64,000 bases of DNA from Saprospiraceae bacterium (GCA_043772905.1 JAYVFS010000301.1:2522-66521), one strand, 5' to 3'. Counted from the stretch's first letter, positions 1 through 64,000 are shown. Program-made: numbers and translations. The notes: generated from the sequence alone by a model not told the origin.

Positions 1-232
1 GATAGATATCAAGGATTTGATTGTAATTATCCTGATGTTGTGCGTTCAATTTATCAGTCGCCTCTTGTACCAGAACATTGGCGTTGAAAAAGCCATTGTA
101 CTTCGACGTAAGGTTGTGCATGAACAGTTTTAAGCCTTTAGCCTCGTCTTTTTTGCGTGAAGTGACGCAAGAAGCGAGTACTGTAAGGGCGAAAATCAGC
201 GTTAGGGACTTATAAAAATGTCTCAATGTCAA
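1..232 (-). CDS. 5' part of a lipoprotein gene that continues past the window edge
   Basis: The minus-strand frame is open from base 1 up to a TTG at 232 (second TTG at 226). The translated N-terminus (M)TLRHFYKSLTLIFALTVLASCVTSRKK has a signal peptide and a lipobox-like LASC. It is truncated, so it is absent from the ORF track. Family not recognised. Confidence 0.4.
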   Translation of the reverse strand, partial: MTLRHFYKSLTLIFALTVLASCVTSRKKDEAKGLKLFMHNLTSKYNGFFNANVLVQEATDKLNAQHQDNYNQILDIY

Positions 233-370
233 ACGATTTATATTATTTCTAAAAAGTTAATTTTGCTATAATAGGTTTAAAAGTGCAATATCTCTGTAAT
301 TTTGCGCCATGAACCTGCTATTAGACTTAAAATTGGGCAAAATTATTTTAATTCCGTCAATAATTAACAA

Positions 371-1366
371 ATGACAACCGAAAATAAACCGAATCGTTTT
401 AATACTTACTTGGAACGACTTAAACACCTGTCCGCCCGTGACGTTGTGCATGGCATCGAAAATGCTTGGCGACGTTTGGTGGCTTTGATTGATAAAGCAC
501 GCGAAACGTATTACCGTCTTGTCATATTGAATAACGAAACTTTTGAAGAAGTCAACTCTTTCAAACTCTCTGTCTTTAACTTTTACGTAGCTGTTAGCAC
601 TTTGTTCGTTGGTTTTACCGCTTTGGGTATGGCTTTAATCGTTTTTACGCCCATGAAGAAGATTATTCCTGGCTACGGTGGTTATGGTTCTGAACGGGCG
701 GTTTTTGACCTTTATGAAAGAGTAGATAGTTTAGAAACTGCCTTAAAAGCCCATGAAATCTATACGAATAATTTTAGAAAAATGCTCGTTGGTGATGTGG
801 AAAGGGAAAAAGACGTGCCAAAGGACAAACAAGCGACCCCCTCAATATCGGACTCAAATATGAACGTTGACCCATCGGAATACGAATTGAAAATACGTGC
901 AGGCGGTGGCGACCCTTTTGAAGACTCCAACACAGGCAGTAGTAATAACAATAATGAAAAAGCCATACGTGTAATAGGGCGGAATGACAGGCTTGAAAGT
1001 ATGTACTTGCAATCGCCCATTACAGGCACCGTGAATTTGACTTTTTCACTTGAAAAAAAACATTACGGTGTGGACATTGCTGCGCCTAAAAACACGCCTA
1101 TAAAAGCGGTGTCAGATGGTTTTGTTATTCTATGTGATTGGACTTTGGAAACAGGTAATACGATTGCCATACAGCACAGCAATAATGTCGTTTCTTTTTA
1201 CAAACACAATTCAAGTTTGTTGCAAAAAGTAGGGGATAAGGTCAAAACAGGCGAAGCTATTGCGATTATTGGTAATACAGGCGAGCAAACTTCGGGTCCT
1301 CACTTGCATTTTGAGTTGTGGAAAGATGGGAAAGCTGTAAATCCACAGGAATATATAAGGTTTTAA
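371..1366 (+). CDS. M23 (LytM-type) metallopeptidase, membrane anchored
   Basis: 331-aa ORF with an N-terminal TM segment (VAVSTLFVGFTALGMALIVF). The C-terminal HYGVDIAAP ... GNTGEQTSGPHLHFELW matches the HxxxD and HxH zinc-site signature of M23 peptidases. Confidence 0.85.
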   Translation: MTTENKPNRFNTYLERLKHLSARDVVHGIENAWRRLVALIDKARETYYRLVILNNETFEEVNSFKLSVFNFYVAVSTLFVGFTALGMALIVFTPMKKIIPGYGGYGSERAVFDLYERVDSLETALKAHEIYTNNFRKMLVGDVEREKDVPKDKQATPSISDSNMNVDPSEYELKIRAGGGDPFEDSNTGSSNNNNEKAIRVIGRNDRLESMYLQSPITGTVNLTFSLEKKHYGVDIAAPKNTPIKAVSDGFVILCDWTLETGNTIAIQHSNNVVSFYKHNSSLLQKVGDKVKTGEAIAIIGNTGEQTSGPHLHFELWKDGKAVNPQEYIRF

Positions 1367-1482
1367 AAGGAAGAATAGGAAGAATATATTTTGTTGATTA
1401 CTCAATTGTTTTATTTAATTTTGTTTACAAAAATGCCCATTACAGAAACTAATTATTTTTTGAAATATAAAAATTCAGACGT

Positions 1483-2037
1483 ATGACACTTGTAGCAGAA
1501 GAGAAAATAACTGTAACCGCATTTCTCGAAAGAGATGATTTTGAAGAAGGTTACATATATGAACTAATCAATGGTATTATTATGAGAAGAGCTTCCCCCC
1601 ATGCTGAGCATCAAAATGCCGTCGGCAATATTTTTGCAATTATGCGGGCTTTTGTCCTTGAAAAACAGCTTGGCAAATGTTATGTCGCACCGCTTGATGT
1701 TATTTTCGATGATTATGATTTGATTCAGCCCGATGTGATGTTTATATCAAAAGAGCGTTTGGGTATTGTTTCAAAATTCATTGACGGTGCGCCAGAATTA
1801 GTCGTAGAAGTTTTGTCGAAAGGTTCAATAAAGATGGATAGAAATGATAAAATGAAAGCTTATCGGCAAAATGGCGTTGCAGAGTATTGGATTGTGGATT
1901 ATCAAAAGAAAACTGTAGAGGTGTATGCTCTGATAAAAGGTGATTATGATATGGTTTCCTTTGCAGATGAAACTGGAGACATTGAGTCCGTCTTACTTCA
2001 AGGTTTGAAAATTAATTTAGCCACCATATTTGATTGA
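1483..2037 (+). CDS. Uma2 (DUF820) family PD-(D/E)xK endonuclease-like protein
   Basis: 184 aa. YELINGIIM, PDVMFISKER, APELVVEVLS and AEYWIVD are the conserved blocks of the Uma2/DUF820 family. Confidence 0.8.
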   Translation: MTLVAEEKITVTAFLERDDFEEGYIYELINGIIMRRASPHAEHQNAVGNIFAIMRAFVLEKQLGKCYVAPLDVIFDDYDLIQPDVMFISKERLGIVSKFIDGAPELVVEVLSKGSIKMDRNDKMKAYRQNGVAEYWIVDYQKKTVEVYALIKGDYDMVSFADETGDIESVLLQGLKINLATIFD

Positions 2038-2121
2038 GTTTTTTATAACTTTTTGTAACAAAAAGTGTTTAGAACCAAGTGTCTAAACACTTTTTTTTTC
2101 TTCAATACTGAGGGGGGTGCT

Positions 2122-2129
2122 TACCTTTG
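2122..2129 (+). promoter_or_regulatory. Bacteroidota-type -7 promoter box TACCTTTG (TAnnTTTG)
   Basis: Exact TAnnTTTG match 18 nt upstream of the ABC transporter ATG at 2147. Confidence 0.4.
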
Positions 2130-2146
2130 CAAAAAAATATTAAAAT

Positions 2147-3916
2147 ATGAGCCAGACTCAACCAAAAAAGAAATTCAACTTTCCGCTGTTTCGCCGCATT
2201 ATGTCTTTGGCAAATCCTTATCGGTTAATCTTTGCGTCCGCTGCGTTTTTAGCTATTGTCCTTGCACCGCTTTCGAGCGCACGTCCTTATTTGATACAAC
2301 AAATGGTGGATGAGCATATCTTTAAATTTGATGTGGCGGGCATGACGCGTATGGTCATTATCCTCATTGTGTTACTGTTTTTAGAAGTTATTTTGCAATA
2401 CACCTTTAATTATATTACCTCTTGGCTCGGGCAATCGGTCATTCGAGATTTACGTGTTCGGGTATTTCGTCGTGTTACGAGCTTCAATTTGTCGTATTTT
2501 GATAAAACCCCAATTGGGCAATCCACGACGCGGACGATTAGCGATATTGAGACCATCAATGCCGTGTTTTCGGAAGGTATCATGACGATTATTGCCGATT
2601 TATTGACGTTAATTGTCGTATTAGGCATTATGTTTTGGACAAGTTGGAAACTAACATTGGTGTGTATGACCGTTTTGCCCATACTTATTTTAGGCGCGCG
2701 TTGGTTCAAAAACGAAGTCGCTCGTTGGTTTCAAACGGTTCGGAACAGTATTTCAACCATGAATTCCTTTTTGCAGGAGCATATCAGCGGTATGAAAGTT
2801 GTTCAAATTTTCAATGCGGAAGCTCAGGAACGTGAGAAATTCAAGGAAATAAACCGTGCTTACACGGGTGCAAACCTAAAAGCCATATTTGCTTATGCTG
2901 TGTTTTTTCCTTTCGTTGAAATCATTTCTGCTGCGGCTTTGGGGCTTATGGTTTGGTATGGTTCGCGTGGTGTTATTGAAAACCACATTACTTTGGGCGT
3001 TTTGGTTGTTTTTCCTGTTTATTTGAATATGTTGTTTCGCCCAGTTCGGATGTTAGCTGATAAATTCAATACTTTACAAATGGGCATGGTTGCTGCCGAA
3101 AGAGTCTTTGATTTGCTTGATGAGGCTGAATTTATTGAAAAAAATGGCTCAAAAAAGGCAGATATACTGAGGGGGGATGTGGCGTTCAAAAATGTTGATT
3201 TTAGTTATGATAATGCCAATTACGTCTTGAAAAATGTCAGTTTTGAATTGAAAAGAGGTCAAACTTTAGCTATTGTTGGTTCAACAGGTTCTGGGAAAAC
3301 GACCATAACAAGCGTTTTATCTCGTTTTTATGAAATACAAAAAGGCTCGATTACGATTGATGGCGTGGATATTCGAGAGTATGATTTGAAGAGTTTACGC
3401 AGCAAAGTCGCTGTTGTTTTACAAGATGTATTCCTGTTCAGTGGTTCAGTTTTTGAAAACATTACTTTGAGAGACCCCTCAGTATCCTTAGAAAAGGTAA
3501 AGGCTTGCGCCGAAATGATAGGGGCTGCGGAGTTTATAGAACGATTGCCAGGCGGCTACGATTATGAAGTGATGGAACGTGGTGCGACTTTGTCAATGGG
3601 GCAAAGGCAGTTGATTTCGTTTGTTCGCGCTCTTGTATTTGACCCCAGCATCTTGATTTTAGATGAAGCAACCAGTTCTATTGACCCTGAAACTGAGGGG
3701 GTGATTCAATATGCGATTGAAAAATTGATTGACAAACGCACGTCTATTATCATTGCGCATCGCCTTTCGACCATTCGTCATGCCGATAATGTTTTAGTGA
3801 TGGATAAAGGAAAGGCGATTGAATTTGGTAAGCATGATGACTTGATACAAATCGAGGGCGGTCGTTATAGAGAGTTGTACGAAATGCAATTTGCTTCAAA
3901 TGTTATGAGCATGTAA
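2147..3916 (+). CDS. ABC transporter, fused permease/ATP-binding protein (MsbA/MdlB-like exporter)
   Basis: 589 aa. N-terminal six-helix ABC membrane domain, then Walker A GSTGSGKTT, signature LSMGQRQ and Walker B ILILDEATS. Confidence 0.9.
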   Translation: MSQTQPKKKFNFPLFRRIMSLANPYRLIFASAAFLAIVLAPLSSARPYLIQQMVDEHIFKFDVAGMTRMVIILIVLLFLEVILQYTFNYITSWLGQSVIRDLRVRVFRRVTSFNLSYFDKTPIGQSTTRTISDIETINAVFSEGIMTIIADLLTLIVVLGIMFWTSWKLTLVCMTVLPILILGARWFKNEVARWFQTVRNSISTMNSFLQEHISGMKVVQIFNAEAQEREKFKEINRAYTGANLKAIFAYAVFFPFVEIISAAALGLMVWYGSRGVIENHITLGVLVVFPVYLNMLFRPVRMLADKFNTLQMGMVAAERVFDLLDEAEFIEKNGSKKADILRGDVAFKNVDFSYDNANYVLKNVSFELKRGQTLAIVGSTGSGKTTITSVLSRFYEIQKGSITIDGVDIREYDLKSLRSKVAVVLQDVFLFSGSVFENITLRDPSVSLEKVKACAEMIGAAEFIERLPGGYDYEVMERGATLSMGQRQLISFVRALVFDPSILILDEATSSIDPETEGVIQYAIEKLIDKRTSIIIAHRLSTIRHADNVLVMDKGKAIEFGKHDDLIQIEGGRYRELYEMQFASNVMSM

Positions 3917-3958
3917 TTGATTCACTATCAGTATTTTAGATTGGCTCAGGTATAGTTT

Positions 3959-4022
3959 ACGGAAATAGAATAGGTTTTTGCTTTTTTTTGCAAAAAAAAT
4001 AAAAAACCTATTCTATTTCCGT
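3959..4022. terminator. Bidirectional hairpin with perfect 21-bp arms
   Basis: ACGGAAATAGAATAGGTTTTT (3959-3979) pairs perfectly with AAAAACCTATTCTATTTCCGT (4002-4022). It sits between convergent genes. Confidence 0.7.
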
Positions 4023-4043
4023 CTATTATACCTTGTCCGAACT

Positions 4044-4085
4044 TCTTAAAAAAAGAAAGCGCAGCTTGGTTAGAGCTGCGCTTTT
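4044..4085 (-). terminator. Intrinsic terminator of the PorP/SprF-OmpA gene
   Basis: Stem AAAGCGCAGCT / AGCTGCGCTTT (4056-4085), followed on the minus strand by a T-run (plus-strand A-run 4044-4054). Confidence 0.65.
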
Positions 4086-4115
4086 GGTGTTTTGAAGGAA
4101 AATATAACAAATAGT

Positions 4116-5933
4116 CTAATCGAAATAGAACTCTAATTCAACGCGACGGTCTTGTTGAAGTACGCCTGCATCATTCTTATTTGGATTAGATTGAGTCGCT
4201 CCAAAAAACTCTACAATGAGCAGGTTTGGTGAAATACCTCTTGAAACCAAGTAGTTTTTAACGGCATTAGAACGATTGCGCGACAACATTAAGTTGTGCT
4301 CTTGATCACCGCGTGCATCCGCATGACCGCTAATTTTCAATTTCCAATCCTTTTTCTTTTTCATGATTGAAATAACATTATTCAAATCACGATAAGATGA
4401 CGGACGGATAATCCATTTGTCTGTATCAAAATAAAGATTGCGAATGGCAATAGTCAAAGCATCTTGTTCATCTTGACTGACAACCGGGCAACCATTATTT
4501 TCTTTTGGACCATAAGTATTCGGGCATTTATCTAACTCATCTGGAATGCCATCTTTATCGCGGTCACCACCAAACGGACAACCTTTGTTCTCTTTTGGAC
4601 CCGGTGTATCGGGGCAAGCATCGTCCTTATCCATTGTGCCATCTTTATCGCGGTCACTTGTCAATGGACAACCCATGTTTGTCAATGGACCAGCTTCGTC
4701 TGGACAAGGGTCAATTTCATCCAAAATGCCATCTTTGTCGCGATCACTGAGGGGGCACCCTTCGTTGCGGGCTGACCCTGGAATGTCTGGACATTTGTCA
4801 ATATCGTCGCGAATGCCGTCACCATCACGGTCATTGAAGGGGCAGCCTTGATTTGGTTTAGTACCTGGAACGTCAGGACATTTGTCATCTGCATCGCAAA
4901 TACCATCCTTATCTCTGTCGGGACATAACTCTTTTTTCTCTTCTTTTTCAGGACAACCGTTGTTTTCCTTAGTACCCGGCTCTTTTGGACATTTATCGTC
5001 TTTGTCGCAGATGCCGTCTTTGTCTTCATCTTTGCATTGACCACCAAAACGGAAACCAACGGTCACTTCATGGCTGCCAGAACTGACGTTGCTCAACTGC
5101 GAAGTCGTCATATCGTAACTGTATGCCGCATACCATTTTGGATATTCAATACCCGCCATAGCGACAACAGCATCTTCAGTCCGATAGCTACCGCCCACCC
5201 AAAATTGGTTGTTAAATATACCTCGAATCGAAAAATCAGCTTGTGGCTTGTTATTTTGGGCGTATTTGCCCATTATCGAAGGTTCGAACTTCAATACATC
5301 GTTTACTTTTATCGTATAACCCATCATACCATAGTAGTGTCTAACAATTGTTGTCGGGTTTGCAAGCCTCAAAGAAGGGTCATAAATCAACTTTTTTTGA
5401 TACAATTGCGGTACTGAAATACCTGCAAAAAAACCATCTTGTTGACGGAAATAAAGACCAACGCTCAAGTCTGGAACCCACATACCTGCTTGTCCCGCAA
5501 GTATTGTAGGGTCTTGGTCAACAGCAATTTGAGAGAAAACGTTGTCCAATACACTCACCTTGTAATAGCCTCCTGAAACGCCTAAGCTCAAATTGGATTT
5601 TGTGCCTATCTTTTGGGTATAAGAAACGATTCCAGAAGCCCCCGTTTTCTTCAATTTACCCGCAACGTCGTTGTAGAAATTGCCGCCTACATTGAAACCC
5701 GACTTGCCCATGCGTCCATTGACCATGACAATTTGGGTTTGCGGTTGACCTGACAGACCCACCCATTGTGTCCGATATGTAGCCCGCAAATCAATATGTT
5801 CATTTTGACCAATGACTGCTGGATTATAACCGTAGGCATTGACAACATAGTTTGAAAAAAGCGGATATTGTTGTGCCATCCCTTGCCCAACTAAGGTGGT
5901 GATGACTATGAATATGTTTAAAATTTTTTTCAT
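4116..5933 (-). CDS. PorP/SprF-family T9SS membrane protein fused to thrombospondin type-3 repeats and an OmpA-like C-terminal domain
   Basis: 605 aa. The N-terminus QQYPLFSNYVVNAYGYNPAVIG is the PorP/SprF signature. The middle has about 9 copies of DxDxDGxxDxxDxCP (TSP3-type calcium-binding repeats). The C-terminus GHADARGDQEHNLMLSRNRSNAV ... RRVELEF is OmpA_C. Confidence 0.85.
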   Translation of the reverse strand: MKKILNIFIVITTLVGQGMAQQYPLFSNYVVNAYGYNPAVIGQNEHIDLRATYRTQWVGLSGQPQTQIVMVNGRMGKSGFNVGGNFYNDVAGKLKKTGASGIVSYTQKIGTKSNLSLGVSGGYYKVSVLDNVFSQIAVDQDPTILAGQAGMWVPDLSVGLYFRQQDGFFAGISVPQLYQKKLIYDPSLRLANPTTIVRHYYGMMGYTIKVNDVLKFEPSIMGKYAQNNKPQADFSIRGIFNNQFWVGGSYRTEDAVVAMAGIEYPKWYAAYSYDMTTSQLSNVSSGSHEVTVGFRFGGQCKDEDKDGICDKDDKCPKEPGTKENNGCPEKEEKKELCPDRDKDGICDADDKCPDVPGTKPNQGCPFNDRDGDGIRDDIDKCPDIPGSARNEGCPLSDRDKDGILDEIDPCPDEAGPLTNMGCPLTSDRDKDGTMDKDDACPDTPGPKENKGCPFGGDRDKDGIPDELDKCPNTYGPKENNGCPVVSQDEQDALTIAIRNLYFDTDKWIIRPSSYRDLNNVISIMKKKKDWKLKISGHADARGDQEHNLMLSRNRSNAVKNYLVSRGISPNLLIVEFFGATQSNPNKNDAGVLQQDRRVELEFYFD

Positions 5934-6061
5934 TTCATTGTTTTATTTTGCAAATGTGTATTTGCTTTTAATGAAAAATGTTGATGGTTATTTGGGAATT
6001 AGTTATTGGTTTATTAGTTAATCAATAACCAATTCTCCAATAACCAATTTCCCAATACCTA

Positions 6062-7315
6062 TTAACGTAGTATGGTGACCGAGCCTTCCCAAACAGTATT
6101 CTTATCATCGTTTAGTTTAATGATATAGAAATACGCTGCGGCGGGTAGTTCTTTGCCCTCTTGATTTGTACCTTCCCAATCGTTTGTATAGGCTTTTTTA
6201 GTATAAACTATTTGCCCCCAACGGTTGTAAATGAATATCTCATTATTAGGATATTTTTCAATGTTTGCAATGACCCATTTATCGTTGTTGTTATCACCAT
6301 TTGGTGTGATGACATCAAAAACTTTGAAGGTCGAGGTATTAATACGACACCGACGATTGACAATAAATGAGGTATCTAATCGGCAATTATTAGAATCGAG
6401 TATGGCAACGCGATATTGTCCTGCAATTAATGTGGAGATTGTCGAAGTTGTTTCGCCATTTGACCAATTGAGTCTGTAAGGTTTTGTACCTCCGCTGACA
6501 GTTAGCTGCAAAGCACCATCTTCATAATCTTTACAAGTTTCGGGTGTCATGACATTGGTAAATGAAATCGAACTGCTGGGTTGGTTGACCACAGTATCCA
6601 AGGTGAAAGTACAACCACTTGCATCGGTTGTCGTCACTCGGTAGCGACCTGCTGTTACATTCGAAAGGTTTTGAGTGGTTGCACCATTTGACCAGAGATA
6701 GGTTTTTGCTCCAGTGCCACCAATGGACGTTATCGTAATTCCGCCTGTACTTGCATTGCGACATTTGATAGTCGTCACTTGAGCTGTTGCCGAAAAACCA
6801 ATTTGACTAGCGGCGACATTGACGGTTTTAGCACGACTATCTGCGCATTGTCCGCTAATAACCTTCAAAGTGACGATTTTTAACCCACTTGATGTGTAAA
6901 TAACACCCGTTGGATTCAACTCGTTAGATGTTTGAGGCACAGCGCCTTCGCCAAAATTCCATTCTACCACCAAGTTAGGTGTCTGTCCCCCTGTGTATTC
7001 GAGGTCGAATTTAGTACCGCAAGTAGGTGACTGAAATGGTATAATATTGAAAGCTGGTGTCAAAGGTGGACAGCCTGGTGCATTGCCATTAAACGGCGGT
7101 TGTTGAAAACCTTGACGCAAATAACCTGCTGTGGTCGGGCTTGACGGATGTAAAACATTGCAGCCTGGACAGCTTCCTGCCGTCCAACTGACTCTAAATG
7201 GCGCAAAAGTTTTTAATGAGCCAATGCTTGTTAAAGTTGAGCGTTTGATTTGCTGGGCTTTAACGGCATGTATGCCAAAAGTCAGTATTAATAAAATTGT
7301 TATTATTTTTTTCAT
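6062..7315 (-). CDS. Secreted protein with a T9SS type-B (gliding-motility-associated, CHU_C) C-terminal sorting domain
   Basis: 417 aa with a signal peptide. Internal repeats of the CxxxxTGxIT/WSNGxTT type (SprB/HYR-like). C-terminus ITPNGDNNNDKWVI ... IYNRWGQIVY ... is the type-B CTD. Confidence 0.8.
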   Translation of the reverse strand: MKKIITILLILTFGIHAVKAQQIKRSTLTSIGSLKTFAPFRVSWTAGSCPGCNVLHPSSPTTAGYLRQGFQQPPFNGNAPGCPPLTPAFNIIPFQSPTCGTKFDLEYTGGQTPNLVVEWNFGEGAVPQTSNELNPTGVIYTSSGLKIVTLKVISGQCADSRAKTVNVAASQIGFSATAQVTTIKCRNASTGGITITSIGGTGAKTYLWSNGATTQNLSNVTAGRYRVTTTDASGCTFTLDTVVNQPSSSISFTNVMTPETCKDYEDGALQLTVSGGTKPYRLNWSNGETTSTISTLIAGQYRVAILDSNNCRLDTSFIVNRRCRINTSTFKVFDVITPNGDNNNDKWVIANIEKYPNNEIFIYNRWGQIVYTKKAYTNDWEGTNQEGKELPAAAYFYIIKLNDDKNTVWEGSVTILR

Positions 7316-7449
7316 TGCTCAAAAATTGATTTCAAACTGTTGTTTTTCAAAATATACCCCCCTCAGTATAAAGGGCGTTTTTTCCTAAAAATGTTCAGTT
7401 TTTGACTTAAAAAATGAATTTTCAGAAGATTAAGTATAAGAAATCAATC

Positions 7450-9009
7450 TTATTTTTGGAGCAAATATCCTGTAACATAGAAACTACCGACATTGGTTAA
7501 TCCTTTGCGTATTTTTTTACCTTCTGGAATAACGACAACACGTGGTGATGAACTCGAACCTGTAAAGAAGCTGTAATTCGTTCCATCAATCAAAAAAGAC
7601 ATATCACGCGAACCATTCGTTCCACTTTTTATGATGAGAGATTTACCTGTTGGAACAGTATATTCGGATGATGCATCCGAGAAGTCAAGCATAAGCGGTT
7701 CTGCATATTTTTGATTGTCAATCAAGAGACCACTACAAAAACAACTTTGAATCGTCTTGCCAGTCGGAATAATGGGCATTCCCGGCTCAATAAGGATGTT
7801 TTTTCCATCTGACATCACAATTGGATTGTTGACGGCTGTGATAAAGAGGGTTCTTCCGAAAGGTACTGTAAAATTAGATGTTATTAAAACGGCTTCACCT
7901 TGAACCCCATATGGAAATTCAATGGTTGCACCCGGTGCTCTTAAAGGAGTTGTCGAAAAATTAACTTGATCAAACTGTCCATTGTTTTTTGATAATTTCA
8001 ATGTACTGGTAAGTGTATCATAAGTCATCGTCTGAATCTCATTTGTAGGGTCTTTATCACGATCATCCAAGGCTGTTTGTGCTGTAACCGCCGTTTGCGC
8101 ACTCACTGCCGTTTGTGCTGAAACAGCTGTTTGCGCACTAACTGCCGTTTGGGCACTGATAGCTGTGTTTGCTCTGCGCGAGCTATCTGCTAACCAAGCA
8201 AATTGCGCGGTATCTGAACGACGTGCCGTAATCGCACTGATAGCCGTTTGCGCTGAAATAGCTGTTTGCGCACTGATAGCTGTGTTTGCTCTACGTGAAC
8301 TGTCTGCCAACCAAGCGAAAGTCGCTGTATCAGAACGGCGTGCTGTATTTGCTGTAATAGCCGTTTGTGCAGTAACTGCATTTTGTGCATTGACTGCTGT
8401 TTGAGCCGTGATAGCAGAATTAGCCGTAATGGCTGTTTGTGCACTAATAGCAGTGTTTGCTCTACGTGAACTGTCCGATAACCAAGCAAATGCGGCTGTA
8501 TCTGAACGACGAGCCGTTAAAGCGACATTAGCCGTGAGTGCATTATTGGCGGTTAAAGCGGTCACTGCAATACGTGCAGAATCAGCATAAGCAGCAGAGC
8601 TGGACTTGTCGGCATAAAGGGCATAAGGGACAGAAACCATTTGGTTTGTACCCATTAAGACGTAATTGTTGCCGCCTGTAATGTCCATTTCTATTTTAAG
8701 ATAATACTTGTCTGCGCCCCATTTGATGTTATTAAATGTGGTTTGCGCACCACTCACACGGGAGCCTGAGCCAATTTGTAGGTCGAACAAACCAAAGCCA
8801 TCGGTCAGAAGGGAATGAACTTCAACCCATTCTTCAGAGCCAGCGGTTGACCCCTTCAAAATGGATAGTCTAACTTTAATGGATTGGCTAACTAATTCGT
8901 TACCACGCGTATCCGTAGCAACTGCTTGATAGCAAATGGCTTGTGGCACTTGAGCTGAAAGCGTTAAAGTTGTTGTGAAAAACAAGAGTAAAGTGATAAA
9001 TTTTTTCAT
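7450..9009 (-). CDS. Secreted repeat-rich fibre-like protein (function unknown)
   Basis: 519 aa with a signal peptide ending LSAQ. It has an N-terminal globular part, a central low-complexity block of T-A-[IV]-[ST]-A-[QN] hexapeptides punctuated three times by ARRSDTAxFAWLxDSSRRAN, and a C-terminal globular part. Confidence 0.6.
   Translation of the reverse strand: MKKFITLLLFFTTTLTLSAQVPQAICYQAVATDTRGNELVSQSIKVRLSILKGSTAGSEEWVEVHSLLTDGFGLFDLQIGSGSRVSGAQTTFNNIKWGADKYYLKIEMDITGGNNYVLMGTNQMVSVPYALYADKSSSAAYADSARIAVTALTANNALTANVALTARRSDTAAFAWLSDSSRRANTAISAQTAITANSAITAQTAVNAQNAVTAQTAITANTARRSDTATFAWLADSSRRANTAISAQTAISAQTAISAITARRSDTAQFAWLADSSRRANTAISAQTAVSAQTAVSAQTAVSAQTAVTAQTALDDRDKDPTNEIQTMTYDTLTSTLKLSKNNGQFDQVNFSTTPLRAPGATIEFPYGVQGEAVLITSNFTVPFGRTLFITAVNNPIVMSDGKNILIEPGMPIIPTGKTIQSCFCSGLLIDNQKYAEPLMLDFSDASSEYTVPTGKSLIIKSGTNGSRDMSFLIDGTNYSFFTGSSSSPRVVVIPEGKKIRKGLTNVGSFYVTGYLLQK
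8040..8590 (-). repeat. In-gene tandem repeats (18-bp hexapeptide units nested in three longer repeats)
   Basis: Runs of GCTGTTTGCGCACTNAYNGCC-like 18-mers are visible, plus three diverged copies of the segment encoding RRSDTAxFAWLxDSSRRANTAISAQTA. Confidence 0.8.
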
Positions 9010-9345
9010 TAGAAGAATTCTTTTAATTAATAATATTTTTGCACTGTGAACTATAAACTGAATAAAACTTTGATGACATTCAAATACGCTAACCTTTATT
9101 GGTTAGTTACATAAGCCAATAAAAAAACATGCAAATACGTTACTTTTTTTTAAACATTTCGTTCAATGAAAAGGTAATTTGTTGATTGTCAACAGTTTGC
9201 AAGCAGTGTAAATGATTATTGTTTTAAAGCGTAGTATTGTTGGCTTGTAATAGTTTCGGTAAGAAAATTCTTTAAATCGTGTTTGTAGGGGCAAAGATGT
9301 GTATTACTATAAATATAACAAAATTTTATCTTTAAAAATTTATAA

Positions 9346-9379
9346 TAAAAAAAACGTCAGTGTGAAAACACACTGACGT
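9346..9379 (-). terminator. Intrinsic terminator (minus strand)
   Basis: Perfect 11-bp stem ACGTCAGTGTG/CACACTGACGT with loop AAAA. The plus-strand A8 run at 9346-9353 gives a T-tract on the minus strand. Confidence 0.7.
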
Positions 9380-9479
9380 TTCAACGAAAGGACACAATTT
9401 TTTGCTAAAAATTATCTTCAAATTTAATGCTTTTATTGCACAAAGTCAATAGGTCATCAAAAATTATCTATGAATTAAC

Positions 9480-9918
9480 ACGATTAGGGTAGTGGCATCG
9501 GCTTTTGTTATCAAAGCTTGACGGTCGCAATCACCCCCACCATAACTATAATGTAAAGAACGCGTCTACCCATCAACTGTAATACTGCGTTTTCCGGGGA
9601 CTATCCAAGGACAGATTGTTTTGTGAACGATGGGCAACTCAATAACGCTGCTATAAGATTTATCTTTTCGATTAACACCTGAACAATTGCCCGAAACAGA
9701 CCATATATCATCTAACTGTGTGCGTGTCAAATAACCTTGTGTGCGTGTAACGATATGCGTTGCAGTCCAAGTTGTTGTCTCTCTATTCCCAAAGGTGATT
9801 TTCGTATCTGTTGCAGTGCGTGTATAAGTTGGTTGACTGCTGCTGAGTCCTGTGTTTTTCCAAGTTCGTGTACCTTCAATTTTGGTACTGTAAAGTCACT
9901 ATTATACATTACGGACAC
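9480..9918 (-). pseudogene. Possible remnant of a degraded gene
   Basis: A minus-strand frame of about 115 codons has no usable start (..TRTWKNTGLSSSQPTYTRTATDTKITFGNRETTTWTATHIV..SITVDG). It continues after an in-frame TAG (TRSLHYSYGGGDCDRQALITKADATTLI). The ORF-track ORF 9727..9918 is in a different frame of the same stretch. Confidence 0.25.
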
Positions 9919-10005
9919 AGTTGCATTAAGTTTCGAAAGTGTGTCACTAAAATTAATAATTATTTTTTTTTAACAAACCATAGTTTCTATAACGTCAGAA
10001 CTCAA

Positions 10006-10013
10006 TAACTTTG
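10006..10013 (+). promoter_or_regulatory. -7 promoter box TAACTTTG
   Basis: TAnnTTTG match ending 5 nt before the pyrR ATG (10019). Confidence 0.4.
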
Positions 10014-10018
10014 CCCCA

Positions 10019-10570
10019 ATGGAAAATACGCGCATCATATCTGAAGGTACTCAATTCGACTTAACAATCGAACGGCTTTGTTATCAACTTATTGAAGATT
10101 ACGATGATTTTCAAAATACCTGTATCATTGGCATACAAACAGGCGGTGTTCAGTTGGCAGAACGTTTGATTGAAAAATTAGACGATATACTGAGGGGTAC
10201 TGATATTCCTTTTGGCAAACTCGATATTACTTTTTACAGGGACGATTTTAGGACTTCTTTCAAACCGCTTGCAGCAAACGTCAATGATATGCCCTTCATT
10301 ATTGCCAATAAAAAGGTTATTTTGGTTGATGATGTCTCATACACAGGGCGTTCCGTGCAAGCCGCTTTGTCTGCCTTAAATCATTATGGTCGCCCAGAAT
10401 CCATTAAATTACTCGTCTTGGTTGACCGTCATTTCAACAGGCAATTGCCGATTCAACCCGATTATATAGGTATAAGCATTGATGCCTTAGACGAAGCCTA
10501 TGTCAGAGTTGATTGGGCAACAGAAGAAGAGGCAGATAAAATCTTACTTTTTCCTCAAAAACAAAATTAA
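10019..10570 (+). CDS. pyrR: Bifunctional pyrimidine operon regulator / uracil phosphoribosyltransferase
   Basis: 183 aa. Collinear PyrR features: GIQTGGV, DITFYRDD, and the PRPP loop VILVDDVSYTGRS. Confidence 0.9.
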   Translation: MENTRIISEGTQFDLTIERLCYQLIEDYDDFQNTCIIGIQTGGVQLAERLIEKLDDILRGTDIPFGKLDITFYRDDFRTSFKPLAANVNDMPFIIANKKVILVDDVSYTGRSVQAALSALNHYGRPESIKLLVLVDRHFNRQLPIQPDYIGISIDALDEAYVRVDWATEEEADKILLFPQKQN

Positions 10571-10571
10571 A

Positions 10572-10664
10572 AGTTATAAGTGAAAAGTGATAAGTAATAG
10601 TGTATCGCTTTTCACTTATAACTTATAACTTATAACTTATCACTTATAACTTATCACTTATAAC
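10572..10664. repeat. Hairpin (16-bp arms) followed by seven tandem heptamers TTATMAC
   Basis: AGTTATAAGTGAAAAG (10572-10587) pairs with CTTTTCACTTATAACT (10608-10623). The heptamers TTATAAC/TTATCAC run x7 from 10616 to 10664. Confidence 0.85.
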
Positions 10665-10698
10665 GCAGTCGTAGTTCCTGCGTGTAAAAAATTAAAAC
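10664..10698 (+). promoter_or_regulatory. Candidate preQ1-I riboswitch aptamer
   Basis: 5-bp stem CGCAG/CTGCG, loop UCGUAGUUC, then an A-rich tail UGUAAAAAAUUAAAAC. It lies 10 nt upstream of the queD ATG. The layout and loop closely resemble the Thermoanaerobacter (CUGGG-UCGCAGUAAC-CCCAG-UUAACAAAAC) and B. subtilis aptamers as I recall them. Confidence 0.4.
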
Positions 10699-10707
10699 AC
10701 ACCTATC

Positions 10708-11127
10708 ATGGTTTATCTCACACGTGTCGAACGGTTCAATGCCGCGCACAAACTTTGGGTCGCTGATTGGAGCGCAGAAAAAAACATCGAAGTTTTCGGA
10801 AAATGTTCAAACAAAAACTGGCATGGTCACAACTATACCTTGTTTGTAACTGTTAAAGGACAGCCGCATCCGCAAACAGGTTTCATCATTGATGCCAAAA
10901 AATTGGGCAAACTCATCAAAGATGTTGTGACCGAAAAATTGGATCATTCTAATCTGAATTTGGACGTTGATTTTATTCCAAAACACCTCCAACCGACGAC
11001 TGAAAATATGGTCATCCTAATTTGGCAACAACTGGAACAGTACATTATAGCTGAAGGCGCACAGTTACATTGTGTTAAATTGGTAGAAACAGAAACCATT
11101 TTTGCGGAATATTATGGGGAAGCATAG
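10708..11127 (+). CDS. queD: 6-carboxy-5,6,7,8-tetrahydropterin synthase (6-pyruvoyl-tetrahydropterin synthase family)
   Basis: 139 aa. FNAAHKL ... CSNKNWHGHNY ... LDHSNLN are the PTPS/QueD motifs. Confidence 0.85.
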   Translation: MVYLTRVERFNAAHKLWVADWSAEKNIEVFGKCSNKNWHGHNYTLFVTVKGQPHPQTGFIIDAKKLGKLIKDVVTEKLDHSNLNLDVDFIPKHLQPTTENMVILIWQQLEQYIIAEGAQLHCVKLVETETIFAEYYGEA

Positions 11128-11236
11128 TCTCTAATAGTGAGTAAGCAAAGCTATTTGTTTATGCTAAAATAATCTTAAACTATTTAAAATCAATAGTTTG
11201 TAGTAATACTTACACTGCAAATGCCCACAACGACAC

Positions 11237-11854
11237 ATGACATCTACTGATTTTACAAATTATTCAAAAGTGGAGAAATACAACAAAGAAACGACGCAAG
11301 ACATTGCGGATTTTTATACTGACATACTAAGCAAATTAGGGGAAGACCCTAATCGTGAAGGTTTGGCAAAAACACCTGAACGTGTCGCAAAAGCCTTACA
11401 ATTCCTCACGAGTGGCTACAAACAAGATGCAGCTAAAATACTGAGGGGGGCTATGTTCAAAGAGGATTACAGCGAAATGGTCATCGTCAAAGACATTGAA
11501 TTGTATTCTATGTGTGAACACCACATACTGCCGTTTTTTGGCAAAGCGCATATAGCCTATATTCCCAATGGTTATATCGTTGGATTGTCAAAAATTCCAC
11601 GTATTGTTGATGTTTTTGCCCGCCGTTTGCAGGTTCAGGAGCGATTGACGCAACAGGTTCTTGATTCTATTCAAGATACGTTACAACCTTTGGGTGTGGC
11701 AGTCGTCATTGAAGCTCGCCACATGTGTATGATGATGCGCGGCGTTCAAAAACAAAATTCTGCAACCACAACGTCTGCGTTCACAGGCGTTTTTAAAGAT
11801 GATGAAAAAACAAGAAATGAGTTTTTAAAGCTTATTTCATCACATTTACATTGA
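11237..11854 (+). CDS. folE: GTP cyclohydrolase I
   Basis: 205 aa. [20 protein letters not shown] and [23 protein letters not shown] are highly conserved FolE blocks. Confidence 0.9.
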
Positions 11855-11945
11855 TTGGTGGGTTGGTTATTGGTTATTAGGGATTGGTTATTCATACTAA
11901 TCCCTAATAACCAATAACTAATCCCCAATAACCAATAACCAACAA

Positions 11946-12287
11946 ATGAGTAAAAAAATACGCACGGGTGTTGTTTATTCAACGAATCCAGATTTCGATT
12001 ATCAATACGAAAATACTGAGGGGGTAGCTGAAGACTTGCCAAAAGGGCAACAAAAACTCCGTATCCATCTCGAAAGATTGAAAGGCAATAAAGACGCAAC
12101 CGTCATACGGGGCTTTGTTGGTACAACTGAAACATTAGATGCTTTGGGCAAAATGCTGAAAACAAAATGTGGCGTAGGCGGTTCAGTCAAAGACGGTGAA
12201 GTGTTGATACAAGGCAATCAGCGCGACAAAGTGCTGCAACTGCTTATAACTGAGGGGTATAGCCAAACAAAAAAAGCAGGTGGTTGA
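11946..12287 (+). CDS. yciH: SUI1/YciH-family translation initiation factor
   Basis: 113 aa. LERLKGNKDATVIRGF ... KCGVGGSVKDGEVLIQGNQRD matches the SUI1 fold signature. Confidence 0.85.
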   Translation: MSKKIRTGVVYSTNPDFDYQYENTEGVAEDLPKGQQKLRIHLERLKGNKDATVIRGFVGTTETLDALGKMLKTKCGVGGSVKDGEVLIQGNQRDKVLQLLITEGYSQTKKAGG

Positions 12288-12353
12288 GTATCAATAATGC
12301 ATTTTTGTCATGCTGAACACAGTGAAAGCATCTAAATTGACTAATTTTTCAAC

Positions 12354-12391
12354 AAAGACGATAAGACACCTTGTGGAGTCTTATCGTCTTT
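12354..12391 (+). terminator. Intrinsic terminator after yciH
   Basis: 14-bp stem AAAGACGATAAGAC/GTCTTATCGTCTTT followed by a T-rich tail. Confidence 0.6.
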
Positions 12392-12446
12392 GTACTTTTA
12401 GTCTTAGAATCTTATTTTTATTTACTTTACCAAAATTTTCTTTCTA

Positions 12447-13790
12447 TTGAAAATTCAATTTGAAAAATATATAATTGACAATCAATTGTTTACAAAAAAC
12501 GATAAACTACTCGTTGCCGTAAGTGGGGGAATGGACTCTGTTGTTTTATGTCAACTTTTGTACCTCAATGGCTATCATTTTTCAATTGCGCATTGCAATT
12601 TTCAATTACGTGGTGAAGAATCTAATGCCGACGAAACGTTTGTAAAAACATTAGCAGACAATTGGAAAGTACCTTTTTATTCAAAGAAATTTGATACCAA
12701 GCAGTATGTTTTGGAGAATAAAATCTCAACACAAGTGGCTGCGCGTGACTTGCGTTACACATGGTTTGAAGAGTTGCGCAATAGCTTAAATTATGACTAT
12801 GTATTAACGGCACATCATGCTTCTGACAATATCGAAACTGTTCTTTACAACTTCGCAAAAGGCTCTGGATTGTTGGGTTTAACAGGCATAAAACCTAAAA
12901 ACAAAGCCATAGTTCGCCCGCTTTTATGGGCAAAAAGAGAGGAAATTGAGTCGTTTTTAAAGACTGAAAACCTGCCGTTTCGAGAGGATTCTTCCAATGT
13001 TTCCGATAAATACGCACGAAATAATATTCGGCATCATATCATTCCTGTTTTCAAACAACTCAATCCCAATTTTGAAACAACCGCAAACGAGACGATTAAA
13101 CGGCTGGCTGAAACACAGGAATTATTCGATTTTTTTATCCAAAATATAAAAAAAGAAATAGCACATTTATTTGATAATCAACTGTTTATTGATAAAAATA
13201 AACTAAAAACATACCCCTCAGTATCAACGGTACTTTTTGAGTTATTAAAGGAATTTGGTTTCAATAATGACCAAGTTGCGAAAATATTAAAAGAAGATGA
13301 TTTCAAAATTGGGACTTTGTTTTACACTCAAACGCATAAATTATTGATTGACCGTACGCATTATATTGTAGCACCACAAACAGAACAAGTAGGAAAAGAA
13401 GTATCGGTTATAATTCAAAAAGAAGATATTTCAATAAAAGGCAACGATTTTGAACTCATTTTAAATCATTTTAAGGGAAAACAAAGCACATTTTCTGAAA
13501 ATCCAAATATTGCTTTATTTGATGCTGATAGGCTTTCGTTTCCCTTAATTTTGCGAAAATGGCATGAAGGTGACCGTTTTCAACCTTTAGGTATGGGCGG
13601 AAAAAGCCAGTTGTTGAGTGACTTTTTCAGGCTTCAAAAATTGTCCATTTTTGACAAAGAGAAAGTGTGGATTTTAGAAACAGCCCACAAGCAAATTTGT
13701 TGGATTGTTGGTTTTCGGATTGATGAAAGATGTAAAATTACTGAGGGGTCAAAATCATTTGTCAACATTGAAATTAAATTGTTTCATTGA
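12447..13790 (+). CDS. tilS: tRNA(Ile)-lysidine synthetase
   Basis: 447 aa from a TTG start. PP-loop LLVAVSGGMDS, then AHHASDNIETVL, plus the C-terminal TilS substrate-binding region. Confidence 0.85.
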   Translation: MKIQFEKYIIDNQLFTKNDKLLVAVSGGMDSVVLCQLLYLNGYHFSIAHCNFQLRGEESNADETFVKTLADNWKVPFYSKKFDTKQYVLENKISTQVAARDLRYTWFEELRNSLNYDYVLTAHHASDNIETVLYNFAKGSGLLGLTGIKPKNKAIVRPLLWAKREEIESFLKTENLPFREDSSNVSDKYARNNIRHHIIPVFKQLNPNFETTANETIKRLAETQELFDFFIQNIKKEIAHLFDNQLFIDKNKLKTYPSVSTVLFELLKEFGFNNDQVAKILKEDDFKIGTLFYTQTHKLLIDRTHYIVAPQTEQVGKEVSVIIQKEDISIKGNDFELILNHFKGKQSTFSENPNIALFDADRLSFPLILRKWHEGDRFQPLGMGGKSQLLSDFFRLQKLSIFDKEKVWILETAHKQICWIVGFRIDERCKITEGSKSFVNIEIKLFH

Positions 13791-13862
13791 AGAGGAATAG
13801 ACGAATACCGTTTTTTCTAGTAATTTTGCTTCTGTAAAACAATCACATTTAAAATACAACTC

Positions 13863-14918
13863 ATGGAAGAAAATAAACTTAAACGCATTTTATCACTTGA
13901 TGGCGGCGGTATTCGGGGTATTTTAACAAGCAAAGTTTTAGAGGCGTTAGAAGAAAAAGTGAATGACCAATACGCTAAAAAGCATGGTGCACCCCGCGAA
14001 AAACCCATCCGTTTAGGCGAGTATTTTGACATGGTTGCAGGTACTTCGACGGGTGGTATTTTGGCGTGTATCCTACTTTGTCCAAGCGACGACGACCCTA
14101 CATATCCGAGGTTTTCAGCAAGTGAAGCCGTTAATTTATACTTGAAAAATGGGAAAGATATTTTCAAACCAACTTGGTACGGACGTTTACCCGGCTTTTT
14201 AGAAGGTATTGGCGGTTCAAAATTTGGCGATATGAGTATAGCAGATGTGCTAAAATCTTACCTAAAAGAGACCCGTTTAAGCCAAATGATGAAGCCCTGT
14301 CTTATCACAAGCTACGATATTCAAGAGCGTCAAGCTGTTTTTTTTACGTCGCATGATGCCTTAAAAAAAGAGAGTAAGGATTTTCCACTTTGGCAAGTTT
14401 GCCGTTCCACATCTGCCGCACCGACCTATTTTCCACCCGCAACAGCACGTGCTGGCGATGATTTTTTAATGCATACAATTGACGGCGGTTTGTTTGCCAA
14501 CAACCCTTCGATGTGTGCTTTTATTGAAGCTCTAAAAATATTCCGCGATGATTCGCAACGGCTGATTGGTGCAGACCGCATAATGATTGTGAGTATTGGA
14601 ACGGGCGAAATAAAGACGAAATACCTGTTTTCAGATGCCAAAAAATGGGGCGTTTTGAGGTGGGTGAAGCCAATTATTGATATTATGATGACGGCTGTCT
14701 CTGAAACGGTGGACTATCAGTTGATGAAATTATACAAAACGATAGACTGTTCTGATCAATATTATCGTATTATGCCCGAATTGGGTGATGCGAACCCTGC
14801 ATTGGACGATATTAGTGCTAAAAACTTAGAGGATTTACGACAAGCGGGCATCAAAACGGCTAATATGCATGAAGATAAATTAACAAAAATTGCTCAAATG
14901 TTGGTTGACAATCATTGA
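13863..14918 (+). CDS. Patatin-like phospholipase
   Basis: 351 aa. Oxyanion hole DGGGIRG, nucleophile elbow GTSTGG and catalytic Asp motif IDGGLFANNP. Confidence 0.85.
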   Translation: MEENKLKRILSLDGGGIRGILTSKVLEALEEKVNDQYAKKHGAPREKPIRLGEYFDMVAGTSTGGILACILLCPSDDDPTYPRFSASEAVNLYLKNGKDIFKPTWYGRLPGFLEGIGGSKFGDMSIADVLKSYLKETRLSQMMKPCLITSYDIQERQAVFFTSHDALKKESKDFPLWQVCRSTSAAPTYFPPATARAGDDFLMHTIDGGLFANNPSMCAFIEALKIFRDDSQRLIGADRIMIVSIGTGEIKTKYLFSDAKKWGVLRWVKPIIDIMMTAVSETVDYQLMKLYKTIDCSDQYYRIMPELGDANPALDDISAKNLEDLRQAGIKTANMHEDKLTKIAQMLVDNH

Positions 14919-15083
14919 ATCAACACGTATCTGATACCTCAATGTTCGGTGCAAGCAAAAAAAGCCCCGTTCTTGGATTAATCAAAAGGAAGTAACTTGA
15001 CATTACATCAATTGTGTTAATATATTTTCTGCAATTTCAAAAAAATTTAAAAAATTAAATTTTCAAATAACTTACATATTATT

Positions 15084-15341
15084 ATGCTTTCAAGTAAAGA
15101 CTACTCTAAAATGACGCTTGAAGAATTAGTGTCAGAAGAGAAAAAAATGAACGCACAAAAAATCACAACTGCTGTGTTCATAGGTGTGCTAATTGGCATT
15201 GCTGTTTATTCTGCGATACATAAAGGTTTTGCCCTTCCTATTATTTTGCTAATTTTTTCTTTTCTGATTGGTTTTAGGAATTCACAAAACATGAAGAGCA
15301 TTCAAGCGGAAATAAGCCGAAGAGATACTGTTAGTAATTAA
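15084..15341 (+). CDS. Small two-TM membrane protein (unknown function)
   Basis: 85 aa with two hydrophobic helices. No recognisable family. Confidence 0.4.
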   Translation: MLSSKDYSKMTLEELVSEEKKMNAQKITTAVFIGVLIGIAVYSAIHKGFALPIILLIFSFLIGFRNSQNMKSIQAEISRRDTVSN

Positions 15342-15436
15342 CCCCTCAGTAATGCGCACTAAACACAAACCCAATGCGGGGCAGCACAGGCGCAAGTACT
15401 TCTCGTATCCGATATGTTTTTAAACAAAAATAATAT

Positions 15437-16252
15437 ATGAAAATCACCGACATTCCAAAAATCAAACACGCCGATAGTGGCAATTTTTTCCTCATCGCTG
15501 GACCTTGTGCGATTGAAAGTGAGGAATTAGCCATTGAAATTGCAGTCCGTGTGTCCGCTATTTGCGATAAATTAAAGATTCCTTATATTTTTAAAGGCTC
15601 TTATCGCAAAGCAAATCGCTCACGAATTGACTCGTTTTCAGGCATTGGCGATGAAAAAGCCTTGAAAATTCTTCAAAAAGTAGGTCGTACTTATCACTTG
15701 CCGACGACGACGGATATTCACACGGAAGAAGAAGCGGCAATGGCAGCCGAGTATGTTGACATTCTCCAAATACCTGCTTTTCTATGTCGTCAAACGAATC
15801 TTTTAATCGCTGCTGCCCAAACGGGCAAGATTGTTAATATCAAAAAAGGACAATTTGCGAGTAGCGAAACGATGGCTCATGCGATGCAAAAAGTCATAGA
15901 TTCAGGTAACGAAAAAGTACTGTTAACTGAACGCGGAAACACTTTTGGCTACCAAGATTTGGTCGTTGATTATCGTAATATTCCAGAAATGCAGCAACTC
16001 GGCGCATCGGTCATCATGGATTGTACACATTCGTTGCAACAACCCAACTCTAAATCAGGTGTGACAGGCGGTAAGCCTGCTTTGATAGAAACGATTGCAC
16101 GAGCTGCCGTTGCCGTTGGTGTTGATGGTTTGTTTATTGAAACGCATCCAAACCCCTCAGTAGCGAAGAGCGATGGGGCAAATATGCTGCCTTTGGATAA
16201 ATTAGAAGGATTGTTAGAGAAGTTGGTCAGAATTAGACAAGCGATTCTTTGA
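15437..16252 (+). CDS. kdsA: 3-deoxy-8-phosphooctulonate (KDO-8-P) synthase
   Basis: 271 aa. Full-length collinear KdsA features: FKGSYRKANRSS-like block, LQIPAFLCRQT, DCTHSLQ. Confidence 0.9.
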   Translation: MKITDIPKIKHADSGNFFLIAGPCAIESEELAIEIAVRVSAICDKLKIPYIFKGSYRKANRSRIDSFSGIGDEKALKILQKVGRTYHLPTTTDIHTEEEAAMAAEYVDILQIPAFLCRQTNLLIAAAQTGKIVNIKKGQFASSETMAHAMQKVIDSGNEKVLLTERGNTFGYQDLVVDYRNIPEMQQLGASVIMDCTHSLQQPNSKSGVTGGKPALIETIARAAVAVGVDGLFIETHPNPSVAKSDGANMLPLDKLEGLLEKLVRIRQAIL

Positions 16253-16270
16253 TTAAGTATAGTTATTTTT

Positions 16271-16361
16271 TAGACCACAGATTGGACTGATTGAACAGAT
16301 TGTCACTGATTTAAAGAAAAAATCAGTGACAATCTGTTCAATCAGTCCCATCTGTGGTCTA
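16271..16361. repeat. Long inverted repeat (about 41-bp arms) of the GACCACAGAT..CTGAT family; bidirectional terminator
   Basis: TAGACCACAGATTGGACTGATTGAACAGATTGTCACTGATTT pairs with its complement at 16320-16361 (1 mismatch). It sits between the convergent kdsA and DUF218 genes. Confidence 0.8.
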
Positions 16362-16377
16362 TGCGGAGTCGTTACGA

Positions 16378-17148
16378 TTAAGAATAGCCTTGTATTTTAT
16401 AAACAGCATACCCAATCCATTCTTTGATGAAGACTTCCCAATTCCTAATCAAATCAGGATTTGGTATCAGCCAAGTTTGTGGTTGAAGGGTCAATCGGTC
16501 GGCTGTGAAATGCGCAGGGAAAGGTTGAGCATTGATGCCTATTTTTTTGAAACAGCCAATAGCACGTGGTATGTGAAATGCAGAAGTAAAAACCAAGGTC
16601 TTAACATTTATAAAACCTTGGTTTTCAAGGAGTCGTTTTGAGAAAACAGCATTTTCACGTGTGTTGCGCGATTGGTTTTCAATCAATAAATCTTCAGATT
16701 TAACACCAATATCAAGCAAATATTTTTGAGCTAAGTTGGATTCTGGATAAGATTCACCAAACATTTTACCGTCACCACCACTTATCAAAAGCTTTTTAAC
16801 AATGCCTCGTTTGTACAACTGTATGGCATCTGTTAGGCGATTGGCGGCAAAAGACAAGTTCAAACGGTCTTCAGCATACGTTCCACCTTTGGTATAACCG
16901 CCCAAAACGATACCGACATCAAACGTATCCCGCAATGCATTCATAGGAATCGGCTCTGCTTCCCAAGCATGAAACACCCGATTGCCTAAAAATGGATTTG
17001 TTATCAAAACTAAGAGCGCAAAGCACCCCCTCAGTATGCGCCGCTTTCGACGTGCTTTTTTAGTGAAAATGGCGAAAATGGGCAGCCCTATCAACCAATT
17101 CAAGGGTTGCAAGAGAAAATAGAGGAGTTTGGAAAGTATAAAGAACAT
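16378..17148 (-). CDS. YdcF/ElyC-like DUF218 family protein
   Basis: 256 aa. N-terminal TM helices, then the DUF218 core (VLGG ... LISGG ... TSAFHIPRA). Confidence 0.75.
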   Translation of the reverse strand: MFFILSKLLYFLLQPLNWLIGLPIFAIFTKKARRKRRILRGCFALLVLITNPFLGNRVFHAWEAEPIPMNALRDTFDVGIVLGGYTKGGTYAEDRLNLSFAANRLTDAIQLYKRGIVKKLLISGGDGKMFGESYPESNLAQKYLLDIGVKSEDLLIENQSRNTRENAVFSKRLLENQGFINVKTLVFTSAFHIPRAIGCFKKIGINAQPFPAHFTADRLTLQPQTWLIPNPDLIRNWEVFIKEWIGYAVYKIQGYS

Positions 17149-17157
17149 AATTGAGAT

Positions 17158-17784
17158 TTACCAATATGGAGAATTATTGAACAACTGCTCAATGAAATAA
17201 CTAAAAATTCTGGGTTCTAAAGCAATTGTAACAAGCATACCCGCAATAGCCCCAAAAAAGTGTGCATCGTGACCAATATTGTCATTCGAGTTGCGACTTG
17301 CCCACTGTTCATAAGCCATATACAAAACGCTGCCGACAATGGCACGGAAAGGAATAATGCCATACAAAGCCATTTCAGCCCAAGGATTGAACAAAATATA
17401 TGCAAATAAAACGCCTGAAACGCCACCCGATGCCCCTACTGCCGTATAATGAGGACTGTCCTTATGCTTGAAAAAAGTGATTAAATCGCCCGCAACAATA
17501 GATGTTAGATACATTAAAAGGAACAAAAAACTGCCAGCCATTGCGCCAAAAAGTCCTTGATATATACTTTCGACAGCTCCACCAAATTGATAAAAAACGA
17601 ACATATTGATGCCCAAATGAAGGTAATCAACGTGCAAAAAACCCGAACTTATCCAACGATAATACTCCTTGTGGCGATGTTCGATGTAGGGACTGTGCTT
17701 GAATTTATCAAAAACAGCAGGGTTGCTAAAGGCTTGCATTGAAAACAAGACAGTGACGATAACGATGATGAGCGTAACGGACAT
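17158..17784 (-). CDS. Rhomboid family intramembrane serine protease
   Basis: 208 aa, polytopic. GFLHVDYLHLGINM, catalytic GASGGVSG and a downstream H in a TM helix. Confidence 0.85.
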   Translation of the reverse strand: MSVTLIIVIVTVLFSMQAFSNPAVFDKFKHSPYIEHRHKEYYRWISSGFLHVDYLHLGINMFVFYQFGGAVESIYQGLFGAMAGSFLFLLMYLTSIVAGDLITFFKHKDSPHYTAVGASGGVSGVLFAYILFNPWAEMALYGIIPFRAIVGSVLYMAYEQWASRNSNDNIGHDAHFFGAIAGMLVTIALEPRIFSYFIEQLFNNSPYW

Positions 17785-17854
17785 ATTGAGTGATTAAAAG
17801 AGTGATTAGGTAATTGGGTGAATTTTTCACAAAACTAATAAAATTTATGAGGTG

Positions 17855-18811
17855 TCAATTATTTTTGACAAAATCCCATGCCCGATATTCTGCCCAAGTA
17901 TGCTCACGGTCATTTGGCAACATAAATCCGCAATGACCGCCTTGTAGTGGCGTTTCAAGATGAATAAACTTGTGTTTTTCAGCTAATTGTATGGGCGAAC
18001 ATTCAGGCGTAAGCATCGGGTCGTTTTGGGCTTGAACAATGAGAGTAGGTATCTTCAATTTGGGAATAAAATTGAGTGCAGAGCCTTTTTCATAAAAATC
18101 ATCAATACTCTTATAGCCGTTTATTTTGACGAAAAAGAGATTTTGTTGCTCTTCCCACGTTTTGGCTTGTTCCACTTCTTTTAAACTCAAAAGTTCAGGG
18201 AAATGCTGTGCCTTAATTTTTACTTTTGGTAAAATACCTTTTTTGAAATACGCCTTATATATATAACGTGAAGGATAGTCCAAAATCGCCGTAGAAGTGC
18301 GCATTTCAAGCGGCGCACTGAACGCAACGACCTTTTTTACTGAGGGGTGCTGACTGACTGCTGCAAATTTCAAGGACACATTGCCGCCCATAGAATAACC
18401 GATTAGGACGACCTCATCGTAGTTTTTTTTCTGCAAAGCATAATTTAAAACCGTCTCGATGTCACCGATTTCACCATGATTGTAGAGTCTAAACGTTCGA
18501 TTCATCTCGCCGCTGCATGAACGACAGTTCCATGAAAGCACATCCCAACCGTTTTTTGCAAATATTTTTGCCGTGCCAAGCATGTAAGGGCGGTTAGAAT
18601 CTCCCTCCAAACCATGTGTTAGAAGAACTAATTTGCGGCTTTTCGTGTCTATCCAATCCAAATCGAGGAAATCATTGTCCGTGGTTGTGATACGTTCACG
18701 TTCATATTTTACGCCAGTAACTTTGCGATATGCGGGGAAAATGGACTGTAAATCGCCATTAAACTGCATGAAAGGGGCTTTTTTGTAAGAAGAATGTCTT
18801 AAATTAGGCAT
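17855..18811 (-). CDS. Alpha/beta-fold hydrolase (YheT-like)
   Basis: 318 aa. HGLEG oxyanion region and nucleophile elbow GYSMGG. Confidence 0.8.
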   Translation of the reverse strand: MPNLRHSSYKKAPFMQFNGDLQSIFPAYRKVTGVKYERERITTTDNDFLDLDWIDTKSRKLVLLTHGLEGDSNRPYMLGTAKIFAKNGWDVLSWNCRSCSGEMNRTFRLYNHGEIGDIETVLNYALQKKNYDEVVLIGYSMGGNVSLKFAAVSQHPSVKKVVAFSAPLEMRTSTAILDYPSRYIYKAYFKKGILPKVKIKAQHFPELLSLKEVEQAKTWEEQQNLFFVKINGYKSIDDFYEKGSALNFIPKLKIPTLIVQAQNDPMLTPECSPIQLAEKHKFIHLETPLQGGHCGFMLPNDREHTWAEYRAWDFVKNN

Positions 18812-18960
18812 AATTATAAAATGTATGAAATTTTTTATGTGTTATTAATTGAATCCTATGAAACAGAAATCGCCCAAAATTGGGTAGGCGCAAAATTACG
18901 TTTTGTTTGTATAAAAAATATATAGTTTGTAGGGTATTGCGAAAGTCAATAGAAGGGGCG

Positions 18961-19220
18961 TATCTTTGTGTCATAATTCAGTTGAAATGTCACAGAATTA
19001 ATTTAGGGCGACTCACTCAACAAAAAAGCATCAACACACCAATCAAATTTGACAAAAACGCAAGTCCCAAGATATAGCTACGGAATGCCGTAGCATAAAT
19101 TTAATTTTTAAATGGTTATGAGTATTGCTGTCAAAGTCGGGAAGACTTCCGAGTTTTCCTGACTTTTAGACGGTTTTTCTCAAAAAAAGGGCGATGGTTT
19201 TAAACCGTCGCCCTTTTTTA
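18961..19220 (+). ncRNA. Candidate small RNA locus (promoter box plus two terminator-like hairpins, no credible ORF)
   Basis: TATCTTTG -7 box at 18961-18968. Hairpin GCTACGG/CCGTAGC with a T-rich tail at 19077-19113. Strong terminator GGGCGATGG/CCGTCGCCC plus T6 at 19189-19220. No family recognised. Confidence 0.2.
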
Positions 19221-19265
19221 TTTTAACTTTCACGTTTCTTTAACGATTGATTTTGTTCAAAAAAC

Positions 19266-19273
19266 TACCTTTG
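19266..19273 (+). promoter_or_regulatory. -7 promoter box TACCTTTG
   Basis: TAnnTTTG match 50 nt upstream of the FKBP gene ATG. Confidence 0.4.
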
Positions 19274-19323
19274 TGCGTCGAAAGTCCGATAAATTATTCC
19301 AATTATTTTAATTCAATTAAAAA

Positions 19324-19986
19324 ATGAAAAAAATTCTCTTGACTTTTGCTGCGGCAATGATGCTTGTAGTAAATGTCTTTTCACAAGATTCAAATCAAAA
19401 AATGGATTCAGTAAGTTACAGCTTGGGCGTTTTGTTCGCTCAAAATTTCAAAAATGGCGAAAACGTCAAAATTGACGCAGCGTCAATGGCAAAAGGCTTC
19501 GAGGAAGCAATCAAAGGTACAGAGGTGATAAAAGCCGAAGCTGCCAATCAAATTTTCAGCAAATATATGCAAGAAGCCAGCAAAGGTAAGTTTCAAGCAA
19601 CCATCGAAAAATGCCAAAGTTTCCTTGCGGATAATGGCAAACGTGCAGGTGTGAAAACAACTGCAAGTGGTTTGCAATATGAAGTTATCAAAGCGGGTAC
19701 GGGTGCCATGCCGAAAGCAACGGACAAAGTAACCGTTCATTATCACGGCACTTTGCTCAATGGAAAAGTCTTTGACAGTTCTGTTGAACGTGGTCAACCG
19801 ATTGATTTTCCTGTCAATGGCGTTATTCAAGGCTGGCAAGAAGGTTTGCAATTGATGCCTGAGGGTTCAAAATGGAAATTTTTCATTCCTTCTGAACTTG
19901 CATACGGTGAGCGTGGTGCAGGTGGCGATATCGGTCCTTACGAAGCCTTGATTTTCGAGGTGGAATTGATTAAGATTAACCAGTAA
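19324..19986 (+). CDS. FKBP-type peptidyl-prolyl cis-trans isomerase (FklB/Mip-like), secreted
   Basis: 220 aa. Signal peptide, Mip-type N-terminal helix region, and FKBP core VHYHGTLLNGKVFDSS ... GVIQGWQEGL ... LIFEVELI. Confidence 0.9.
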   Translation: MKKILLTFAAAMMLVVNVFSQDSNQKMDSVSYSLGVLFAQNFKNGENVKIDAASMAKGFEEAIKGTEVIKAEAANQIFSKYMQEASKGKFQATIEKCQSFLADNGKRAGVKTTASGLQYEVIKAGTGAMPKATDKVTVHYHGTLLNGKVFDSSVERGQPIDFPVNGVIQGWQEGLQLMPEGSKWKFFIPSELAYGERGAGGDIGPYEALIFEVELIKINQ

Positions 19987-19987
19987 T

Positions 19988-20076
19988 TTAATGATGAATG
20001 ATAAATGATGAGTGATGAATCTTACCCCTCAGTAATATTTGTTATTCATCATTTATCATTTATCATTCATCATTAA
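19988..20076. repeat. Inverted repeat built from TGATGA/ATAAATGA words (33-bp arms)
   Basis: TTAATGATGAATGATAAATGATGAGTGATGAAT pairs with ATTCATCATTTATCATTTATCATTCATCATTAA (2 mismatches). The 23-nt loop contains one copy of the CCCCTCAGTA motif. Confidence 0.85.
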
Positions 20077-20077
20077 T

Positions 20078-20755
20078 ATGAGAATAGATATTATTTCAGT
20101 AGTACCTGAACTGTTAGACAGCCCGTTTCAGCACTCCATAATGAAACGCGCGCAACAAAAAGGCTTGTATGAAGTCGTCGTACACAATCTTCGAGACTAC
20201 GGTATTGGTCGGCATAAACAAATTGACGATTATCAATTTGGCGGTGGTGCAGGAATGGTCATGAAAATTGAACCCATAGCGAATTGTATCAACGACCTAA
20301 AAGCCCAACGCTCCTACGACGAAGTGATATTTTTGACCCCAGACGGCAAAAAATTTGACCAACCCATGGCAAATCGCCTATCTATGTATAACAATCTCAT
20401 TCTTTTATGTGGACATTATAAAGGTATTGATGAACGCATTCGAGAACATTTTATCACTTTGGAGGTTTCTATTGGAGACTTCGTTTTGAGTGGTGGCGAG
20501 TTAGCGGCAGCCGTCATGGTGGATGCGATTGGTCGTTTGATTCCAGGCGTTTTAGGTGATGAAACTTCTGCTTTGTTCGACTCGTTTCAAGACAACTTGC
20601 TTGCGCCGCCTGTTTATACACGTCCTGAAGAATACAATGGTTGGCGCATTCCAGATGTTTTGAAATCAGGACATGAAGCTAAAATAAACGATTGGCGTTA
20701 TGAAGAGTCCATAAAACGAACAAAAGACCGCCGCCCAGATATGTTAGAAGATTAA
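20078..20755 (+). CDS. trmD: tRNA (guanine37-N1)-methyltransferase
   Basis: Start moved to [11 protein letters not shown] (the ORF-track start at 20039 lies inside the hairpin). Conserved TrmD blocks: [26 protein letters not shown] and [14 protein letters not shown]. Confidence 0.9.
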
Positions 20756-20923
20756 TCCGTTATTTGTCGGTTTTAAATGGGTTTTTGACATATTTTTCAA
20801 AAAATAACGTTAAAGAATCCAAGCGACCCCTCAGTATTTCCGATGATTTATCTAAATTTGTCTCTTTCAAAAAAAACAGATTGATAAAAAAATAAATATT
20901 ATTAAAATAAAATTTGAATAGCA

Positions 20924-21532
20924 ATGAAAAATCTCATTAAAGGCTTCATTTTCGCCTCTTTCGCTTTATCTTTTGCCGCTTGCAAAAATGATAAACCCAC
21001 AACAGAAACTGTTAATACAACGGAAGCTACCGCAACAACAGAGCCTACTGCCGTATCAACAACTATGGCTACGCCTGAAGCGTCAACTGAAACCCAAGCT
21101 GCACCTTCTTCAGGTGTCGCCTCTGTTTCTAAAGCAGCAATTGAACCAGTTAAACCTGCCTCCGCTCAGACAACACCTGCTGCATCTGCAACACCAGCAC
21201 CTGCGGGAAAGTCAACATCGATTAAATTTACAGAAACGAGCTATGCTTGGGGAAGTGTAAATGAAGGCGATAAAATGACTCATATTTTTAAATTCAAAAA
21301 TACGGGTACAAATGACCTTATCATCAGCGATGCACACGGTTCTTGTGGTTGCACAGTTCCAGAATGGCCTAAAGAGCCTATCAAAGCAGGCAAAAGCGGT
21401 GAAATAAAAGTCGTTTTTGACTCAAAAGGCAAACCGGGTGACCAACAAAAAACGGTTACATTGACGGCTAATACAGATCCTGCTAATACCGTTTTGACGA
21501 TTAAAGGTGCTGTAAAACCTGCTGCTCAATAA
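20924..21532 (+). CDS. DUF1573 domain lipoprotein
   Basis: 202 aa. Lipobox LSFAAC, a Thr/Ala/Pro-rich linker, then the DUF1573 core FKFKNTGTNDLIISDAHGSCGCT. Confidence 0.75.
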   Translation: MKNLIKGFIFASFALSFAACKNDKPTTETVNTTEATATTEPTAVSTTMATPEASTETQAAPSSGVASVSKAAIEPVKPASAQTTPAASATPAPAGKSTSIKFTETSYAWGSVNEGDKMTHIFKFKNTGTNDLIISDAHGSCGCTVPEWPKEPIKAGKSGEIKVVFDSKGKPGDQQKTVTLTANTDPANTVLTIKGAVKPAAQ

Positions 21533-21549
21533 TTGTTTAGTATCACTTT

Positions 21550-21598
21550 TTAAGTAAAAAAAGCCATTTCGTACTACGAAATGGCTTTTTTTACTTAA
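21550..21598. terminator. Bidirectional terminator hairpin
   Basis: Near-perfect palindrome TTAAGTAAAAAAAGCCATTTCGTA-C-TACGAAATGGCTTTTTTTACTTAA between convergent genes. Confidence 0.75.
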
Positions 21599-21621
21599 AA
21601 ATATTCATCATTCACCATTTC

Positions 21622-24600
21622 CTATCCGATTACTAATTCAACTTGACTGCCACCACTATCCGATAAAGTGACTTGCAAATATCGCTCAATCTCCATACGC
21701 ATATCCTCGACGTGCGAAATCACGCCCACAATACGGTTTTCTTTTTGCAACGCTTTTAACGCTTCAAAAACCTTTTGCAGCGATTCACTATCGAGTGAAC
21801 CAAAACCTTCATCTAAGAAAAAGAAATTTTGGCGCGCCTGATGCCGACTTTGGATATGGTCACTTAAAGCCAACGCCAAACACAAAGAGGCTTGAAACGT
21901 TTGACCGCCCGACAAGGTGCGTACATCGCGTAGTTGACCACCATTGAGCATATCACGCACAATAAAACTGTTATTATCTGTGATTTCAAGGCGTAATTGT
22001 TGTTTTGTCAATAACATAAATCGCTCATTAGCGGCATTGATGATGCTTTGTAAAAAGACAGAACTGGCATAATTGACAAAACCACTGCGTTGAAACAGAC
22101 CCCTCAGTATGCGAAGGTTTTCCCCACGATGTTCACATACATTTAAGATTTTTTCCGTTTCTTGGCGCTGTTGCAACCGATTGCTCATGTCCTTGATGTC
22201 ACGATTCAATTCGCCAATAATTTGGTTTTGCATTTGAATGTTTTTCTCAATACTTTGAATTTCAATAATTAACGCATGGTGGTTTTCAGAATTATATACC
22301 TGACCTTTGAGCTTTTCATTCAATTCAGTCAGCCGAGCCGAAACAAGTAGTTTCTGATTTTTATATTCATCCAGTTTTTGACGCTCTTCTGATACATTCA
22401 AATTCGTTGCTAAAATGCGTTCAACTATTTCAAAGTTTTCAAAAGGAAAGGCTTTCAATTTGTCATTCAATTCCGAAACAAGAGCCGTTTGATTTGCTAC
22501 TAATGTATTTTGTGCTTGTACCAAAGTATCAATATTCCCCCTCAGTATTTGCCCTTCAGATTGACATTTTTGGATTTGTTTTTCTAAACTTTGAAATTGA
22601 GTTTCAATCGTAATGTATTGTTTTTCAAGGTCTTCCGCCGATTTTTTTAATTCAGATTCAGATTTTGTTCGCCAATCCTCAAAATTTAAAACTTCGATTT
22701 GTGTTTTTAAAACTTGAATAGCGGATTCTTGAGCCGCCGCATCTGCTTGTATATTGCTTAATTCCTTTCGATATCGCTCAATATCCCCCTCAGTAATTTC
22801 TTTGTTTTTGCTGATTTTCCGCAAATCATCTTCAAGTTTTCGCATTGTATTATCAAAATCGGTGGCAGCTTGAATCGCTTTTTCAACAGCCCCAAAGTCG
22901 TTAGATGAAAAAGATTGCCAAGCGAATTTTTGATAATGTGCTTCTAATTTTTGTTTTCCTTCACTCAAAACAGCTTCAATGTTTTGTCGGGCAAAAGTTT
23001 CATTATTGAAATTAATATTGAGCGTAATGAGTTGATTTTCAATATTTTCTAACGTTTGTATTTCTTTTTTATGCTGTGCCAAACGAGCGTCTAAACTTTT
23101 TAAAGTGGAACGCACTTCACTGATTTGCATCAAAGAAGGATGATGCGTTGCACCGCACAAAGGGCAAGGGTCACCTTCCCCAAGAGCCGTTGCCAACGAT
23201 TCCAATTTTTCAGCCGCTTTTAGGTGCAATTGTTCATGTCGAATCTGTTCGTTTTCCGTTTTCAAATCAGATAATTTCAACTTAACTTCTGCAAAAATAT
23301 CTGAAATTTTGGTTTCTGTTGACAACTGAATATTGAGCGATGGCAAATCTTTCCAAACGATAATAGATTTAGATTTATCAATTCCTACCAATTTTTCATC
23401 AAGTCCTTTTCGCTCATTTTCCAATCGCACAATTTCTTTTTGTAAATTAAAACTTTCTGAAAACCAATCTTTTACAGCATTCAGAACACTTAAATTCGGT
23501 TGGTTTTCCCGCAAGGTGACGCGTTGTTTTTCAATTTCAGCCGTTGCTATTTTGTATTTTTCAAGCGATTGATTTTTATCATTCAAATGAATATTGCCTT
23601 TGGCAAGTCGTGCTTCAAGTTTCGCTACTTCGGATTCGGCAACTTGAATACGCAGGATTTTCAGGGCTTCTTCAGCTTGCTTTTTGAGGTTTTCACGCTG
23701 CGCATACTGAGGGGTCAAGTTTTCTTTTGAAAAGTTCAATTTTTCTAACAAAACATTGTTATCTTCAAACTTTTGACTTTTAGTTTCTAATTCAGCCTTG
23801 TTTTTAGATAAATCAGCCGCTAATTTTTTGCGATTTTCAAACAGGTTTTTAAAGGTCAAAAAAACCATTTCATAGTCTTCCATCTGCTTTTGAAGACCTA
23901 AGAAATGCGCTTCAAGGGCAGCTAATTCATCATGCCGTTTTTGGTTTTGTTGCCATTGTTCAAAATCAACTTTAAGCTGTTTTAAGTCATTTTCAGTTTT
24001 TCTGTTTTTGTCAAGTTCGATTTGTTGTTTACTTATATCTGTTTGTAATTCAGCAAGTTGTGCTTTTTTAGTCTCAATGTCTTCTGATTTTATATCGCCA
24101 ATTTGAGTCAATTGACCTTTTAAACCTTGAATTGTTGAATCATTTTGAATCAATAAAACCTTAACTTTCGGCTCTAATTCATAGCGTTCCAAACCGAATA
24201 ATTCACGCATCATCCGTGCCCTTTCGGTATCGCCTAATTGCAAAAAATCTTGAAAAGTGCCTTGCGGAATGATGATTGTTTTTTTGAAATCATCGGGTTT
24301 CAAACCAATCAGTGCTTCAGCCGTTTCGATGTCAATAGGCTTAAAATCACCTTCGATAAGTTCAAAAAAAGCAGGTTGTTTAACTTTTACGTCATTGAAT
24401 TTTTTGCTGTTTCGACTACCAGAAACCTTACTCCGATATAATTTACCTTCTATTTCAAAATCAAAAACAATCAATAATTCGTCGCTACGCAAATTCAAAA
24501 TATTGTAGTTGCGTCCTACCTTACCCATACGTTCCACTTCACCATACAAAGCGAGCATGATGGCTTCCAAAATAGAGGACTTGCCTGCACCGACATTGCC

Positions 24601-24702
24601 AAAAATGCCGAACAGATGGCTCTTCGTGAGTTCTTCAAAATCAATCGTTTGTTCCGTTTGGTAAGAGTACAAACCTTTGATAGTCAATAATTTAGGTATC
24701 AT
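21622..24702 (-). CDS. sbcC: SbcC-type SMC-like ATPase of the SbcCD nuclease
   Basis: 1026 aa. Walker A GNVGAGKSS, a long coiled coil with a central zinc-hook CPLCG, signature LSGGQTF and Walker B FFFLDEGFG. Overlaps sbcD by 4 nt. Confidence 0.85.
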   Translation of the reverse strand: MIPKLLTIKGLYSYQTEQTIDFEELTKSHLFGIFGNVGAGKSSILEAIMLALYGEVERMGKVGRNYNILNLRSDELLIVFDFEIEGKLYRSKVSGSRNSKKFNDVKVKQPAFFELIEGDFKPIDIETAEALIGLKPDDFKKTIIIPQGTFQDFLQLGDTERARMMRELFGLERYELEPKVKVLLIQNDSTIQGLKGQLTQIGDIKSEDIETKKAQLAELQTDISKQQIELDKNRKTENDLKQLKVDFEQWQQNQKRHDELAALEAHFLGLQKQMEDYEMVFLTFKNLFENRKKLAADLSKNKAELETKSQKFEDNNVLLEKLNFSKENLTPQYAQRENLKKQAEEALKILRIQVAESEVAKLEARLAKGNIHLNDKNQSLEKYKIATAEIEKQRVTLRENQPNLSVLNAVKDWFSESFNLQKEIVRLENERKGLDEKLVGIDKSKSIIVWKDLPSLNIQLSTETKISDIFAEVKLKLSDLKTENEQIRHEQLHLKAAEKLESLATALGEGDPCPLCGATHHPSLMQISEVRSTLKSLDARLAQHKKEIQTLENIENQLITLNINFNNETFARQNIEAVLSEGKQKLEAHYQKFAWQSFSSNDFGAVEKAIQAATDFDNTMRKLEDDLRKISKNKEITEGDIERYRKELSNIQADAAAQESAIQVLKTQIEVLNFEDWRTKSESELKKSAEDLEKQYITIETQFQSLEKQIQKCQSEGQILRGNIDTLVQAQNTLVANQTALVSELNDKLKAFPFENFEIVERILATNLNVSEERQKLDEYKNQKLLVSARLTELNEKLKGQVYNSENHHALIIEIQSIEKNIQMQNQIIGELNRDIKDMSNRLQQRQETEKILNVCEHRGENLRILRGLFQRSGFVNYASSVFLQSIINAANERFMLLTKQQLRLEITDNNSFIVRDMLNGGQLRDVRTLSGGQTFQASLCLALALSDHIQSRHQARQNFFFLDEGFGSLDSESLQKVFEALKALQKENRIVGVISHVEDMRMEIERYLQVTLSDSGGSQVELVIG

Positions 24703-25925
24703 AGTTTTTCGTTTTCAGTTTCAACTGCTAATACTTCTTGGAAAAGTAGTTTCAAATCCTCATTCGGTTCTTGATTTTTTTCACGTTTGAAATAGTCCCA
24801 AAATAGTTCCTCAATGCTTTTATCTAGGTCAATATTTTTAGAAATATGAAGCGCATTTACGTCATGAATTTCAGGTCTAATTTCCACAATACCTTTATGA
24901 GCTGCCCGAAGTTGTTGTGTTATTAAAGGGTTCAAATAAGTGTTAGAAACAATCGTGATTTGCACTAAATCATTTGGATATTCAGAAAGCCAAGCAACAG
25001 CTTCATCAATATCTTCAAAACGACCCCGTAGCAATTTTTTATTTTTAGTCAGTTTAATGCGTTGATAATCAACAGGTTGGTTGGGTTTTGCTTCGATAAG
25101 CATGACATATTTTTCTTGATTGTCTTCATTGAAACTAAACGCCAAAGGGCTTCCCGAATAGACAATAGGGCAGGGCATGGAGTCAATCACTTGCTGCCGA
25201 TGCAAATGACCGAGCGCAACATATTGCATTTGTAGGGGAAAACAATCGGTATAGACTGCACCCGCGCCACCGACGTTGATAGACCTTTCGTCGTCCGGTT
25301 CTTCGGGTGGAACACCATTTTCTTTCATCACAAAGAGATGCGCCACACCGATATTGACCCCCTCAGTATCCGCGTATTTTTGAGCCAAAGAGTACCATTG
25401 TTCTGTCAAAATTTGGCGTATATTTTCGTCTGGGTTTTCGACATTGAAGTACTGTTTCAATCGAACTTCGTTGGCGTAAGGCGTCAAAAAAAGGCGCAAT
25501 GGGTAGGCGCAATTTGGCAATTTCAACTCAACAAAACCGCTTTCACTGTTAGTCAAAGCCAGTCCTGTCGGTAAATTGAAAGTTTGAACATGGGTATTCG
25601 GAAAACCACTGAAAATGATACCACATTCACGAGCTAACATCTCAGGTGCTTCTATGCGCTCAGGCGAATCATGGTTGCCAGCGATTGCAATGACTGCTCG
25701 CAAACCATTATTAGCTAAACGTTTACATGTTTTGAAAAATAATTCACTGCTTTCATTAGGTGGATTAAATACGTCGAAAAGATCGCCTGCGATGATGACG
25801 ACATCAGGATTTTCACGTTCTGTAATTTCGCAAATTTCGGCTAAAACTTGCACTTGTTCGTCATGCCGACTGAAATTTTCAAGGCGTTTGCCGAGATGCC
25901 AATCGGCGGTATGGAGAATTTTCAT
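24699..25925 (-). CDS. sbcD: SbcD/Mre11-type nuclease subunit
   Basis: Start set at MKILHTADWHLGK. Calcineurin-like phosphoesterase motifs: DWHLG, IIAGDLFD, GNHD and LGHLH. Confidence 0.9.
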   Translation of the reverse strand: MKILHTADWHLGKRLENFSRHDEQVQVLAEICEITERENPDVVIIAGDLFDVFNPPNESSELFFKTCKRLANNGLRAVIAIAGNHDSPERIEAPEMLARECGIIFSGFPNTHVQTFNLPTGLALTNSESGFVELKLPNCAYPLRLFLTPYANEVRLKQYFNVENPDENIRQILTEQWYSLAQKYADTEGVNIGVAHLFVMKENGVPPEEPDDERSINVGGAGAVYTDCFPLQMQYVALGHLHRQQVIDSMPCPIVYSGSPLAFSFNEDNQEKYVMLIEAKPNQPVDYQRIKLTKNKKLLRGRFEDIDEAVAWLSEYPNDLVQITIVSNTYLNPLITQQLRAAHKGIVEIRPEIHDVNALHISKNIDLDKSIEELFWDYFKREKNQEPNEDLKLLFQEVLAVETENEKL

Positions 25926-26023
25926 AAGTTTAAAAATAGTCATTTAAACAAGGTAAAAACATTATCTTTGGAACAAACTTACCAAAAGTTTTAAACTTAG
26001 TAACATCTAAAAAACATAGTTGC

Positions 26024-26120
26024 TTTTTTGTCATTCTGAACGAAGTGAAAGAATCTGTATAAAATATTGAAAATCAGTAATTTATACAGATTCTTTCACT
26101 GCGTTCAGAATGACAAAAAA
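26024..26120. repeat. Inverted repeat with 40-bp arms, GTCATTCTGAACGAAGTGAAAGAATC family
   Basis: TTTTTTGTCATTCTGAACGAAGTGAAAGAATCTGTATAAA pairs with 26081-26120 (1 mismatch). A single related arm lies at 12301-12331. Confidence 0.85.
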
Positions 26121-26126
26121 AGTAAT

Positions 26127-26481
26127 TTAATTCAACTCGATTTTTGACGTTCCCAACACTTGACCTGTTTTTTTATTTTGCAAAAAAGCGATAAGCAGAC
26201 AGTTAGATAACTGCCAATTTTTCAAAAGTTTAACTTCATGTACCCCCTCCCGATTGTCTCGGGATGTACCATCAGTATTTTTAACCTCAACAGTCTGAAA
26301 ATCAGGTACAACATTATCATGCTTCAAAGTTCGTCCTTCATTTAGAGGAATTTTGGATCATTTGCCTTGAATTATTGGACGATTTAAAGGGTTGATTCGT
26401 CGTTTTTCTACCAACGAAAAAGGATAAAAAGCCATCAGAGACTAGGAGTAGGAGAACTATTTTGTACGAAAACGTCTTCAT
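26127..26481 (-). pseudogene. Possible frameshifted small secreted-protein gene
   Basis: The ATG at 26481 opens a 47-codon ORF with a signal-peptide-like start (MKTFSYKIVLLLLVSDGFLSFF), stopping at 26341. The ORF-track ORF 26127..26327 is open in another frame from 26357. One indel near 26341-26357 would fuse them. Confidence 0.25.
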
Positions 26482-26681
26482 TGTACCGAGTTTAAGTTGT
26501 AAAATTTTTAACAAAATAGAGCAACTGAACTCACGAATTTATCACATTTTAGGTCAAAGAATCACTTTTGCAAAGTTTTTGTCTAAATTTGTTCGATTAT
26601 GAAATTTAAGTAACCCCCTCAGTATTAACATTAGAAATTGATTAACAACTATTAAAAAAATTTAAAAATTAAGAAGTTATT

Positions 26682-27287
26682 ATGAAAAACTCAACAATGA
26701 TGCTTATCGGCCTTGCCGTAGTTTTATTCCTTTATGGCGGTTGTAAATTCAACGGTATGGTACAAACCGACGAAGTTGTCAAGCAAAAATGGGGCAATGT
26801 GCAAAGTGATTATCAACGCCGCGCTGACCTTATACCTAACATCGTAGAGGCTGTAAAAGGCGAAGCTAATTTTGAGAAAAGTGTTCTCGAAGGTGTTATC
26901 ACGGCTCGTGCAAGTGCCACGCAAATGAAAGTGGATGCGTCGAACTTAACACCTGAAAAAATTCAAGAATTTCAAGCAAATCAAGGTCAGTTGACGACTG
27001 CGCTTGGTCGCTTTTTGAGTATTGCAGAGTCTTATCCAAACCTAAAAGCGAATGCTGCTTTTGGTGAGTTGCGTGCGCAACTGGAGGGTACTGAAAATCG
27101 TATTAAAGTGGCTCGTAATGAGTACAACGCAGCTGTTAAGGAATATAACGTCAGTGTACGGACCTTTCCAAGCAACATTTTTGCAGGTATGTTCGGTTTC
27201 AAAGAAAAAGGTGCCTTTGAATCAGATAAAGGCTCTGACAAAGCACCGAGTTTGAAAGGTGCATTTGATACTAAACCACAACAATAA
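26682..27287 (+). CDS. lemA: LemA family protein
   Basis: 201 aa. N-terminal TM helix and conserved LemA blocks: WGNVQSDYQRRADLIPN, SYPNLKAN and RVARNEYN. Confidence 0.9.
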   Translation: MKNSTMMLIGLAVVLFLYGGCKFNGMVQTDEVVKQKWGNVQSDYQRRADLIPNIVEAVKGEANFEKSVLEGVITARASATQMKVDASNLTPEKIQEFQANQGQLTTALGRFLSIAESYPNLKANAAFGELRAQLEGTENRIKVARNEYNAAVKEYNVSVRTFPSNIFAGMFGFKEKGAFESDKGSDKAPSLKGAFDTKPQQ

Positions 27288-27363
27288 CTAATAAATGATG
27301 AAATATGAATGATGAAATTCACTCATCATTCATATTTTATCATTTATCATTCATCATTAATAA

Positions 27364-27810
27364 ATGTTTTGGACAAAAAAGAAAAAATTCTTCAACAAAG
27401 ATGAAGAAGAGCGCATTATGGCGGCTATTCGGACGGCAGAAACAGCCAGTTCGGGTGAAATACGTCTATATGTTGAGTCTGAATGTGCTGATAGCGTCGA
27501 AAAACGGACTGTTGAGATTTTTAAGAAATTAAAGATGTTTAAGACGCAAGAGCGCAACGGCGTGTTGATTTATATCGCTATGGAAAGCCGAAAATTCGCC
27601 ATTTTCGGCGATGAAGGCATCCATAAAAAAATGGGTTTTAGCTTTTGGACAACAGAAGTAGCGACCTTAAAGACTTTTTTGACAGAAGAACGCATGGTTG
27701 ACGGTATTTGTAAAGTAGCTTTAGATATTGGCGAAGTCTTGAAAGTACATTTTCCATATCAATCAGATGATAAAAATGAATTGTCCGATAAACCCGTTTA
27801 TGGGAAATGA
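27364..27810 (+). CDS. TPM (TLP18.3/Psb32/MOLO-1) domain protein
   Basis: 148 aa. RIMAAIRTAETASSGEIRLYVE ... NGVLIYIAMESRKFAIFGDEG is the typical TPM-domain pattern. Confidence 0.75.
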   Translation: MFWTKKKKFFNKDEEERIMAAIRTAETASSGEIRLYVESECADSVEKRTVEIFKKLKMFKTQERNGVLIYIAMESRKFAIFGDEGIHKKMGFSFWTTEVATLKTFLTEERMVDGICKVALDIGEVLKVHFPYQSDDKNELSDKPVYGK

Positions 27811-27827
27811 TGAATTATAAAATTTGA

Positions 27828-28670
27828 ATGATGAATTATTTGCATCAAAAAAATCTGTATAAATCCGTGATTAATAAATATATCCTTTCTTTTTTACTAC
27901 TTTTTACCCTTTCCGTTGGTTCTATACTGAGGGGGCAACCGCCGATACCGCCACGTCCTTCGCCGCCGAGATTGGTCAATGACTTCGCTAATTTGATGTC
28001 TGCTGATGAGCAAATGCGGCTTGAAAAAGACTTAGTAGCTTACAATGACTCAACTTCTACGCAAGTAGCTATTGTCACTTTAGCAGATTTGGGCGATTAT
28101 GACATTTTCGATTGGGCTGTTGAAATTGGTAAACAATGGGGTGTTGGAACGGCTCAAAAGAACAACGGCGTTGTCATTATTGTTGGATTGGCTCCTAAAC
28201 GCAAGGTATTTATTGCGACAGGTGGCGGCGTTCAAGGTTTTTTGCCCGATATTATTTGTAAACGTATTATTGAGCAAAAAATAGTACCCAATTTCAGAGA
28301 GAAACGGTTTTACGACGGTTTTAATGAAGCCTTTCAAGTCATACGTGGTGCTGCCAATGGTGAATATGTCAATGAAGGACAGGGTAATAAAGCCGATAGC
28401 AAAGGTGGTTTTTGGGTTTTTATCATCATTTTGATTATCATCATCATCATCATTATTATTTCGTTTATCAACCGACGTGGACAGCACGCTCAATATAACT
28501 CAGGTCGTCGGACTTTTGGCAATACTGGCGGTGGTTGGATATTTTGGGGCGGTGGTTTTGGCGGCGGCAGTGGTGGCGGCTGGGGCGGTGGTTCTGATTC
28601 TGGCGGTGGTGGTTTTGGCGGTTTTGGCGGTGGCGGTTTCGATGGTGGCGGTGCTGGTGGTGATTGGTAA
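27828..28670 (+). CDS. TPM domain protein (YgcG-like) with TM helix and Gly-rich tail
   Basis: 280 aa. TPM core (LVNDFANLMS ... STQVAIVTL ... NNGVVIIV), a poly-Ile TM helix, and a C-terminal GGGFGG-type tail. Confidence 0.75.
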   Translation: MMNYLHQKNLYKSVINKYILSFLLLFTLSVGSILRGQPPIPPRPSPPRLVNDFANLMSADEQMRLEKDLVAYNDSTSTQVAIVTLADLGDYDIFDWAVEIGKQWGVGTAQKNNGVVIIVGLAPKRKVFIATGGGVQGFLPDIICKRIIEQKIVPNFREKRFYDGFNEAFQVIRGAANGEYVNEGQGNKADSKGGFWVFIIILIIIIIIIIISFINRRGQHAQYNSGRRTFGNTGGGWIFWGGGFGGGSGGGWGGGSDSGGGGFGGFGGGGFDGGGAGGDW

Positions 28671-28736
28671 ATGACCTTTTTTATATATCAGCCAACTCAA
28701 AAAAGAACAACGATACTTTTTTTTGAACGATTCTCT

Positions 28737-28744
28737 TAACTTTG
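28737..28744 (+). promoter_or_regulatory. -7 promoter box TAACTTTG
   Basis: TAnnTTTG match 58 nt upstream of the gcvP ATG at 28802. Confidence 0.35.
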
Positions 28745-28801
28745 CGTTTTATTTTCGCATTAAGAGATTCAATCATAAAAATCATACGAAAAAACGAAGT
28801 T

Positions 28802-31693
28802 ATGTCCTACAACCAACCTAAAGGTGTCAACTTCCAAGACCGACACATTGGACCCAATCAATCTGAACTTAACGAAATGCTTGCCACTATTGGCGTTGAT
28901 AGTCTTGAAACCTTGATAGATCAAACTATTCCATCCAATATTCGTTTATCAAAACCTTTGAACTTGCCGTTTGCTTTGTCTGAACACAGATATTTGCAAC
29001 ACATAAAAAGTATTGGCAAGATGAATAAAACTTTTCGGAGTTTTATAGGCATGGGTTATCACGGTACAGTGACCCCCTCAGTAATTCTGCGAAATGTGTT
29101 TCAAAACCCCGGTTGGTACACACAATACACGCCTTATCAAGCCGAAATAGCACAAGGTCGCCTTGAAGCTATTTTGAATTTCCAAACCATGGTTTCCGAT
29201 TTGACGGCTTTGCCGATTGCCAATGCTTCGCTTTTGGACGAAGGAACGGCTGCGGCAGAGGCAATGACCATGTTTTTTGCTGAAAAAAATAAAAAGGTTA
29301 AGAATCCTGCCGAAGCTGCCAATGTTTTTTTGGTTGATGAAAATGTCTTACCAGCTACAATTGATGTGCTTTTAACAAGAGCGACACCCCTCAGAATAGA
29401 GGTTAAAGTAGGTAATTGGCAAACGTTTGATTTGTCAGAAAAAGCTTTTGGCGCATTGTTGCAATATCCAAATATCAAGGGCGAAGTAGAAGATTATCGT
29501 GCTTTTGCCTTGAAATGTCAAGAAGAAAAGGTGTTTTTGACCGTTGCTGCCGACTTGATGTCTTTGGCTTTGTTGACTCCTCCAGGCGAATGGGGTGCAG
29601 ATTGTGTAGTGGGCAATTCTCAACGATTTGGCGTACCAATGGGTTTTGGTGGACCTCATGCGGCGTTTTTTGCGACAAAAGATGAGTTTAAACGCCAAAT
29701 TCCGGGGCGTATAATAGGTGTCTCTATTGATGCACATGGCAAACCCGCTTTACGGATGGCTTTGCAAACGCGCGAGCAGCACATTCGTCGTGAAAAAGCG
29801 ACTTCTAATATCTGTACGGCACAAGCATTATTGGCTATTATGGCTTCGATGTATGGCGTTTATCATGGACCGAAAGGACTGAAAGCGATAGCTGAAGAGA
29901 TTCATTATAAGACCGTTTGGCTTGAAAAATCATTGTCAAATTTAGGTTTTAACAACCTAAATACACATTTTTTTGATACCGTAAGGATTGAGATAAAAGA
30001 CCCTGAATTACTGAGGGGTATCAAAACACAAGCAGAAAAAGAAGGTTATAACTTTTGGTATGATGCAAACAGCATTCAAATTACGCTTGATGAGACTGTG
30101 ACGAATGACGATATGGCTTATTTGCAGATGATTTTTATGCCTTTTACGGACAAAAAAACGAAGTTCATTTTAGACGATTTGGAAAGTCACTTACCTGCTC
30201 ATCTCATCCGTACAAGCCCGTATCTGACGCATCCTGTTTTCAATACAAATCATACCGAATCGCAAATGATGCGTTATGTCAAGCGGTTGGAAAACAAGGA
30301 TTTGTCGTTGACTCATTCCATGATTTCGCTTGGTAGTTGCACCATGAAACTCAATGCTGCTTCAGAGTTGATACCTGTTAGTTGGGAGGAGTTTGCGAAT
30401 ATTCACCCTTTTGCACCTGTAAATCAGACAAAAGGCTATCAAAAAATGATAAAAGACCTGTCCACTTGGTTGTGTGAAATTACAGGTTTTGATGCCTGTT
30501 CGCTCCAACCAAACTCAGGTGCGCAAGGCGAATATGCAGGTTTGTTGACGATAAAAGCTTATCACGATGCAAGAGGCGATGAACATAGAAAAGTTGCTTT
30601 GATACCTTCATCGGCGCATGGTACAAATCCTGCTTCGGCAGTTATGGTTGGTATGGAAGTCGTTGTGGTCGCTTGCGATGAGCGGGGAAATGTGGATATG
30701 ACGGACTTGAAAAAGAAGGTTGAAACGCACAAAGACCGTCTTGCTTGCTTGATGATTACTTACCCTTCTACTCATGGCGTTTTTGAAACTTCAATTAAAG
30801 AAATTTGCGATATTATCCATAAAAACGGTGGTAAAGTCTATATGGATGGTGCAAATATGAATGCACAAGTTGGCTTGACAAGCCCTGGATTCATCGGTGC
30901 GGATGTTTGTCATTTGAATTTACATAAAACTTTTGCAATTCCACATGGCGGTGGCGGACCGGGTATGGGACCTATTTGTTGCAATAAATCACTTGCACCT
31001 TACTTACCAGGACATGTATTTGTAAAAACAGGCGGTAAAAAAGCGACACATGCGGTATCGAGTGCGCCATTTGGTTCTGCAAGTATTTTGTTGATTTCGT
31101 ATGGCTACATTCACATGCTCGGTACTGAGGGGGTGACTGATGCGACGCGTTATGCTATTTTAAACGCTAACTACATGAAAGCGCGTTTGGAAACAGCATT
31201 TCCGATACTTTACACAGGTGAAAACGGACGTTGTGCGCACGAAATGATAGTGGATTTGAGACCTTTCAAAGCGATTTGTTCGGCAGAAGATGTGGCAAAA
31301 CGTTTGATTGACTATGGTTTTCATGCACCCACATTGAGTTTCCCAGTGGCGGGAACGATTATGATAGAACCAACAGAAAGCGAATCGAAAGACGAACTTG
31401 ACCGCTTTTGCGATGCACTTTTAGCTATAAAAGAGGAGATGGACGAAATTGCAAGAGGCGAGTATCCCGCCGATGACAATGTATTGTCAAATGCACCGCA
31501 TACTAATGAAAGTGTTGTAGCAGATGACTGGTCACATGCTTATAGCCGTGAAAAAGCGGCGTATCCATTGCCTTATTTGCGTCATGGTTATAAGTTTTGG
31601 GCAAGTGTTGGTCGTGTCAATAGCGCAGCAGGAGATAGAAATTTGATTTGCGTTTGTCCTCCGATTGAGGACTATATGGTTGAAACTGTATAA
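28802..31693 (+). CDS. gcvP: Glycine dehydrogenase (decarboxylating), glycine cleavage P protein
   Basis: Start set at MSYNQPKG. About 963 aa, collinear with single-chain GcvP, including the PLP-lysine region [18 protein letters not shown]. Confidence 0.95.
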
Positions 31694-31700
31694 AATTAAG

Positions 31701-31739
31701 ACGACCTTATAAAGTGTTTTCATCTTATAAGGTCGTTTT
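31701..31739 (+). terminator. Intrinsic terminator after gcvP
   Basis: Stem ACGACCTTATAA/TTATAAGGTCGT followed by TTTT. Confidence 0.7.
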
Positions 31740-32185
31740 AATAAAAAAATAAGCCTCGAACTCTGTCCGAGGCTCAACCCAAATTATGCAAATTTAACCT
31801 AAACCAAAAGAGGTGGAACGGGCTTATGATTAAAGCGGTTTTTAAATTATAGAAAAACCACGATAATGAGTGGCGCATTCTTCTTAAAATGGTATGAAAG
31901 ATACTTTGTCGATTTTCGACAAAACTTTCAAAAGGGATTGTAGGCAAATGATTTAAAGTTGCAAATTTATATAATGTTCTGCGATATTTTTGAAAATTCA
32001 AAAAAATAAAAAACACAGAGGATTTATAACCAGTCATATATATAAGTATTAAAAAATTTTGTTTTTAACAATCGGGCTTTTGAAACATATCAAGTTTCTG
32101 TCTTAACTTGCACCGATATTTAAACACAAGACTCCAACTAATTGAGAATGAACCCTTTTCGTAAATCATTTAATTCTATTTTTAT

Positions 32186-33106
32186 ATGAAACCCACATTA
32201 TTGATTCTTGCTGCTGGTATCGGAAGCCGTTATGGTGGACTAAAACAAGCCGATTCAGTAGGACCTTCAGGCGAGGCAATCATAGAATATTCTATTTATG
32301 ATGCCATTCGTGCAGGATTTGGTAAGGTCGTTATAGTTATTAGAAAAAGTATTGAGCATGACTTCAAAGAGAAATTTGGCGGTAAATTCGATGACTTAAT
32401 TACTGTTGAATACGCTTTTCAAGAATTAGATACGCCTATTGAGGGCATTGATTATTTTCCAGAAAGAAAGAAGCCTTGGGGTACTGGTCATGCGATGTTA
32501 GTAGCAAAAGATAAAATCAAAGAGCCATTTCTTGTTATCAATGCAGACGATTTTTATGGTTTTACAGCTTTTCAAAAAATGGCTGAATTTCTAAGTCAAC
32601 GTTGTTCTCCTCGTCACATGGGCATGGTTGGTTATTGGCTTAAAAATACGCTTTCTGAAAATGGTTCAGTGAGTCGTGGCGTATGTGAGACTGATGAAAA
32701 AAGTCTGTTAACCGCTGTCAATGAACGCACTAAGATTATCCGTGAAGCTGATAAGGATATTTACTATTTTGAAGGAGACAAAAAGACTTTTTTAGCGGAT
32801 GATTCAGTTGTTTCGATGAATTTTTGGGGTTACCACCCCTCAGTATTTGAAGAAACAAGGAAGATGTTTGTTCAATTTGTAAAAGACAATCAAAATAATC
32901 CGACGGCTGAATTCTATATTCCGACGATTGCCAATACGCTTATTGAAAAAGGTAAAGTTGACTTTACAGTGATGACAACACGCGACCAGTGGTATGGTGT
33001 TACTTATCAAGAGGACAAACAAACCGTTCAAAACGCATTTTGGGCTTTGACAACGATTGGGGCTTACCCTTCGAGTCTTTGGGGCAAAGTAGCAGAACCG
33101 ATGTAA
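32186..33106 (+). CDS. Sugar-phosphate nucleotidyltransferase family protein
   Basis: 306 aa. N-terminal LILAAGIGSRYGGLKQ (GxGxR NTP-transferase loop) and PWGTGHA. Substrate not assignable. Confidence 0.7.
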   Translation: MKPTLLILAAGIGSRYGGLKQADSVGPSGEAIIEYSIYDAIRAGFGKVVIVIRKSIEHDFKEKFGGKFDDLITVEYAFQELDTPIEGIDYFPERKKPWGTGHAMLVAKDKIKEPFLVINADDFYGFTAFQKMAEFLSQRCSPRHMGMVGYWLKNTLSENGSVSRGVCETDEKSLLTAVNERTKIIREADKDIYYFEGDKKTFLADDSVVSMNFWGYHPSVFEETRKMFVQFVKDNQNNPTAEFYIPTIANTLIEKGKVDFTVMTTRDQWYGVTYQEDKQTVQNAFWALTTIGAYPSSLWGKVAEPM

Positions 33107-33132
33107 TATCATTTTGAATAAAAAAGAAAAAA

Positions 33133-33169
33133 AGCAGTTAACTGATGCCCTCAGTTAACTGCTTTTTTT
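33133..33169 (+). terminator. Intrinsic terminator
   Basis: 12-bp stem GCAGTTAACTGA/TCAGTTAACTGC, loop TGCCC, then T8. Confidence 0.8.
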
Positions 33170-33232
33170 TAATTTTTTCTTACATTTGAATCAATAAAAA
33201 GCTTCATAGTTTCACCAAATACCCCCCTCAGT

Positions 33233-34063
33233 ATGGAACGTCTTTTTTCAATAAAATGTGTATTTATATTGCTGGTTTTCAATGGTTTATCTTTTTGTTT
33301 ACAAGCTCAAATTGGCTATCAAATTGTTGGTGGTGCACAGAGTCTGAGCATGGGCGGTGCAAGCGTCGGTTTTCAAAATGAGCAAGCCATTTTCCATAAT
33401 CCGGCGGGACTTGTCGGTGTAACTAAGTCGAGTGCTTTGTTGACTTCTGAAATTAAGTTTGGTGTCAAAGACTTAAAACCCATCGGTACGGCTTTTGTGT
33501 TACCGACTTCATCAGGTGTGTTGGGTTTTAGTTTTCAAAATTACTCTTTTGAAACTTATCGTGAAAGCAAATTAGGTGTGGCTTATGCGCGTCGTTTATC
33601 CTCAAAATTCAACATTGGTATTCAACTTGATTACTTGCGTTTGAATATGAATGAGTATGGTTCAACCAATTTATTGACTTTTGAAATAGGTTGTAATACA
33701 TTGATTTCTAAAGATTTAGTTTTGTCGGCTTATGTTTTTAATCCTGTTTCCGTTCGCTTAAATGAAGAGGAGAGGACCCCCTCCGTATTTAGGTTGGGTT
33801 TGGGTTATACGCTAAATCCAAAAGTTCTAATCTGCCTTGAAACAGAAAAAGACGTTGATTTTCCAGCCTCATTCAAATTCGGTTTAGCTTACCAAGTCGT
33901 TGAGTCGTTGACTTTGCGCTGTGGTTTCCGAACATCACCTTCGATTTTTAGTTTCGGCATAGGCTATTCGGTCAATAAGCATTTTACAGCCGATGTTGCT
34001 TTAACGAATCATCCTTATTTAGGCATGTCCCCAACATTAAGTTTGAGTTATTCCATAAAATAG
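33233..34063 (+). CDS. Outer-membrane beta-barrel protein (PorQ/PorV/FadL-like superfamily, tentative)
   Basis: 276 aa. Signal peptide, SLSMGGASVGF..IFHNPAGL near the N-terminus, and alternating hydrophobic beta-strand periodicity to the C-terminus. Confidence 0.45.
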   Translation: MERLFSIKCVFILLVFNGLSFCLQAQIGYQIVGGAQSLSMGGASVGFQNEQAIFHNPAGLVGVTKSSALLTSEIKFGVKDLKPIGTAFVLPTSSGVLGFSFQNYSFETYRESKLGVAYARRLSSKFNIGIQLDYLRLNMNEYGSTNLLTFEIGCNTLISKDLVLSAYVFNPVSVRLNEEERTPSVFRLGLGYTLNPKVLICLETEKDVDFPASFKFGLAYQVVESLTLRCGFRTSPSIFSFGIGYSVNKHFTADVALTNHPYLGMSPTLSLSYSIK

Positions 34064-34194
34064 ATAATAGTGGATAATTCAGAATTATCCACTATCATCT
34101 ATCCACTATCATCTAAATAATAAAACGGTAGCACGCAGTTAAGCAGCTACCGTTTATTATTTCCAAAGGGTTTTTAATACCTTTTGTAGTGTTA

Positions 34195-36573
34195 TTATTG
34201 AGCTTTCAACTCTGTCGGAATTTCAGGCGGAACAGACTTACAAATGTCTTTTCCTGCTTTATCTCTTATGTACAATTCGACACGTCTGTTATAGTGCCGT
34301 CCATTATCATCATCTGTATTTTTAGCAACGGGCGCATTTTTGCCTTCTATTTCGGTTGATAAACGGTTGGCTGCAATACCCATTTTGATTAGAGCCGCTT
34401 TTGCATTTTCAGCACGAAGGCTCGAAAGTGCCTCGTTGTAAGCATCCGTACCAATGGCATCTGTATGCGCACTGAGTACGCCGATATAATCTTTGTTATC
34501 CTTCAAGATTTTAGCCATTTCTGTCAATTCTTTGGAAGCATCAGCTTTGATATTAGCTTTGTCGAAGTCAAAGAAAATCCAATTCAAATCGCAACTCGGT
34601 GCCGCAGGAGGTAGTGGCGGAGCAATGTTAGCATCATTATTAGACGTATCAACAACCGTAACACCTGTTTGGTTCGCCGTTGAATCAACCGCTTTTGAGG
34701 TCATAACTGGCGGTGCAACAGCGTCTGTTTTGCCACAGCCGTTGCTGCCCCAAAGCCACCAAGCTAACAAGGCTAAAAGTGGGAGCAGTAGCCACCACCA
34801 CGCGAAGCCTCCTTTTGCCGCTTCTTCTTCGACAACGGCGGCTGCTGCAATCGATGCTGCAACTTTTGGTTCTTCTGGTGCCAAAGATCGTGCTGCTACA
34901 GCCGCAGCTGCCATCGCAAGTGGCGCACCTAAACCGACTGCGGCATCTGCATGAGCAGGATCTAAGAAAGGAATAGCAGCATAAATAGCTGCTAAACTGT
35001 TATAGGTACATGAGCGAGCGATTTCAATTCCATTATCATTTTTTAATATGACAAAATAATGGTCAAAACCGACTTTCTTGATTTCATAATGCTCTTTATT
35101 GTTTATATTTTTAACGACTTCCTTCAAATCGGCATCCCGTTCCTTTGATGTCAAGTAACCTTCAGAACGTAGAGAAACATCATCGTCTTTGTCAACAACT
35201 GCAAAATAATATTTATCCGTGCGTGGGCTGATGAAAACACGGAAACCATCGCGTGGGGCAGTCATGTGACCATGATATTCGCGGCAAGGCAAATAATCAT
35301 CAACAATATCCACAGTTGGTTTTGATACTGAGGGGGTGCCTGCAAACGACAATGCGGCTGCGCCAACACCTAAAAGCGGGAACATCATACCAACGGCATC
35401 TATACTATCCTTTGGGCAAGACCGTGCAATTTCTTGATGATTACCTGCTTTCAAGATGACAAAGTGCTTGCCATGCATTTCTTTGACCTCATAGCGGTCT
35501 TTATTATCGCGGTTTTTGATGACAGAGTTCATCCCATTGTCACGTGCGGCGGCGGTTGGATAGCCTTCAGAGCGCATTTTGATGCTCCCTTTATCGTTAA
35601 CCCAAGTGAAATAGTATTTTTCATTGTTGTGTTGCCATATTATAAAACCATTTTCGTCCGCTTCGCCATGACCATCATATTGGCGACACGCCAAATAGTC
35701 GTCTTCGCTGTTTTCGCTTTTTGAACTTGTTACCATGGTCGCAGTTGCAGCTGCAGCGAGTTTCAACCGATTTGCTTCGGCTTCGGCTAATAAACGTGCC
35801 GATTCAGCGCGGGCATTTGGGAAAAAGGCTAAGGCAGCAGCTTCTGTATCATAAGGACAAGAGCGACCAATCTCTTGATAATTACCCGCTTTTAGTATGA
35901 CAAAATAACGCCCCACCTTTTCCATAACAGAATAGCGTTCTTCTAAATCACGGTTTTTGGCAACCGACGCCATGCCATTGTCGCGGGCTGCTGTCGAAGT
36001 GTAGCCTTCAGAACGTAATAGTAGTGTGCCATCGTCGTCGTACCAAGCGAAGTAGTGCTGTCCATTTTCATGTGTAAATTTTACAAGACCTGTCAAGCCG
36101 TCTGTGCCGACATCTGGATGACCTTCGTACTCCGTACAAGCCAAATAGTCGTCATCAATGCGTTGAGTTGTGGATTCAGAAGCAACCATGGCAGCCATAC
36201 CGCCGCCTCTGATTTTTTCACCTGTCATATAAGGTATCAACTCGAGTGCAGCGGCTTCGGATTCGCAAGGACAAGACCGCGCAATTTCACGAAAATTGGC
36301 AGCACGAAGGCATAGGAAATAGGCACCATTTTCTTCTTTGACCGAGTAAAAATCTTTGTTTGTCCGATTTTTGATGACAGATTGAATGCCATTTTCTCGA
36401 GCAGGTGTTTGTGGATAGCCTTCACTTCTGAGCAATGTTTTGCCATCGGCATCCAGAAATGCAAAAAAATTGTGTTCGCTTTTTTCATCATAGAAAGCAG
36501 CAAAACCAGCTTCCGTTTCGTGAGCGGGCTGGTTTTCGTAGGAACTACATGGAAGGTATTCGTCGTGACCCAT
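34195..36573 (-). CDS. Four tandem YegP/DUF1508-like modules, single TM helix, C-terminal OmpA-like peptidoglycan-binding domain
   Basis: 792 aa with no signal peptide. The module DDYLxCxxYxGH..YFxW.D.DG..LLRSEGY....ARDNGM.SV.KN....RY.V.E..G.YFVILKAGN.QEI.RSC repeats four times. Then FAWWWLLLPLLALLAWWLW, then FDFDKANI ... AHTDAIGTDAYNEALS..RA ... NRRVELYI. Confidence 0.7.
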   Translation of the reverse strand: MGHDEYLPCSSYENQPAHETEAGFAAFYDEKSEHNFFAFLDADGKTLLRSEGYPQTPARENGIQSVIKNRTNKDFYSVKEENGAYFLCLRAANFREIARSCPCESEAAALELIPYMTGEKIRGGGMAAMVASESTTQRIDDDYLACTEYEGHPDVGTDGLTGLVKFTHENGQHYFAWYDDDGTLLLRSEGYTSTAARDNGMASVAKNRDLEERYSVMEKVGRYFVILKAGNYQEIGRSCPYDTEAAALAFFPNARAESARLLAEAEANRLKLAAAATATMVTSSKSENSEDDYLACRQYDGHGEADENGFIIWQHNNEKYYFTWVNDKGSIKMRSEGYPTAAARDNGMNSVIKNRDNKDRYEVKEMHGKHFVILKAGNHQEIARSCPKDSIDAVGMMFPLLGVGAAALSFAGTPSVSKPTVDIVDDYLPCREYHGHMTAPRDGFRVFISPRTDKYYFAVVDKDDDVSLRSEGYLTSKERDADLKEVVKNINNKEHYEIKKVGFDHYFVILKNDNGIEIARSCTYNSLAAIYAAIPFLDPAHADAAVGLGAPLAMAAAAVAARSLAPEEPKVAASIAAAAVVEEEAAKGGFAWWWLLLPLLALLAWWLWGSNGCGKTDAVAPPVMTSKAVDSTANQTGVTVVDTSNNDANIAPPLPPAAPSCDLNWIFFDFDKANIKADASKELTEMAKILKDNKDYIGVLSAHTDAIGTDAYNEALSSLRAENAKAALIKMGIAANRLSTEIEGKNAPVAKNTDDDNGRHYNRRVELYIRDKAGKDICKSVPPEIPTELKAQ

Positions 36574-36900
36574 AGTTCTTTGTTTTGTTTTGCTAAGTGA
36601 ATGAATAGATGTTTCCTCAAAAATGATGTCGTAATATAAAACTTTATTTGTAGTAGAAGAAATTATGCAACATTTTTTTGTAAGATTTTTATCATTTTGC
36701 CGTATAAATATTTTATTTTATTTATTTTTACAAAATTTTATTTTTATTGTTGATTGGTTTTCAGTTTTTTATACAATTTTAAATTTATCATAATAATAAA
36801 TGGAAATATTTTTGCATTGCGTTAAAAAAACAAATAACTCCCATGATTTATAGCTATCATTTTTAAAATGGGCGTTTATATTTTAGATAAAAACATAAAC

Positions 36901-36939
36901 AAAAAGCCTCATTTCGGTGCAACCGAAACGAGGCTTTTT
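36901..36939. terminator. Bidirectional terminator hairpin
   Basis: AAAAAGCCTCATTTCGGT / ACCGAAACGAGGCTTTTT. Confidence 0.7.
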
Positions 36940-37006
36940 ATGAGAATACAAGAATTGTACAGCTAAATATTTGATTGATTTCCTAAGAAAAAATACGAGA
37001 AGCTGA

Positions 37007-37228
37007 TCAATACTCGTCCTCATTGAAGAAAAAGTCATCTTTGCGCGGATAATCGGGCCAGATGTCTTCGATACTTTCATACAATTCATTTTCTTCATCG
37101 AGTGCTTGAAGATTCTCAATAACTTCAAGTGGCGCGCCTGAACGGATACAGAAATCGACTAATTCATCACGTGAGGCGGGCCAAGGCGCTTCTTCTAAAT
37201 GTGAAGCTAATTCAATCGTCCAATACAT
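37007..37228 (-). CDS. DUF2795 domain protein
   Basis: 73 aa. LEEAPWPASRDELVDFCIRSGAPLEVIENLQAL fits the DUF2795 pattern. Confidence 0.7.
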   Translation of the reverse strand: MYWTIELASHLEEAPWPASRDELVDFCIRSGAPLEVIENLQALDEENELYESIEDIWPDYPRKDDFFFNEDEY

Positions 37229-37376
37229 ATTTTACAAAATTTTTGTTTACAAAAAAAAGAGAGGTTGCTAATTATTTTTAATGAAAAAACTAATTCATTC
37301 AAAAAGTCCGCAAATGTACTTTTTCAAATTAAAAAGTACAATACTGAGGGGGCTAAATTTTTAATATTTTTCCATA

Positions 37377-38441
37377 TTACAAAATTAACATAGCATCACC
37401 ATAACTATAAAAACGGTAATCTTCTTTTATGGCTTGTTCGTAAGCTTCCATGACTAATTCATGACCACCAAAAGCGCAAACCATAATCAGGACACTCGAT
37501 TTTGGCAAATGGAAATTTGTAATCATCGAATTGGCCACATGAAAATCATAAGGCGGGAAAATAAACTTATTTGTCCAACCTTCTGCTGCTTTTAGTTGAT
37601 CGTTGGCGGTGACCGCCGATTCAATAGTTCTCATGACAGTTGTACCGACAGCACAGACTCTTTTGCTCGCATCCATTGATGCATTGACGATATTCGCTGC
37701 GTTTTCAGTGATTCTGAAATATTCAGCTTCCATTTTGTGCTTCGATAAATCTTCGACATCAATTGTACGGAAGGTACCCAAACCGATATGTAAGGTGACT
37801 TCTGAAAAGTTTACGCCTTTCAGTTCCATACGTTTCATCAACTCGCGGCTAAAATGTAAACCTGCTGTTGGAGCTGCTACTGCACCCACTGATTTAGCAT
37901 AAACGGTTTGGTAACGTTCTTTATCCGTTTCGTCTGCTTCGCGTCCGATGTATTTTGGTAAAGGTGTATTACCCAAATAATTCAAATCACGTTCAAATTC
38001 CTCGTCCGTACCGTCATACAAAAAGCGAATGGTACGTCCACGCGATGTTGTATTGTCCACAACTTCAGCTACTAAAACTTCATTGCCTTTTTTGTCTTCG
38101 AAATACAGCTTGTTTCCAACACGAATTTTACGAGCTGGATCGACCAAAACATCCCATAATTTAGCATCATGGTTGAGTTCACGAAGTAAAAAAACTTCAA
38201 TTGTAGAACCTGTTTTTTCTTTTTTTCCGTAAAGACGAGCAGGGAAAACCTTAGTGTCATTAAAAATCATCACATCACCATCCCCAAAATAGCCCAAGAG
38301 ATCTTTAAATACTTTGTGTTCAATTTTACCTGTATCGCGGTGCAAAACCATGAGCCGGCTTTCGTCGCGATTGGGTGCAGGGTATTGAGCAATGTGTTTT
38401 TTGTCTAATTCAAAATTGAAATTCGATAATTTTGTACGCAT
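37377..38441 (-). CDS. queA: S-adenosylmethionine:tRNA ribosyltransferase-isomerase
   Basis: 354 aa, collinear with QueA: [34 protein letters not shown] and FHLPKSS. Confidence 0.95.
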
Positions 38442-38861
38442 ACTTTAAGTATATTATTTATCTATTAGTTTGATTATCAATGCTTTACATTGAAAATAAA
38501 AGACGGATTTCTGAATAGGCTGCAAAAGTACATTTTTTTGAACCTTTTTGTTGTTTTCTGTAATTTAAAAATGATTTTATTGAAAAAAAGTTCGTAAACA
38601 GGGTTTATTTTTCCTTTTCCTGAAATCGAATTGTTGTATTTTACCCCCCTCAGTATGGAGTCGATTTTAGAGACTCTGTTTTCCTGGATGGTTACTTTTA
38701 TTCACTTTTATAATTTTTTTCAAAATCTGTCCAATTCGTTGTTTTATGACTGTGTTAAAATTATTTTATGCCATTTTGAATGAAAAACAAATGAGTTGTC
38801 TAATTTTAAGCCGCTTAATTGTTAATGACAAACCACATTATAAAAACAAAAATAAAAACGA

Positions 38862-40511
38862 ATGGCTAACAACTCTCTTTTTAGACGTAAACCCCTCAGT
38901 AAAATTTTACAAGAAGGTGGCGATCATGGCGAAGGCAAACTTGACCGCAACCTCAAATTGCGCGATTTGGTCTCTATGGGCATTGCGGCCGTCGTAGGTG
39001 CGGGCATTTTCTCAACGATTGGTTCGGCAGCTTACAACGGCGGTCCCGGTGTTGTCTATTTATTTGTTATTGCAGCGGTCACTTGTGGCTTTACGGCTTT
39101 GTGTTATGCTGAATTTGCTTCACGTGTGCCAGTTGCGGGCAGTGCCTACACCTATTCTTATGTGACTTTTGGTGAATTAGTGGCTTGGATTATTGGTTGG
39201 GCATTGATTTTAGAATACGCTATTGGCAATATTGTCGTAGCGATTTCATGGTCGAGTTATTTCAATAATTTACTGAGGGGGGTAGGCATTCACCTTCCCC
39301 TATGGATGATAACGGATGGCGGAACGGCTCATGTCCTCTACGAAACGGCTTTAGCTGAAGGCAAACCGCTTGAAAACATGGCGTGGACAACTGCACCTGT
39401 AATTGGTGATTGGCATGTCATTTTTAATCTACCTGCCTTTGTCATCGTTGTCCTTGTGACAGCTTTGGTATATATAGGTATAAAAGAAAGCAAAAGATGG
39501 GCTAATGCGATGGTTGTTTTCAAGTTAGCCATACTCTTTGTCGTTATTTTGGCGGGCTGTTTTTATGTCCAACCGGAGAACTGGAACCCTTTTTTACCCA
39601 ATGGTTTTAAAGGCGTGATGATGGGTGTTTCTGCGGTTTTTTATGCCTATATTGGTTTTGATGCCATTTCAACAACGGCAGAAGAATGTGAAAACCCACA
39701 ACGTGATTTGCCGCGTGGGATGATTTACGCCTTAATTATATGTACAGTCATATATGTCCTCACAGCATTGGTTATTACAGGCATGGTCAACTACAAAGAG
39801 TTTTTAGGCGTTGCAGACCCATTGGCTTATGTTTTTGAAAGAACAGGTTTGACAAAACTCAATTATGCTATTTCTGTAAGTGCAGTCGTTGCTACAACAA
39901 GTGTTTTACTTGTTTTCCAAATCGGTCAACCGCGTATTTGGATGTCCATGAGTCGTGATGGTCTTTTGCCAAAAGCCTTTTCAAAGGTGCATCCTAAATA
40001 CCAAACGCCTTCATTTGCGACGATAGTCACAGGTGTTTTGGTCGCTATTCCTTCGTTATTTTTAGATGCGGCTTTGGTAACGGATTTGACAAGTATCGGG
40101 ACTTTGTTTGCCTTCGTACTGGTTTGCGGTGGCGTTTTGATGTTGCCAACAGAGGATAAACAGGTCGGAAAGTTCAAATTGCCCTATATAAATGGTCGAT
40201 TTATTATCCCAGTCGTGTTTTTGTCCTTCCTCTATATTTTTCAAGAAAGGGTCATTAATGCTTTTGCAAATATCGCTGATCAACCACACCAAGAGTATTT
40301 ATTGCTCATTTTCCTTGTCATAGGGACAGGTATGACGATTTTTACTTCATTGAAAAAGTGGTCTATGATACCTGTTATGGGTGTGCTTTTTTGTACTTAT
40401 TTGATGATTGAAATTCCTGTCAAATCATGGTATGTCTTCTTTGGATGGATGGCTATGGGGCTGACAATCTATTTTTTATATAGTATGAAAAATAGTAAAT
40501 TGATTGAGTAG
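38862..40511 (+). CDS. APC-superfamily amino acid permease (cationic amino acid transporter-like)
   Basis: 549 aa with about 13-14 TM helices. N-terminal LKRxLxxxDLxxxGIGAVVGAGIF-type motif (NLKLRDLVSMGIAAVVGAGIFS). Confidence 0.9.
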   Translation: MANNSLFRRKPLSKILQEGGDHGEGKLDRNLKLRDLVSMGIAAVVGAGIFSTIGSAAYNGGPGVVYLFVIAAVTCGFTALCYAEFASRVPVAGSAYTYSYVTFGELVAWIIGWALILEYAIGNIVVAISWSSYFNNLLRGVGIHLPLWMITDGGTAHVLYETALAEGKPLENMAWTTAPVIGDWHVIFNLPAFVIVVLVTALVYIGIKESKRWANAMVVFKLAILFVVILAGCFYVQPENWNPFLPNGFKGVMMGVSAVFYAYIGFDAISTTAEECENPQRDLPRGMIYALIICTVIYVLTALVITGMVNYKEFLGVADPLAYVFERTGLTKLNYAISVSAVVATTSVLLVFQIGQPRIWMSMSRDGLLPKAFSKVHPKYQTPSFATIVTGVLVAIPSLFLDAALVTDLTSIGTLFAFVLVCGGVLMLPTEDKQVGKFKLPYINGRFIIPVVFLSFLYIFQERVINAFANIADQPHQEYLLLIFLVIGTGMTIFTSLKKWSMIPVMGVLFCTYLMIEIPVKSWYVFFGWMAMGLTIYFLYSMKNSKLIE

Positions 40512-40680
40512 GTTATCTCAAAAGTCAATGTACAAATTTCGCAAACAAAATTTTATTTCGGAACTCGTTCAATCTTAGGAAGATTTTAAATCTTCCTAAG
40601 ATTGGACGCTCGAAAACCTAATAATATTCTGTAAGAAAAAACGAGTTTCACCTTTTTGGACAGCCTCTTCAACCACTAAT

Positions 40681-41391
40681 TTACACCTTATTGGCTACGA
40701 ATAAATCAATCAACACTTGATTAAGCCGTTCAATAGCTTCATCAATCAACCAATTTTCCCGATTACGGGCTTCAACAAAATTAGAAATCGCTCTGATTTC
40801 AGAAAAAGCGACCCCCTCAGTAAGACAGGCTTGAAAGAATGCTGCACCTTCCATTGTCTCTATTTGTATGTCTTTATATTTTTGTAAAATGCCTTTGATA
40901 CTCAAAGGAAAACCATGTACTTTTTGAACGGTTAAACCATGAGCTAAAGGTAGATTGAAAGGGTATAATGGTTTGGTATTCAATAACTTATCTTCGGTGA
41001 AAGGTGATTCGTTTTTTGGCATTAAACCCAATTCAAACATATCTGTAAAGGAGCCATCTGCTAACTCAACGCCTAAATCGCCATAACGTTCACTCACAAT
41101 TTCTACGACAGTGCCTTTTTCAAAAGCATATTGAGGCTGTGTCCGTGCGGTTTGTATTTTTTTAGGAAAAAGACCTGCAATACCCACATTGAGGGCAAAA
41201 TCGAAATCGTTTAAGGCTAAAGATTTACTCACTTTTAATGCCGTATTCACCATGCCGACGCCTGTTATCAAGACATCAAAAGCGTAATTTGAAAAAAGCA
41301 GACTTTTTCGGACCGTCATTTCTTTTTGCAAAAAATCAATAAAAGGTTGTATTTCAGAAACCGTAGCGGCTACGATAAGAATCTTTTTCAT
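40681..41391 (-). CDS. mqnB: Futalosine hydrolase (PNP/UDP-type nucleosidase)
   Basis: Start set at MKKILIVAATVSEIQPF, which gives an ATGA overlap with the upstream glycosyltransferase stop. MTA/SAH-nucleosidase-like fold motifs (GVGMVN, ETMEGAAFF). Confidence 0.6.
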   Translation of the reverse strand: MKKILIVAATVSEIQPFIDFLQKEMTVRKSLLFSNYAFDVLITGVGMVNTALKVSKSLALNDFDFALNVGIAGLFPKKIQTARTQPQYAFEKGTVVEIVSERYGDLGVELADGSFTDMFELGLMPKNESPFTEDKLLNTKPLYPFNLPLAHGLTVQKVHGFPLSIKGILQKYKDIQIETMEGAAFFQACLTEGVAFSEIRAISNFVEARNRENWLIDEAIERLNQVLIDLFVANKV

Positions 41392-42542
41392 GAGTGATTG
41401 TTCAAAACAGTAATGATTTTCGCTGCATTTTCTTTGTTTGAAAATTGATTTTCCAAAATCACACGTCTTTCGGCAATTTGACGCGGTGAAAATTGTACAT
41501 TCATCAAGCTTTCCACTGTTACCCGAATATCTTTCGATGTGTTTTTGATATAACAAAGCGACTCTAAACCTGTGTTGTTAATCATATGCCGATTGACAAC
41601 ACAATGCCTCCCACGATACAAGGCATTGAGCAATTTGAGTTTCATACCCGCCCTTTGGAACGACAATAAGACATTGATTTGAGCATTTTGTATCAAATCC
41701 GTCATGGTTTTCTCATCAGGATTTGGTATAATTGTAATGTGTTCAAAAGGTCGGGCTTTCTCAATCAAGCGATCCGATGGATTTTTACCTGCTATACTGA
41801 GGGGTATCTCTTGTTTTGAAAAAATACGGTCTATCAAGTAAATCGCAGTTTCTTCATTGTCAGATATACTCAATTTACCATGAAAAAGGACATATTCGCC
41901 TGTACCGGTACGTGACTCTACGGCAGTGTTAGGATGAAAAGGAGGGACGAAAACAGCATGTGTATTCTGCAAACCTAAATTTTCAATCAATTCACCAAAA
42001 TAGTCCGTATCGTCGGGCGAAATGGTTAAAAGTGAATCTGTATGAGGCAAAATTCTTCTCTCAAACCGCCTCAATTTCCAACTTTCTAATTTGAAATACA
42101 GTTTTTTGAACAGTTTTGACTCTGTTTTTATCAAGTTTAGATAATATTGCCACTCGGTATTATGCATACGGACAATTTTTTGCCGATCTTTTAGTGCGCG
42201 TTTTTGAATGAACGCACAGGTATGTAAGCCTTCGAAGATGATAGGTGCATCGTCTAATTTCAAGTTTTTCAGCAATTTGAAATCTGTTCTAGACTGAACA
42301 ATAAACGGTTTTAAACTCAACATGCGGAGTGGCGAAAATGAGCGTTTATAGTAATACACTTGCGTACAATATTTTTCCAATTCTGCCTGTGGCGTTCTTT
42401 CGCGATATTGAAAACAATGAAGCGTAATAAGGTAGCCCGCTTCTGATAGCGCTTTGACTTTATAAAAAATGTCCATGACACCACCATAGTCGGCAGGGTA
42501 GGGAATGTCAAAGCTGACAATATGTAATCGGTTATTTTCCAA
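41388..42542 (-). CDS. Family-1 (GT-B) glycosyltransferase
   Basis: 384 aa. Typical GT1 C-terminal region with E..G.K.LNAL-type motif. Specificity unknown. Confidence 0.7.
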   Translation of the reverse strand: MENNRLHIVSFDIPYPADYGGVMDIFYKVKALSEAGYLITLHCFQYRERTPQAELEKYCTQVYYYKRSFSPLRMLSLKPFIVQSRTDFKLLKNLKLDDAPIIFEGLHTCAFIQKRALKDRQKIVRMHNTEWQYYLNLIKTESKLFKKLYFKLESWKLRRFERRILPHTDSLLTISPDDTDYFGELIENLGLQNTHAVFVPPFHPNTAVESRTGTGEYVLFHGKLSISDNEETAIYLIDRIFSKQEIPLSIAGKNPSDRLIEKARPFEHITIIPNPDEKTMTDLIQNAQINVLLSFQRAGMKLKLLNALYRGRHCVVNRHMINNTGLESLCYIKNTSKDIRVTVESLMNVQFSPRQIAERRVILENQFSNKENAAKIITVLNNHS

Positions 42543-42685
42543 TGGATTTATTTTTTTAAATTAAAGCACAAAGATTAGCAAAGTTTTAGAAAGCAACACA
42601 ACACTATTTTTTGATTTTTCAGGAAAGGTGTATCTTTCTTCATAAAATTGTGAAATTTTTCATCTATAAAACAATATTGATTAAT

Positions 42686-43489
42686 ATGACACTCAAAATT
42701 TATCAAGCGGATGCCTTTACAAGCCACGTTTTTGGCGGCAACCCAGCAGCCGTAGTGCCTTTAGACAATTGGTTGCCCGATGCAAAGATGCAAAATATTG
42801 CGGCTGAAAATAACTTAGCTGAGACTGCTTTTATTGTTCCAACAGGTGGTGAAAGCGATTATTATATTCGTTGGTTCACACCATCTATAGAAGTTAGGTT
42901 ATGTGGTCATGCCACTTTAGCCACAGCACATATCCTCTTTGAACACTTGGGGTTTGATAAATCACTCATCCGTTTTGATTCATTAAGTGGTATTTTATCC
43001 GTCAAAAAACAAGCAGCCAAAACCTACACACTTGATTTTCCGACGGATATACTGAGGGGATATGATTTGATGTCAAATGAAGCGGAAATCATTCGCAATA
43101 TATTGAAAATCAATCCTATTGCTGTTTTTAAGGGTCGTGATGACTTCATGGCTGTCTTACCAACTGAAAAGGATGTGGCAAGTTTGAAGCCAAATTTTTT
43201 AGGTTTGAAAGACCTTGAAGCAAGAGGGTTGATTGCGACAGCCAAAGGCGATAAAGTTGACTTTGTTTCCCGTTGTTTTTATCCAGAAGCAGGCATTGAA
43301 GAAGACCCCGTGACGGGTTCGGCACATACGACATTGACGCCATATTGGGTAGAACAATTGGATAAAACAGACCTTTCTGCCCGTCAAATTTCAAAAAGAG
43401 GTGGCGAATTGGCTTGTTTACTGAGGGGGGCGAGAGTGGATATTACTGGCAGTGCAATGACGTATTTAATCGGTGATATTTTTGTTTGA
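42686..43489 (+). CDS. PhzF-family isomerase
   Basis: Start set at MTLKIYQADAFT. FGGNPAAVV, AETAF, RWFTP..EV.LCGHATLA and DPVTGSAH are PhzF hallmarks. Confidence 0.85.
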   Translation: MTLKIYQADAFTSHVFGGNPAAVVPLDNWLPDAKMQNIAAENNLAETAFIVPTGGESDYYIRWFTPSIEVRLCGHATLATAHILFEHLGFDKSLIRFDSLSGILSVKKQAAKTYTLDFPTDILRGYDLMSNEAEIIRNILKINPIAVFKGRDDFMAVLPTEKDVASLKPNFLGLKDLEARGLIATAKGDKVDFVSRCFYPEAGIEEDPVTGSAHTTLTPYWVEQLDKTDLSARQISKRGGELACLLRGARVDITGSAMTYLIGDIFV

Positions 43490-43515
43490 AATACTAAATG
43501 ATAAATGCCGATTGA

Positions 43516-44520
43516 CTACTTAGTTGATTGATTTATAACAAGTTGTGTTGATAGTATCAAAGTAATATGAGGCGTATTGTCGTCTTTTGATGTTAGTTTT
43601 TGGATAATATGATGCGCTGCCATTTTGCCCAAATTTAACCCATCATGGTGCAAAAAACTGACTTCTGGGTCGAGTATTTTGGGCAAAAAACCATCACTTA
43701 TACTGATTACTGAACATTCATCGGGGATAGCAACTTTCATCTTTTTCAATGCAGGAATGACACCCGCTAAGATTTCATCACTCATGGCAAATATACCGTC
43801 AGGTTTAAAACTTGGATAAGCCTTGTCAACACATGACCAAGCATCAAAAGTATTGCTGACAAAATGACATTCGGCAGTGATTTCGAGGTCTTTTTTAGAT
43901 TGAATCAATTCATTAAATCCTTCTAATCGTTTACTTGTAATCATCAAAGTTCTATTACCAAATAAGCCCAAAATACGCCGACAACCTGTTTTTATCAGAT
44001 AATCGACACATACTTGAGTTGCTTTTGCATCATTGATAATTATTTCGTCGAAATCATTGTTATCCAATACTTTATCTAATAAAACAACAGGGATTCCCGC
44101 CTCTTTCAACTCTTGTAGATGGTCGAGTTTTACGGTTTGATTGCTCAAAGTAATCAACAGACCATCAACGCCATTTTCGTAGCAAATACGGACATTATCA
44201 ATTTCTTGTTGAATATCATCATTCGATTGGAGTACCAAAAGTTTATAGTTAGATTTCTGAATAACTTCTGAAATACCTTTGATAACAGAAGGAAAAAAAA
44301 ACATATTCGCTTCGGGTATTATCAGACCAATAATATTACTTTTTTGCTTGCGTAACTGAACCGCCGTCATGTTAGGATGGTAGTTTAACTCGATAGCAAG
44401 TTGATGAATTTTTTCTCTAAGGGCGAGACTGATATCGGGGTGGTCTTTCAAAGCTCTTGAAACAGTTGAAATACTCACCTCTGCAATCGTGGCAATGTCC
44501 TTTATTGTCGTTCGTTTCAT
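43516..44520 (-). CDS. LacI-family transcriptional regulator
   Basis: Start set at MKRTTIKDIATIAEVSISTVSRAL (HTH_LacI), followed by a periplasmic-binding-protein-like sugar-binding fold. Confidence 0.9.
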   Translation of the reverse strand: MKRTTIKDIATIAEVSISTVSRALKDHPDISLALREKIHQLAIELNYHPNMTAVQLRKQKSNIIGLIIPEANMFFFPSVIKGISEVIQKSNYKLLVLQSNDDIQQEIDNVRICYENGVDGLLITLSNQTVKLDHLQELKEAGIPVVLLDKVLDNNDFDEIIINDAKATQVCVDYLIKTGCRRILGLFGNRTLMITSKRLEGFNELIQSKKDLEITAECHFVSNTFDAWSCVDKAYPSFKPDGIFAMSDEILAGVIPALKKMKVAIPDECSVISISDGFLPKILDPEVSFLHHDGLNLGKMAAHHIIQKLTSKDDNTPHITLILSTQLVINQSTK

Positions 44521-44566
44521 GCCGCTAAGGTAATTATTTATCCACAATTTTCAATAGTTATCAACC

Positions 44567-44590
44567 GCAAACGTTTACGCAAACGTTTGT
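44567..44590. promoter_or_regulatory. Candidate LacI-type operator, two adjacent 12-mers
   Basis: GCAAACGTTTAC immediately followed by GCAAACGTTTGT. Cores AAACGTTT / CAAACGTTTG are palindromic around a central CG, as in LacI/PurR-type boxes. Located 47-70 nt upstream of the regulator start. Confidence 0.35.
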
Positions 44591-44983
44591 TGATGGGTTT
44601 GCAAAAATGAGAATGTCAGGCAATTGAAATTAAATGTATAAGTTTGTGCTATCAATCAATTACAGAATAAATAATAAGAAAAAATGGACTTCTCCAATTT
44701 TCATTTTTATTGTAAATTGATGAACAAAATTAATAAGTGAAAGTAGTTTTTTTTGATTCATACGATGGGTGAAGTTTAGTTACCTATTTTTAATTCCTTC
44801 AAAACAGGTTACTTAGATTGTTCACATTACAAAAGCAACATTGAGTCATCGCGCTTAATGTGGAAAATAATCTGAGTAGCCTGTTCGTAGGATTTTCTTA
44901 AAGATGTATCGATAAAGTAATAGTAGATAAAACAGACAAATAAAGAATTTAAGCTAAACAACAAGAATGTATGACTTTTAAGG

Positions 44984-45628
44984 GTGCGGGCTTTGCTCAC
45001 ACCCTTTCTTTATTTCAAAACTTTGGACAACTTCTTCGCCTTGTTTTGTAAAAGAAAATCTATTTTTGCTCAAAATAACGAAACATTGGAAGGGAAATTT
45101 TTTGATAACATCACAAGTACGTTTGAACTGGAGCTGCCACGCGACCTCCAAACGATGGAGGAATATGTCAAGTTTATTGTTCCAAGAGTCAAAAGTTGGT
45201 CGGGTAAAATCGAAGAAACTAAACTTTGGCAAGAATGTCGTTGGATGGAAATTCAAGGCACAGAGGCGTGGGACAAGTCGTTTATCCATATTTTTATGCC
45301 CGATGGTGAGTATCTTGTTTTTGATAATGGGGTCATGACAAAACGCAGTTGGCGTTTGGTGGGCGAAGCTTTGGTACTTGACGAGGGCAGAAGTACCATT
45401 CTTTATGATATTGATTTTATCAGCGATACGTTTCTTATTCTAAGACAACATGGTACAAACCGTTATTTTGTTTTAGGTGATGAAAAATTTGTTACAAAGA
45501 TTAACTTTGATTGGTACAATGCCATGGAAGAACTTTACAATGTCTATCGTCATAATTCACGATTTTCATTGTGGTTGTTTGTACTTATCTTTTTCGTCGT
45601 GATGTTTTTGGCGTATTTTTATATGTGA
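44984..45628 (+). CDS. Hypothetical protein with C-terminal TM anchor (start uncertain; ATG at 45155 possible)
   Basis: The ORF-track GTG start lies inside a hairpin (AAGGGTG..CACCCTT, 44979-45005). C-terminus LWLFVLIFFVVMFLAYFYM is a TM helix. No family recognised. Confidence 0.4.
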   Translation: MRALLTPFLYFKTLDNFFALFCKRKSIFAQNNETLEGKFFDNITSTFELELPRDLQTMEEYVKFIVPRVKSWSGKIEETKLWQECRWMEIQGTEAWDKSFIHIFMPDGEYLVFDNGVMTKRSWRLVGEALVLDEGRSTILYDIDFISDTFLILRQHGTNRYFVLGDEKFVTKINFDWYNAMEELYNVYRHNSRFSLWLFVLIFFVVMFLAYFYM

Positions 45629-45678
45629 TTTTGTTGAGAAAGGTGGTTTTTACTGAGGGGGTAATTTTGCAAAGAAAA

Positions 45679-45718
45679 AAAACGGCTATTGCGTCAATTT
45701 GTGCGCAATAGCCGTTTT
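45679..45718 (+). terminator. Intrinsic terminator with AAAACGGCTAT stem
   Basis: AAAACGGCTATTGCG / CGCAATAGCCGTTTT then T. Confidence 0.75.
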
Positions 45719-45862
45719 TCTAATGGGTTTTTAAAAAAAAATAACAAAAATTTGGCTAATTCACGACATTCTAACTAACTTCCACTTTCAAATGCTCACC
45801 ACACGAGGACACGCTATCTATATCAAAACATTTCTTCACAGTCCATTGATAATCAAATCTTT

Positions 45863-48800
45863 ATGATGAAAACACGTCTCATTCTCCTACGCTTCTGCCT
45901 TTTGGGTACGATAGCTTTGTCGTTTGCTGCCTGTAAGCAAAACTTAACTGCTAAGAAAATGACGAAAAGCATGGCGGCTTATATCTATGCTTATACGTCT
46001 GGAACAATAGGACGAGAACAGCCTGTTAGAGTCCGTTTTACGTCTCAAATCGTCAGCCCTGACGATGTCGGTAAGTCTGTTGACGGTGGTTTGTTTCAAC
46101 TGAACCCTTCAGTACAAGGCAATGCCGTTTGGGAAGACCCACAAACAATACGCTTTACACCCACAGCGGCTTTTGCTTCTGGTCAAACCTATATCGCTTC
46201 GGTGCGGTTGAAACGCATTTTTAAAAATGTACCTACCGATGCCGAGGAATTTCAATTCGATTTCCACACACGTGAACTCTATTTTGAAGTCGTCACCGAT
46301 GGCATTCAACCTGAATCCAATAACGATATGTCGCGTCAAGAACTCATAGGCGAATTGAACACTTCTGACCATGCCGACGATAAAAATGTTGAATCTGTTT
46401 TGCAAGCACAGCAAAACGGTAAGGCATTGAAAATCAATTGGATACACTCGCCTGATGGTCAACATCATGCGTTCAGAGTGAAAGAAGTAATGCGGGGTGC
46501 AACGGCTTCAAAAGTCGCTTTGACGTGGTCGGGCAGCTCTTTGGGCGTGTCTCAAAAAGGTGAATCGGAAGTGGTTATACCTGCATTAGGTGAATTTGTG
46601 GCGATGAATACACGCCTTGTTCAAGACGCAGAACAATACATAAAAATCAATTTCAGCGACCCCCTCAGTACAACAGGCGATGTGAATGGTTTGATAAAAA
46701 TAAACGATTGGTTTGGCAATTTGCGGACAGCGATTGATGGCAACAGTATTTTGGTTTACCCAAGTGACCGTATTACAGGTGAACATGCCTTGTATGTTGA
46801 CGGTGGTATTGCCAATTTTCAAGGCAAAAAAATGGGTCAATCGGCTTCGTTTATGCTCACTTTTTCTGATGTAAAACCGCAAGTTAGGCTTGTCGGACGT
46901 GGCGTGATTATGCCAAGTTCAGACGGTTTGAATTTCCCTTTTGAAGCTATAAATCTGAATTTTGTGGACGTTGAAATTGTCAAAATATTTAATAACAATA
47001 TTTTACAATTTTTGCAAACCAATGATTTTGAAGGAGATAACGAGTTGGAACGTGTGGGAAGGATTATTATGCAAAAACGTGTTACCTTGAAAGACCTTAA
47101 TCCGTCAGCTTCTACAATGAAATGGACGCGTTATGGTATTGATTTGGCTGAATTGGTTAAAAAAGACCCGAATGCGATTTATCAAGTTCGCATTGGTTTT
47201 AGGCACAACTACACCAATTATACATGTACTGGTAGCGACATTAAAGACGATTTGAACGGCATGACGATGATGCACGAGCCGACAGATTTTACAGATACAG
47301 AAGAAAATGGCTATTGGGAAGACAAATCTATTTGGCGTTACGATTGGAACGGCGGTGATGCGACGGGCGAATACAACTATCAAGAGCGTCAAAATCCTTG
47401 TACACCTTATTATTACAACAACGATCATTTTGTTCGCCGCAATGTTTTTGCTTCGGATTTAGGCATTATTGCTAAAAAAGGGGCTGATAATTCGATTTTT
47501 GTGGCGGTTTCAGACTTGAAAAGCACGTATCCACGTGGTTCAGTCAAACTTGAAGTCTTTGATTATCAGCAACAGCCTTTGGCTTCGGCTATGACCAATT
47601 CAGACGGTGTAGCGGTTTTGTCAGACATAAAAGGCAAACCGTGGGTCGTTGTCGCAACGGTAGGCGACCAAAAGGGTTATCTACCCCTCAGTAATCAGAA
47701 CGCATTGAACCTCAGTCGTTTCGATGTGGCGGGTGCTGAAATGCAAAAAGGTTTGAAAGGCTTTTTGTACGGAGAACGCGGCGTTTGGCGACCGGGTGAT
47801 TCCTTGCATCTCAACTTTATGTTAGAAGATAAAGACAATAAACTGCCCGATGACTATCCTATAACATTGGAATTGTACGACCCAAAAGGTGTGATGCAAT
47901 TGCGTCAAACGACGGTTGAGAATGTTAAAAATATCTATCCTTTCCGCATCGCTACAAGACCAGATGCGCCAACTGGTACATGGCGGGCAGACATCAAAGC
48001 GGGTGGTGCAACATTTACCCAACCCATTAAGATTGAAACAGTTAAGCCCAATCGTTTGAAAATAAAACTGGATTTTGACAAAAAAGAAATCGCTGCCGGC
48101 GAGGAAAATGTGTCTGGAACTCTGCAAGTCAATTGGCTAATGGGTACGCCTGCACGGAACGTCAAAACACGGATTGAAGCGTCCATGACAAGCATCAAAA
48201 CAGAATTTCCAAAATATAAAGATTTTATTTTTGACGACCCATTAAGGAAGTTTAAAAGCGAACCAACCGTCATTTATGACAATAATGTGGACGACAATGG
48301 CGCGGCAAAAGTTTATGCCAATTTGCCAAAAGCACAAGGTGCGGCCGGTAAAATGCGTATTGGTTTCAAAATAAGAGCTTTTGAACCTTCGGGAGACTTT
48401 TCTTCTGATTATCAAACGTTGGATTATTCACCTTACAAAACTTATGTAGGTGTCGCTGTTCCCAAAAATAAAATGGGTGAAAAACGCTTTGATATTGGCA
48501 AAAAGAACATCATAACAGTCGCTATGGTGGACAAAAGTGGTTTTCCACTACGAAATCGTCTCGTTGATGTCTCTGTTTATCGCGTCGAATGGCGTTGGTG
48601 GTGGGAAACGGGTACGGATGATGCAGCGCAATTCACCTCTGGCAAAGATATGAAAGCCGTTGTTCAACAAAAAGTAACGACTGATGGCAACGGCATGGCA
48701 GAGGTTGCTGTCACGCCCGACCGTTGGGGACGCTATTTTGTTCATGCGGGCGACCCCCTCAGTAGTCACTACTCTGGCGACTATTTTTACAGCGGATATC

Positions 48801-51514
48801 CGTGGGACGAAGGCGATCAGCAAGCGGGTTTGAGCCGCAACAATGCCGCGATGTTGAGTTTTAATACCTCAAAAGACAATTACGCAGTCGGCGAAATGGT
48901 GGAGTTGAACATTCCGACACCTGAAAACGGCAAGGCATTGATTTCGATTGAAAACGGCACAAAAGTCCTTGAATCAAAGTGGATTAACACCAAAAACGGC
49001 ATGACGACGTATAGTTTTAAAGCTACGGCTGCTATGTCGCCGACGGTTTATGCCTTCGTAACGCTCATTCAGCCACATAATAATACAAAAAACGACTTGC
49101 CGATACGTATGTATGGCGTGTCTGCGGTCAATATCGAAGACCCAAAAACACGGCTTGAACCCATCGTAAAAATGCCTGCTGATATCAAACCAGAAGAAAA
49201 AGTGACGGTGGAAGTGCGTGAGAAAAATGGTCGCCCAATGGCTTACACCATTGCTTTAGTGGACGAAGGTTTGCTCGATTTGACCCGTTTTGAAACGCCG
49301 AATCCGTGGAAAACATTCTACGCACGCGAGGCTTTGGGTGTTCAAACTTTTGATGTTTATGACCAAGTGTTGGGGGCGTATGGCGGTCAATTAGAACGCA
49401 TTTTGAGCATCGGTGGTGACAAAGCGGGCAGACCTAAAAATGCGCAACGAGCCAACCGTTTCAAGCCCGTCGTCATGTCTTATGGACCTTTTTATTCATC
49501 GGGTTATACTAAAAAACATGAGATTTTGATACCGAATTATGTCGGTTCTGTACGTGCAATGGTTGTTGCAACCGATGGTGCAGCCGCTTATGGTGCTGGT
49601 GAAGCAACGGCAACAGTGACGAAACCTTTGATGGTTTTAGCTACTTTACCTCGTGTATTGACGCAAAAAGAGTATCTAAAACTGCCTGTTGATGTTTTTG
49701 TAAACGATGTAAAAGTTAAAAATGCAACGATTACGGTAACAGAATCAACAGGTTTGGTGCAGATTGTTGGTTCAAAATCAAAATCTGTTTCTTTCGATAA
49801 ACCAACGGATAAAATGGTGGATTTTGACCTACAAGTGCTTGAAAAAGTAGGCGTGGCGAAGTTCAAAATCATTGCAGAAGGCGGCGGTGAACGCTCCACT
49901 TCTGAAATAGAAATTGATGTGCGGAATCCAAATCCTGTTGTCACCAATATTCAACAAAACGTGGTGCAAGCGGGTCAAAGCATTCAAATGCCTTATAATG
50001 GTATCGGCACTTTGGGTACAAATGCTGCAACTTTGGAGGTTTCGACGATTCCGCCGATAGATTTAGCGGCTCGTTTGGCGTACCTGTTGCAATATCCTTA
50101 TGGTTGCGTGGAACAGACGACGAGTGCGGCGTTCCCGCAATTATATGTGGACAAATTGATGGATATTGATGATGCGAAGCAAAAAATCGCTTCTGCCAAT
50201 ATCCGTGCAGCGATTGACCGTTTGCGTATGTTCCAAACGGCAGACGGTGGTTTTGGCTACTGGCAAGGCGAGGATTTTGCGGACTCATGGGCAACGAGTT
50301 ATGTCGGGCACTTTTTGTTAGAAGCCAAAGCCGCAGGTTATGCTTTGCCGCCAAATATGATTGAGCGTTGGATAAAAGCGCAACAAATGGCAGCAAAACG
50401 TTGGTCAGCAACGCCTACACCTACGCCAAATGCCCCAAATACTGAGGGGGGCGGTTGGAACGAAGACAGCCGTGATTTGACACAAGCCTATCGCCTTTAC
50501 ACGCTGGCAGTCGCTCGTTCTCCCGAATCGGCTTCGATGAATGCTTTGCGGGAAAAGAAAAATCTTTCTTTACAAGCAAAATGGCGTTTGGCAGCTGCTT
50601 ATGCAACGGCTGGCAAGCCCGAAGTTGCGAAACAATTGATTGCAAATTTAGGTACATCGTTCAATAAATATCGTGAATTGGGCAACACTTATGGCTCTGA
50701 ATTGCGTGACCAAGCGATGGTTTTAGAGACTTTGGTCTTAACCCAAAACCCAAATCAAGCGATTCAAGTGGCGCGTGAAGTCGCTCAAAAACTAAGTTCA
50801 GGCGATTGGTACGGCACGCAATCCGTTGCCTATGGTTTGTTGGCAATGTCGAAATTTGCAATGGGAAATGGTGCAAGTAATTCATTCTCATTCAGTTATG
50901 ATGTCAATGGCAAAACAGGTAATTTCAAAACGGACAAATCTATTGCCCTCATTGACTTACCTCCAAATGGTTCAAATAAATTGACGATTCGGAACACGTC
51001 TAAAACGCAGCTTTTTGTACGCCTTATACTGAGGGGTCAACAATCAGTCGGTTCAACACAACCTGTGGCGGCTTCAAATCTGAATATGAATGTCATATAT
51101 CGGAATTTGCGTGGTGAGCCACTTAATCCTCAAAGTATCAAACAAGGCACTGATTTTATTGCTGAAATAACCGTCGGAAACCCAGGCAGTTTGGGCAAAG
51201 CGTATAAAGAAATGGCTTTGTCACAGGTCTTTCCATCGGGTTGGGAAATCCTCAATCCTCGTATGGATAGGGTGCAAGGTTGGACAAATACAAGCGTTCC
51301 ACGTTATCAAGACATCAGAGACGACCGTGTAAACACGTTTTTTGACCTTGCTGTTGGCAAAACGCACACCTATCGGATTCAACTTAACGCCGCTTATGCA
51401 GGTCATTTTTGGCTGCCGACGCAGTTGTGCGAAGCGATGTATGACAACTCAATTTCGGCAAAACAAACGGGCATGTGGGTTGATGTAGTTGCGGGGGAGA
51501 AGCGGGCGATGTGA
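45863..51514 (+). CDS. Bacterial alpha-2-macroglobulin family lipoprotein with intact thioester motif
   Basis: 1883 aa. Lipobox LSFAAC. Collinear with YfhM-type A2M proteins. The thioester CVEQ (YPYGCVEQTTS) is encoded at 50105-50116. Confidence 0.9.
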   Translation: MMKTRLILLRFCLLGTIALSFAACKQNLTAKKMTKSMAAYIYAYTSGTIGREQPVRVRFTSQIVSPDDVGKSVDGGLFQLNPSVQGNAVWEDPQTIRFTPTAAFASGQTYIASVRLKRIFKNVPTDAEEFQFDFHTRELYFEVVTDGIQPESNNDMSRQELIGELNTSDHADDKNVESVLQAQQNGKALKINWIHSPDGQHHAFRVKEVMRGATASKVALTWSGSSLGVSQKGESEVVIPALGEFVAMNTRLVQDAEQYIKINFSDPLSTTGDVNGLIKINDWFGNLRTAIDGNSILVYPSDRITGEHALYVDGGIANFQGKKMGQSASFMLTFSDVKPQVRLVGRGVIMPSSDGLNFPFEAINLNFVDVEIVKIFNNNILQFLQTNDFEGDNELERVGRIIMQKRVTLKDLNPSASTMKWTRYGIDLAELVKKDPNAIYQVRIGFRHNYTNYTCTGSDIKDDLNGMTMMHEPTDFTDTEENGYWEDKSIWRYDWNGGDATGEYNYQERQNPCTPYYYNNDHFVRRNVFASDLGIIAKKGADNSIFVAVSDLKSTYPRGSVKLEVFDYQQQPLASAMTNSDGVAVLSDIKGKPWVVVATVGDQKGYLPLSNQNALNLSRFDVAGAEMQKGLKGFLYGERGVWRPGDSLHLNFMLEDKDNKLPDDYPITLELYDPKGVMQLRQTTVENVKNIYPFRIATRPDAPTGTWRADIKAGGATFTQPIKIETVKPNRLKIKLDFDKKEIAAGEENVSGTLQVNWLMGTPARNVKTRIEASMTSIKTEFPKYKDFIFDDPLRKFKSEPTVIYDNNVDDNGAAKVYANLPKAQGAAGKMRIGFKIRAFEPSGDFSSDYQTLDYSPYKTYVGVAVPKNKMGEKRFDIGKKNIITVAMVDKSGFPLRNRLVDVSVYRVEWRWWWETGTDDAAQFTSGKDMKAVVQQKVTTDGNGMAEVAVTPDRWGRYFVHAGDPLSSHYSGDYFYSGYPWDEGDQQAGLSRNNAAMLSFNTSKDNYAVGEMVELNIPTPENGKALISIENGTKVLESKWINTKNGMTTYSFKATAAMSPTVYAFVTLIQPHNNTKNDLPIRMYGVSAVNIEDPKTRLEPIVKMPADIKPEEKVTVEVREKNGRPMAYTIALVDEGLLDLTRFETPNPWKTFYAREALGVQTFDVYDQVLGAYGGQLERILSIGGDKAGRPKNAQRANRFKPVVMSYGPFYSSGYTKKHEILIPNYVGSVRAMVVATDGAAAYGAGEATATVTKPLMVLATLPRVLTQKEYLKLPVDVFVNDVKVKNATITVTESTGLVQIVGSKSKSVSFDKPTDKMVDFDLQVLEKVGVAKFKIIAEGGGERSTSEIEIDVRNPNPVVTNIQQNVVQAGQSIQMPYNGIGTLGTNAATLEVSTIPPIDLAARLAYLLQYPYGCVEQTTSAAFPQLYVDKLMDIDDAKQKIASANIRAAIDRLRMFQTADGGFGYWQGEDFADSWATSYVGHFLLEAKAAGYALPPNMIERWIKAQQMAAKRWSATPTPTPNAPNTEGGGWNEDSRDLTQAYRLYTLAVARSPESASMNALREKKNLSLQAKWRLAAAYATAGKPEVAKQLIANLGTSFNKYRELGNTYGSELRDQAMVLETLVLTQNPNQAIQVAREVAQKLSSGDWYGTQSVAYGLLAMSKFAMGNGASNSFSFSYDVNGKTGNFKTDKSIALIDLPPNGSNKLTIRNTSKTQLFVRLILRGQQSVGSTQPVAASNLNMNVIYRNLRGEPLNPQSIKQGTDFIAEITVGNPGSLGKAYKEMALSQVFPSGWEILNPRMDRVQGWTNTSVPRYQDIRDDRVNTFFDLAVGKTHTYRIQLNAAYAGHFWLPTQLCEAMYDNSISAKQTGMWVDVVAGEKRAM

Positions 51515-51531
51515 TGAATGCCCCGCAGTAA

Positions 51532-51564
51532 AAAACGGCTATCATCTATGACGATAGCCGTTTT
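51532..51564 (+). terminator. Intrinsic terminator with AAAACGGCTATC stem
   Basis: AAAACGGCTATC / GATAGCCGTTTT then T, 18 nt after the A2M stop. Confidence 0.75.
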
Positions 51565-51636
51565 TAATTTCCCAAAAAGAGTGTATTTTTGTAATAAAAT
51601 TGAAAACTTAAAAGGAAATAGAAAAACAAACCGACT

Positions 51637-52053
51637 ATGGCAAGAGATAAATACCATTATCACGTAAAAGAAGCCTTGATAAAGGATGGTTGGACAATTA
51701 CCGATGACCCATATTATATCATCACACCAGGTCTCAACTATCCTGTTGATTTAGGTGCAGAGAAAATAATTGGGGCAATAAAAGGGAATAAAAAGATAGC
51801 CGTTGAAATCAAAAGTTTTCTCGCAGAAAGTTTGCCCAATGAATTTCATACGGCATTAGGACAGTATCTCGATTATGAAACAGGGATTGAAGACCAAGAA
51901 CCCGATAGAGAAATATTTTTGGCAATACCTGTTAAAATTTGACAGAAAATTCAAAAAATTCCCTTATTGTTGAAAAATTTGAACAAATACACGGTTGATT
52001 TGCTTATTTATGACATAGAAACAAAAACAGTTGTAGAATGGATAAAAAAATAG
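51637..52053 (+). pseudogene. xisH: XisH family protein interrupted by an in-frame TGA at 51940-51942
   Basis: The N-terminal 101 aa (MARDKYHYHVKEALIKDGWTITDDPY ... IAVEIKSF ... EFHTALGQYLDY) is typical XisH. After the TGA the same frame continues for 36 codons (QKIQKIPLLLKNLNKYTVDLLIYDIETKTVVEWIKK). This matches the usual XisH C-terminus and overlaps the xisI ATG. Confidence 0.7.
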
Positions 52054-52379
52054 AAAATTATCAAAACATTATCACAAAGATATTGAAAGACTATGCGGAC
52101 TCATTTAATCAATCACCAAAAAGCATAGAAGCTAAATTGGTCTTTGATTTTGAACGACAATCTTTTCAAGTCTTGAATATAGGCTGGCGCAATGGCGAGT
52201 ATTATTTTTATGTCGTTTTTCATTTAGAAATTAAAAATGGCAAAGTTTGGGTAAATGAAAACCGTACAGATGTTTTAATTGCTCAAATGCTTGTTGAACA
52301 GGGCATTCCGAAAAGCGACATCGTTTTAGGGTTACAGTCGCCTGAAACAAGGGTTTTAAGTGGGTATGCTGTGGCATGA
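52038..52379 (+). CDS. xisI: XisI family protein
   Basis: 113 aa. N-terminal YQNIITKILKDYA and GWRNGEYYFYVVFHLEIKNGKVWV ... D fit the XisI family. Typical overlap with xisH. Confidence 0.85.
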   Translation: MDKKIENYQNIITKILKDYADSFNQSPKSIEAKLVFDFERQSFQVLNIGWRNGEYYFYVVFHLEIKNGKVWVNENRTDVLIAQMLVEQGIPKSDIVLGLQSPETRVLSGYAVA

Positions 52380-52400
52380 CTAATTGAAACCCCACAGTAA

Positions 52401-52434
52401 AAAACGGCTATCGAACATTCTCGATAGCCGTTTT
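52401..52434 (+). terminator. Intrinsic terminator with AAAACGGCTATC stem (second copy)
   Basis: AAAACGGCTATCG / CGATAGCCGTTTT. It sits between xisI (+) and the Dabb gene (-). Confidence 0.75.
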
Positions 52435-52439
52435 GTCTT

Positions 52440-52739
52440 TTATCCTTCCGCATCATAAACAATGACTTTTGACCACAAATGCTTGCATTTATCAACAAAA
52501 GCATGATGAATGGGGTGGACTTGATACACTTCTTCGGCTTCCATATCATCGAAAACGAGTAGCCATGAAACCGAATAAGAACGCTCTATAACCTCTCGAT
52601 TTGTGGCAGCAGGAAAGCCAATATGCACCATTTTGATGCCTTCAATGACTTTTAAAGTTTCTAAACCAGCGACCAATTCGGCTTTGTCGCTTTCACTGTT
52701 TGGGTTGTTTAACCAAAAATAAACGTGGTGAATGAACAT
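52440..52739 (-). CDS. Dabb (stress-responsive alpha/beta barrel) domain protein
   Basis: 99 aa. MFIHHVYFWL ... SWLLVFDDMEAEEVYQVHPIH fits the Dabb pattern. Confidence 0.8.
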   Translation of the reverse strand: MFIHHVYFWLNNPNSESDKAELVAGLETLKVIEGIKMVHIGFPAATNREVIERSYSVSWLLVFDDMEAEEVYQVHPIHHAFVDKCKHLWSKVIVYDAEG

Positions 52740-52976
52740 GATTTTTTTTTAATGATGAATTATGAATGATAAATGATGAATTTTACAGGAATTGAACTAA
52801 AACATTGATTATCAATTTGTTCAATAGTTAAATTCATTAATTGATGTCTCAAAAGTAAGCTAAGTTATTGAATCATAACTATTTTTTGAGACACGAATTT
52901 CACAAATGACACGAATTATAATAAAATTGATTCGTGTCATTTGTGAAATTGGTGTCCACCAACTTTTTACAAAATT

Positions 52977-53004
52977 CACCATTCACCATTCACCATTCAC
53001 CATT
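52977..53004. repeat. Tandem heptamer CACCATT x4
   Basis: Four perfect copies directly upstream of the hisH promoter box. Confidence 0.9.
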
Positions 53005-53012
53005 ACATTACC

Positions 53013-53020
53013 TACTTTTG
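53013..53020 (+). promoter_or_regulatory. -7 promoter box TACTTTTG
   Basis: TAnnTTTG match ending 4 nt before the hisH ATG (53025). Confidence 0.35.
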
Positions 53021-53024
53021 CCGC

Positions 53025-53624
53025 ATGAAAATAGCGATTATCAATTACGATGCGGGCAATATTCGTTCTGTCATTTTTGCCCTTGAGCGGTTGGGCGTTC
53101 ACCCTATTTTGACTTCCGATATCGAGACCATTCAAACGGCTGATAAAGTCATTTTTCCGGGACAAGGTGAGGCGAGTTCTGCCATGCGTAGTCTGCGGGA
53201 ACGGGGTTTAGACAAGGTTATTCCGACTTTAAAACAGCCGTTTTTGGGTGTTTGTGTCGGAATGCAATTGTTGTGCGAACATTCAGAAGAGAATGATACG
53301 CCTTGTTTGGGTGTAATTCCTCAACGTGTCATTCGTTTTCCGAATGTTGATGGTTTTAAAGTGCCACACGTCGGTTGGAATACGATTTCTTGTGCGCAAA
53401 CTGAGGGGGGTATTTTGTCACCTAATTTTGACGATGATTATTTCTATTTTGTCCACAGCTACTACGTCGAAAAAGGGATTTATACAACGGCTACGTGTGA
53501 TTACGGTGTGCCTTTCGCGGCGTGTTTGCGGAAAGATAATTTTCATGCAGCGCAATTTCACCCTGAAAAATCGAGCACGGCAGGCGAACAATTATTGAAG
53601 AATTTTTTAGAGTTGACTGATTAG
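53025..53624 (+). CDS. hisH: Imidazole glycerol phosphate synthase, glutamine amidotransferase subunit
   Basis: 199 aa. IAIINYDAGNIRSV, nucleophile GVCVGMQLL, and FHPEKS containing the catalytic His/Glu. Confidence 0.95.
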   Translation: MKIAIINYDAGNIRSVIFALERLGVHPILTSDIETIQTADKVIFPGQGEASSAMRSLRERGLDKVIPTLKQPFLGVCVGMQLLCEHSEENDTPCLGVIPQRVIRFPNVDGFKVPHVGWNTISCAQTEGGILSPNFDDDYFYFVHSYYVEKGIYTTATCDYGVPFAACLRKDNFHAAQFHPEKSSTAGEQLLKNFLELTD

Positions 53625-53655
53625 TCACCAAATTTTATTTAAAAATGAATATTTT

Positions 53656-53856
53656 GTTAAGAATAAAATTCTGAAAACAATAAAGTAAAAAATATTTATT
53701 AAGAATAAAATTTGGTATTAAAAATTGAAAAGTTTAATGAAAACAAACATTAACAAAATTAAATTTAAAAACTTAAATTAAGCTAAGAATAAAATTCTTA
53801 AAATGATATTTGATTAGATATTTATTAAGGATAAAATTTGGTTTTCAAAAATAGAG
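53656..53856. repeat. Two about 75-bp AT-rich direct repeats (period 126 bp) inside the hisH-hisA spacer
   Basis: Unit 1 (53656-53732) and unit 2 (53782-53856) both read TAAGAATAAAATTCTKAAAA...ATATTTATTAAGRATAAAATTTGGT.T..AAAA. Each contains the palindrome AGAAT-AAA-ATTCT. Confidence 0.8.
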
Positions 53857-53863
53857 TTCATTT

Positions 53864-54583
53864 ATGCACATTATTCCAGCAATAGACATCATTGACGGCA
53901 AATGCGTGAGGCTTACGCAAGGCGATTATGCCCAAAAAAAAATATATAACGAAGACCCGCTTGAAGTGGCGCAAGAATTTGAAGATGCGGGTTTGATGCG
54001 GTTGCATCTCGTTGATTTAGACGGAGCGAAAGCAGGTCAAATTGTCAATCATCGGGTTTTAGAGCGTTTGGCAACGAAAACTAAATTGCACATTGACTTT
54101 GGCGGTGGACTGAAATCTGATAAAGATTTGGCTATCGCTTTTGAATGTGGCGCACAGCAAATTACGGGCGGAACGGTAGCGGTTAAAAATCGTGACATCT
54201 TTTTGAATTGGTTGAATGTCCATAGCTCTGAAAAAATCATTTTAGGTGCAGATGTTAAAAATGAAAAAATTGCCGTTGGCGGTTGGCTCGAAACGAGTGA
54301 TTTGTGGTTGAAAGATTTCCTACGGGATTTTACGGAACAAGGCATTCAATATTGTATTTGTACAGATATTTCAAAAGATGGTTTACTGATGGGCGCATCT
54401 AATGAATTGTATGCCAATGTTTTACGAGATTTCCCAGAATTGAAATTGATTGCTTCGGGTGGTGTGTCCAATATGGACGATTTGTACAAACTCCGTGAAA
54501 TTGGTTGCTTTGGTGCAATTGTAGGCAAAGCAATTTATGAAGGACGCGTGACAGTTAAGGAATTGGAAAAGTTTAATTCGTGA
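53864..54583 (+). CDS. hisA: 1-(5-phosphoribosyl)-5-[(5-phosphoribosylamino)methylideneamino]imidazole-4-carboxamide isomerase
   Basis: 239 aa. [23 protein letters not shown] and [10 protein letters not shown] are HisA blocks. Confidence 0.95.
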
Positions 54584-54590
54584 TTTTTTT

Positions 54591-54702
54591 TGACCACAGA
54601 TGACACTGATGCGACTGATTTTCGCTGATTTTTTTTAGTTCCTTTCTGCGTGAATAAAGAAATCTATGGAAATCAATCGCATCAGTCCAATCAGTGGTCA
54701 AA
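54591..54702. repeat. Imperfect long inverted repeat of the GACCACAGAT..CTGAT family
   Basis: TTGACCACAGATGACACTGATGCGACTGATTTTC pairs with GAAATCAATCGCATCAGTCCAATCAGTGGTCAA. Confidence 0.7.
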
Positions 54703-54804
54703 GACGTTTGGTCGGTAAAAATACTGAGGGGGTCGAAAATAGCGACATTTACGGACTAAAAGGCGTGTAAACTTGTTCTTTATTCTTTTACAAAAACAAA
54801 AAAA

Positions 54805-55935
54805 ATGAAACGGAGAATTATTACGCCACGCTTCGATTGGCAAGCAAAAGTTGAAAATTTGGGCTTCGGTTATCATACCATGGACGGCACATATTGGGAC
54901 GAAAGTGCCTACTATGAGTTTTCGATGTCCGAAATTAATACCATCGAAAAAGCGACGGGCGAATTGTGGGAAATGTGCCTTGAAGCCGTCGAATATGTCA
55001 CTTCAAAGAAAAAATACGACCTTTTTCATATTCCAAAATGGGTTGTGCCTCATATTGAACAGACTTGGAACGATGATGCGCCGTCTATTTATGGGCGTTT
55101 TGATTTTAGTTTCAAGGATGGTGTGCCTAAAATGTTGGAATTTAATGCCGATACACCGACTTCGTTGTTTGAAACGGGCGTTGTGCAGTGGGAATGGTTG
55201 CAAGAGTTATTCCCATATTATGACCAATTCAACTCTGTTCATGAAAAATTGATAGCTTATTGGCAGTATGTGAAGCCTTATTTGCATGAAGGCGTGGTGC
55301 ATTTTTCGGTTGTAAAAGAGTCTCTTGAAGATTTGACGACGGTGGAATATCTGCGTGATACAGCTATTCAAGCGGGTTTGAAAACGAAATTGATTTATAT
55401 TGATGACATTGGATGGGACGAGAAGATGTTTACTTTCAAGGATTTACAAGGGCATAATATGCGTAATATTTTCAAATTGTATCCGTGGGAGTGGTTGATT
55501 TTTGATGAATTTGGGCAACTCATAGTTCAAGACAAAAATAAAGCGCATTGGATGGAACCGTCTTGGAAAATGATTTTGAGCAATAAAGCCATTTTGCCTG
55601 TTTTGTGGGATATGTTTCCAGAATCTGATTGGTTGTTGCCAACGCAATTTGATAATGTTGATATTAGTAATTATGTCAAAAAGCCAATTTTGTCGCGTGA
55701 GGGTGCAAATGTGATGATTGTCAAAAACAATCAATATCAGCAACATACTGAGGGGGAGTACGGCGAAGAGGGTTTTATTTATCAAGAACTCTGCGAATTA
55801 CCTGAATTTGATGGCAATTATGCCCTAATTGGTTCATGGATTGTGGGTCAAGAGCCTGCGGGCATTGGTATCAGAGAGTCGAATAGCCTCATTACAGACA
55901 ACGGCAGCCGCTTCGTTCCACATGTAATTATTTGA
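54805..55935 (+). CDS. Glutathionylspermidine synthase-like ATP-grasp family protein (YgiC/YjfC type)
   Basis: 376 aa. PRFDWQAKVENLGFGYH..DG.YWDESAYYEF ... GRFDF ... LEFNADTP ... ILSNKAILP ... KPILSREGANV are hallmarks of the GspS preATP-grasp family. Confidence 0.85.
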   Translation: MKRRIITPRFDWQAKVENLGFGYHTMDGTYWDESAYYEFSMSEINTIEKATGELWEMCLEAVEYVTSKKKYDLFHIPKWVVPHIEQTWNDDAPSIYGRFDFSFKDGVPKMLEFNADTPTSLFETGVVQWEWLQELFPYYDQFNSVHEKLIAYWQYVKPYLHEGVVHFSVVKESLEDLTTVEYLRDTAIQAGLKTKLIYIDDIGWDEKMFTFKDLQGHNMRNIFKLYPWEWLIFDEFGQLIVQDKNKAHWMEPSWKMILSNKAILPVLWDMFPESDWLLPTQFDNVDISNYVKKPILSREGANVMIVKNNQYQQHTEGEYGEEGFIYQELCELPEFDGNYALIGSWIVGQEPAGIGIRESNSLITDNGSRFVPHVII

Positions 55936-55983
55936 ATTTTTAAAAAAAATATTAAAAACATTTGCTCAAACGAAAATAGGTTC

Positions 55984-55991
55984 TATCTTTG
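55984..55991 (+). promoter_or_regulatory. -7 promoter box TATCTTTG for the tRNA gene
   Basis: TAnnTTTG match 37 nt upstream of tRNA-Gln. Confidence 0.4.
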
Positions 55992-56027
55992 CATCGCTTT
56001 TCGAAGGAAGGGCAAAAAAAGCTCATT

Positions 56028-56098
56028 TTGACCCATGGTGTAACGGTAGCACTACTGATTTTGGTTCAGTTAGTTAAGGTTCGAACCCTTATGGGTCA
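56028..56098 (+). tRNA. tRNA-Gln (anticodon UUG)
   Basis: Manual cloverleaf: acceptor TGACCCA/TGGGTCA, D arm GTGT-AACGGTA-GCAC, anticodon arm ACTGA-TTTTGGT-TCAGT (anticodon TTG), T arm TAAGG-TTCGAAC-CCTTA, discriminator A. No encoded CCA. Confidence 0.85.
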
Positions 56099-56284
56099 AC
56101 GAGGGGTAGTAAGCGTCGGCATTTAGACTTCGGTCGGATGTTGGCGCTTACGTTATTTAGGGCATACCGGTTGCAATGCTTGAATTGAGACGACAAGTAA
56201 TTGATTATCAGTTGCTTATAAAGCAAAGGCGATAAAATTCATTCCTGAATTTTATCGCCTTTGTCATTTAATCTAAATATTTAA

Positions 56285-58660
56285 TCACTTGATGAGTGTA
56301 AAATCGCCTTTAATAATCTCTTTTCGCCCATCAATATAAGTCACCTCAGCCCAAAAGACATAAACACCTGTCATCGCTTCTTGACCCTGAAAATAACCGT
56401 CCCAACCTTCCGTTTCAGCTGCAGGAAAAATATGGTCTTTTTGAAACATAAGATGCCCACCACGACCAAAAACCTTAAAGTTCTTTATACTTACGACCGT
56501 TTTTCCACCATATAAGGTGTAATAATCGTTTATCAAATCACCATTTGGCGAAAAGGCTTGTGGCGCAAAAAAGAGGTTGTCGCGTCGTATAATCACTTGT
56601 GTAGCTGCCATTTTGATACAACCCAATGAATCTATAGCCGTAATACTGTACGTATTGGAGTCAAAAGGTTTCACAAAAGTATCGAGCGAACGAATGGAAC
56701 GGTCGCTCCAATAGAAACTACTGAGGGGTCTGTCAGTCGTAACCGTTAGGCGAAATGAATCACCAAATTGCACTTCTTTACTTTCTGGTAATTGCAAAAC
56801 GAAGGGTGTTGGGTTAGGAATATCAATCTTTTTATCAATTTTACAACCCATTCTATCCACTAAGGAAATGGTGTAACTGCCTGATTTCAAGTTTTCGATG
56901 AAAATACGGCGTGGAAATGTGTCATGCCCATTCACTAAAAAATAAGGGGGCGAACCGCCTCTGGCACTGTCGAGAGCAATAACAGCATCGTTTCCATCGT
57001 GGCAGCGCGGCGGTTTTACGGAATATTCAGCAACTTCTGGCGAAGGAATAATCTTTAAAAGAATATCATCTTTAACTGTACAGGCTGTTGTAGCAGTCAC
57101 TTTGACAAAAATTTTGACGGTTTGCTTAGGATTAACAGTAATTATAGGCGTTGTTTCGCCTGTACTCCAACTATATAAGCAGTTGCGGCAATCGGGAATT
57201 GTGGCATCGAGCGTCACAGGATAACTCACACAAACTTGTGTACTGTCTCCCAGATTCAATTCAAAAATACACTTGATTTTAGCGACCCACATATCATTTG
57301 TATTGAGTTTGCCGCCATCTGGGAAAACGAGTCTGCCTCGGGCATTTTCTGTTTTGTCGCTGCCAGCGTCTGAATTGGACAAACCACAAACCAAATAGGC
57401 ACCATCTTCAAACTTGACCATTTCAAAAGCAGCGTCATTGCCCGGTCCGCCAAAATTTTGATCCCAAATAATATCCCCTTTTTCGTCAATATAGACCAAC
57501 CAGAAATCGTAATTACCTCTGAGTGTATCTTGTTTTGTACCGCCAGGCAAGGATATAGATTGTCCTGCCAGCATAATATAGCCCGTTTTGTTCTGTTCAA
57601 TGGCGACTACACGGTCGTTGCTGGTACCGCCATACGTTTTGTCCCAAATCTTTTTGCCGTTTTTATCAATTTTAATTATCCAAAAATCGGCTTCGCCATA
57701 ATTCGGAGCGGTTTTGTCAAAATCAGGGTCGCCGCTACTGTTTGCACCAATGATAAAAGTGCCATCTTTAAGTTCTTGAATATCTCTGATTTCATCCAAT
57801 TTAGAACTGCCATAGGTTTTATCCCATATTTTCTGCCCATTGCTATCAAATTTGATAACCCAAATATCTTTGTTATTGCCTTTTACACCGCGTAAATCCT
57901 CTGATTTGTCACCCGATCGGCTTGAAATAGATTCACAAGCCAATATGAAATTACCGTCTTGTGTGGTACTCAAAGCATAAGGATACTCGTCACGGTCGTC
58001 GCCGCCAAAGGATTTATCCCAAATTTTATTGCCATTTTTATCTATTTTGAGTAGCCAAATATCATTTGCGCCTTGGCTTGGCATTGTTTTGTCGCCACTG
58101 ACAGGTGAGTCAGAATGCCCAACAATGATATAACTGTTTCCATTATCAGTGACAATGGCATTAAAAGGTTGGTCGTCGCCGCTGCCACCATAGGTTTTTT
58201 CCCATCGTTTCGTTCCATCTGGCGCAATTTGCACGAGCCAAAAATCGAAACCACCTTTGTTGGCATCTGTTTTGTCGCCCGTTTTTCCAGAAAGGCTTGC
58301 ACCGATTAAAAGATACCCCTCAGTATTTTGAATCGCTTTGTAACAACGGTCAGTCGTATCGCCACCGTAGCGTTTGTCCCACAATTTTATTCCTGTGCTA
58401 TCAATTCGGACAATCCAATAATCTTCTGCGCCCCGTGCGGCTTGTGTCACATCGCGTCCGTCGGCGGGTGAGTCGGTTGAACCGATGAGTAAAAAACCAC
58501 CATCCTCAGTTTTGAAAGCAGATTGAAGGGTTTCCCAACCTGTGGCTCCATAAGTTTTGTCCCATTGCACACTCGGTTGAGCTATAATGGAGACTGATGC
58601 CATTGTTAAAAAAGCAAGTATAAATGGAAGTGATATATTTTTAATGCTTGGAATGTTCAT
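56285..58660 (-). CDS. Large secreted protein with repeated WDKxYGG beta-propeller-like modules and a T9SS type-B C-terminal sorting domain
   Basis: 791 aa with a signal peptide. About 8 repeats of the K.WDKTYGG..D form. C-terminus FSPNGDLINDYY ... VFGRGGHLMF ... GVYVFWAEV is CHU_C type. Confidence 0.8.
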   Translation of the reverse strand: MNIPSIKNISLPFILAFLTMASVSIIAQPSVQWDKTYGATGWETLQSAFKTEDGGFLLIGSTDSPADGRDVTQAARGAEDYWIVRIDSTGIKLWDKRYGGDTTDRCYKAIQNTEGYLLIGASLSGKTGDKTDANKGGFDFWLVQIAPDGTKRWEKTYGGSGDDQPFNAIVTDNGNSYIIVGHSDSPVSGDKTMPSQGANDIWLLKIDKNGNKIWDKSFGGDDRDEYPYALSTTQDGNFILACESISSRSGDKSEDLRGVKGNNKDIWVIKFDSNGQKIWDKTYGSSKLDEIRDIQELKDGTFIIGANSSGDPDFDKTAPNYGEADFWIIKIDKNGKKIWDKTYGGTSNDRVVAIEQNKTGYIMLAGQSISLPGGTKQDTLRGNYDFWLVYIDEKGDIIWDQNFGGPGNDAAFEMVKFEDGAYLVCGLSNSDAGSDKTENARGRLVFPDGGKLNTNDMWVAKIKCIFELNLGDSTQVCVSYPVTLDATIPDCRNCLYSWSTGETTPIITVNPKQTVKIFVKVTATTACTVKDDILLKIIPSPEVAEYSVKPPRCHDGNDAVIALDSARGGSPPYFLVNGHDTFPRRIFIENLKSGSYTISLVDRMGCKIDKKIDIPNPTPFVLQLPESKEVQFGDSFRLTVTTDRPLSSFYWSDRSIRSLDTFVKPFDSNTYSITAIDSLGCIKMAATQVIIRRDNLFFAPQAFSPNGDLINDYYTLYGGKTVVSIKNFKVFGRGGHLMFQKDHIFPAAETEGWDGYFQGQEAMTGVYVFWAEVTYIDGRKEIIKGDFTLIK

Positions 58661-58790
58661 GCTAAAGTGTTTGCTTTTGACTCCAAAGATATTTGTTTTT
58701 TTCTGAAATGTCTATCTTCTTAAAGTAACTGGAACAACATTTAACACACTAAAGTTAAAATTTCTCTTTTTTTTTTCAGAATTCTAAACT

Positions 58791-58798
58791 TACCTTTG
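58791..58798 (+). promoter_or_regulatory. -7 promoter box TACCTTTG
   Basis: TAnnTTTG match 46 nt upstream of hpt. Confidence 0.4.
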
Positions 58799-58843
58799 AC
58801 GCAATTTTAAATAAGACAAATTTTGTTCTAATACGATAAAAAG

Positions 58844-59395
58844 ATGATAATGATTGAAAATCAATTAGTTACTGTACACGATAAAACTTTTAGACCCATG
58901 ATTTCTGCAGATGCCATTGCAGTTAGGGTAGCCGCTATCGGCAAACAGATTACGGAGGATTATTGTGGCAAAAAACCACTTTTGTTATCTATTTTAAATG
59001 GTGCATTCATGTTCGCTGCGGATTTGGCTCGCGTTATTGATACAGACTTAGAATTGACATTTGTCAAGCTCTCTTCTTACAAAGGTACTTCAACTACGGG
59101 TAAAGTCACTACAGTTTTAGGTCTTGACACCGATTTGCGTGGACGACACATCATTATTGTAGAAGACATCGTTGACACAGGCAATACGTTACACAATTTT
59201 TTTGAAGAACTCTACAAAGAAGAGCCTGCGTCTGTCGAAATCGCTGCTTGTTTTCACAAACCAGAGGCTTTACAGCACCCCCTCAGTATCAAGTACTTAG
59301 GTTTCGAGATTCCGAATCATTTTATCATTGGTTATGGATTGGATTTCGATGGCTTGGGGCGCAATTTGCCTGATGTGTATGAATTGAATGAGTGA
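58844..59395 (+). CDS. hpt: Hypoxanthine phosphoribosyltransferase
   Basis: 183 aa. PRPP loop IIIVEDIVDTGNTL and C-terminal IGYGLDFDGLGRNLP. Confidence 0.9.
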   Translation: MIMIENQLVTVHDKTFRPMISADAIAVRVAAIGKQITEDYCGKKPLLLSILNGAFMFAADLARVIDTDLELTFVKLSSYKGTSTTGKVTTVLGLDTDLRGRHIIIVEDIVDTGNTLHNFFEELYKEEPASVEIAACFHKPEALQHPLSIKYLGFEIPNHFIIGYGLDFDGLGRNLPDVYELNE

Positions 59396-59407
59396 TTTTT
59401 GACCACA

Positions 59408-59502
59408 GATAGGACAGATTAGACTGATTTACGCAGATTTTCCTTTGTTCCTTACAGAATAACAAAGGAAAATCTGCGTAAATCAGTCTAATCTGTCCTA
59501 TC
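59408..59502. repeat. Perfect about 42-bp-arm inverted repeat of the GACCACAGAT..CTGAT family
   Basis: GATAGGACAGATTAGACTGATTTACGCAGATTTTCCTTTGTT pairs with 59461-59502. The distal arm supplies the last codons and the stop of the GNAT ORF. Confidence 0.85.
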
Positions 59503-59961
59503 TTCCTTTATCGCCAATTGTTTTTCAAAACAGACACTATTTTCGATGCCTTCATATTGACCATAATTAGGTATGATACCGTATCCATTCTTTTTATAAA
59601 GTTCTATCGCCTCGGGCTGTTTTTTGCCTGTTTCTAAAACGCAGCGTGTATAGGACATTTCCTTTGCCCAAACCTCCAATTCCGTTAAAACGATTGTTGC
59701 CAAACCTTTTCCTCTGTGTTGTAGTAAAGTGTACATGCGTTTGACTTCCATTGCTTTTGGTTCAAATTCTTTTATAGCGCCACAACTGACTGCTACCCCC
59801 TCAGAATATGCGACAACAGCATGTTTGATATGTGTTATTTTATTGAATTGGTCATAAAAAGCATGCTCATCGCCGTCTCTTTTAGCTAAGTCAGCGTCAA
59901 GAAGTTTGACTAATTCAATAAAATCTGGATTATCAGAGTTGGTTCTTATTAGTTTTATCAT
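59488..59961 (-). CDS. GNAT family N-acetyltransferase
   Basis: Start set at MIKLIRTNSDNPDF. Acetyl-CoA motif LLQHRGKGLATIVL. Confidence 0.8.
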   Translation of the reverse strand: MIKLIRTNSDNPDFIELVKLLDADLAKRDGDEHAFYDQFNKITHIKHAVVAYSEGVAVSCGAIKEFEPKAMEVKRMYTLLQHRGKGLATIVLTELEVWAKEMSYTRCVLETGKKQPEAIELYKKNGYGIIPNYGQYEGIENSVCFEKQLAIKEDRTD

Positions 59962-60187
59962 TTTAGAAATATTAAATTGAAACGTAACAACATAGGTCGG
60001 ACACAAATTTCACAAATTGCACGAATTAAAATGATGAAATCTTAAGGATTTTAAAATCTGAATAAAAAAAAACTAAAAATAAAATTCGTGTAATTTGTGA
60101 GATTTATGTCTGCCCTAAGATGTTACAAAAAAAGAAAGCCCACTGACCGAAATCAGCGGGCTTATTCATGCGGCTTTAAATCATTGT

Positions 60188-60649
60188 TTAATTCTTAGGC
60201 TCGGTTTGCGCGTCACCTTGTTTTTTACTTTTTCCTTTGTGTTCGCCTTTTTTTCCTTGCATTTTGCCAGAATGTTGTTTTTTCATTTCAGTCAATTTTG
60301 CGTATTGGTCAGCGTTCAAAACACCCTTTACTTCTGCATCATGTGACTTTTTCATTTCAGCCATTTTTGATTTCTTTTGCTCTTTGCTCAAAGTTTCATC
60401 GGTTTTCAAGGCTTTCATTTTGCCTTTGTAGTCATTACCGATTTTCTTCATGCTGTTTGATTGGTCACTTGACAAGTTCAACTCTTTTTTCATGTCCATT
60501 GCACCAGCGTGTTTGCCATTGCCACCTCTGTGACCTTTAACGCGCTCCGTTTTAGCTTCATTTTGCGTTTCAATTTGAGTAGCTGATTGAGCAAAACTGT
60601 TTGCAGCAAAAGCTAAAATGGCGACGAATAAAACGATTACTTTTTTCAT
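60188..60649 (-). CDS. Small Lys-rich periplasmic protein with LxxxQ (Spy/CpxP-like) repeats
   Basis: 153 aa. Signal peptide MKKVIVLFVAILAFAANSFAQ, then LNLSSDQ and LNADQYAKL motifs. Paralogue of the next gene. Confidence 0.5.
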   Translation of the reverse strand: MKKVIVLFVAILAFAANSFAQSATQIETQNEAKTERVKGHRGGNGKHAGAMDMKKELNLSSDQSNSMKKIGNDYKGKMKALKTDETLSKEQKKSKMAEMKKSHDAEVKGVLNADQYAKLTEMKKQHSGKMQGKKGEHKGKSKKQGDAQTEPKN

Positions 60650-60889
60650 GTGTGAATTTCTGTTTAATTTTTTAAAATTATTTTTCCTTCAAATTCTATC
60701 CTCATTTGTTGAGAATACATTTAAGACGTTGGTTTAATGAGGAGGTTTAAATAGTTTTCCTGCTTTAAGAAATCTTTAACTTAATGGGTTTTTACCTAAA
60801 ATCAGTCGTATCAGTCTAATCAGTGGGCCAAAAAAGAAAAGCCCACTGACCGTAATCAATGGGCTTTTTCCAAAATATTTATTGTTAAA

Positions 60890-61276
60890 TTAGTTGTTTT
60901 TACCTGGATTCGCAGCTTTCTGCGCTTCCTTTCGTTGTTTTTTAACTTCATTCCATTTAGCAAACTGATCTGCACTCAAAAGCGCTTTCATATCCGTGTC
61001 ATTTGATGCTTGCAGTTCCGTCATTTTTTCTTTTTTAGCTTTTTTGTCCATAGACTCATCCGCTTTGAGGGCATCACTTTTCTCTTTGTAAGCTTTGCCG
61101 ATTTCTTTCATTTTTGTGTCTTGTTCTTTGGTTAAGTCCAAAACAGTTTTCCAACTTTCTGGTTTTTGACCTGCCATAGCTTCTGGTTTTGCCATTTTTT
61201 CAGCAGTATTAGTTTGCGCAAAAGAGTTTACTGCGAATGCAGTCAAAACAGCGAATAAAACGATTACTTTTTTCAT
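60890..61276 (-). CDS. Small Lys-rich periplasmic protein, tandem paralogue
   Basis: Start set at MKKVIVLFAVLTAFAVNSFAQ, then LDLTKEQ and LSADQFAKW. The promoter-proximal and terminator sequences are also duplicated. Confidence 0.5.
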   Translation of the reverse strand: MKKVIVLFAVLTAFAVNSFAQTNTAEKMAKPEAMAGQKPESWKTVLDLTKEQDTKMKEIGKAYKEKSDALKADESMDKKAKKEKMTELQASNDTDMKALLSADQFAKWNEVKKQRKEAQKAANPGKNN

Positions 61277-61490
61277 CAACAACATTGTTTTTTAATTGAA
61301 ATAAATATTTTTTACCTTCAGATTCTGTCCTCAAATTTAGGGAACGGGTTTAAGACGACAATAATACAATGAAGTTTAATGTCATCAGCATTTTTAAGAA
61401 AATGTTAACGAAATGCTCATACTACCCCCTCAGTATTTTTCTTTTTTGTCAATAAAAAATCCGAAACTTGTGCCTTATTTAAAGTCATTT

Positions 61491-63905
61491 ATGTTACAAA
61501 AACTGCGCAATCTCTCTATTTTCTTTTTAGAAAAACACCGCCGCAAAACGCAAATAGGCTTTTGTGTCCTCTTCATTGCCTTTTGGTTCTGTCTGCCAAA
61601 ACCGTTATTCGACGACCCAACGAGCATGGTTTTGGAAGCAAACGACGGGGCTTTACTCAATGCCCGCATTGCAGCCGATGGGCAATGGCGTTTTCCGCCA
61701 AGCGATACCTTACCTGAAAAATTTATCACCTGTTTATTGGAATTTGAAGACCGCCAATTTTATTATCACCCAGGAGTTAATCTTTTTTCACTGGTTCGTG
61801 CCATTGGACAAAATATTAGAAATCAAGAAGTTGTGAGTGGCGGTTCTACCATAACCATGCAAACGATACGTATGTCTCGAAAAAGTCAACCCCGAAACAT
61901 ATTAACGAAACTCATCGAAGCAACTATGGCAATGCGCCTCGAAGTGACTTACAAAAAGAACGATATTTTGTTGTTATATGCCTCCAATGCCCCTTTTGGT
62001 GGCAATGTCGTCGGTCTTGAAGCTGCTTCATGGCGTTATTTTGGCAAAAGCCCGAAACAATTGACTTGGGCAGAATCTGCGATGCTCGCCGTTTTGCCCA
62101 ATGCGCCTTCGCTCATTCACATTACTCGTAATCGGCAAGCCCTTTTCAACAAAAGAAATCGCCTTTTAGAACGCTTGATACTGAGGGGTAAAATTGATCG
62201 CGCTTCAGGCGAATTAGCGAAAGAAGAACCTTTGCCCGACCAGCCTTTGTCGTTGCCGCAATCCGCGCCTCATTTGCTGGATAGGGTTTTCAAAGAGCAA
62301 ATTTTTAGGACAGGTAAACGCTCTCGTGTTCGAACAACCATAGATGAAAACTTACAAAAACAAGTCAATAATATCCTTACAATACATCACAATACCTTGA
62401 TTTCCAATGGTATTCACAACGCAGCTGTTTTTGTGACAGATATTGAAACAGGCAATGTGTTGGCATATTGCGGCAATATTATAGGGGCAGGAAAGGCGCA
62501 CGGTGAAGACGTGGATGTGATTCCATCGATGCGTTCAACAGGCAGTATTTTGAAGCCATTTTTATATGCTTATGCTCAACAAGAAGGTGAAATTTTGCCC
62601 AATTCATTGCTCGTTGATATTCCAACAGAAATTGGCGGTTATCATCCTGAAAATTATGCGGAAACGTATGACGGAGTGATTCCCGCAAGACGTGCCTTAG
62701 CTCGTTCACTCAACATTCCGTTTGTCCGTTTGTTGAGTCAATATGGCATAGAGAAATTTTATCATCATTTGAAGAAATTGGGCATCACATCTTTTACGAA
62801 TTCGCCCGACCATTATGGTTTAACTATGATTTTAGGCGGTGGCGAAGGCTCTCTTTGGGAGATTACAAACGCTTATGCTTCCATGGCTCGAACGGCTAAA
62901 CATTGGTACAGTTTGCAAAACAAATATGCCGTAGATGATTGGCATTCAGCGAATTATGTTTATAAAAAAAACAAAGACAAGCCACTTTTTTCGTTCAAAT
63001 CTTCGACACAAGAGACCCCATCAGTATTGTCAGCTTCTGCTTCGTGGTTGGTGTTAGATGCCATGAAAGAAGTGGAGCGTCCCGATGGTGAAGGCAATTG
63101 GGAGTTGTTTAATTCTTCAAAAACCATTGCTTGGAAAACAGGGACAAGTTTCGGTTTTCGTGATGCGTGGGCTGTCGGTTTGACCCCTCAGTATGCCGTC
63201 GGTGTTTGGGTCGGTAATGCCGATGGTGAAGGTCGTCCAGGTTTAATTGGGGTTGAAAAAGCGGCACCGATTCTCTTTGATGTTTTCAATGCATTGCCAA
63301 CTAAAAACGAATGGTTTGAACAACCTTATGATGATATGATGAAAATCGAAGTTTGTCGCCAAAGTGGTTACCGAGCGACTGATTTATGCGAAAAAGATAC
63401 TGTTTGGGCATCAAAAACAGGGATTAAAGTCAAATCATGCCTTTTTCATCAATTGGTACATTTGGATAAAACGGAAAAGTTTCAAGTCACGGGCGAGTGC
63501 GAAGAACCGCAAAATATGGTGCATCGTCCGTGGTTTTTGTTGCCTCCTTTACAGGAATTTTACTTCAAACCCCGACATCCGAACTATCAACCACCCCCTC
63601 AGTATAGAGCCGATTGTCGCACCGTTGAAAGTAAAGTAAACCCGATGCAGTTGATTTATCCAAAATCTATAACAAAAATTTATGTACCCATAGATTTTGA
63701 TGGCAAACCCAGCGCAACCATTTTCCGAGTAGCACACAGAGAAGCCAATGCTCAAATTTATTGGCATTTGGACAATGCGTTTGTTTCAGCAACAAAAACG
63801 TTTCATCAAATCGCTCTACAACCTACAATCGGCAAACATCGTTTAACGTTAGTAGATGCCAATGGCAATCGTTTAGAACAAGTTTTTGAAATAATGGCAA
63901 AATAA
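61491..63905 (+). CDS. pbpC: Penicillin-binding protein 1C (bifunctional transglycosylase/transpeptidase)
   Basis: Start set at MLQKLRNLS. GT51 motifs EDRQFYYHPGVN and GGSTITMQ, transpeptidase STGSILKP (SxxK), and a C-terminal PbpC_C-like domain. Confidence 0.9.
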   Translation: MLQKLRNLSIFFLEKHRRKTQIGFCVLFIAFWFCLPKPLFDDPTSMVLEANDGALLNARIAADGQWRFPPSDTLPEKFITCLLEFEDRQFYYHPGVNLFSLVRAIGQNIRNQEVVSGGSTITMQTIRMSRKSQPRNILTKLIEATMAMRLEVTYKKNDILLLYASNAPFGGNVVGLEAASWRYFGKSPKQLTWAESAMLAVLPNAPSLIHITRNRQALFNKRNRLLERLILRGKIDRASGELAKEEPLPDQPLSLPQSAPHLLDRVFKEQIFRTGKRSRVRTTIDENLQKQVNNILTIHHNTLISNGIHNAAVFVTDIETGNVLAYCGNIIGAGKAHGEDVDVIPSMRSTGSILKPFLYAYAQQEGEILPNSLLVDIPTEIGGYHPENYAETYDGVIPARRALARSLNIPFVRLLSQYGIEKFYHHLKKLGITSFTNSPDHYGLTMILGGGEGSLWEITNAYASMARTAKHWYSLQNKYAVDDWHSANYVYKKNKDKPLFSFKSSTQETPSVLSASASWLVLDAMKEVERPDGEGNWELFNSSKTIAWKTGTSFGFRDAWAVGLTPQYAVGVWVGNADGEGRPGLIGVEKAAPILFDVFNALPTKNEWFEQPYDDMMKIEVCRQSGYRATDLCEKDTVWASKTGIKVKSCLFHQLVHLDKTEKFQVTGECEEPQNMVHRPWFLLPPLQEFYFKPRHPNYQPPPQYRADCRTVESKVNPMQLIYPKSITKIYVPIDFDGKPSATIFRVAHREANAQIYWHLDNAFVSATKTFHQIALQPTIGKHRLTLVDANGNRLEQVFEIMAK

Positions 63906-63937
63906 AAAAATAGCCCTGAAAGGGCATAATGTGTTAG

Positions 63938-63983
63938 CAATGGGTAACGCCCATTGAATAATAACAATGGGTAACGCCCATTT
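63938..63983. repeat. Two direct copies (27-bp period) of the mini-palindrome CAATGGGTAACGCCCATT
   Basis: Copies at 63938-63956 and 63965-63983. Each folds as AATGGG-TAAC-GCCCATT. Confidence 0.8.
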
Positions 63984-64000
63984 AGAAAATACAAAAAATG

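Follow-up and report, generated by a model that had tools for sequence, protein, structure and literature searches.

A hyper-abundant, non-palindromic DNA word with the genomic signature of an uptake sequence in a clade of uncultured Saprospiraceae

The window analysed in this study is a 64-kb stretch of DNA (GC content 38.9%) from an uncultured member of the Saprospiraceae (Bacteroidota). One short word recurs throughout it, in ordinary housekeeping genes and also in the spacers. Its 8-mer core, CTGAGGGG/CCCCTCAG, occurs 57 times (28 copies on the plus strand and 29 on the minus strand), and 51 of these carry the full 10-mer TACTGAGGGG; the remaining six differ at the leading bases (AACTG three times, CACTG once, TTCTG twice). 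The G-run is four long in 24 copies, five in 23 and six in 10, and T follows it in 46 of the 57, while 37 copies have A and 15 have T immediately 5' of TA. The consensus unit is (A/T)TACTGAGGGG(G/T), 10-12 bases long. Beyond about 12-13 nt the flanks of the window copies have nothing in common; AT-rich helically phased flanks were not detected around the word, only a weak preference for T 5-7 nt downstream. The initial annotation of this DNA had reported the same copies, coordinates, variants and G-run pattern, with A usually preceding a motif that belongs to no longer repeat, and had estimated about 40 percent GC in a Bacteroidota host; recounting reproduced all of this. The copies are listed below; as in that annotation, the start coordinate of a minus-strand copy is the first C of its C-run.

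2106..2117, plus, TACTGAGGGGGG: intergenic, 30 bp upstream of the msbA-like gene; G-run 6 versus 5 among strains
3165..3176, plus, TACTGAGGGGGG: msbA-like ABC exporter gene (2147-3916, plus), sense, reads LRG
3475..3484, minus, TACTGAGGGG: msbA-like gene, antisense, reads PSV
3691..3701, plus, AACTGAGGGGG variant: msbA-like gene, sense, reads TEG
4745..4755, plus, CACTGAGGGGG variant: PorP/SprF-OmpA gene (4116-5933, minus), antisense; within strain mosaic tract 4419-5778
7357..7368, minus, TACTGAGGGGGG: intergenic
10188..10197, plus, TACTGAGGGG: phosphoribosyltransferase gene (10019-10570, plus), sense
11439..11450, plus, TACTGAGGGGGG: GTP cyclohydrolase I gene (11237-11854, plus), sense
12014..12024, plus, TACTGAGGGGG: SUI1 gene (11946-12287, plus), sense
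12248..12257, plus, AACTGAGGGG variant: SUI1 gene, sense
13214..13223, minus, TACTGAGGGG: tilS (12447-13790, plus), antisense
13739..13748, plus, TACTGAGGGG: tilS, sense
15342..15351, minus, TACTGAGGGG: intergenic
16153..16162, minus, TACTGAGGGG: DAHP-synthase-family gene (15437-16252, plus), antisense
17026..17036, minus, TACTGAGGGGG: DUF218 gene (16378-17148, minus), sense
18338..18347, plus, TACTGAGGGG: alpha/beta hydrolase gene (17855-18811, minus), antisense
20025..20034, minus, TACTGAGGGG: intergenic, FKBP/trmD spacer
20827..20836, minus, TACTGAGGGG: intergenic
22100..22109, minus, TACTGAGGGG: sbcC (21622-24702, minus), sense
22537..22547, minus, TACTGAGGGGG: sbcC, sense
22785..22795, minus, TACTGAGGGGG: sbcC, sense
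23705..23714, plus, TACTGAGGGG: sbcC, antisense
25358..25368, minus, TACTGAGGGGG: sbcD (24699-25943, minus), sense
26614..26624, minus, TACTGAGGGGG: intergenic
27925..27935, plus, TACTGAGGGGG: TPM-domain gene (27828-28670, plus), sense
29073..29083, minus, TACTGAGGGGG: gcvP (28802-31693, plus), antisense, conserved TPSV; in 5/5 clade species via synonymous codons
29387..29396, minus, TTCTGAGGGG variant: gcvP, antisense; 8-mer core here in 4/5 clade species, full TACTGAGGGG in the other three
30009..30018, plus, TACTGAGGGG: gcvP, sense, variable segment; common only to the window species and sister L313
31123..31133, plus, TACTGAGGGGG: gcvP, sense (GTEG); patchy in the clade (window, L007, L317)
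32836..32845, minus, TACTGAGGGG: NTP-transferase gene (32186-33106, plus), antisense
33222..33233, minus, TACTGAGGGGGG: intergenic, end meets the start codon of 33233-34063
35326..35336, plus, TACTGAGGGGG: DUF1508-OmpA gene (34195-36573, minus), antisense
37342..37352, plus, TACTGAGGGGG: intergenic
38644..38655, minus, TACTGAGGGGGG: intergenic
38892..38901, minus, TACTGAGGGG: amino-acid permease gene (38862-40511, plus), antisense
39271..39282, plus, TACTGAGGGGGG: amino-acid permease gene, sense
40812..40822, minus, TACTGAGGGGG: hypothetical 236-aa gene (40681-41390, minus), sense
41795..41804, plus, TACTGAGGGG: glycosyltransferase gene (41388-42542, minus), antisense
43050..43059, plus, TACTGAGGGG: PhzF-family gene (42686-43489, plus), sense
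43419..43430, plus, TACTGAGGGGGG: PhzF-family gene, sense
45651..45661, plus, TACTGAGGGGG: intergenic
46660..46670, minus, TACTGAGGGGG: alpha-2-macroglobulin gene (45863-51514, plus), antisense
47684..47693, minus, TACTGAGGGG: alpha-2-macroglobulin gene, antisense
48754..48764, minus, TACTGAGGGGG: alpha-2-macroglobulin gene, antisense
50440..50451, plus, TACTGAGGGGGG: alpha-2-macroglobulin gene, sense
51027..51036, plus, TACTGAGGGG: alpha-2-macroglobulin gene, sense
53399..53410, plus, AACTGAGGGGGG variant: glutamine amidotransferase gene (53025-53624, plus), sense
54722..54732, plus, TACTGAGGGGG: intergenic; strain L190 has the decayed form TACTGAGGAGG
55746..55756, plus, TACTGAGGGGG: GSP-synthase-like gene (54805-55935, plus), sense
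56719..56728, plus, TACTGAGGGG: T9SS-cargo gene (56285-58660, minus), antisense
58316..58325, minus, TACTGAGGGG: T9SS-cargo gene, sense
59278..59288, minus, TACTGAGGGGG: phosphoribosyltransferase gene (58844-59395, plus), antisense
59796..59806, minus, TTCTGAGGGGG variant: acetyltransferase gene (59488-59961, minus), sense
61425..61435, minus, TACTGAGGGGG: PBP1a gene (61413-63905, plus), antisense
62179..62188, plus, TACTGAGGGG: PBP1a gene, sense
63184..63193, minus, TACTGAGGGG: PBP1a gene, antisense
63594..63604, minus, TACTGAGGGGG: PBP1a gene, antisense

The word tops the frequency list of the window at 8-, 10- and 12-mer length. Dinucleotide shuffles of the window gave on average 0.46 copies of CTGAGGGG (maximum 3, against 57 real) and 0.03 of TACTGAGGGG (maximum 1, against 51). 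The initial annotation had expected under one 8-mer and about 0.1 10-mer by chance and proposed a comparison with Markov models; the excess persists in that comparison, with 0.42-0.65 8-mers and 0.02-0.06 10-mers expected under orders 0-3, the estimates of orders 4-5 being contaminated by the word's own copies. In 223 kb of clade DNA, 169 perfect 10-mers were found versus 0.06 expected under a masked order-3 model. Within the window the excess is thus about 100-fold for the 8-mer and about 2,000-fold for the 10-mer, and in the clade DNA that of the 10-mer is about 2,800-fold; to our knowledge, only DUS, USS and HIP1 reach this scale. The frequency peak is very sharp, with perfect and one-off copies numbering 169 and 31 in the clade DNA and 51 and 13 in the window. 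One-off variants in the clade DNA are themselves about 9-fold over expectation.

Coding sequence holds 46 of the 57 copies (81%), in proportion to its share of the window (0.83). All five stop-free frames are in use (LRG 14, TEG 12, PLS 9, PSV 7, PQY 4); the sixth would read TGA. The word is a DNA-level feature. The sbcCD operon carries five copies. As the initial annotation had noted, the density is about 0.9 per kb and strand bias is absent from this non-palindromic word of housekeeping genes; a comparison of orientation with replichore and gene strand, which it had suggested, showed no polarity of either kind in the window. Plus and minus copies are interleaved along DNA in which 12 of 15 sliding windows have a positive GC skew, and the 28/29 split rejects a 75:25 skew (P=4e-5). 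Copies are spaced 1,098 bp apart on average (CV 0.57), all gaps falling within 218-2,831 bp, and 20,000 random placements produced no arrangement this even (P<5e-5). The CV is also below 1 in five further loci.

The word is limited to one monophyletic clade, sampled as five species (the window species, L007, L313, L314 and L317), at 0.66-1.06 copies per kb. The boundary is sharp: clade members share at least about 76% GcvP identity, the nearest outgroups, L315 and L316, lack the word, and about 78 other Bacteroidota loci contain no 10-mer and 0-2 chance 8-mer matches, so that it is essentially absent there. It was found in independent assemblies from four sources (ENA, Logan, JGI and NCBI MAGs), in frame within conserved genes, and an assembly artefact was rejected on this ground. 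Where orthologues of gcvP lack the word, their codons line up one to one with those of the copies, with zero indels. On the evidence of such alignments, copies arise by substitution, not insertion. The TPSV site reads ACC CCC TCA GTx in all five clade species; outgroup codons for TPS (followed by V or M) are ACT CCG TCG or ACG CCG TCC. The remaining gcvP sites show lineage-specific gain and loss, one of them phylogenetically patchy. The orthologue comparison proposed in the initial annotation thus indicates that synonymous sites retain the word in different species, with turnover. Copies in gcvP either coincide with conserved residues that are compatible with the word or fall in segments that vary; USS likewise occupy tolerant protein positions, mostly within genes and in several frames, according to one published account (PMC2817400). 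An IS200-type Y1 transposase adjoins gcvP in L317, where it lies in the largest motif gap without flanking word copies.

In sister species, inverted word pairs form terminator-like hairpins 3' of genes (-24 to -29 kcal/mol). One pair lies 24 bp past a stop codon. Four cases were folded, and two of them (L314; L276, 12017/12046) have a T-run after the stem on the folded strand. The window contains no terminator-type inverted pairs. Inverted DUS and USS pairs are known in terminators, and about half of DUS/USS copies lie in predicted terminators. One metagenomic contig carries a tandem 67-bp array with one word copy per unit. Strains at least 99.9% identical elsewhere differ by a 1.36-kb tract (4419-5778) of 6.4% divergence, with 81 of 87 differences at third codon positions and one word copy inside; this tract is a short recombination mosaic. 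The word also occurs at host-like density on contigs of phages, of which at least one is temperate: a temperate contig (integrase and Cro/CI-type repressor) has 18 copies in 24.1 kb, and a structural contig has 19 in 22.8 kb. No lysogeny genes were found among the 22.8 kb of the latter, so the word may have accumulated in a lytic phage; if true, this would be an argument against drive through transformation. Temperate Pasteurellaceae phages accumulate USS up to host-like levels (PMC6776037).

We suggest, with a probability of roughly 0.55, that (A/T)TACTGAGGGG(G/T) is an independently evolved sequence that enhances DNA uptake or transformation and that molecular drive keeps in the genome. Its putative function is most likely analogous to neisserial DUS, Pasteurellaceae USS and the current proposal for HIP1, and it most likely originated independently within one clade of uncultured Saprospiraceae. 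A surface or periplasmic DNA-import component would bind word-bearing dsDNA in either orientation, fragments with at least one copy would be preferentially imported, and the imported strand would recombine with the chromosome. Because of this preferential import and recombination, alleles with a copy would replace alleles without one more often than the reverse. Such drive would fill the genome by point substitution wherever proteins tolerate copies, set copy spacing near the recombination tract length, keep copies at synonymous sites, and load long-resident prophages with the word. By analogy, we infer competence of the host bacteria, word-biased uptake and a putative import receptor. Natural competence with a preference for own DNA exists in Bacteroidota, in Riemerella columbina (PMC7965970). 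Genes for competence, for pili or for a candidate receptor are absent from the 64-kb window, and no paper was found on the word or on any uptake sequence in Bacteroidota. We know of no ComP-type receptor in this phylum. All support for the uptake reading comes by analogy with DUS and USS. Most of these patterns, phage mimicry included, would also be expected if a different process acting on DNA fragments maintained the word, for instance as a self-tag read by a nuclease or recombination machine. The reading of a DUS/USS-type signature in the initial annotation holds at the level of the genomic signature; its alternatives, a repair-driven word and an abundant DNA-binding protein, are weakened.

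A word driven by repair or conversion with no uptake role, the classical view of HIP1, seems rather unlikely. A clade-specific enzyme, for example a very-short-patch-type nuclease with a methyltransferase, would turn near-cognates into the word in any replicating DNA; this fits the substitution origin in all frames, the equal density in phage DNA, the surplus of one-off variants, and a lineage-specific distribution whose sharp boundary could reflect the gain of one enzyme. However, local mutational bias does not predict over-regular spacing with both short- and long-gap tails missing. A non-palindromic recognition site of 10-12 bp is also too long, as all methyltransferase and Vsr-type specificities known to us are shorter, and no such enzyme was found among the genes of the approximately 64 kb examined. 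Moreover, HIP1 sites are themselves conserved by selection, not replenished by repair (PMC5861425), and more recent work connects HIP1 with transformation.

Also unlikely is a genome-wide, orientation-independent tag of "self" read by a nuclease, recombination machine or defence system. By a Chi-like logic, tagged DNA would be spared or repaired, untagged DNA degraded, and resident phages would mimic the tag. The regular spacing is consistent with a benefit per segment that diminishes with each further copy, and the phage density, clade specificity and, circumstantially, the copies inside sbcCD agree with a tag of this kind. On the other hand, all Chi- and KOPS-type words known to us are polar, whereas a 75:25 skew is rejected here; known Chi words have 5-8 nt and are over-represented only a few-fold, against 100- to 2,800-fold here. 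It is also hard to see thousands of sites being kept by organism-level selection alone, which is the reasoning classically used to invoke drive for USS.

Still less probable is that the copies are bound by an abundant nucleoid-structuring or segregation protein peculiar to the clade. The regular spacing of about 1.1 kb and the sharp 10-12 bp consensus would suit such a protein, and the 67-bp array recalls iterated protein-binding sites. However, the parS, NBS, SBS and matS systems have tens of sites each, and we know of no nucleoid protein that needs thousands of near-perfect 10-mers within coding sequences; phage accumulation and terminator-type inverted pairs would be left without a reason. 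A mobile-repeat remnant (MITE, or REP/REPIN via a Y1 transposase) or an assembly or sequencing artefact can practically be dismissed: although some inverted pairs look like REPIN doublets and a Y1 transposase adjoins gcvP in L317, the flanks are unrelated, 81% of copies lie in frame in genes and are indel-free against motif-less orthologues, that transposase is unflanked by the word, four independent sources contain it, and the codon-level alignments refute both.

No earlier description of DUS/USS-type genomic hallmarks in Bacteroidota was found. Among known systems, REP/REPIN and MITE elements resemble the word in their many dispersed copies and in the hairpin doublets of sister-species spacers, but those elements exceed it in length, lie strictly between genes and multiply by insertion, whereas the present copies are mostly single, intragenic and made by substitution. 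Chi/KOPS-type words are likewise over-represented oligomers read by DNA-processing machines, with phage mimicry possible, but they are strongly replication-skewed, shorter and far less in excess. HIP1 (GCGATCGC) of cyanobacteria is a short, hyper-abundant word found both inside genes and in spacers, and its conservation among genomes exceeds what neutrality predicts (PMC5861425); it has recently been tied to the efficiency of transformation, and a role as an uptake sequence has been proposed. It is an 8-bp palindrome with known orphan methyltransferases and a phylum-wide distribution, whereas the present word is non-palindromic, has 10-12 bp and is limited to a small clade, and no methyltransferase is known for it. 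The DUS of Neisseriaceae (AT-GCCGTCTGAA and dialects) and the USS of Pasteurellaceae (AAGTGCGGT / ACAAGCGGT) belong to another phylum and share at most the trinucleotide CTG with it; about half of their copies lie in predicted terminators, while the window is 81% intragenic with zero terminator pairs. DUS has the ComP receptor and an uptake bias, and the present word is known from its genomic signature alone. DUS and the word are nevertheless both non-palindromic, 10-12 nt long, present about once per kb on both strands and lineage-specific, with gain and loss between related species, spacing on the reported scale of recombination tracts, and terminator-like inverted pairs (here in sister species). 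USS has AT-rich phased flanks, whereas only the weak downstream T preference was detected here. Like USS, the word has an average spacing of about 1 kb with a relatively even distribution, a perfect consensus sharply above its one-off variants, copies that lie mostly within genes, use several frames and occupy positions that the proteins tolerate (as reported for USS in PMC2817400), and accumulation in temperate phage up to host density (PMC6776037).

In the 64-kb window (GC content 38.9%), the core 8-mer CTGAGGGG occurs 57 times, 28 times on the plus strand and 29 times on the minus strand, against a mean of 0.46 in dinucleotide-preserving shuffles. The full 10-mer TACTGAGGGG accounts for 51 of these copies (shuffle mean, 0.03), and the six others deviate at the leading TA only (AACTG in three, CACTG in one, TTCTG in two). 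The initial annotation had given these counts with coordinates, and a recount of the 57 cores, 51 10-mers and 6 variants found all of them correct. The excess claimed there also persists under Markov models of order 0 to 3, which predict 0.42-0.65 copies of the 8-mer and 0.02-0.06 copies of the 10-mer; the word ranks first among the 8-, 10- and 12-mers of the window. The consensus of the aligned window copies is A (37) or T (15), followed by TACTGAGGGG and then by G (33) or T (23). The G-run is 4, 5 or 6 long, T is the next base in 46 of the 57 copies, and outward of the consensus these copies share no conserved flank bases. A pool of 223 kb of clade DNA holds 169 perfect 10-mers where 0.06 are expected and only 31 copies with one mismatch where 3.3 are expected; constraint is weakest at position 1 of the word.

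At the sequence level, this extreme excess and sharp consensus are found together with strand symmetry and an origin by substitution in any tolerated reading frame; further features are synonymous-site maintenance with turnover, regular spacing of about 1 kb, restriction to one clade, terminator-like pairs in sister species and loading of temperate phages. Since this set of features is the syndrome of the neisserial uptake sequence (DUS) and the Pasteurellaceae uptake signal sequence (USS), where it is explained by molecular drive, the reading ranked first is that the word may be an uptake- or transformation-enhancing sequence, to which we assign a probability of roughly 55%. Under this reading, copies would have accumulated by biased uptake and then recombination, the explanation given for DUS and USS. 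The evidence for uptake is all genomic, and the carriers are uncultured and known from metagenomes only. No competence genes (ComEC, DprA, ComF or an outer-membrane import apparatus) were found in the 64-kb window or the flanks read.

Database matches to the window came from metagenome assemblies only, and it was assigned to the Saprospiraceae by surveying GcvP across GTDB species genomes. The word was present in one of the 80 surveyed loci, namely the closest (L007, from a Saprospiraceae MAG, GcvP 84% identical), with 24 copies in 22.6 kb. Eight more Saprospiraceae/Saprospira loci (GcvP 64-70% identical) and the remaining approximately 70 Bacteroidota loci of the survey showed 0-2 chance matches to the 8-mer and no 10-mer. 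A gradient finer than the GTDB survey was drawn from a protein collection.

Copies of the core 8-mer at five loci, with GcvP identity to the window
L313, sister species: 84% identical, 16 copies in 18.1 kb
L314, sister species: 77% identical, 16 copies in 22.9 kb
L317, sister species: 76-77% identical, 12 copies in 18.2 kb
L316, outgroup: 74% identical, 0 copies in 17.0 kb
L315, outgroup: 72-73% identical, 0 copies in 17.1 kb

The word is thus carried at GcvP identities of at least about 76% and absent at 72-74%. A tree of GcvP unites all five carriers in a single clade, ((window, L313), L007), (L314, L317), and leaves L316 and L315 outside. These two nearest outgroups have no other dominant word either, and hence no dialect. 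In L315, dprA (DNA_processg_A; 7976-9073, minus strand) adjoins gcvP, so the family Saprospiraceae does encode this transformation protein. A metagenome scan with single 14- and 15-mers gave about 10-15 motif-dense contigs among the matches listed, or at least about 70 kb of new clade DNA; none of the clade contigs among these matches overlaps the window, so they add no orthologous sites.

Apparent hyper-abundant words in six unrelated Bacteroidota loci are mostly local arrays in spacers, with a period of about 7 or 14 nt:
L011, 45-80 and 5255-5880
L062, 799-860 and 9661-9710
L068, 2328-2460
L043, 14206-14290
L023, 6974-7030
L076, 17473-19583
The units include AATCGTGAA in Terrimonas ferruginea and AACCCGTAA in Pedobacter agri, and the copies in L011 and L076 are clustered without being strictly tandem. 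These arrays were considered as dialects of the word and rejected because they are local, not dispersed; no dialects were therefore found.

Phage contigs of IMG/VR carry the word at host-like density (0.75-0.83 per kb):
IMGVR_UViG_3300037882_004998 (L184 and L186): 19 copies in 22.8 kb (0.83 per kb), structural genes (terminase, protease, endolysin and tail genes)
IMGVR_UViG_3300048691_000223 (L318 and L132): 18 copies in 24.1 kb read (0.75 per kb), temperate, with a tyrosine integrase and a Cro/CI-type repressor adjoining terminase and virion genes
L163, L183, L139, L130/L166/L106 and L117: more phage contigs with the word
In the first contig, 13 of the 19 copies are antisense to uniformly plus-strand genes. 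In Pasteurellaceae, USS rises up to host-like frequency in temperate phages, and large lytic phages are USS-poor (PMC6776037). Because temperate phages accumulate USS in that family, and one contig here is temperate, the phage copies fit the uptake model instead of contradicting it, and their use as evidence against uptake was dropped. The word could also serve as a host barcode for the phages of this clade. Density is lower in L301 (1-11680; 4 copies in 11.7 kb, 0.34 per kb), whose products include a tail-tube protein like T4 gp19 and one like Cpn10. This locus may belong to a lytic phage of the clade or to one of its contractile injection systems, and might help in comparing lytic with temperate phages.

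The phage copies also have a place in another account, in which the word is an orientation-independent genomic 'self' tag, not an uptake signal, and is read by a clade-specific nuclease, recombination or defence machine. Segments with the word about every kilobase would be spared or repaired, and resident phages would have evolved mimicry. We consider this unlikely; if true, it would represent a Chi-like logic without polarity, of a density and specificity never described.

The gene content of the window is that of ordinary Bacteroidota housekeeping and cell-surface genes:
msbA-like exporter, tilS, sbcCD, trmD, gcvP, PBP1a and a gene for queuosine biosynthesis (Queuosine_synth family)
His-biosynthesis family: glutamine amidotransferase, His_biosynth gene
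Others: alpha-2-macroglobulin, PorP/SprF, T9SS cargo proteins
Coding copies (46 of 57, 81%) match the coding fraction of the window (0.83; binomial P=0.60), so there is no intergenic enrichment. All five stop-free frames are used by the coding copies (LRG 14, TEG 12, PLS 9, PSV 7 and PQY 4), and the sixth would give TGA. This indicates that the signal lies in DNA, not in a peptide or RNA. Binding sites for a nucleoid protein, as raised in the initial annotation, are another possible function. A link to the Bacteroidota -7 promoter element was rejected, since TAnnTTTG directly follows the G-run in only 2 of 11 intergenic copies, which is not significant.

The copies are regularly spaced. On average they lie 1,098 bp apart; the coefficient of variation is 0.57, versus 0.98 for random placement, and not one simulation out of 20,000 matched this regularity. 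All gaps in the window fall within 218-2,831 bp. The coefficient is likewise below 1 in five more clade loci (0.49-0.86). It is chiefly this regularity that speaks against a repair bias of purely local action as the source of the word. The widest gaps in the window coincide with surface-protein genes and an XisH/XisI pair: the latter lies with a Dabb-domain gene at 51637-52379, inside the motif-free gap 51029-53401, and further long gaps span T9SS surface-protein genes (4747-10190). The DNA in these gaps may evolve faster or be of younger origin.

Copies of the two orientations are intermixed along the 64 kb, a stretch shorter than a whole replichore in which 12 of 15 sliding windows show positive GC skew. 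Within this stretch the word has no replichore or transcription polarity (28 plus and 29 minus; 26 sense and 20 antisense among coding copies), and the absence of strand bias claimed in the initial annotation holds. A Chi-like orientation skew of 75:25 is rejected (28 of 57 copies on the plus strand, P=4e-5), and this lack of polarity, together with the size of the excess, speaks against a polar word of the Chi or KOPS type.

Close inverted pairs of the word occur in spacers of sister species, and the four of them that were folded form very stable hairpins (-24 to -29 kcal/mol). The pairs are:
L314, 5716-5750
L229, 62-95 and 2793-2826
L276, 12015-12056 and 13544-13592
In two of these four (L314 and L276 12017/12046) the folded strand has a T-run after the stem. 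The L314 pair is located just after a gene end, and one pair is found 24 bp past the stop codon of a Tex-family gene. Such pairs are probably intrinsic terminators; DUS and USS pairs are concentrated in terminators (10.1101/2025.10.24.684340). The window, with its minimum spacing of 218 bp, has no such close inverted pairs. A metagenome contig (L244, Ga0114942_1084465) contains an intergenic tandem array at 385-664 of about four 67-bp units, each beginning AAATACTGAGGGG(G)TAGTTTTACC, and an extra inverted copy at about 905, after a terminator-like hairpin. In appearance it could be either a recent duplication or a set of iterated binding sites.

The origin of single copies was followed in codon alignments of gcvP from the five clade species and two outgroups, where the copies match the motif-less sequence of other species base for base, without indels. 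At a site common to all five carriers the codons are ACC CCC TCA GTx, whereas the outgroups encode the same T-P-S (then V or M) by ACT CCG TCG or ACG CCG TCC; the motif state is thus retained at synonymous positions. Such maintenance in relatives, a point brought up in the initial annotation, is accompanied by turnover: a second site has the word in four of five carriers, one is confined to the sister pair of window and L313, and two are private to single species. A patchy site has it in the window, L007 and L317, and L313 and L314 keep an outgroup-like sequence about five positions off the word. At the protein level, copies lie at already fitting conserved residues (TPSV, GxEG) or in poorly conserved segments, a placement also reported for USS and DUS (PMC2817400). 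A mobile repeat (REP/REPIN/MITE) is excluded by these codon-level alignments, the 81% of copies in genes, the lack of indels against orthologues and the unrelated flanks, and the earlier claim that the copies are not part of a longer repeat holds. Any link of the word to an IS200- or RAYT-type Y1 transposase was rejected: the IS200-type gene adjoining gcvP in L317 (9189-9734), inside the largest motif-free gap of that locus (6614-10273), has no copies at its flanks.

Within the window species, strains vary at two intergenic copies: the one at 2106-2117 has a G-run of 6 in the window and of 5 in L001, L003, L004 and L005, and the one at 54722-54732 has decayed by one substitution in L190 (TACTGAGGAGG). 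Substitutions inside and outside the word among strains (>99.2% identical) number 5/1,020 versus 347/132,801, a comparison that is uninformative. L001 and L003 are elsewhere at least 99.9% identical to the window (background divergence 0.1% or less). At 4419-5778 they show 87 differences from it over 1,360 bp (6.4%), and third codon positions account for 81. This tract, which includes one copy of the word and sits in a PorP/SprF-OmpA gene (4116-5933, minus strand), is plainly a mosaic produced by recombination. L002 has a shorter version (5115-5778), and smaller SNP clusters are found at 49306-49469, 54523-54553 and 55116-55221. The 1.36-kb tract and the shorter clusters thus indicate that short-tract homologous recombination is active in the population.

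In the literature searched, neither the word nor its complement was named as a bacterial motif (matches were eukaryotic primers and constructs only), and no uptake sequence was described in Bacteroidota or Saprospiraceae, in agreement with the initial annotation, which knew of no equivalent in the phylum. A 2025 survey treated uptake sequences as confined to two proteobacterial families, Neisseriaceae and Pasteurellaceae (10.1101/2025.10.24.684340), and HIP1, the cyanobacterial word, is only a recent proposal for a third. A k-mer search of Riemerella anatipestifer, R. columbina and Flavobacterium johnsoniae found A-rich words only; R. columbina prefers its own DNA, and F. johnsoniae was not competent under the conditions tested (PMC7965970). 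If the uptake reading is right, self-DNA preference would have arisen independently in a new phylum, one whose DNA-import machinery is barely characterised, and the 13-mer would be a concrete, testable ligand for fishing out a Bacteroidota DNA receptor. The word would also be a natural barcode by which contigs in metagenomes, as well as phages and prophages, can be assigned to this uncultured clade of Saprospiraceae, and a third or fourth replicate for molecular-drive theory (spacing versus tract length, proteome cost, phage loading). Should the word prove not to serve uptake, a genome-wide signal of extraordinary strength is left without an explanation.

Compared with known systems, the word differs from HIP1, a palindromic octamer that has cognate orphan methyltransferases and is itself now being connected with transformation, in that it is not a palindrome, is longer and is restricted to a small clade; the window has no methyltransferase gene. 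Chi and KOPS have replication-skewed orientation, unlike the word (28 of 57 on the plus strand), and REP, REPIN and MITE elements are intergenic units longer than the word that spread by insertion, which it does not. The word shares with DUS and USS an excess of hundreds-fold or more at about 1 per kb (57 versus 0.46; 169 versus 0.06), equal orientations without polarity (in the 64 kb examined), an origin by substitution in several frames with retention across relatives (five frames; gcvP), and lineage restriction (absent at 72-74% GcvP identity and from about 78 other Bacteroidota loci). Its regular spacing of about 1 kb is also like theirs: USS spacing averages about 1,000 bp, and the spacing of DUS agrees with conversion-fragment length (PMC7811141, PMC2397512). 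With the DUS of Neisseriaceae (GCCGTCTGAA or a described dialect), whose receptor is the minor pilin ComP, TACTGAGGGG shares CTG only. Of inverted pairs, which for DUS are frequent and act as terminators, the window has none, and L314, L229 and L276 have some that may be terminators. The word differs from the core of the Pasteurellaceae USS (AAGTGCGGT or ACAAGCGGT, whose flanks are AT-rich) and has essentially unconserved flanks, and like USS it accumulates in temperate phages of its host (0.83 and 0.75 per kb). Tested on sequence, the word is therefore outside the DUS and USS families, yet it behaves like them.
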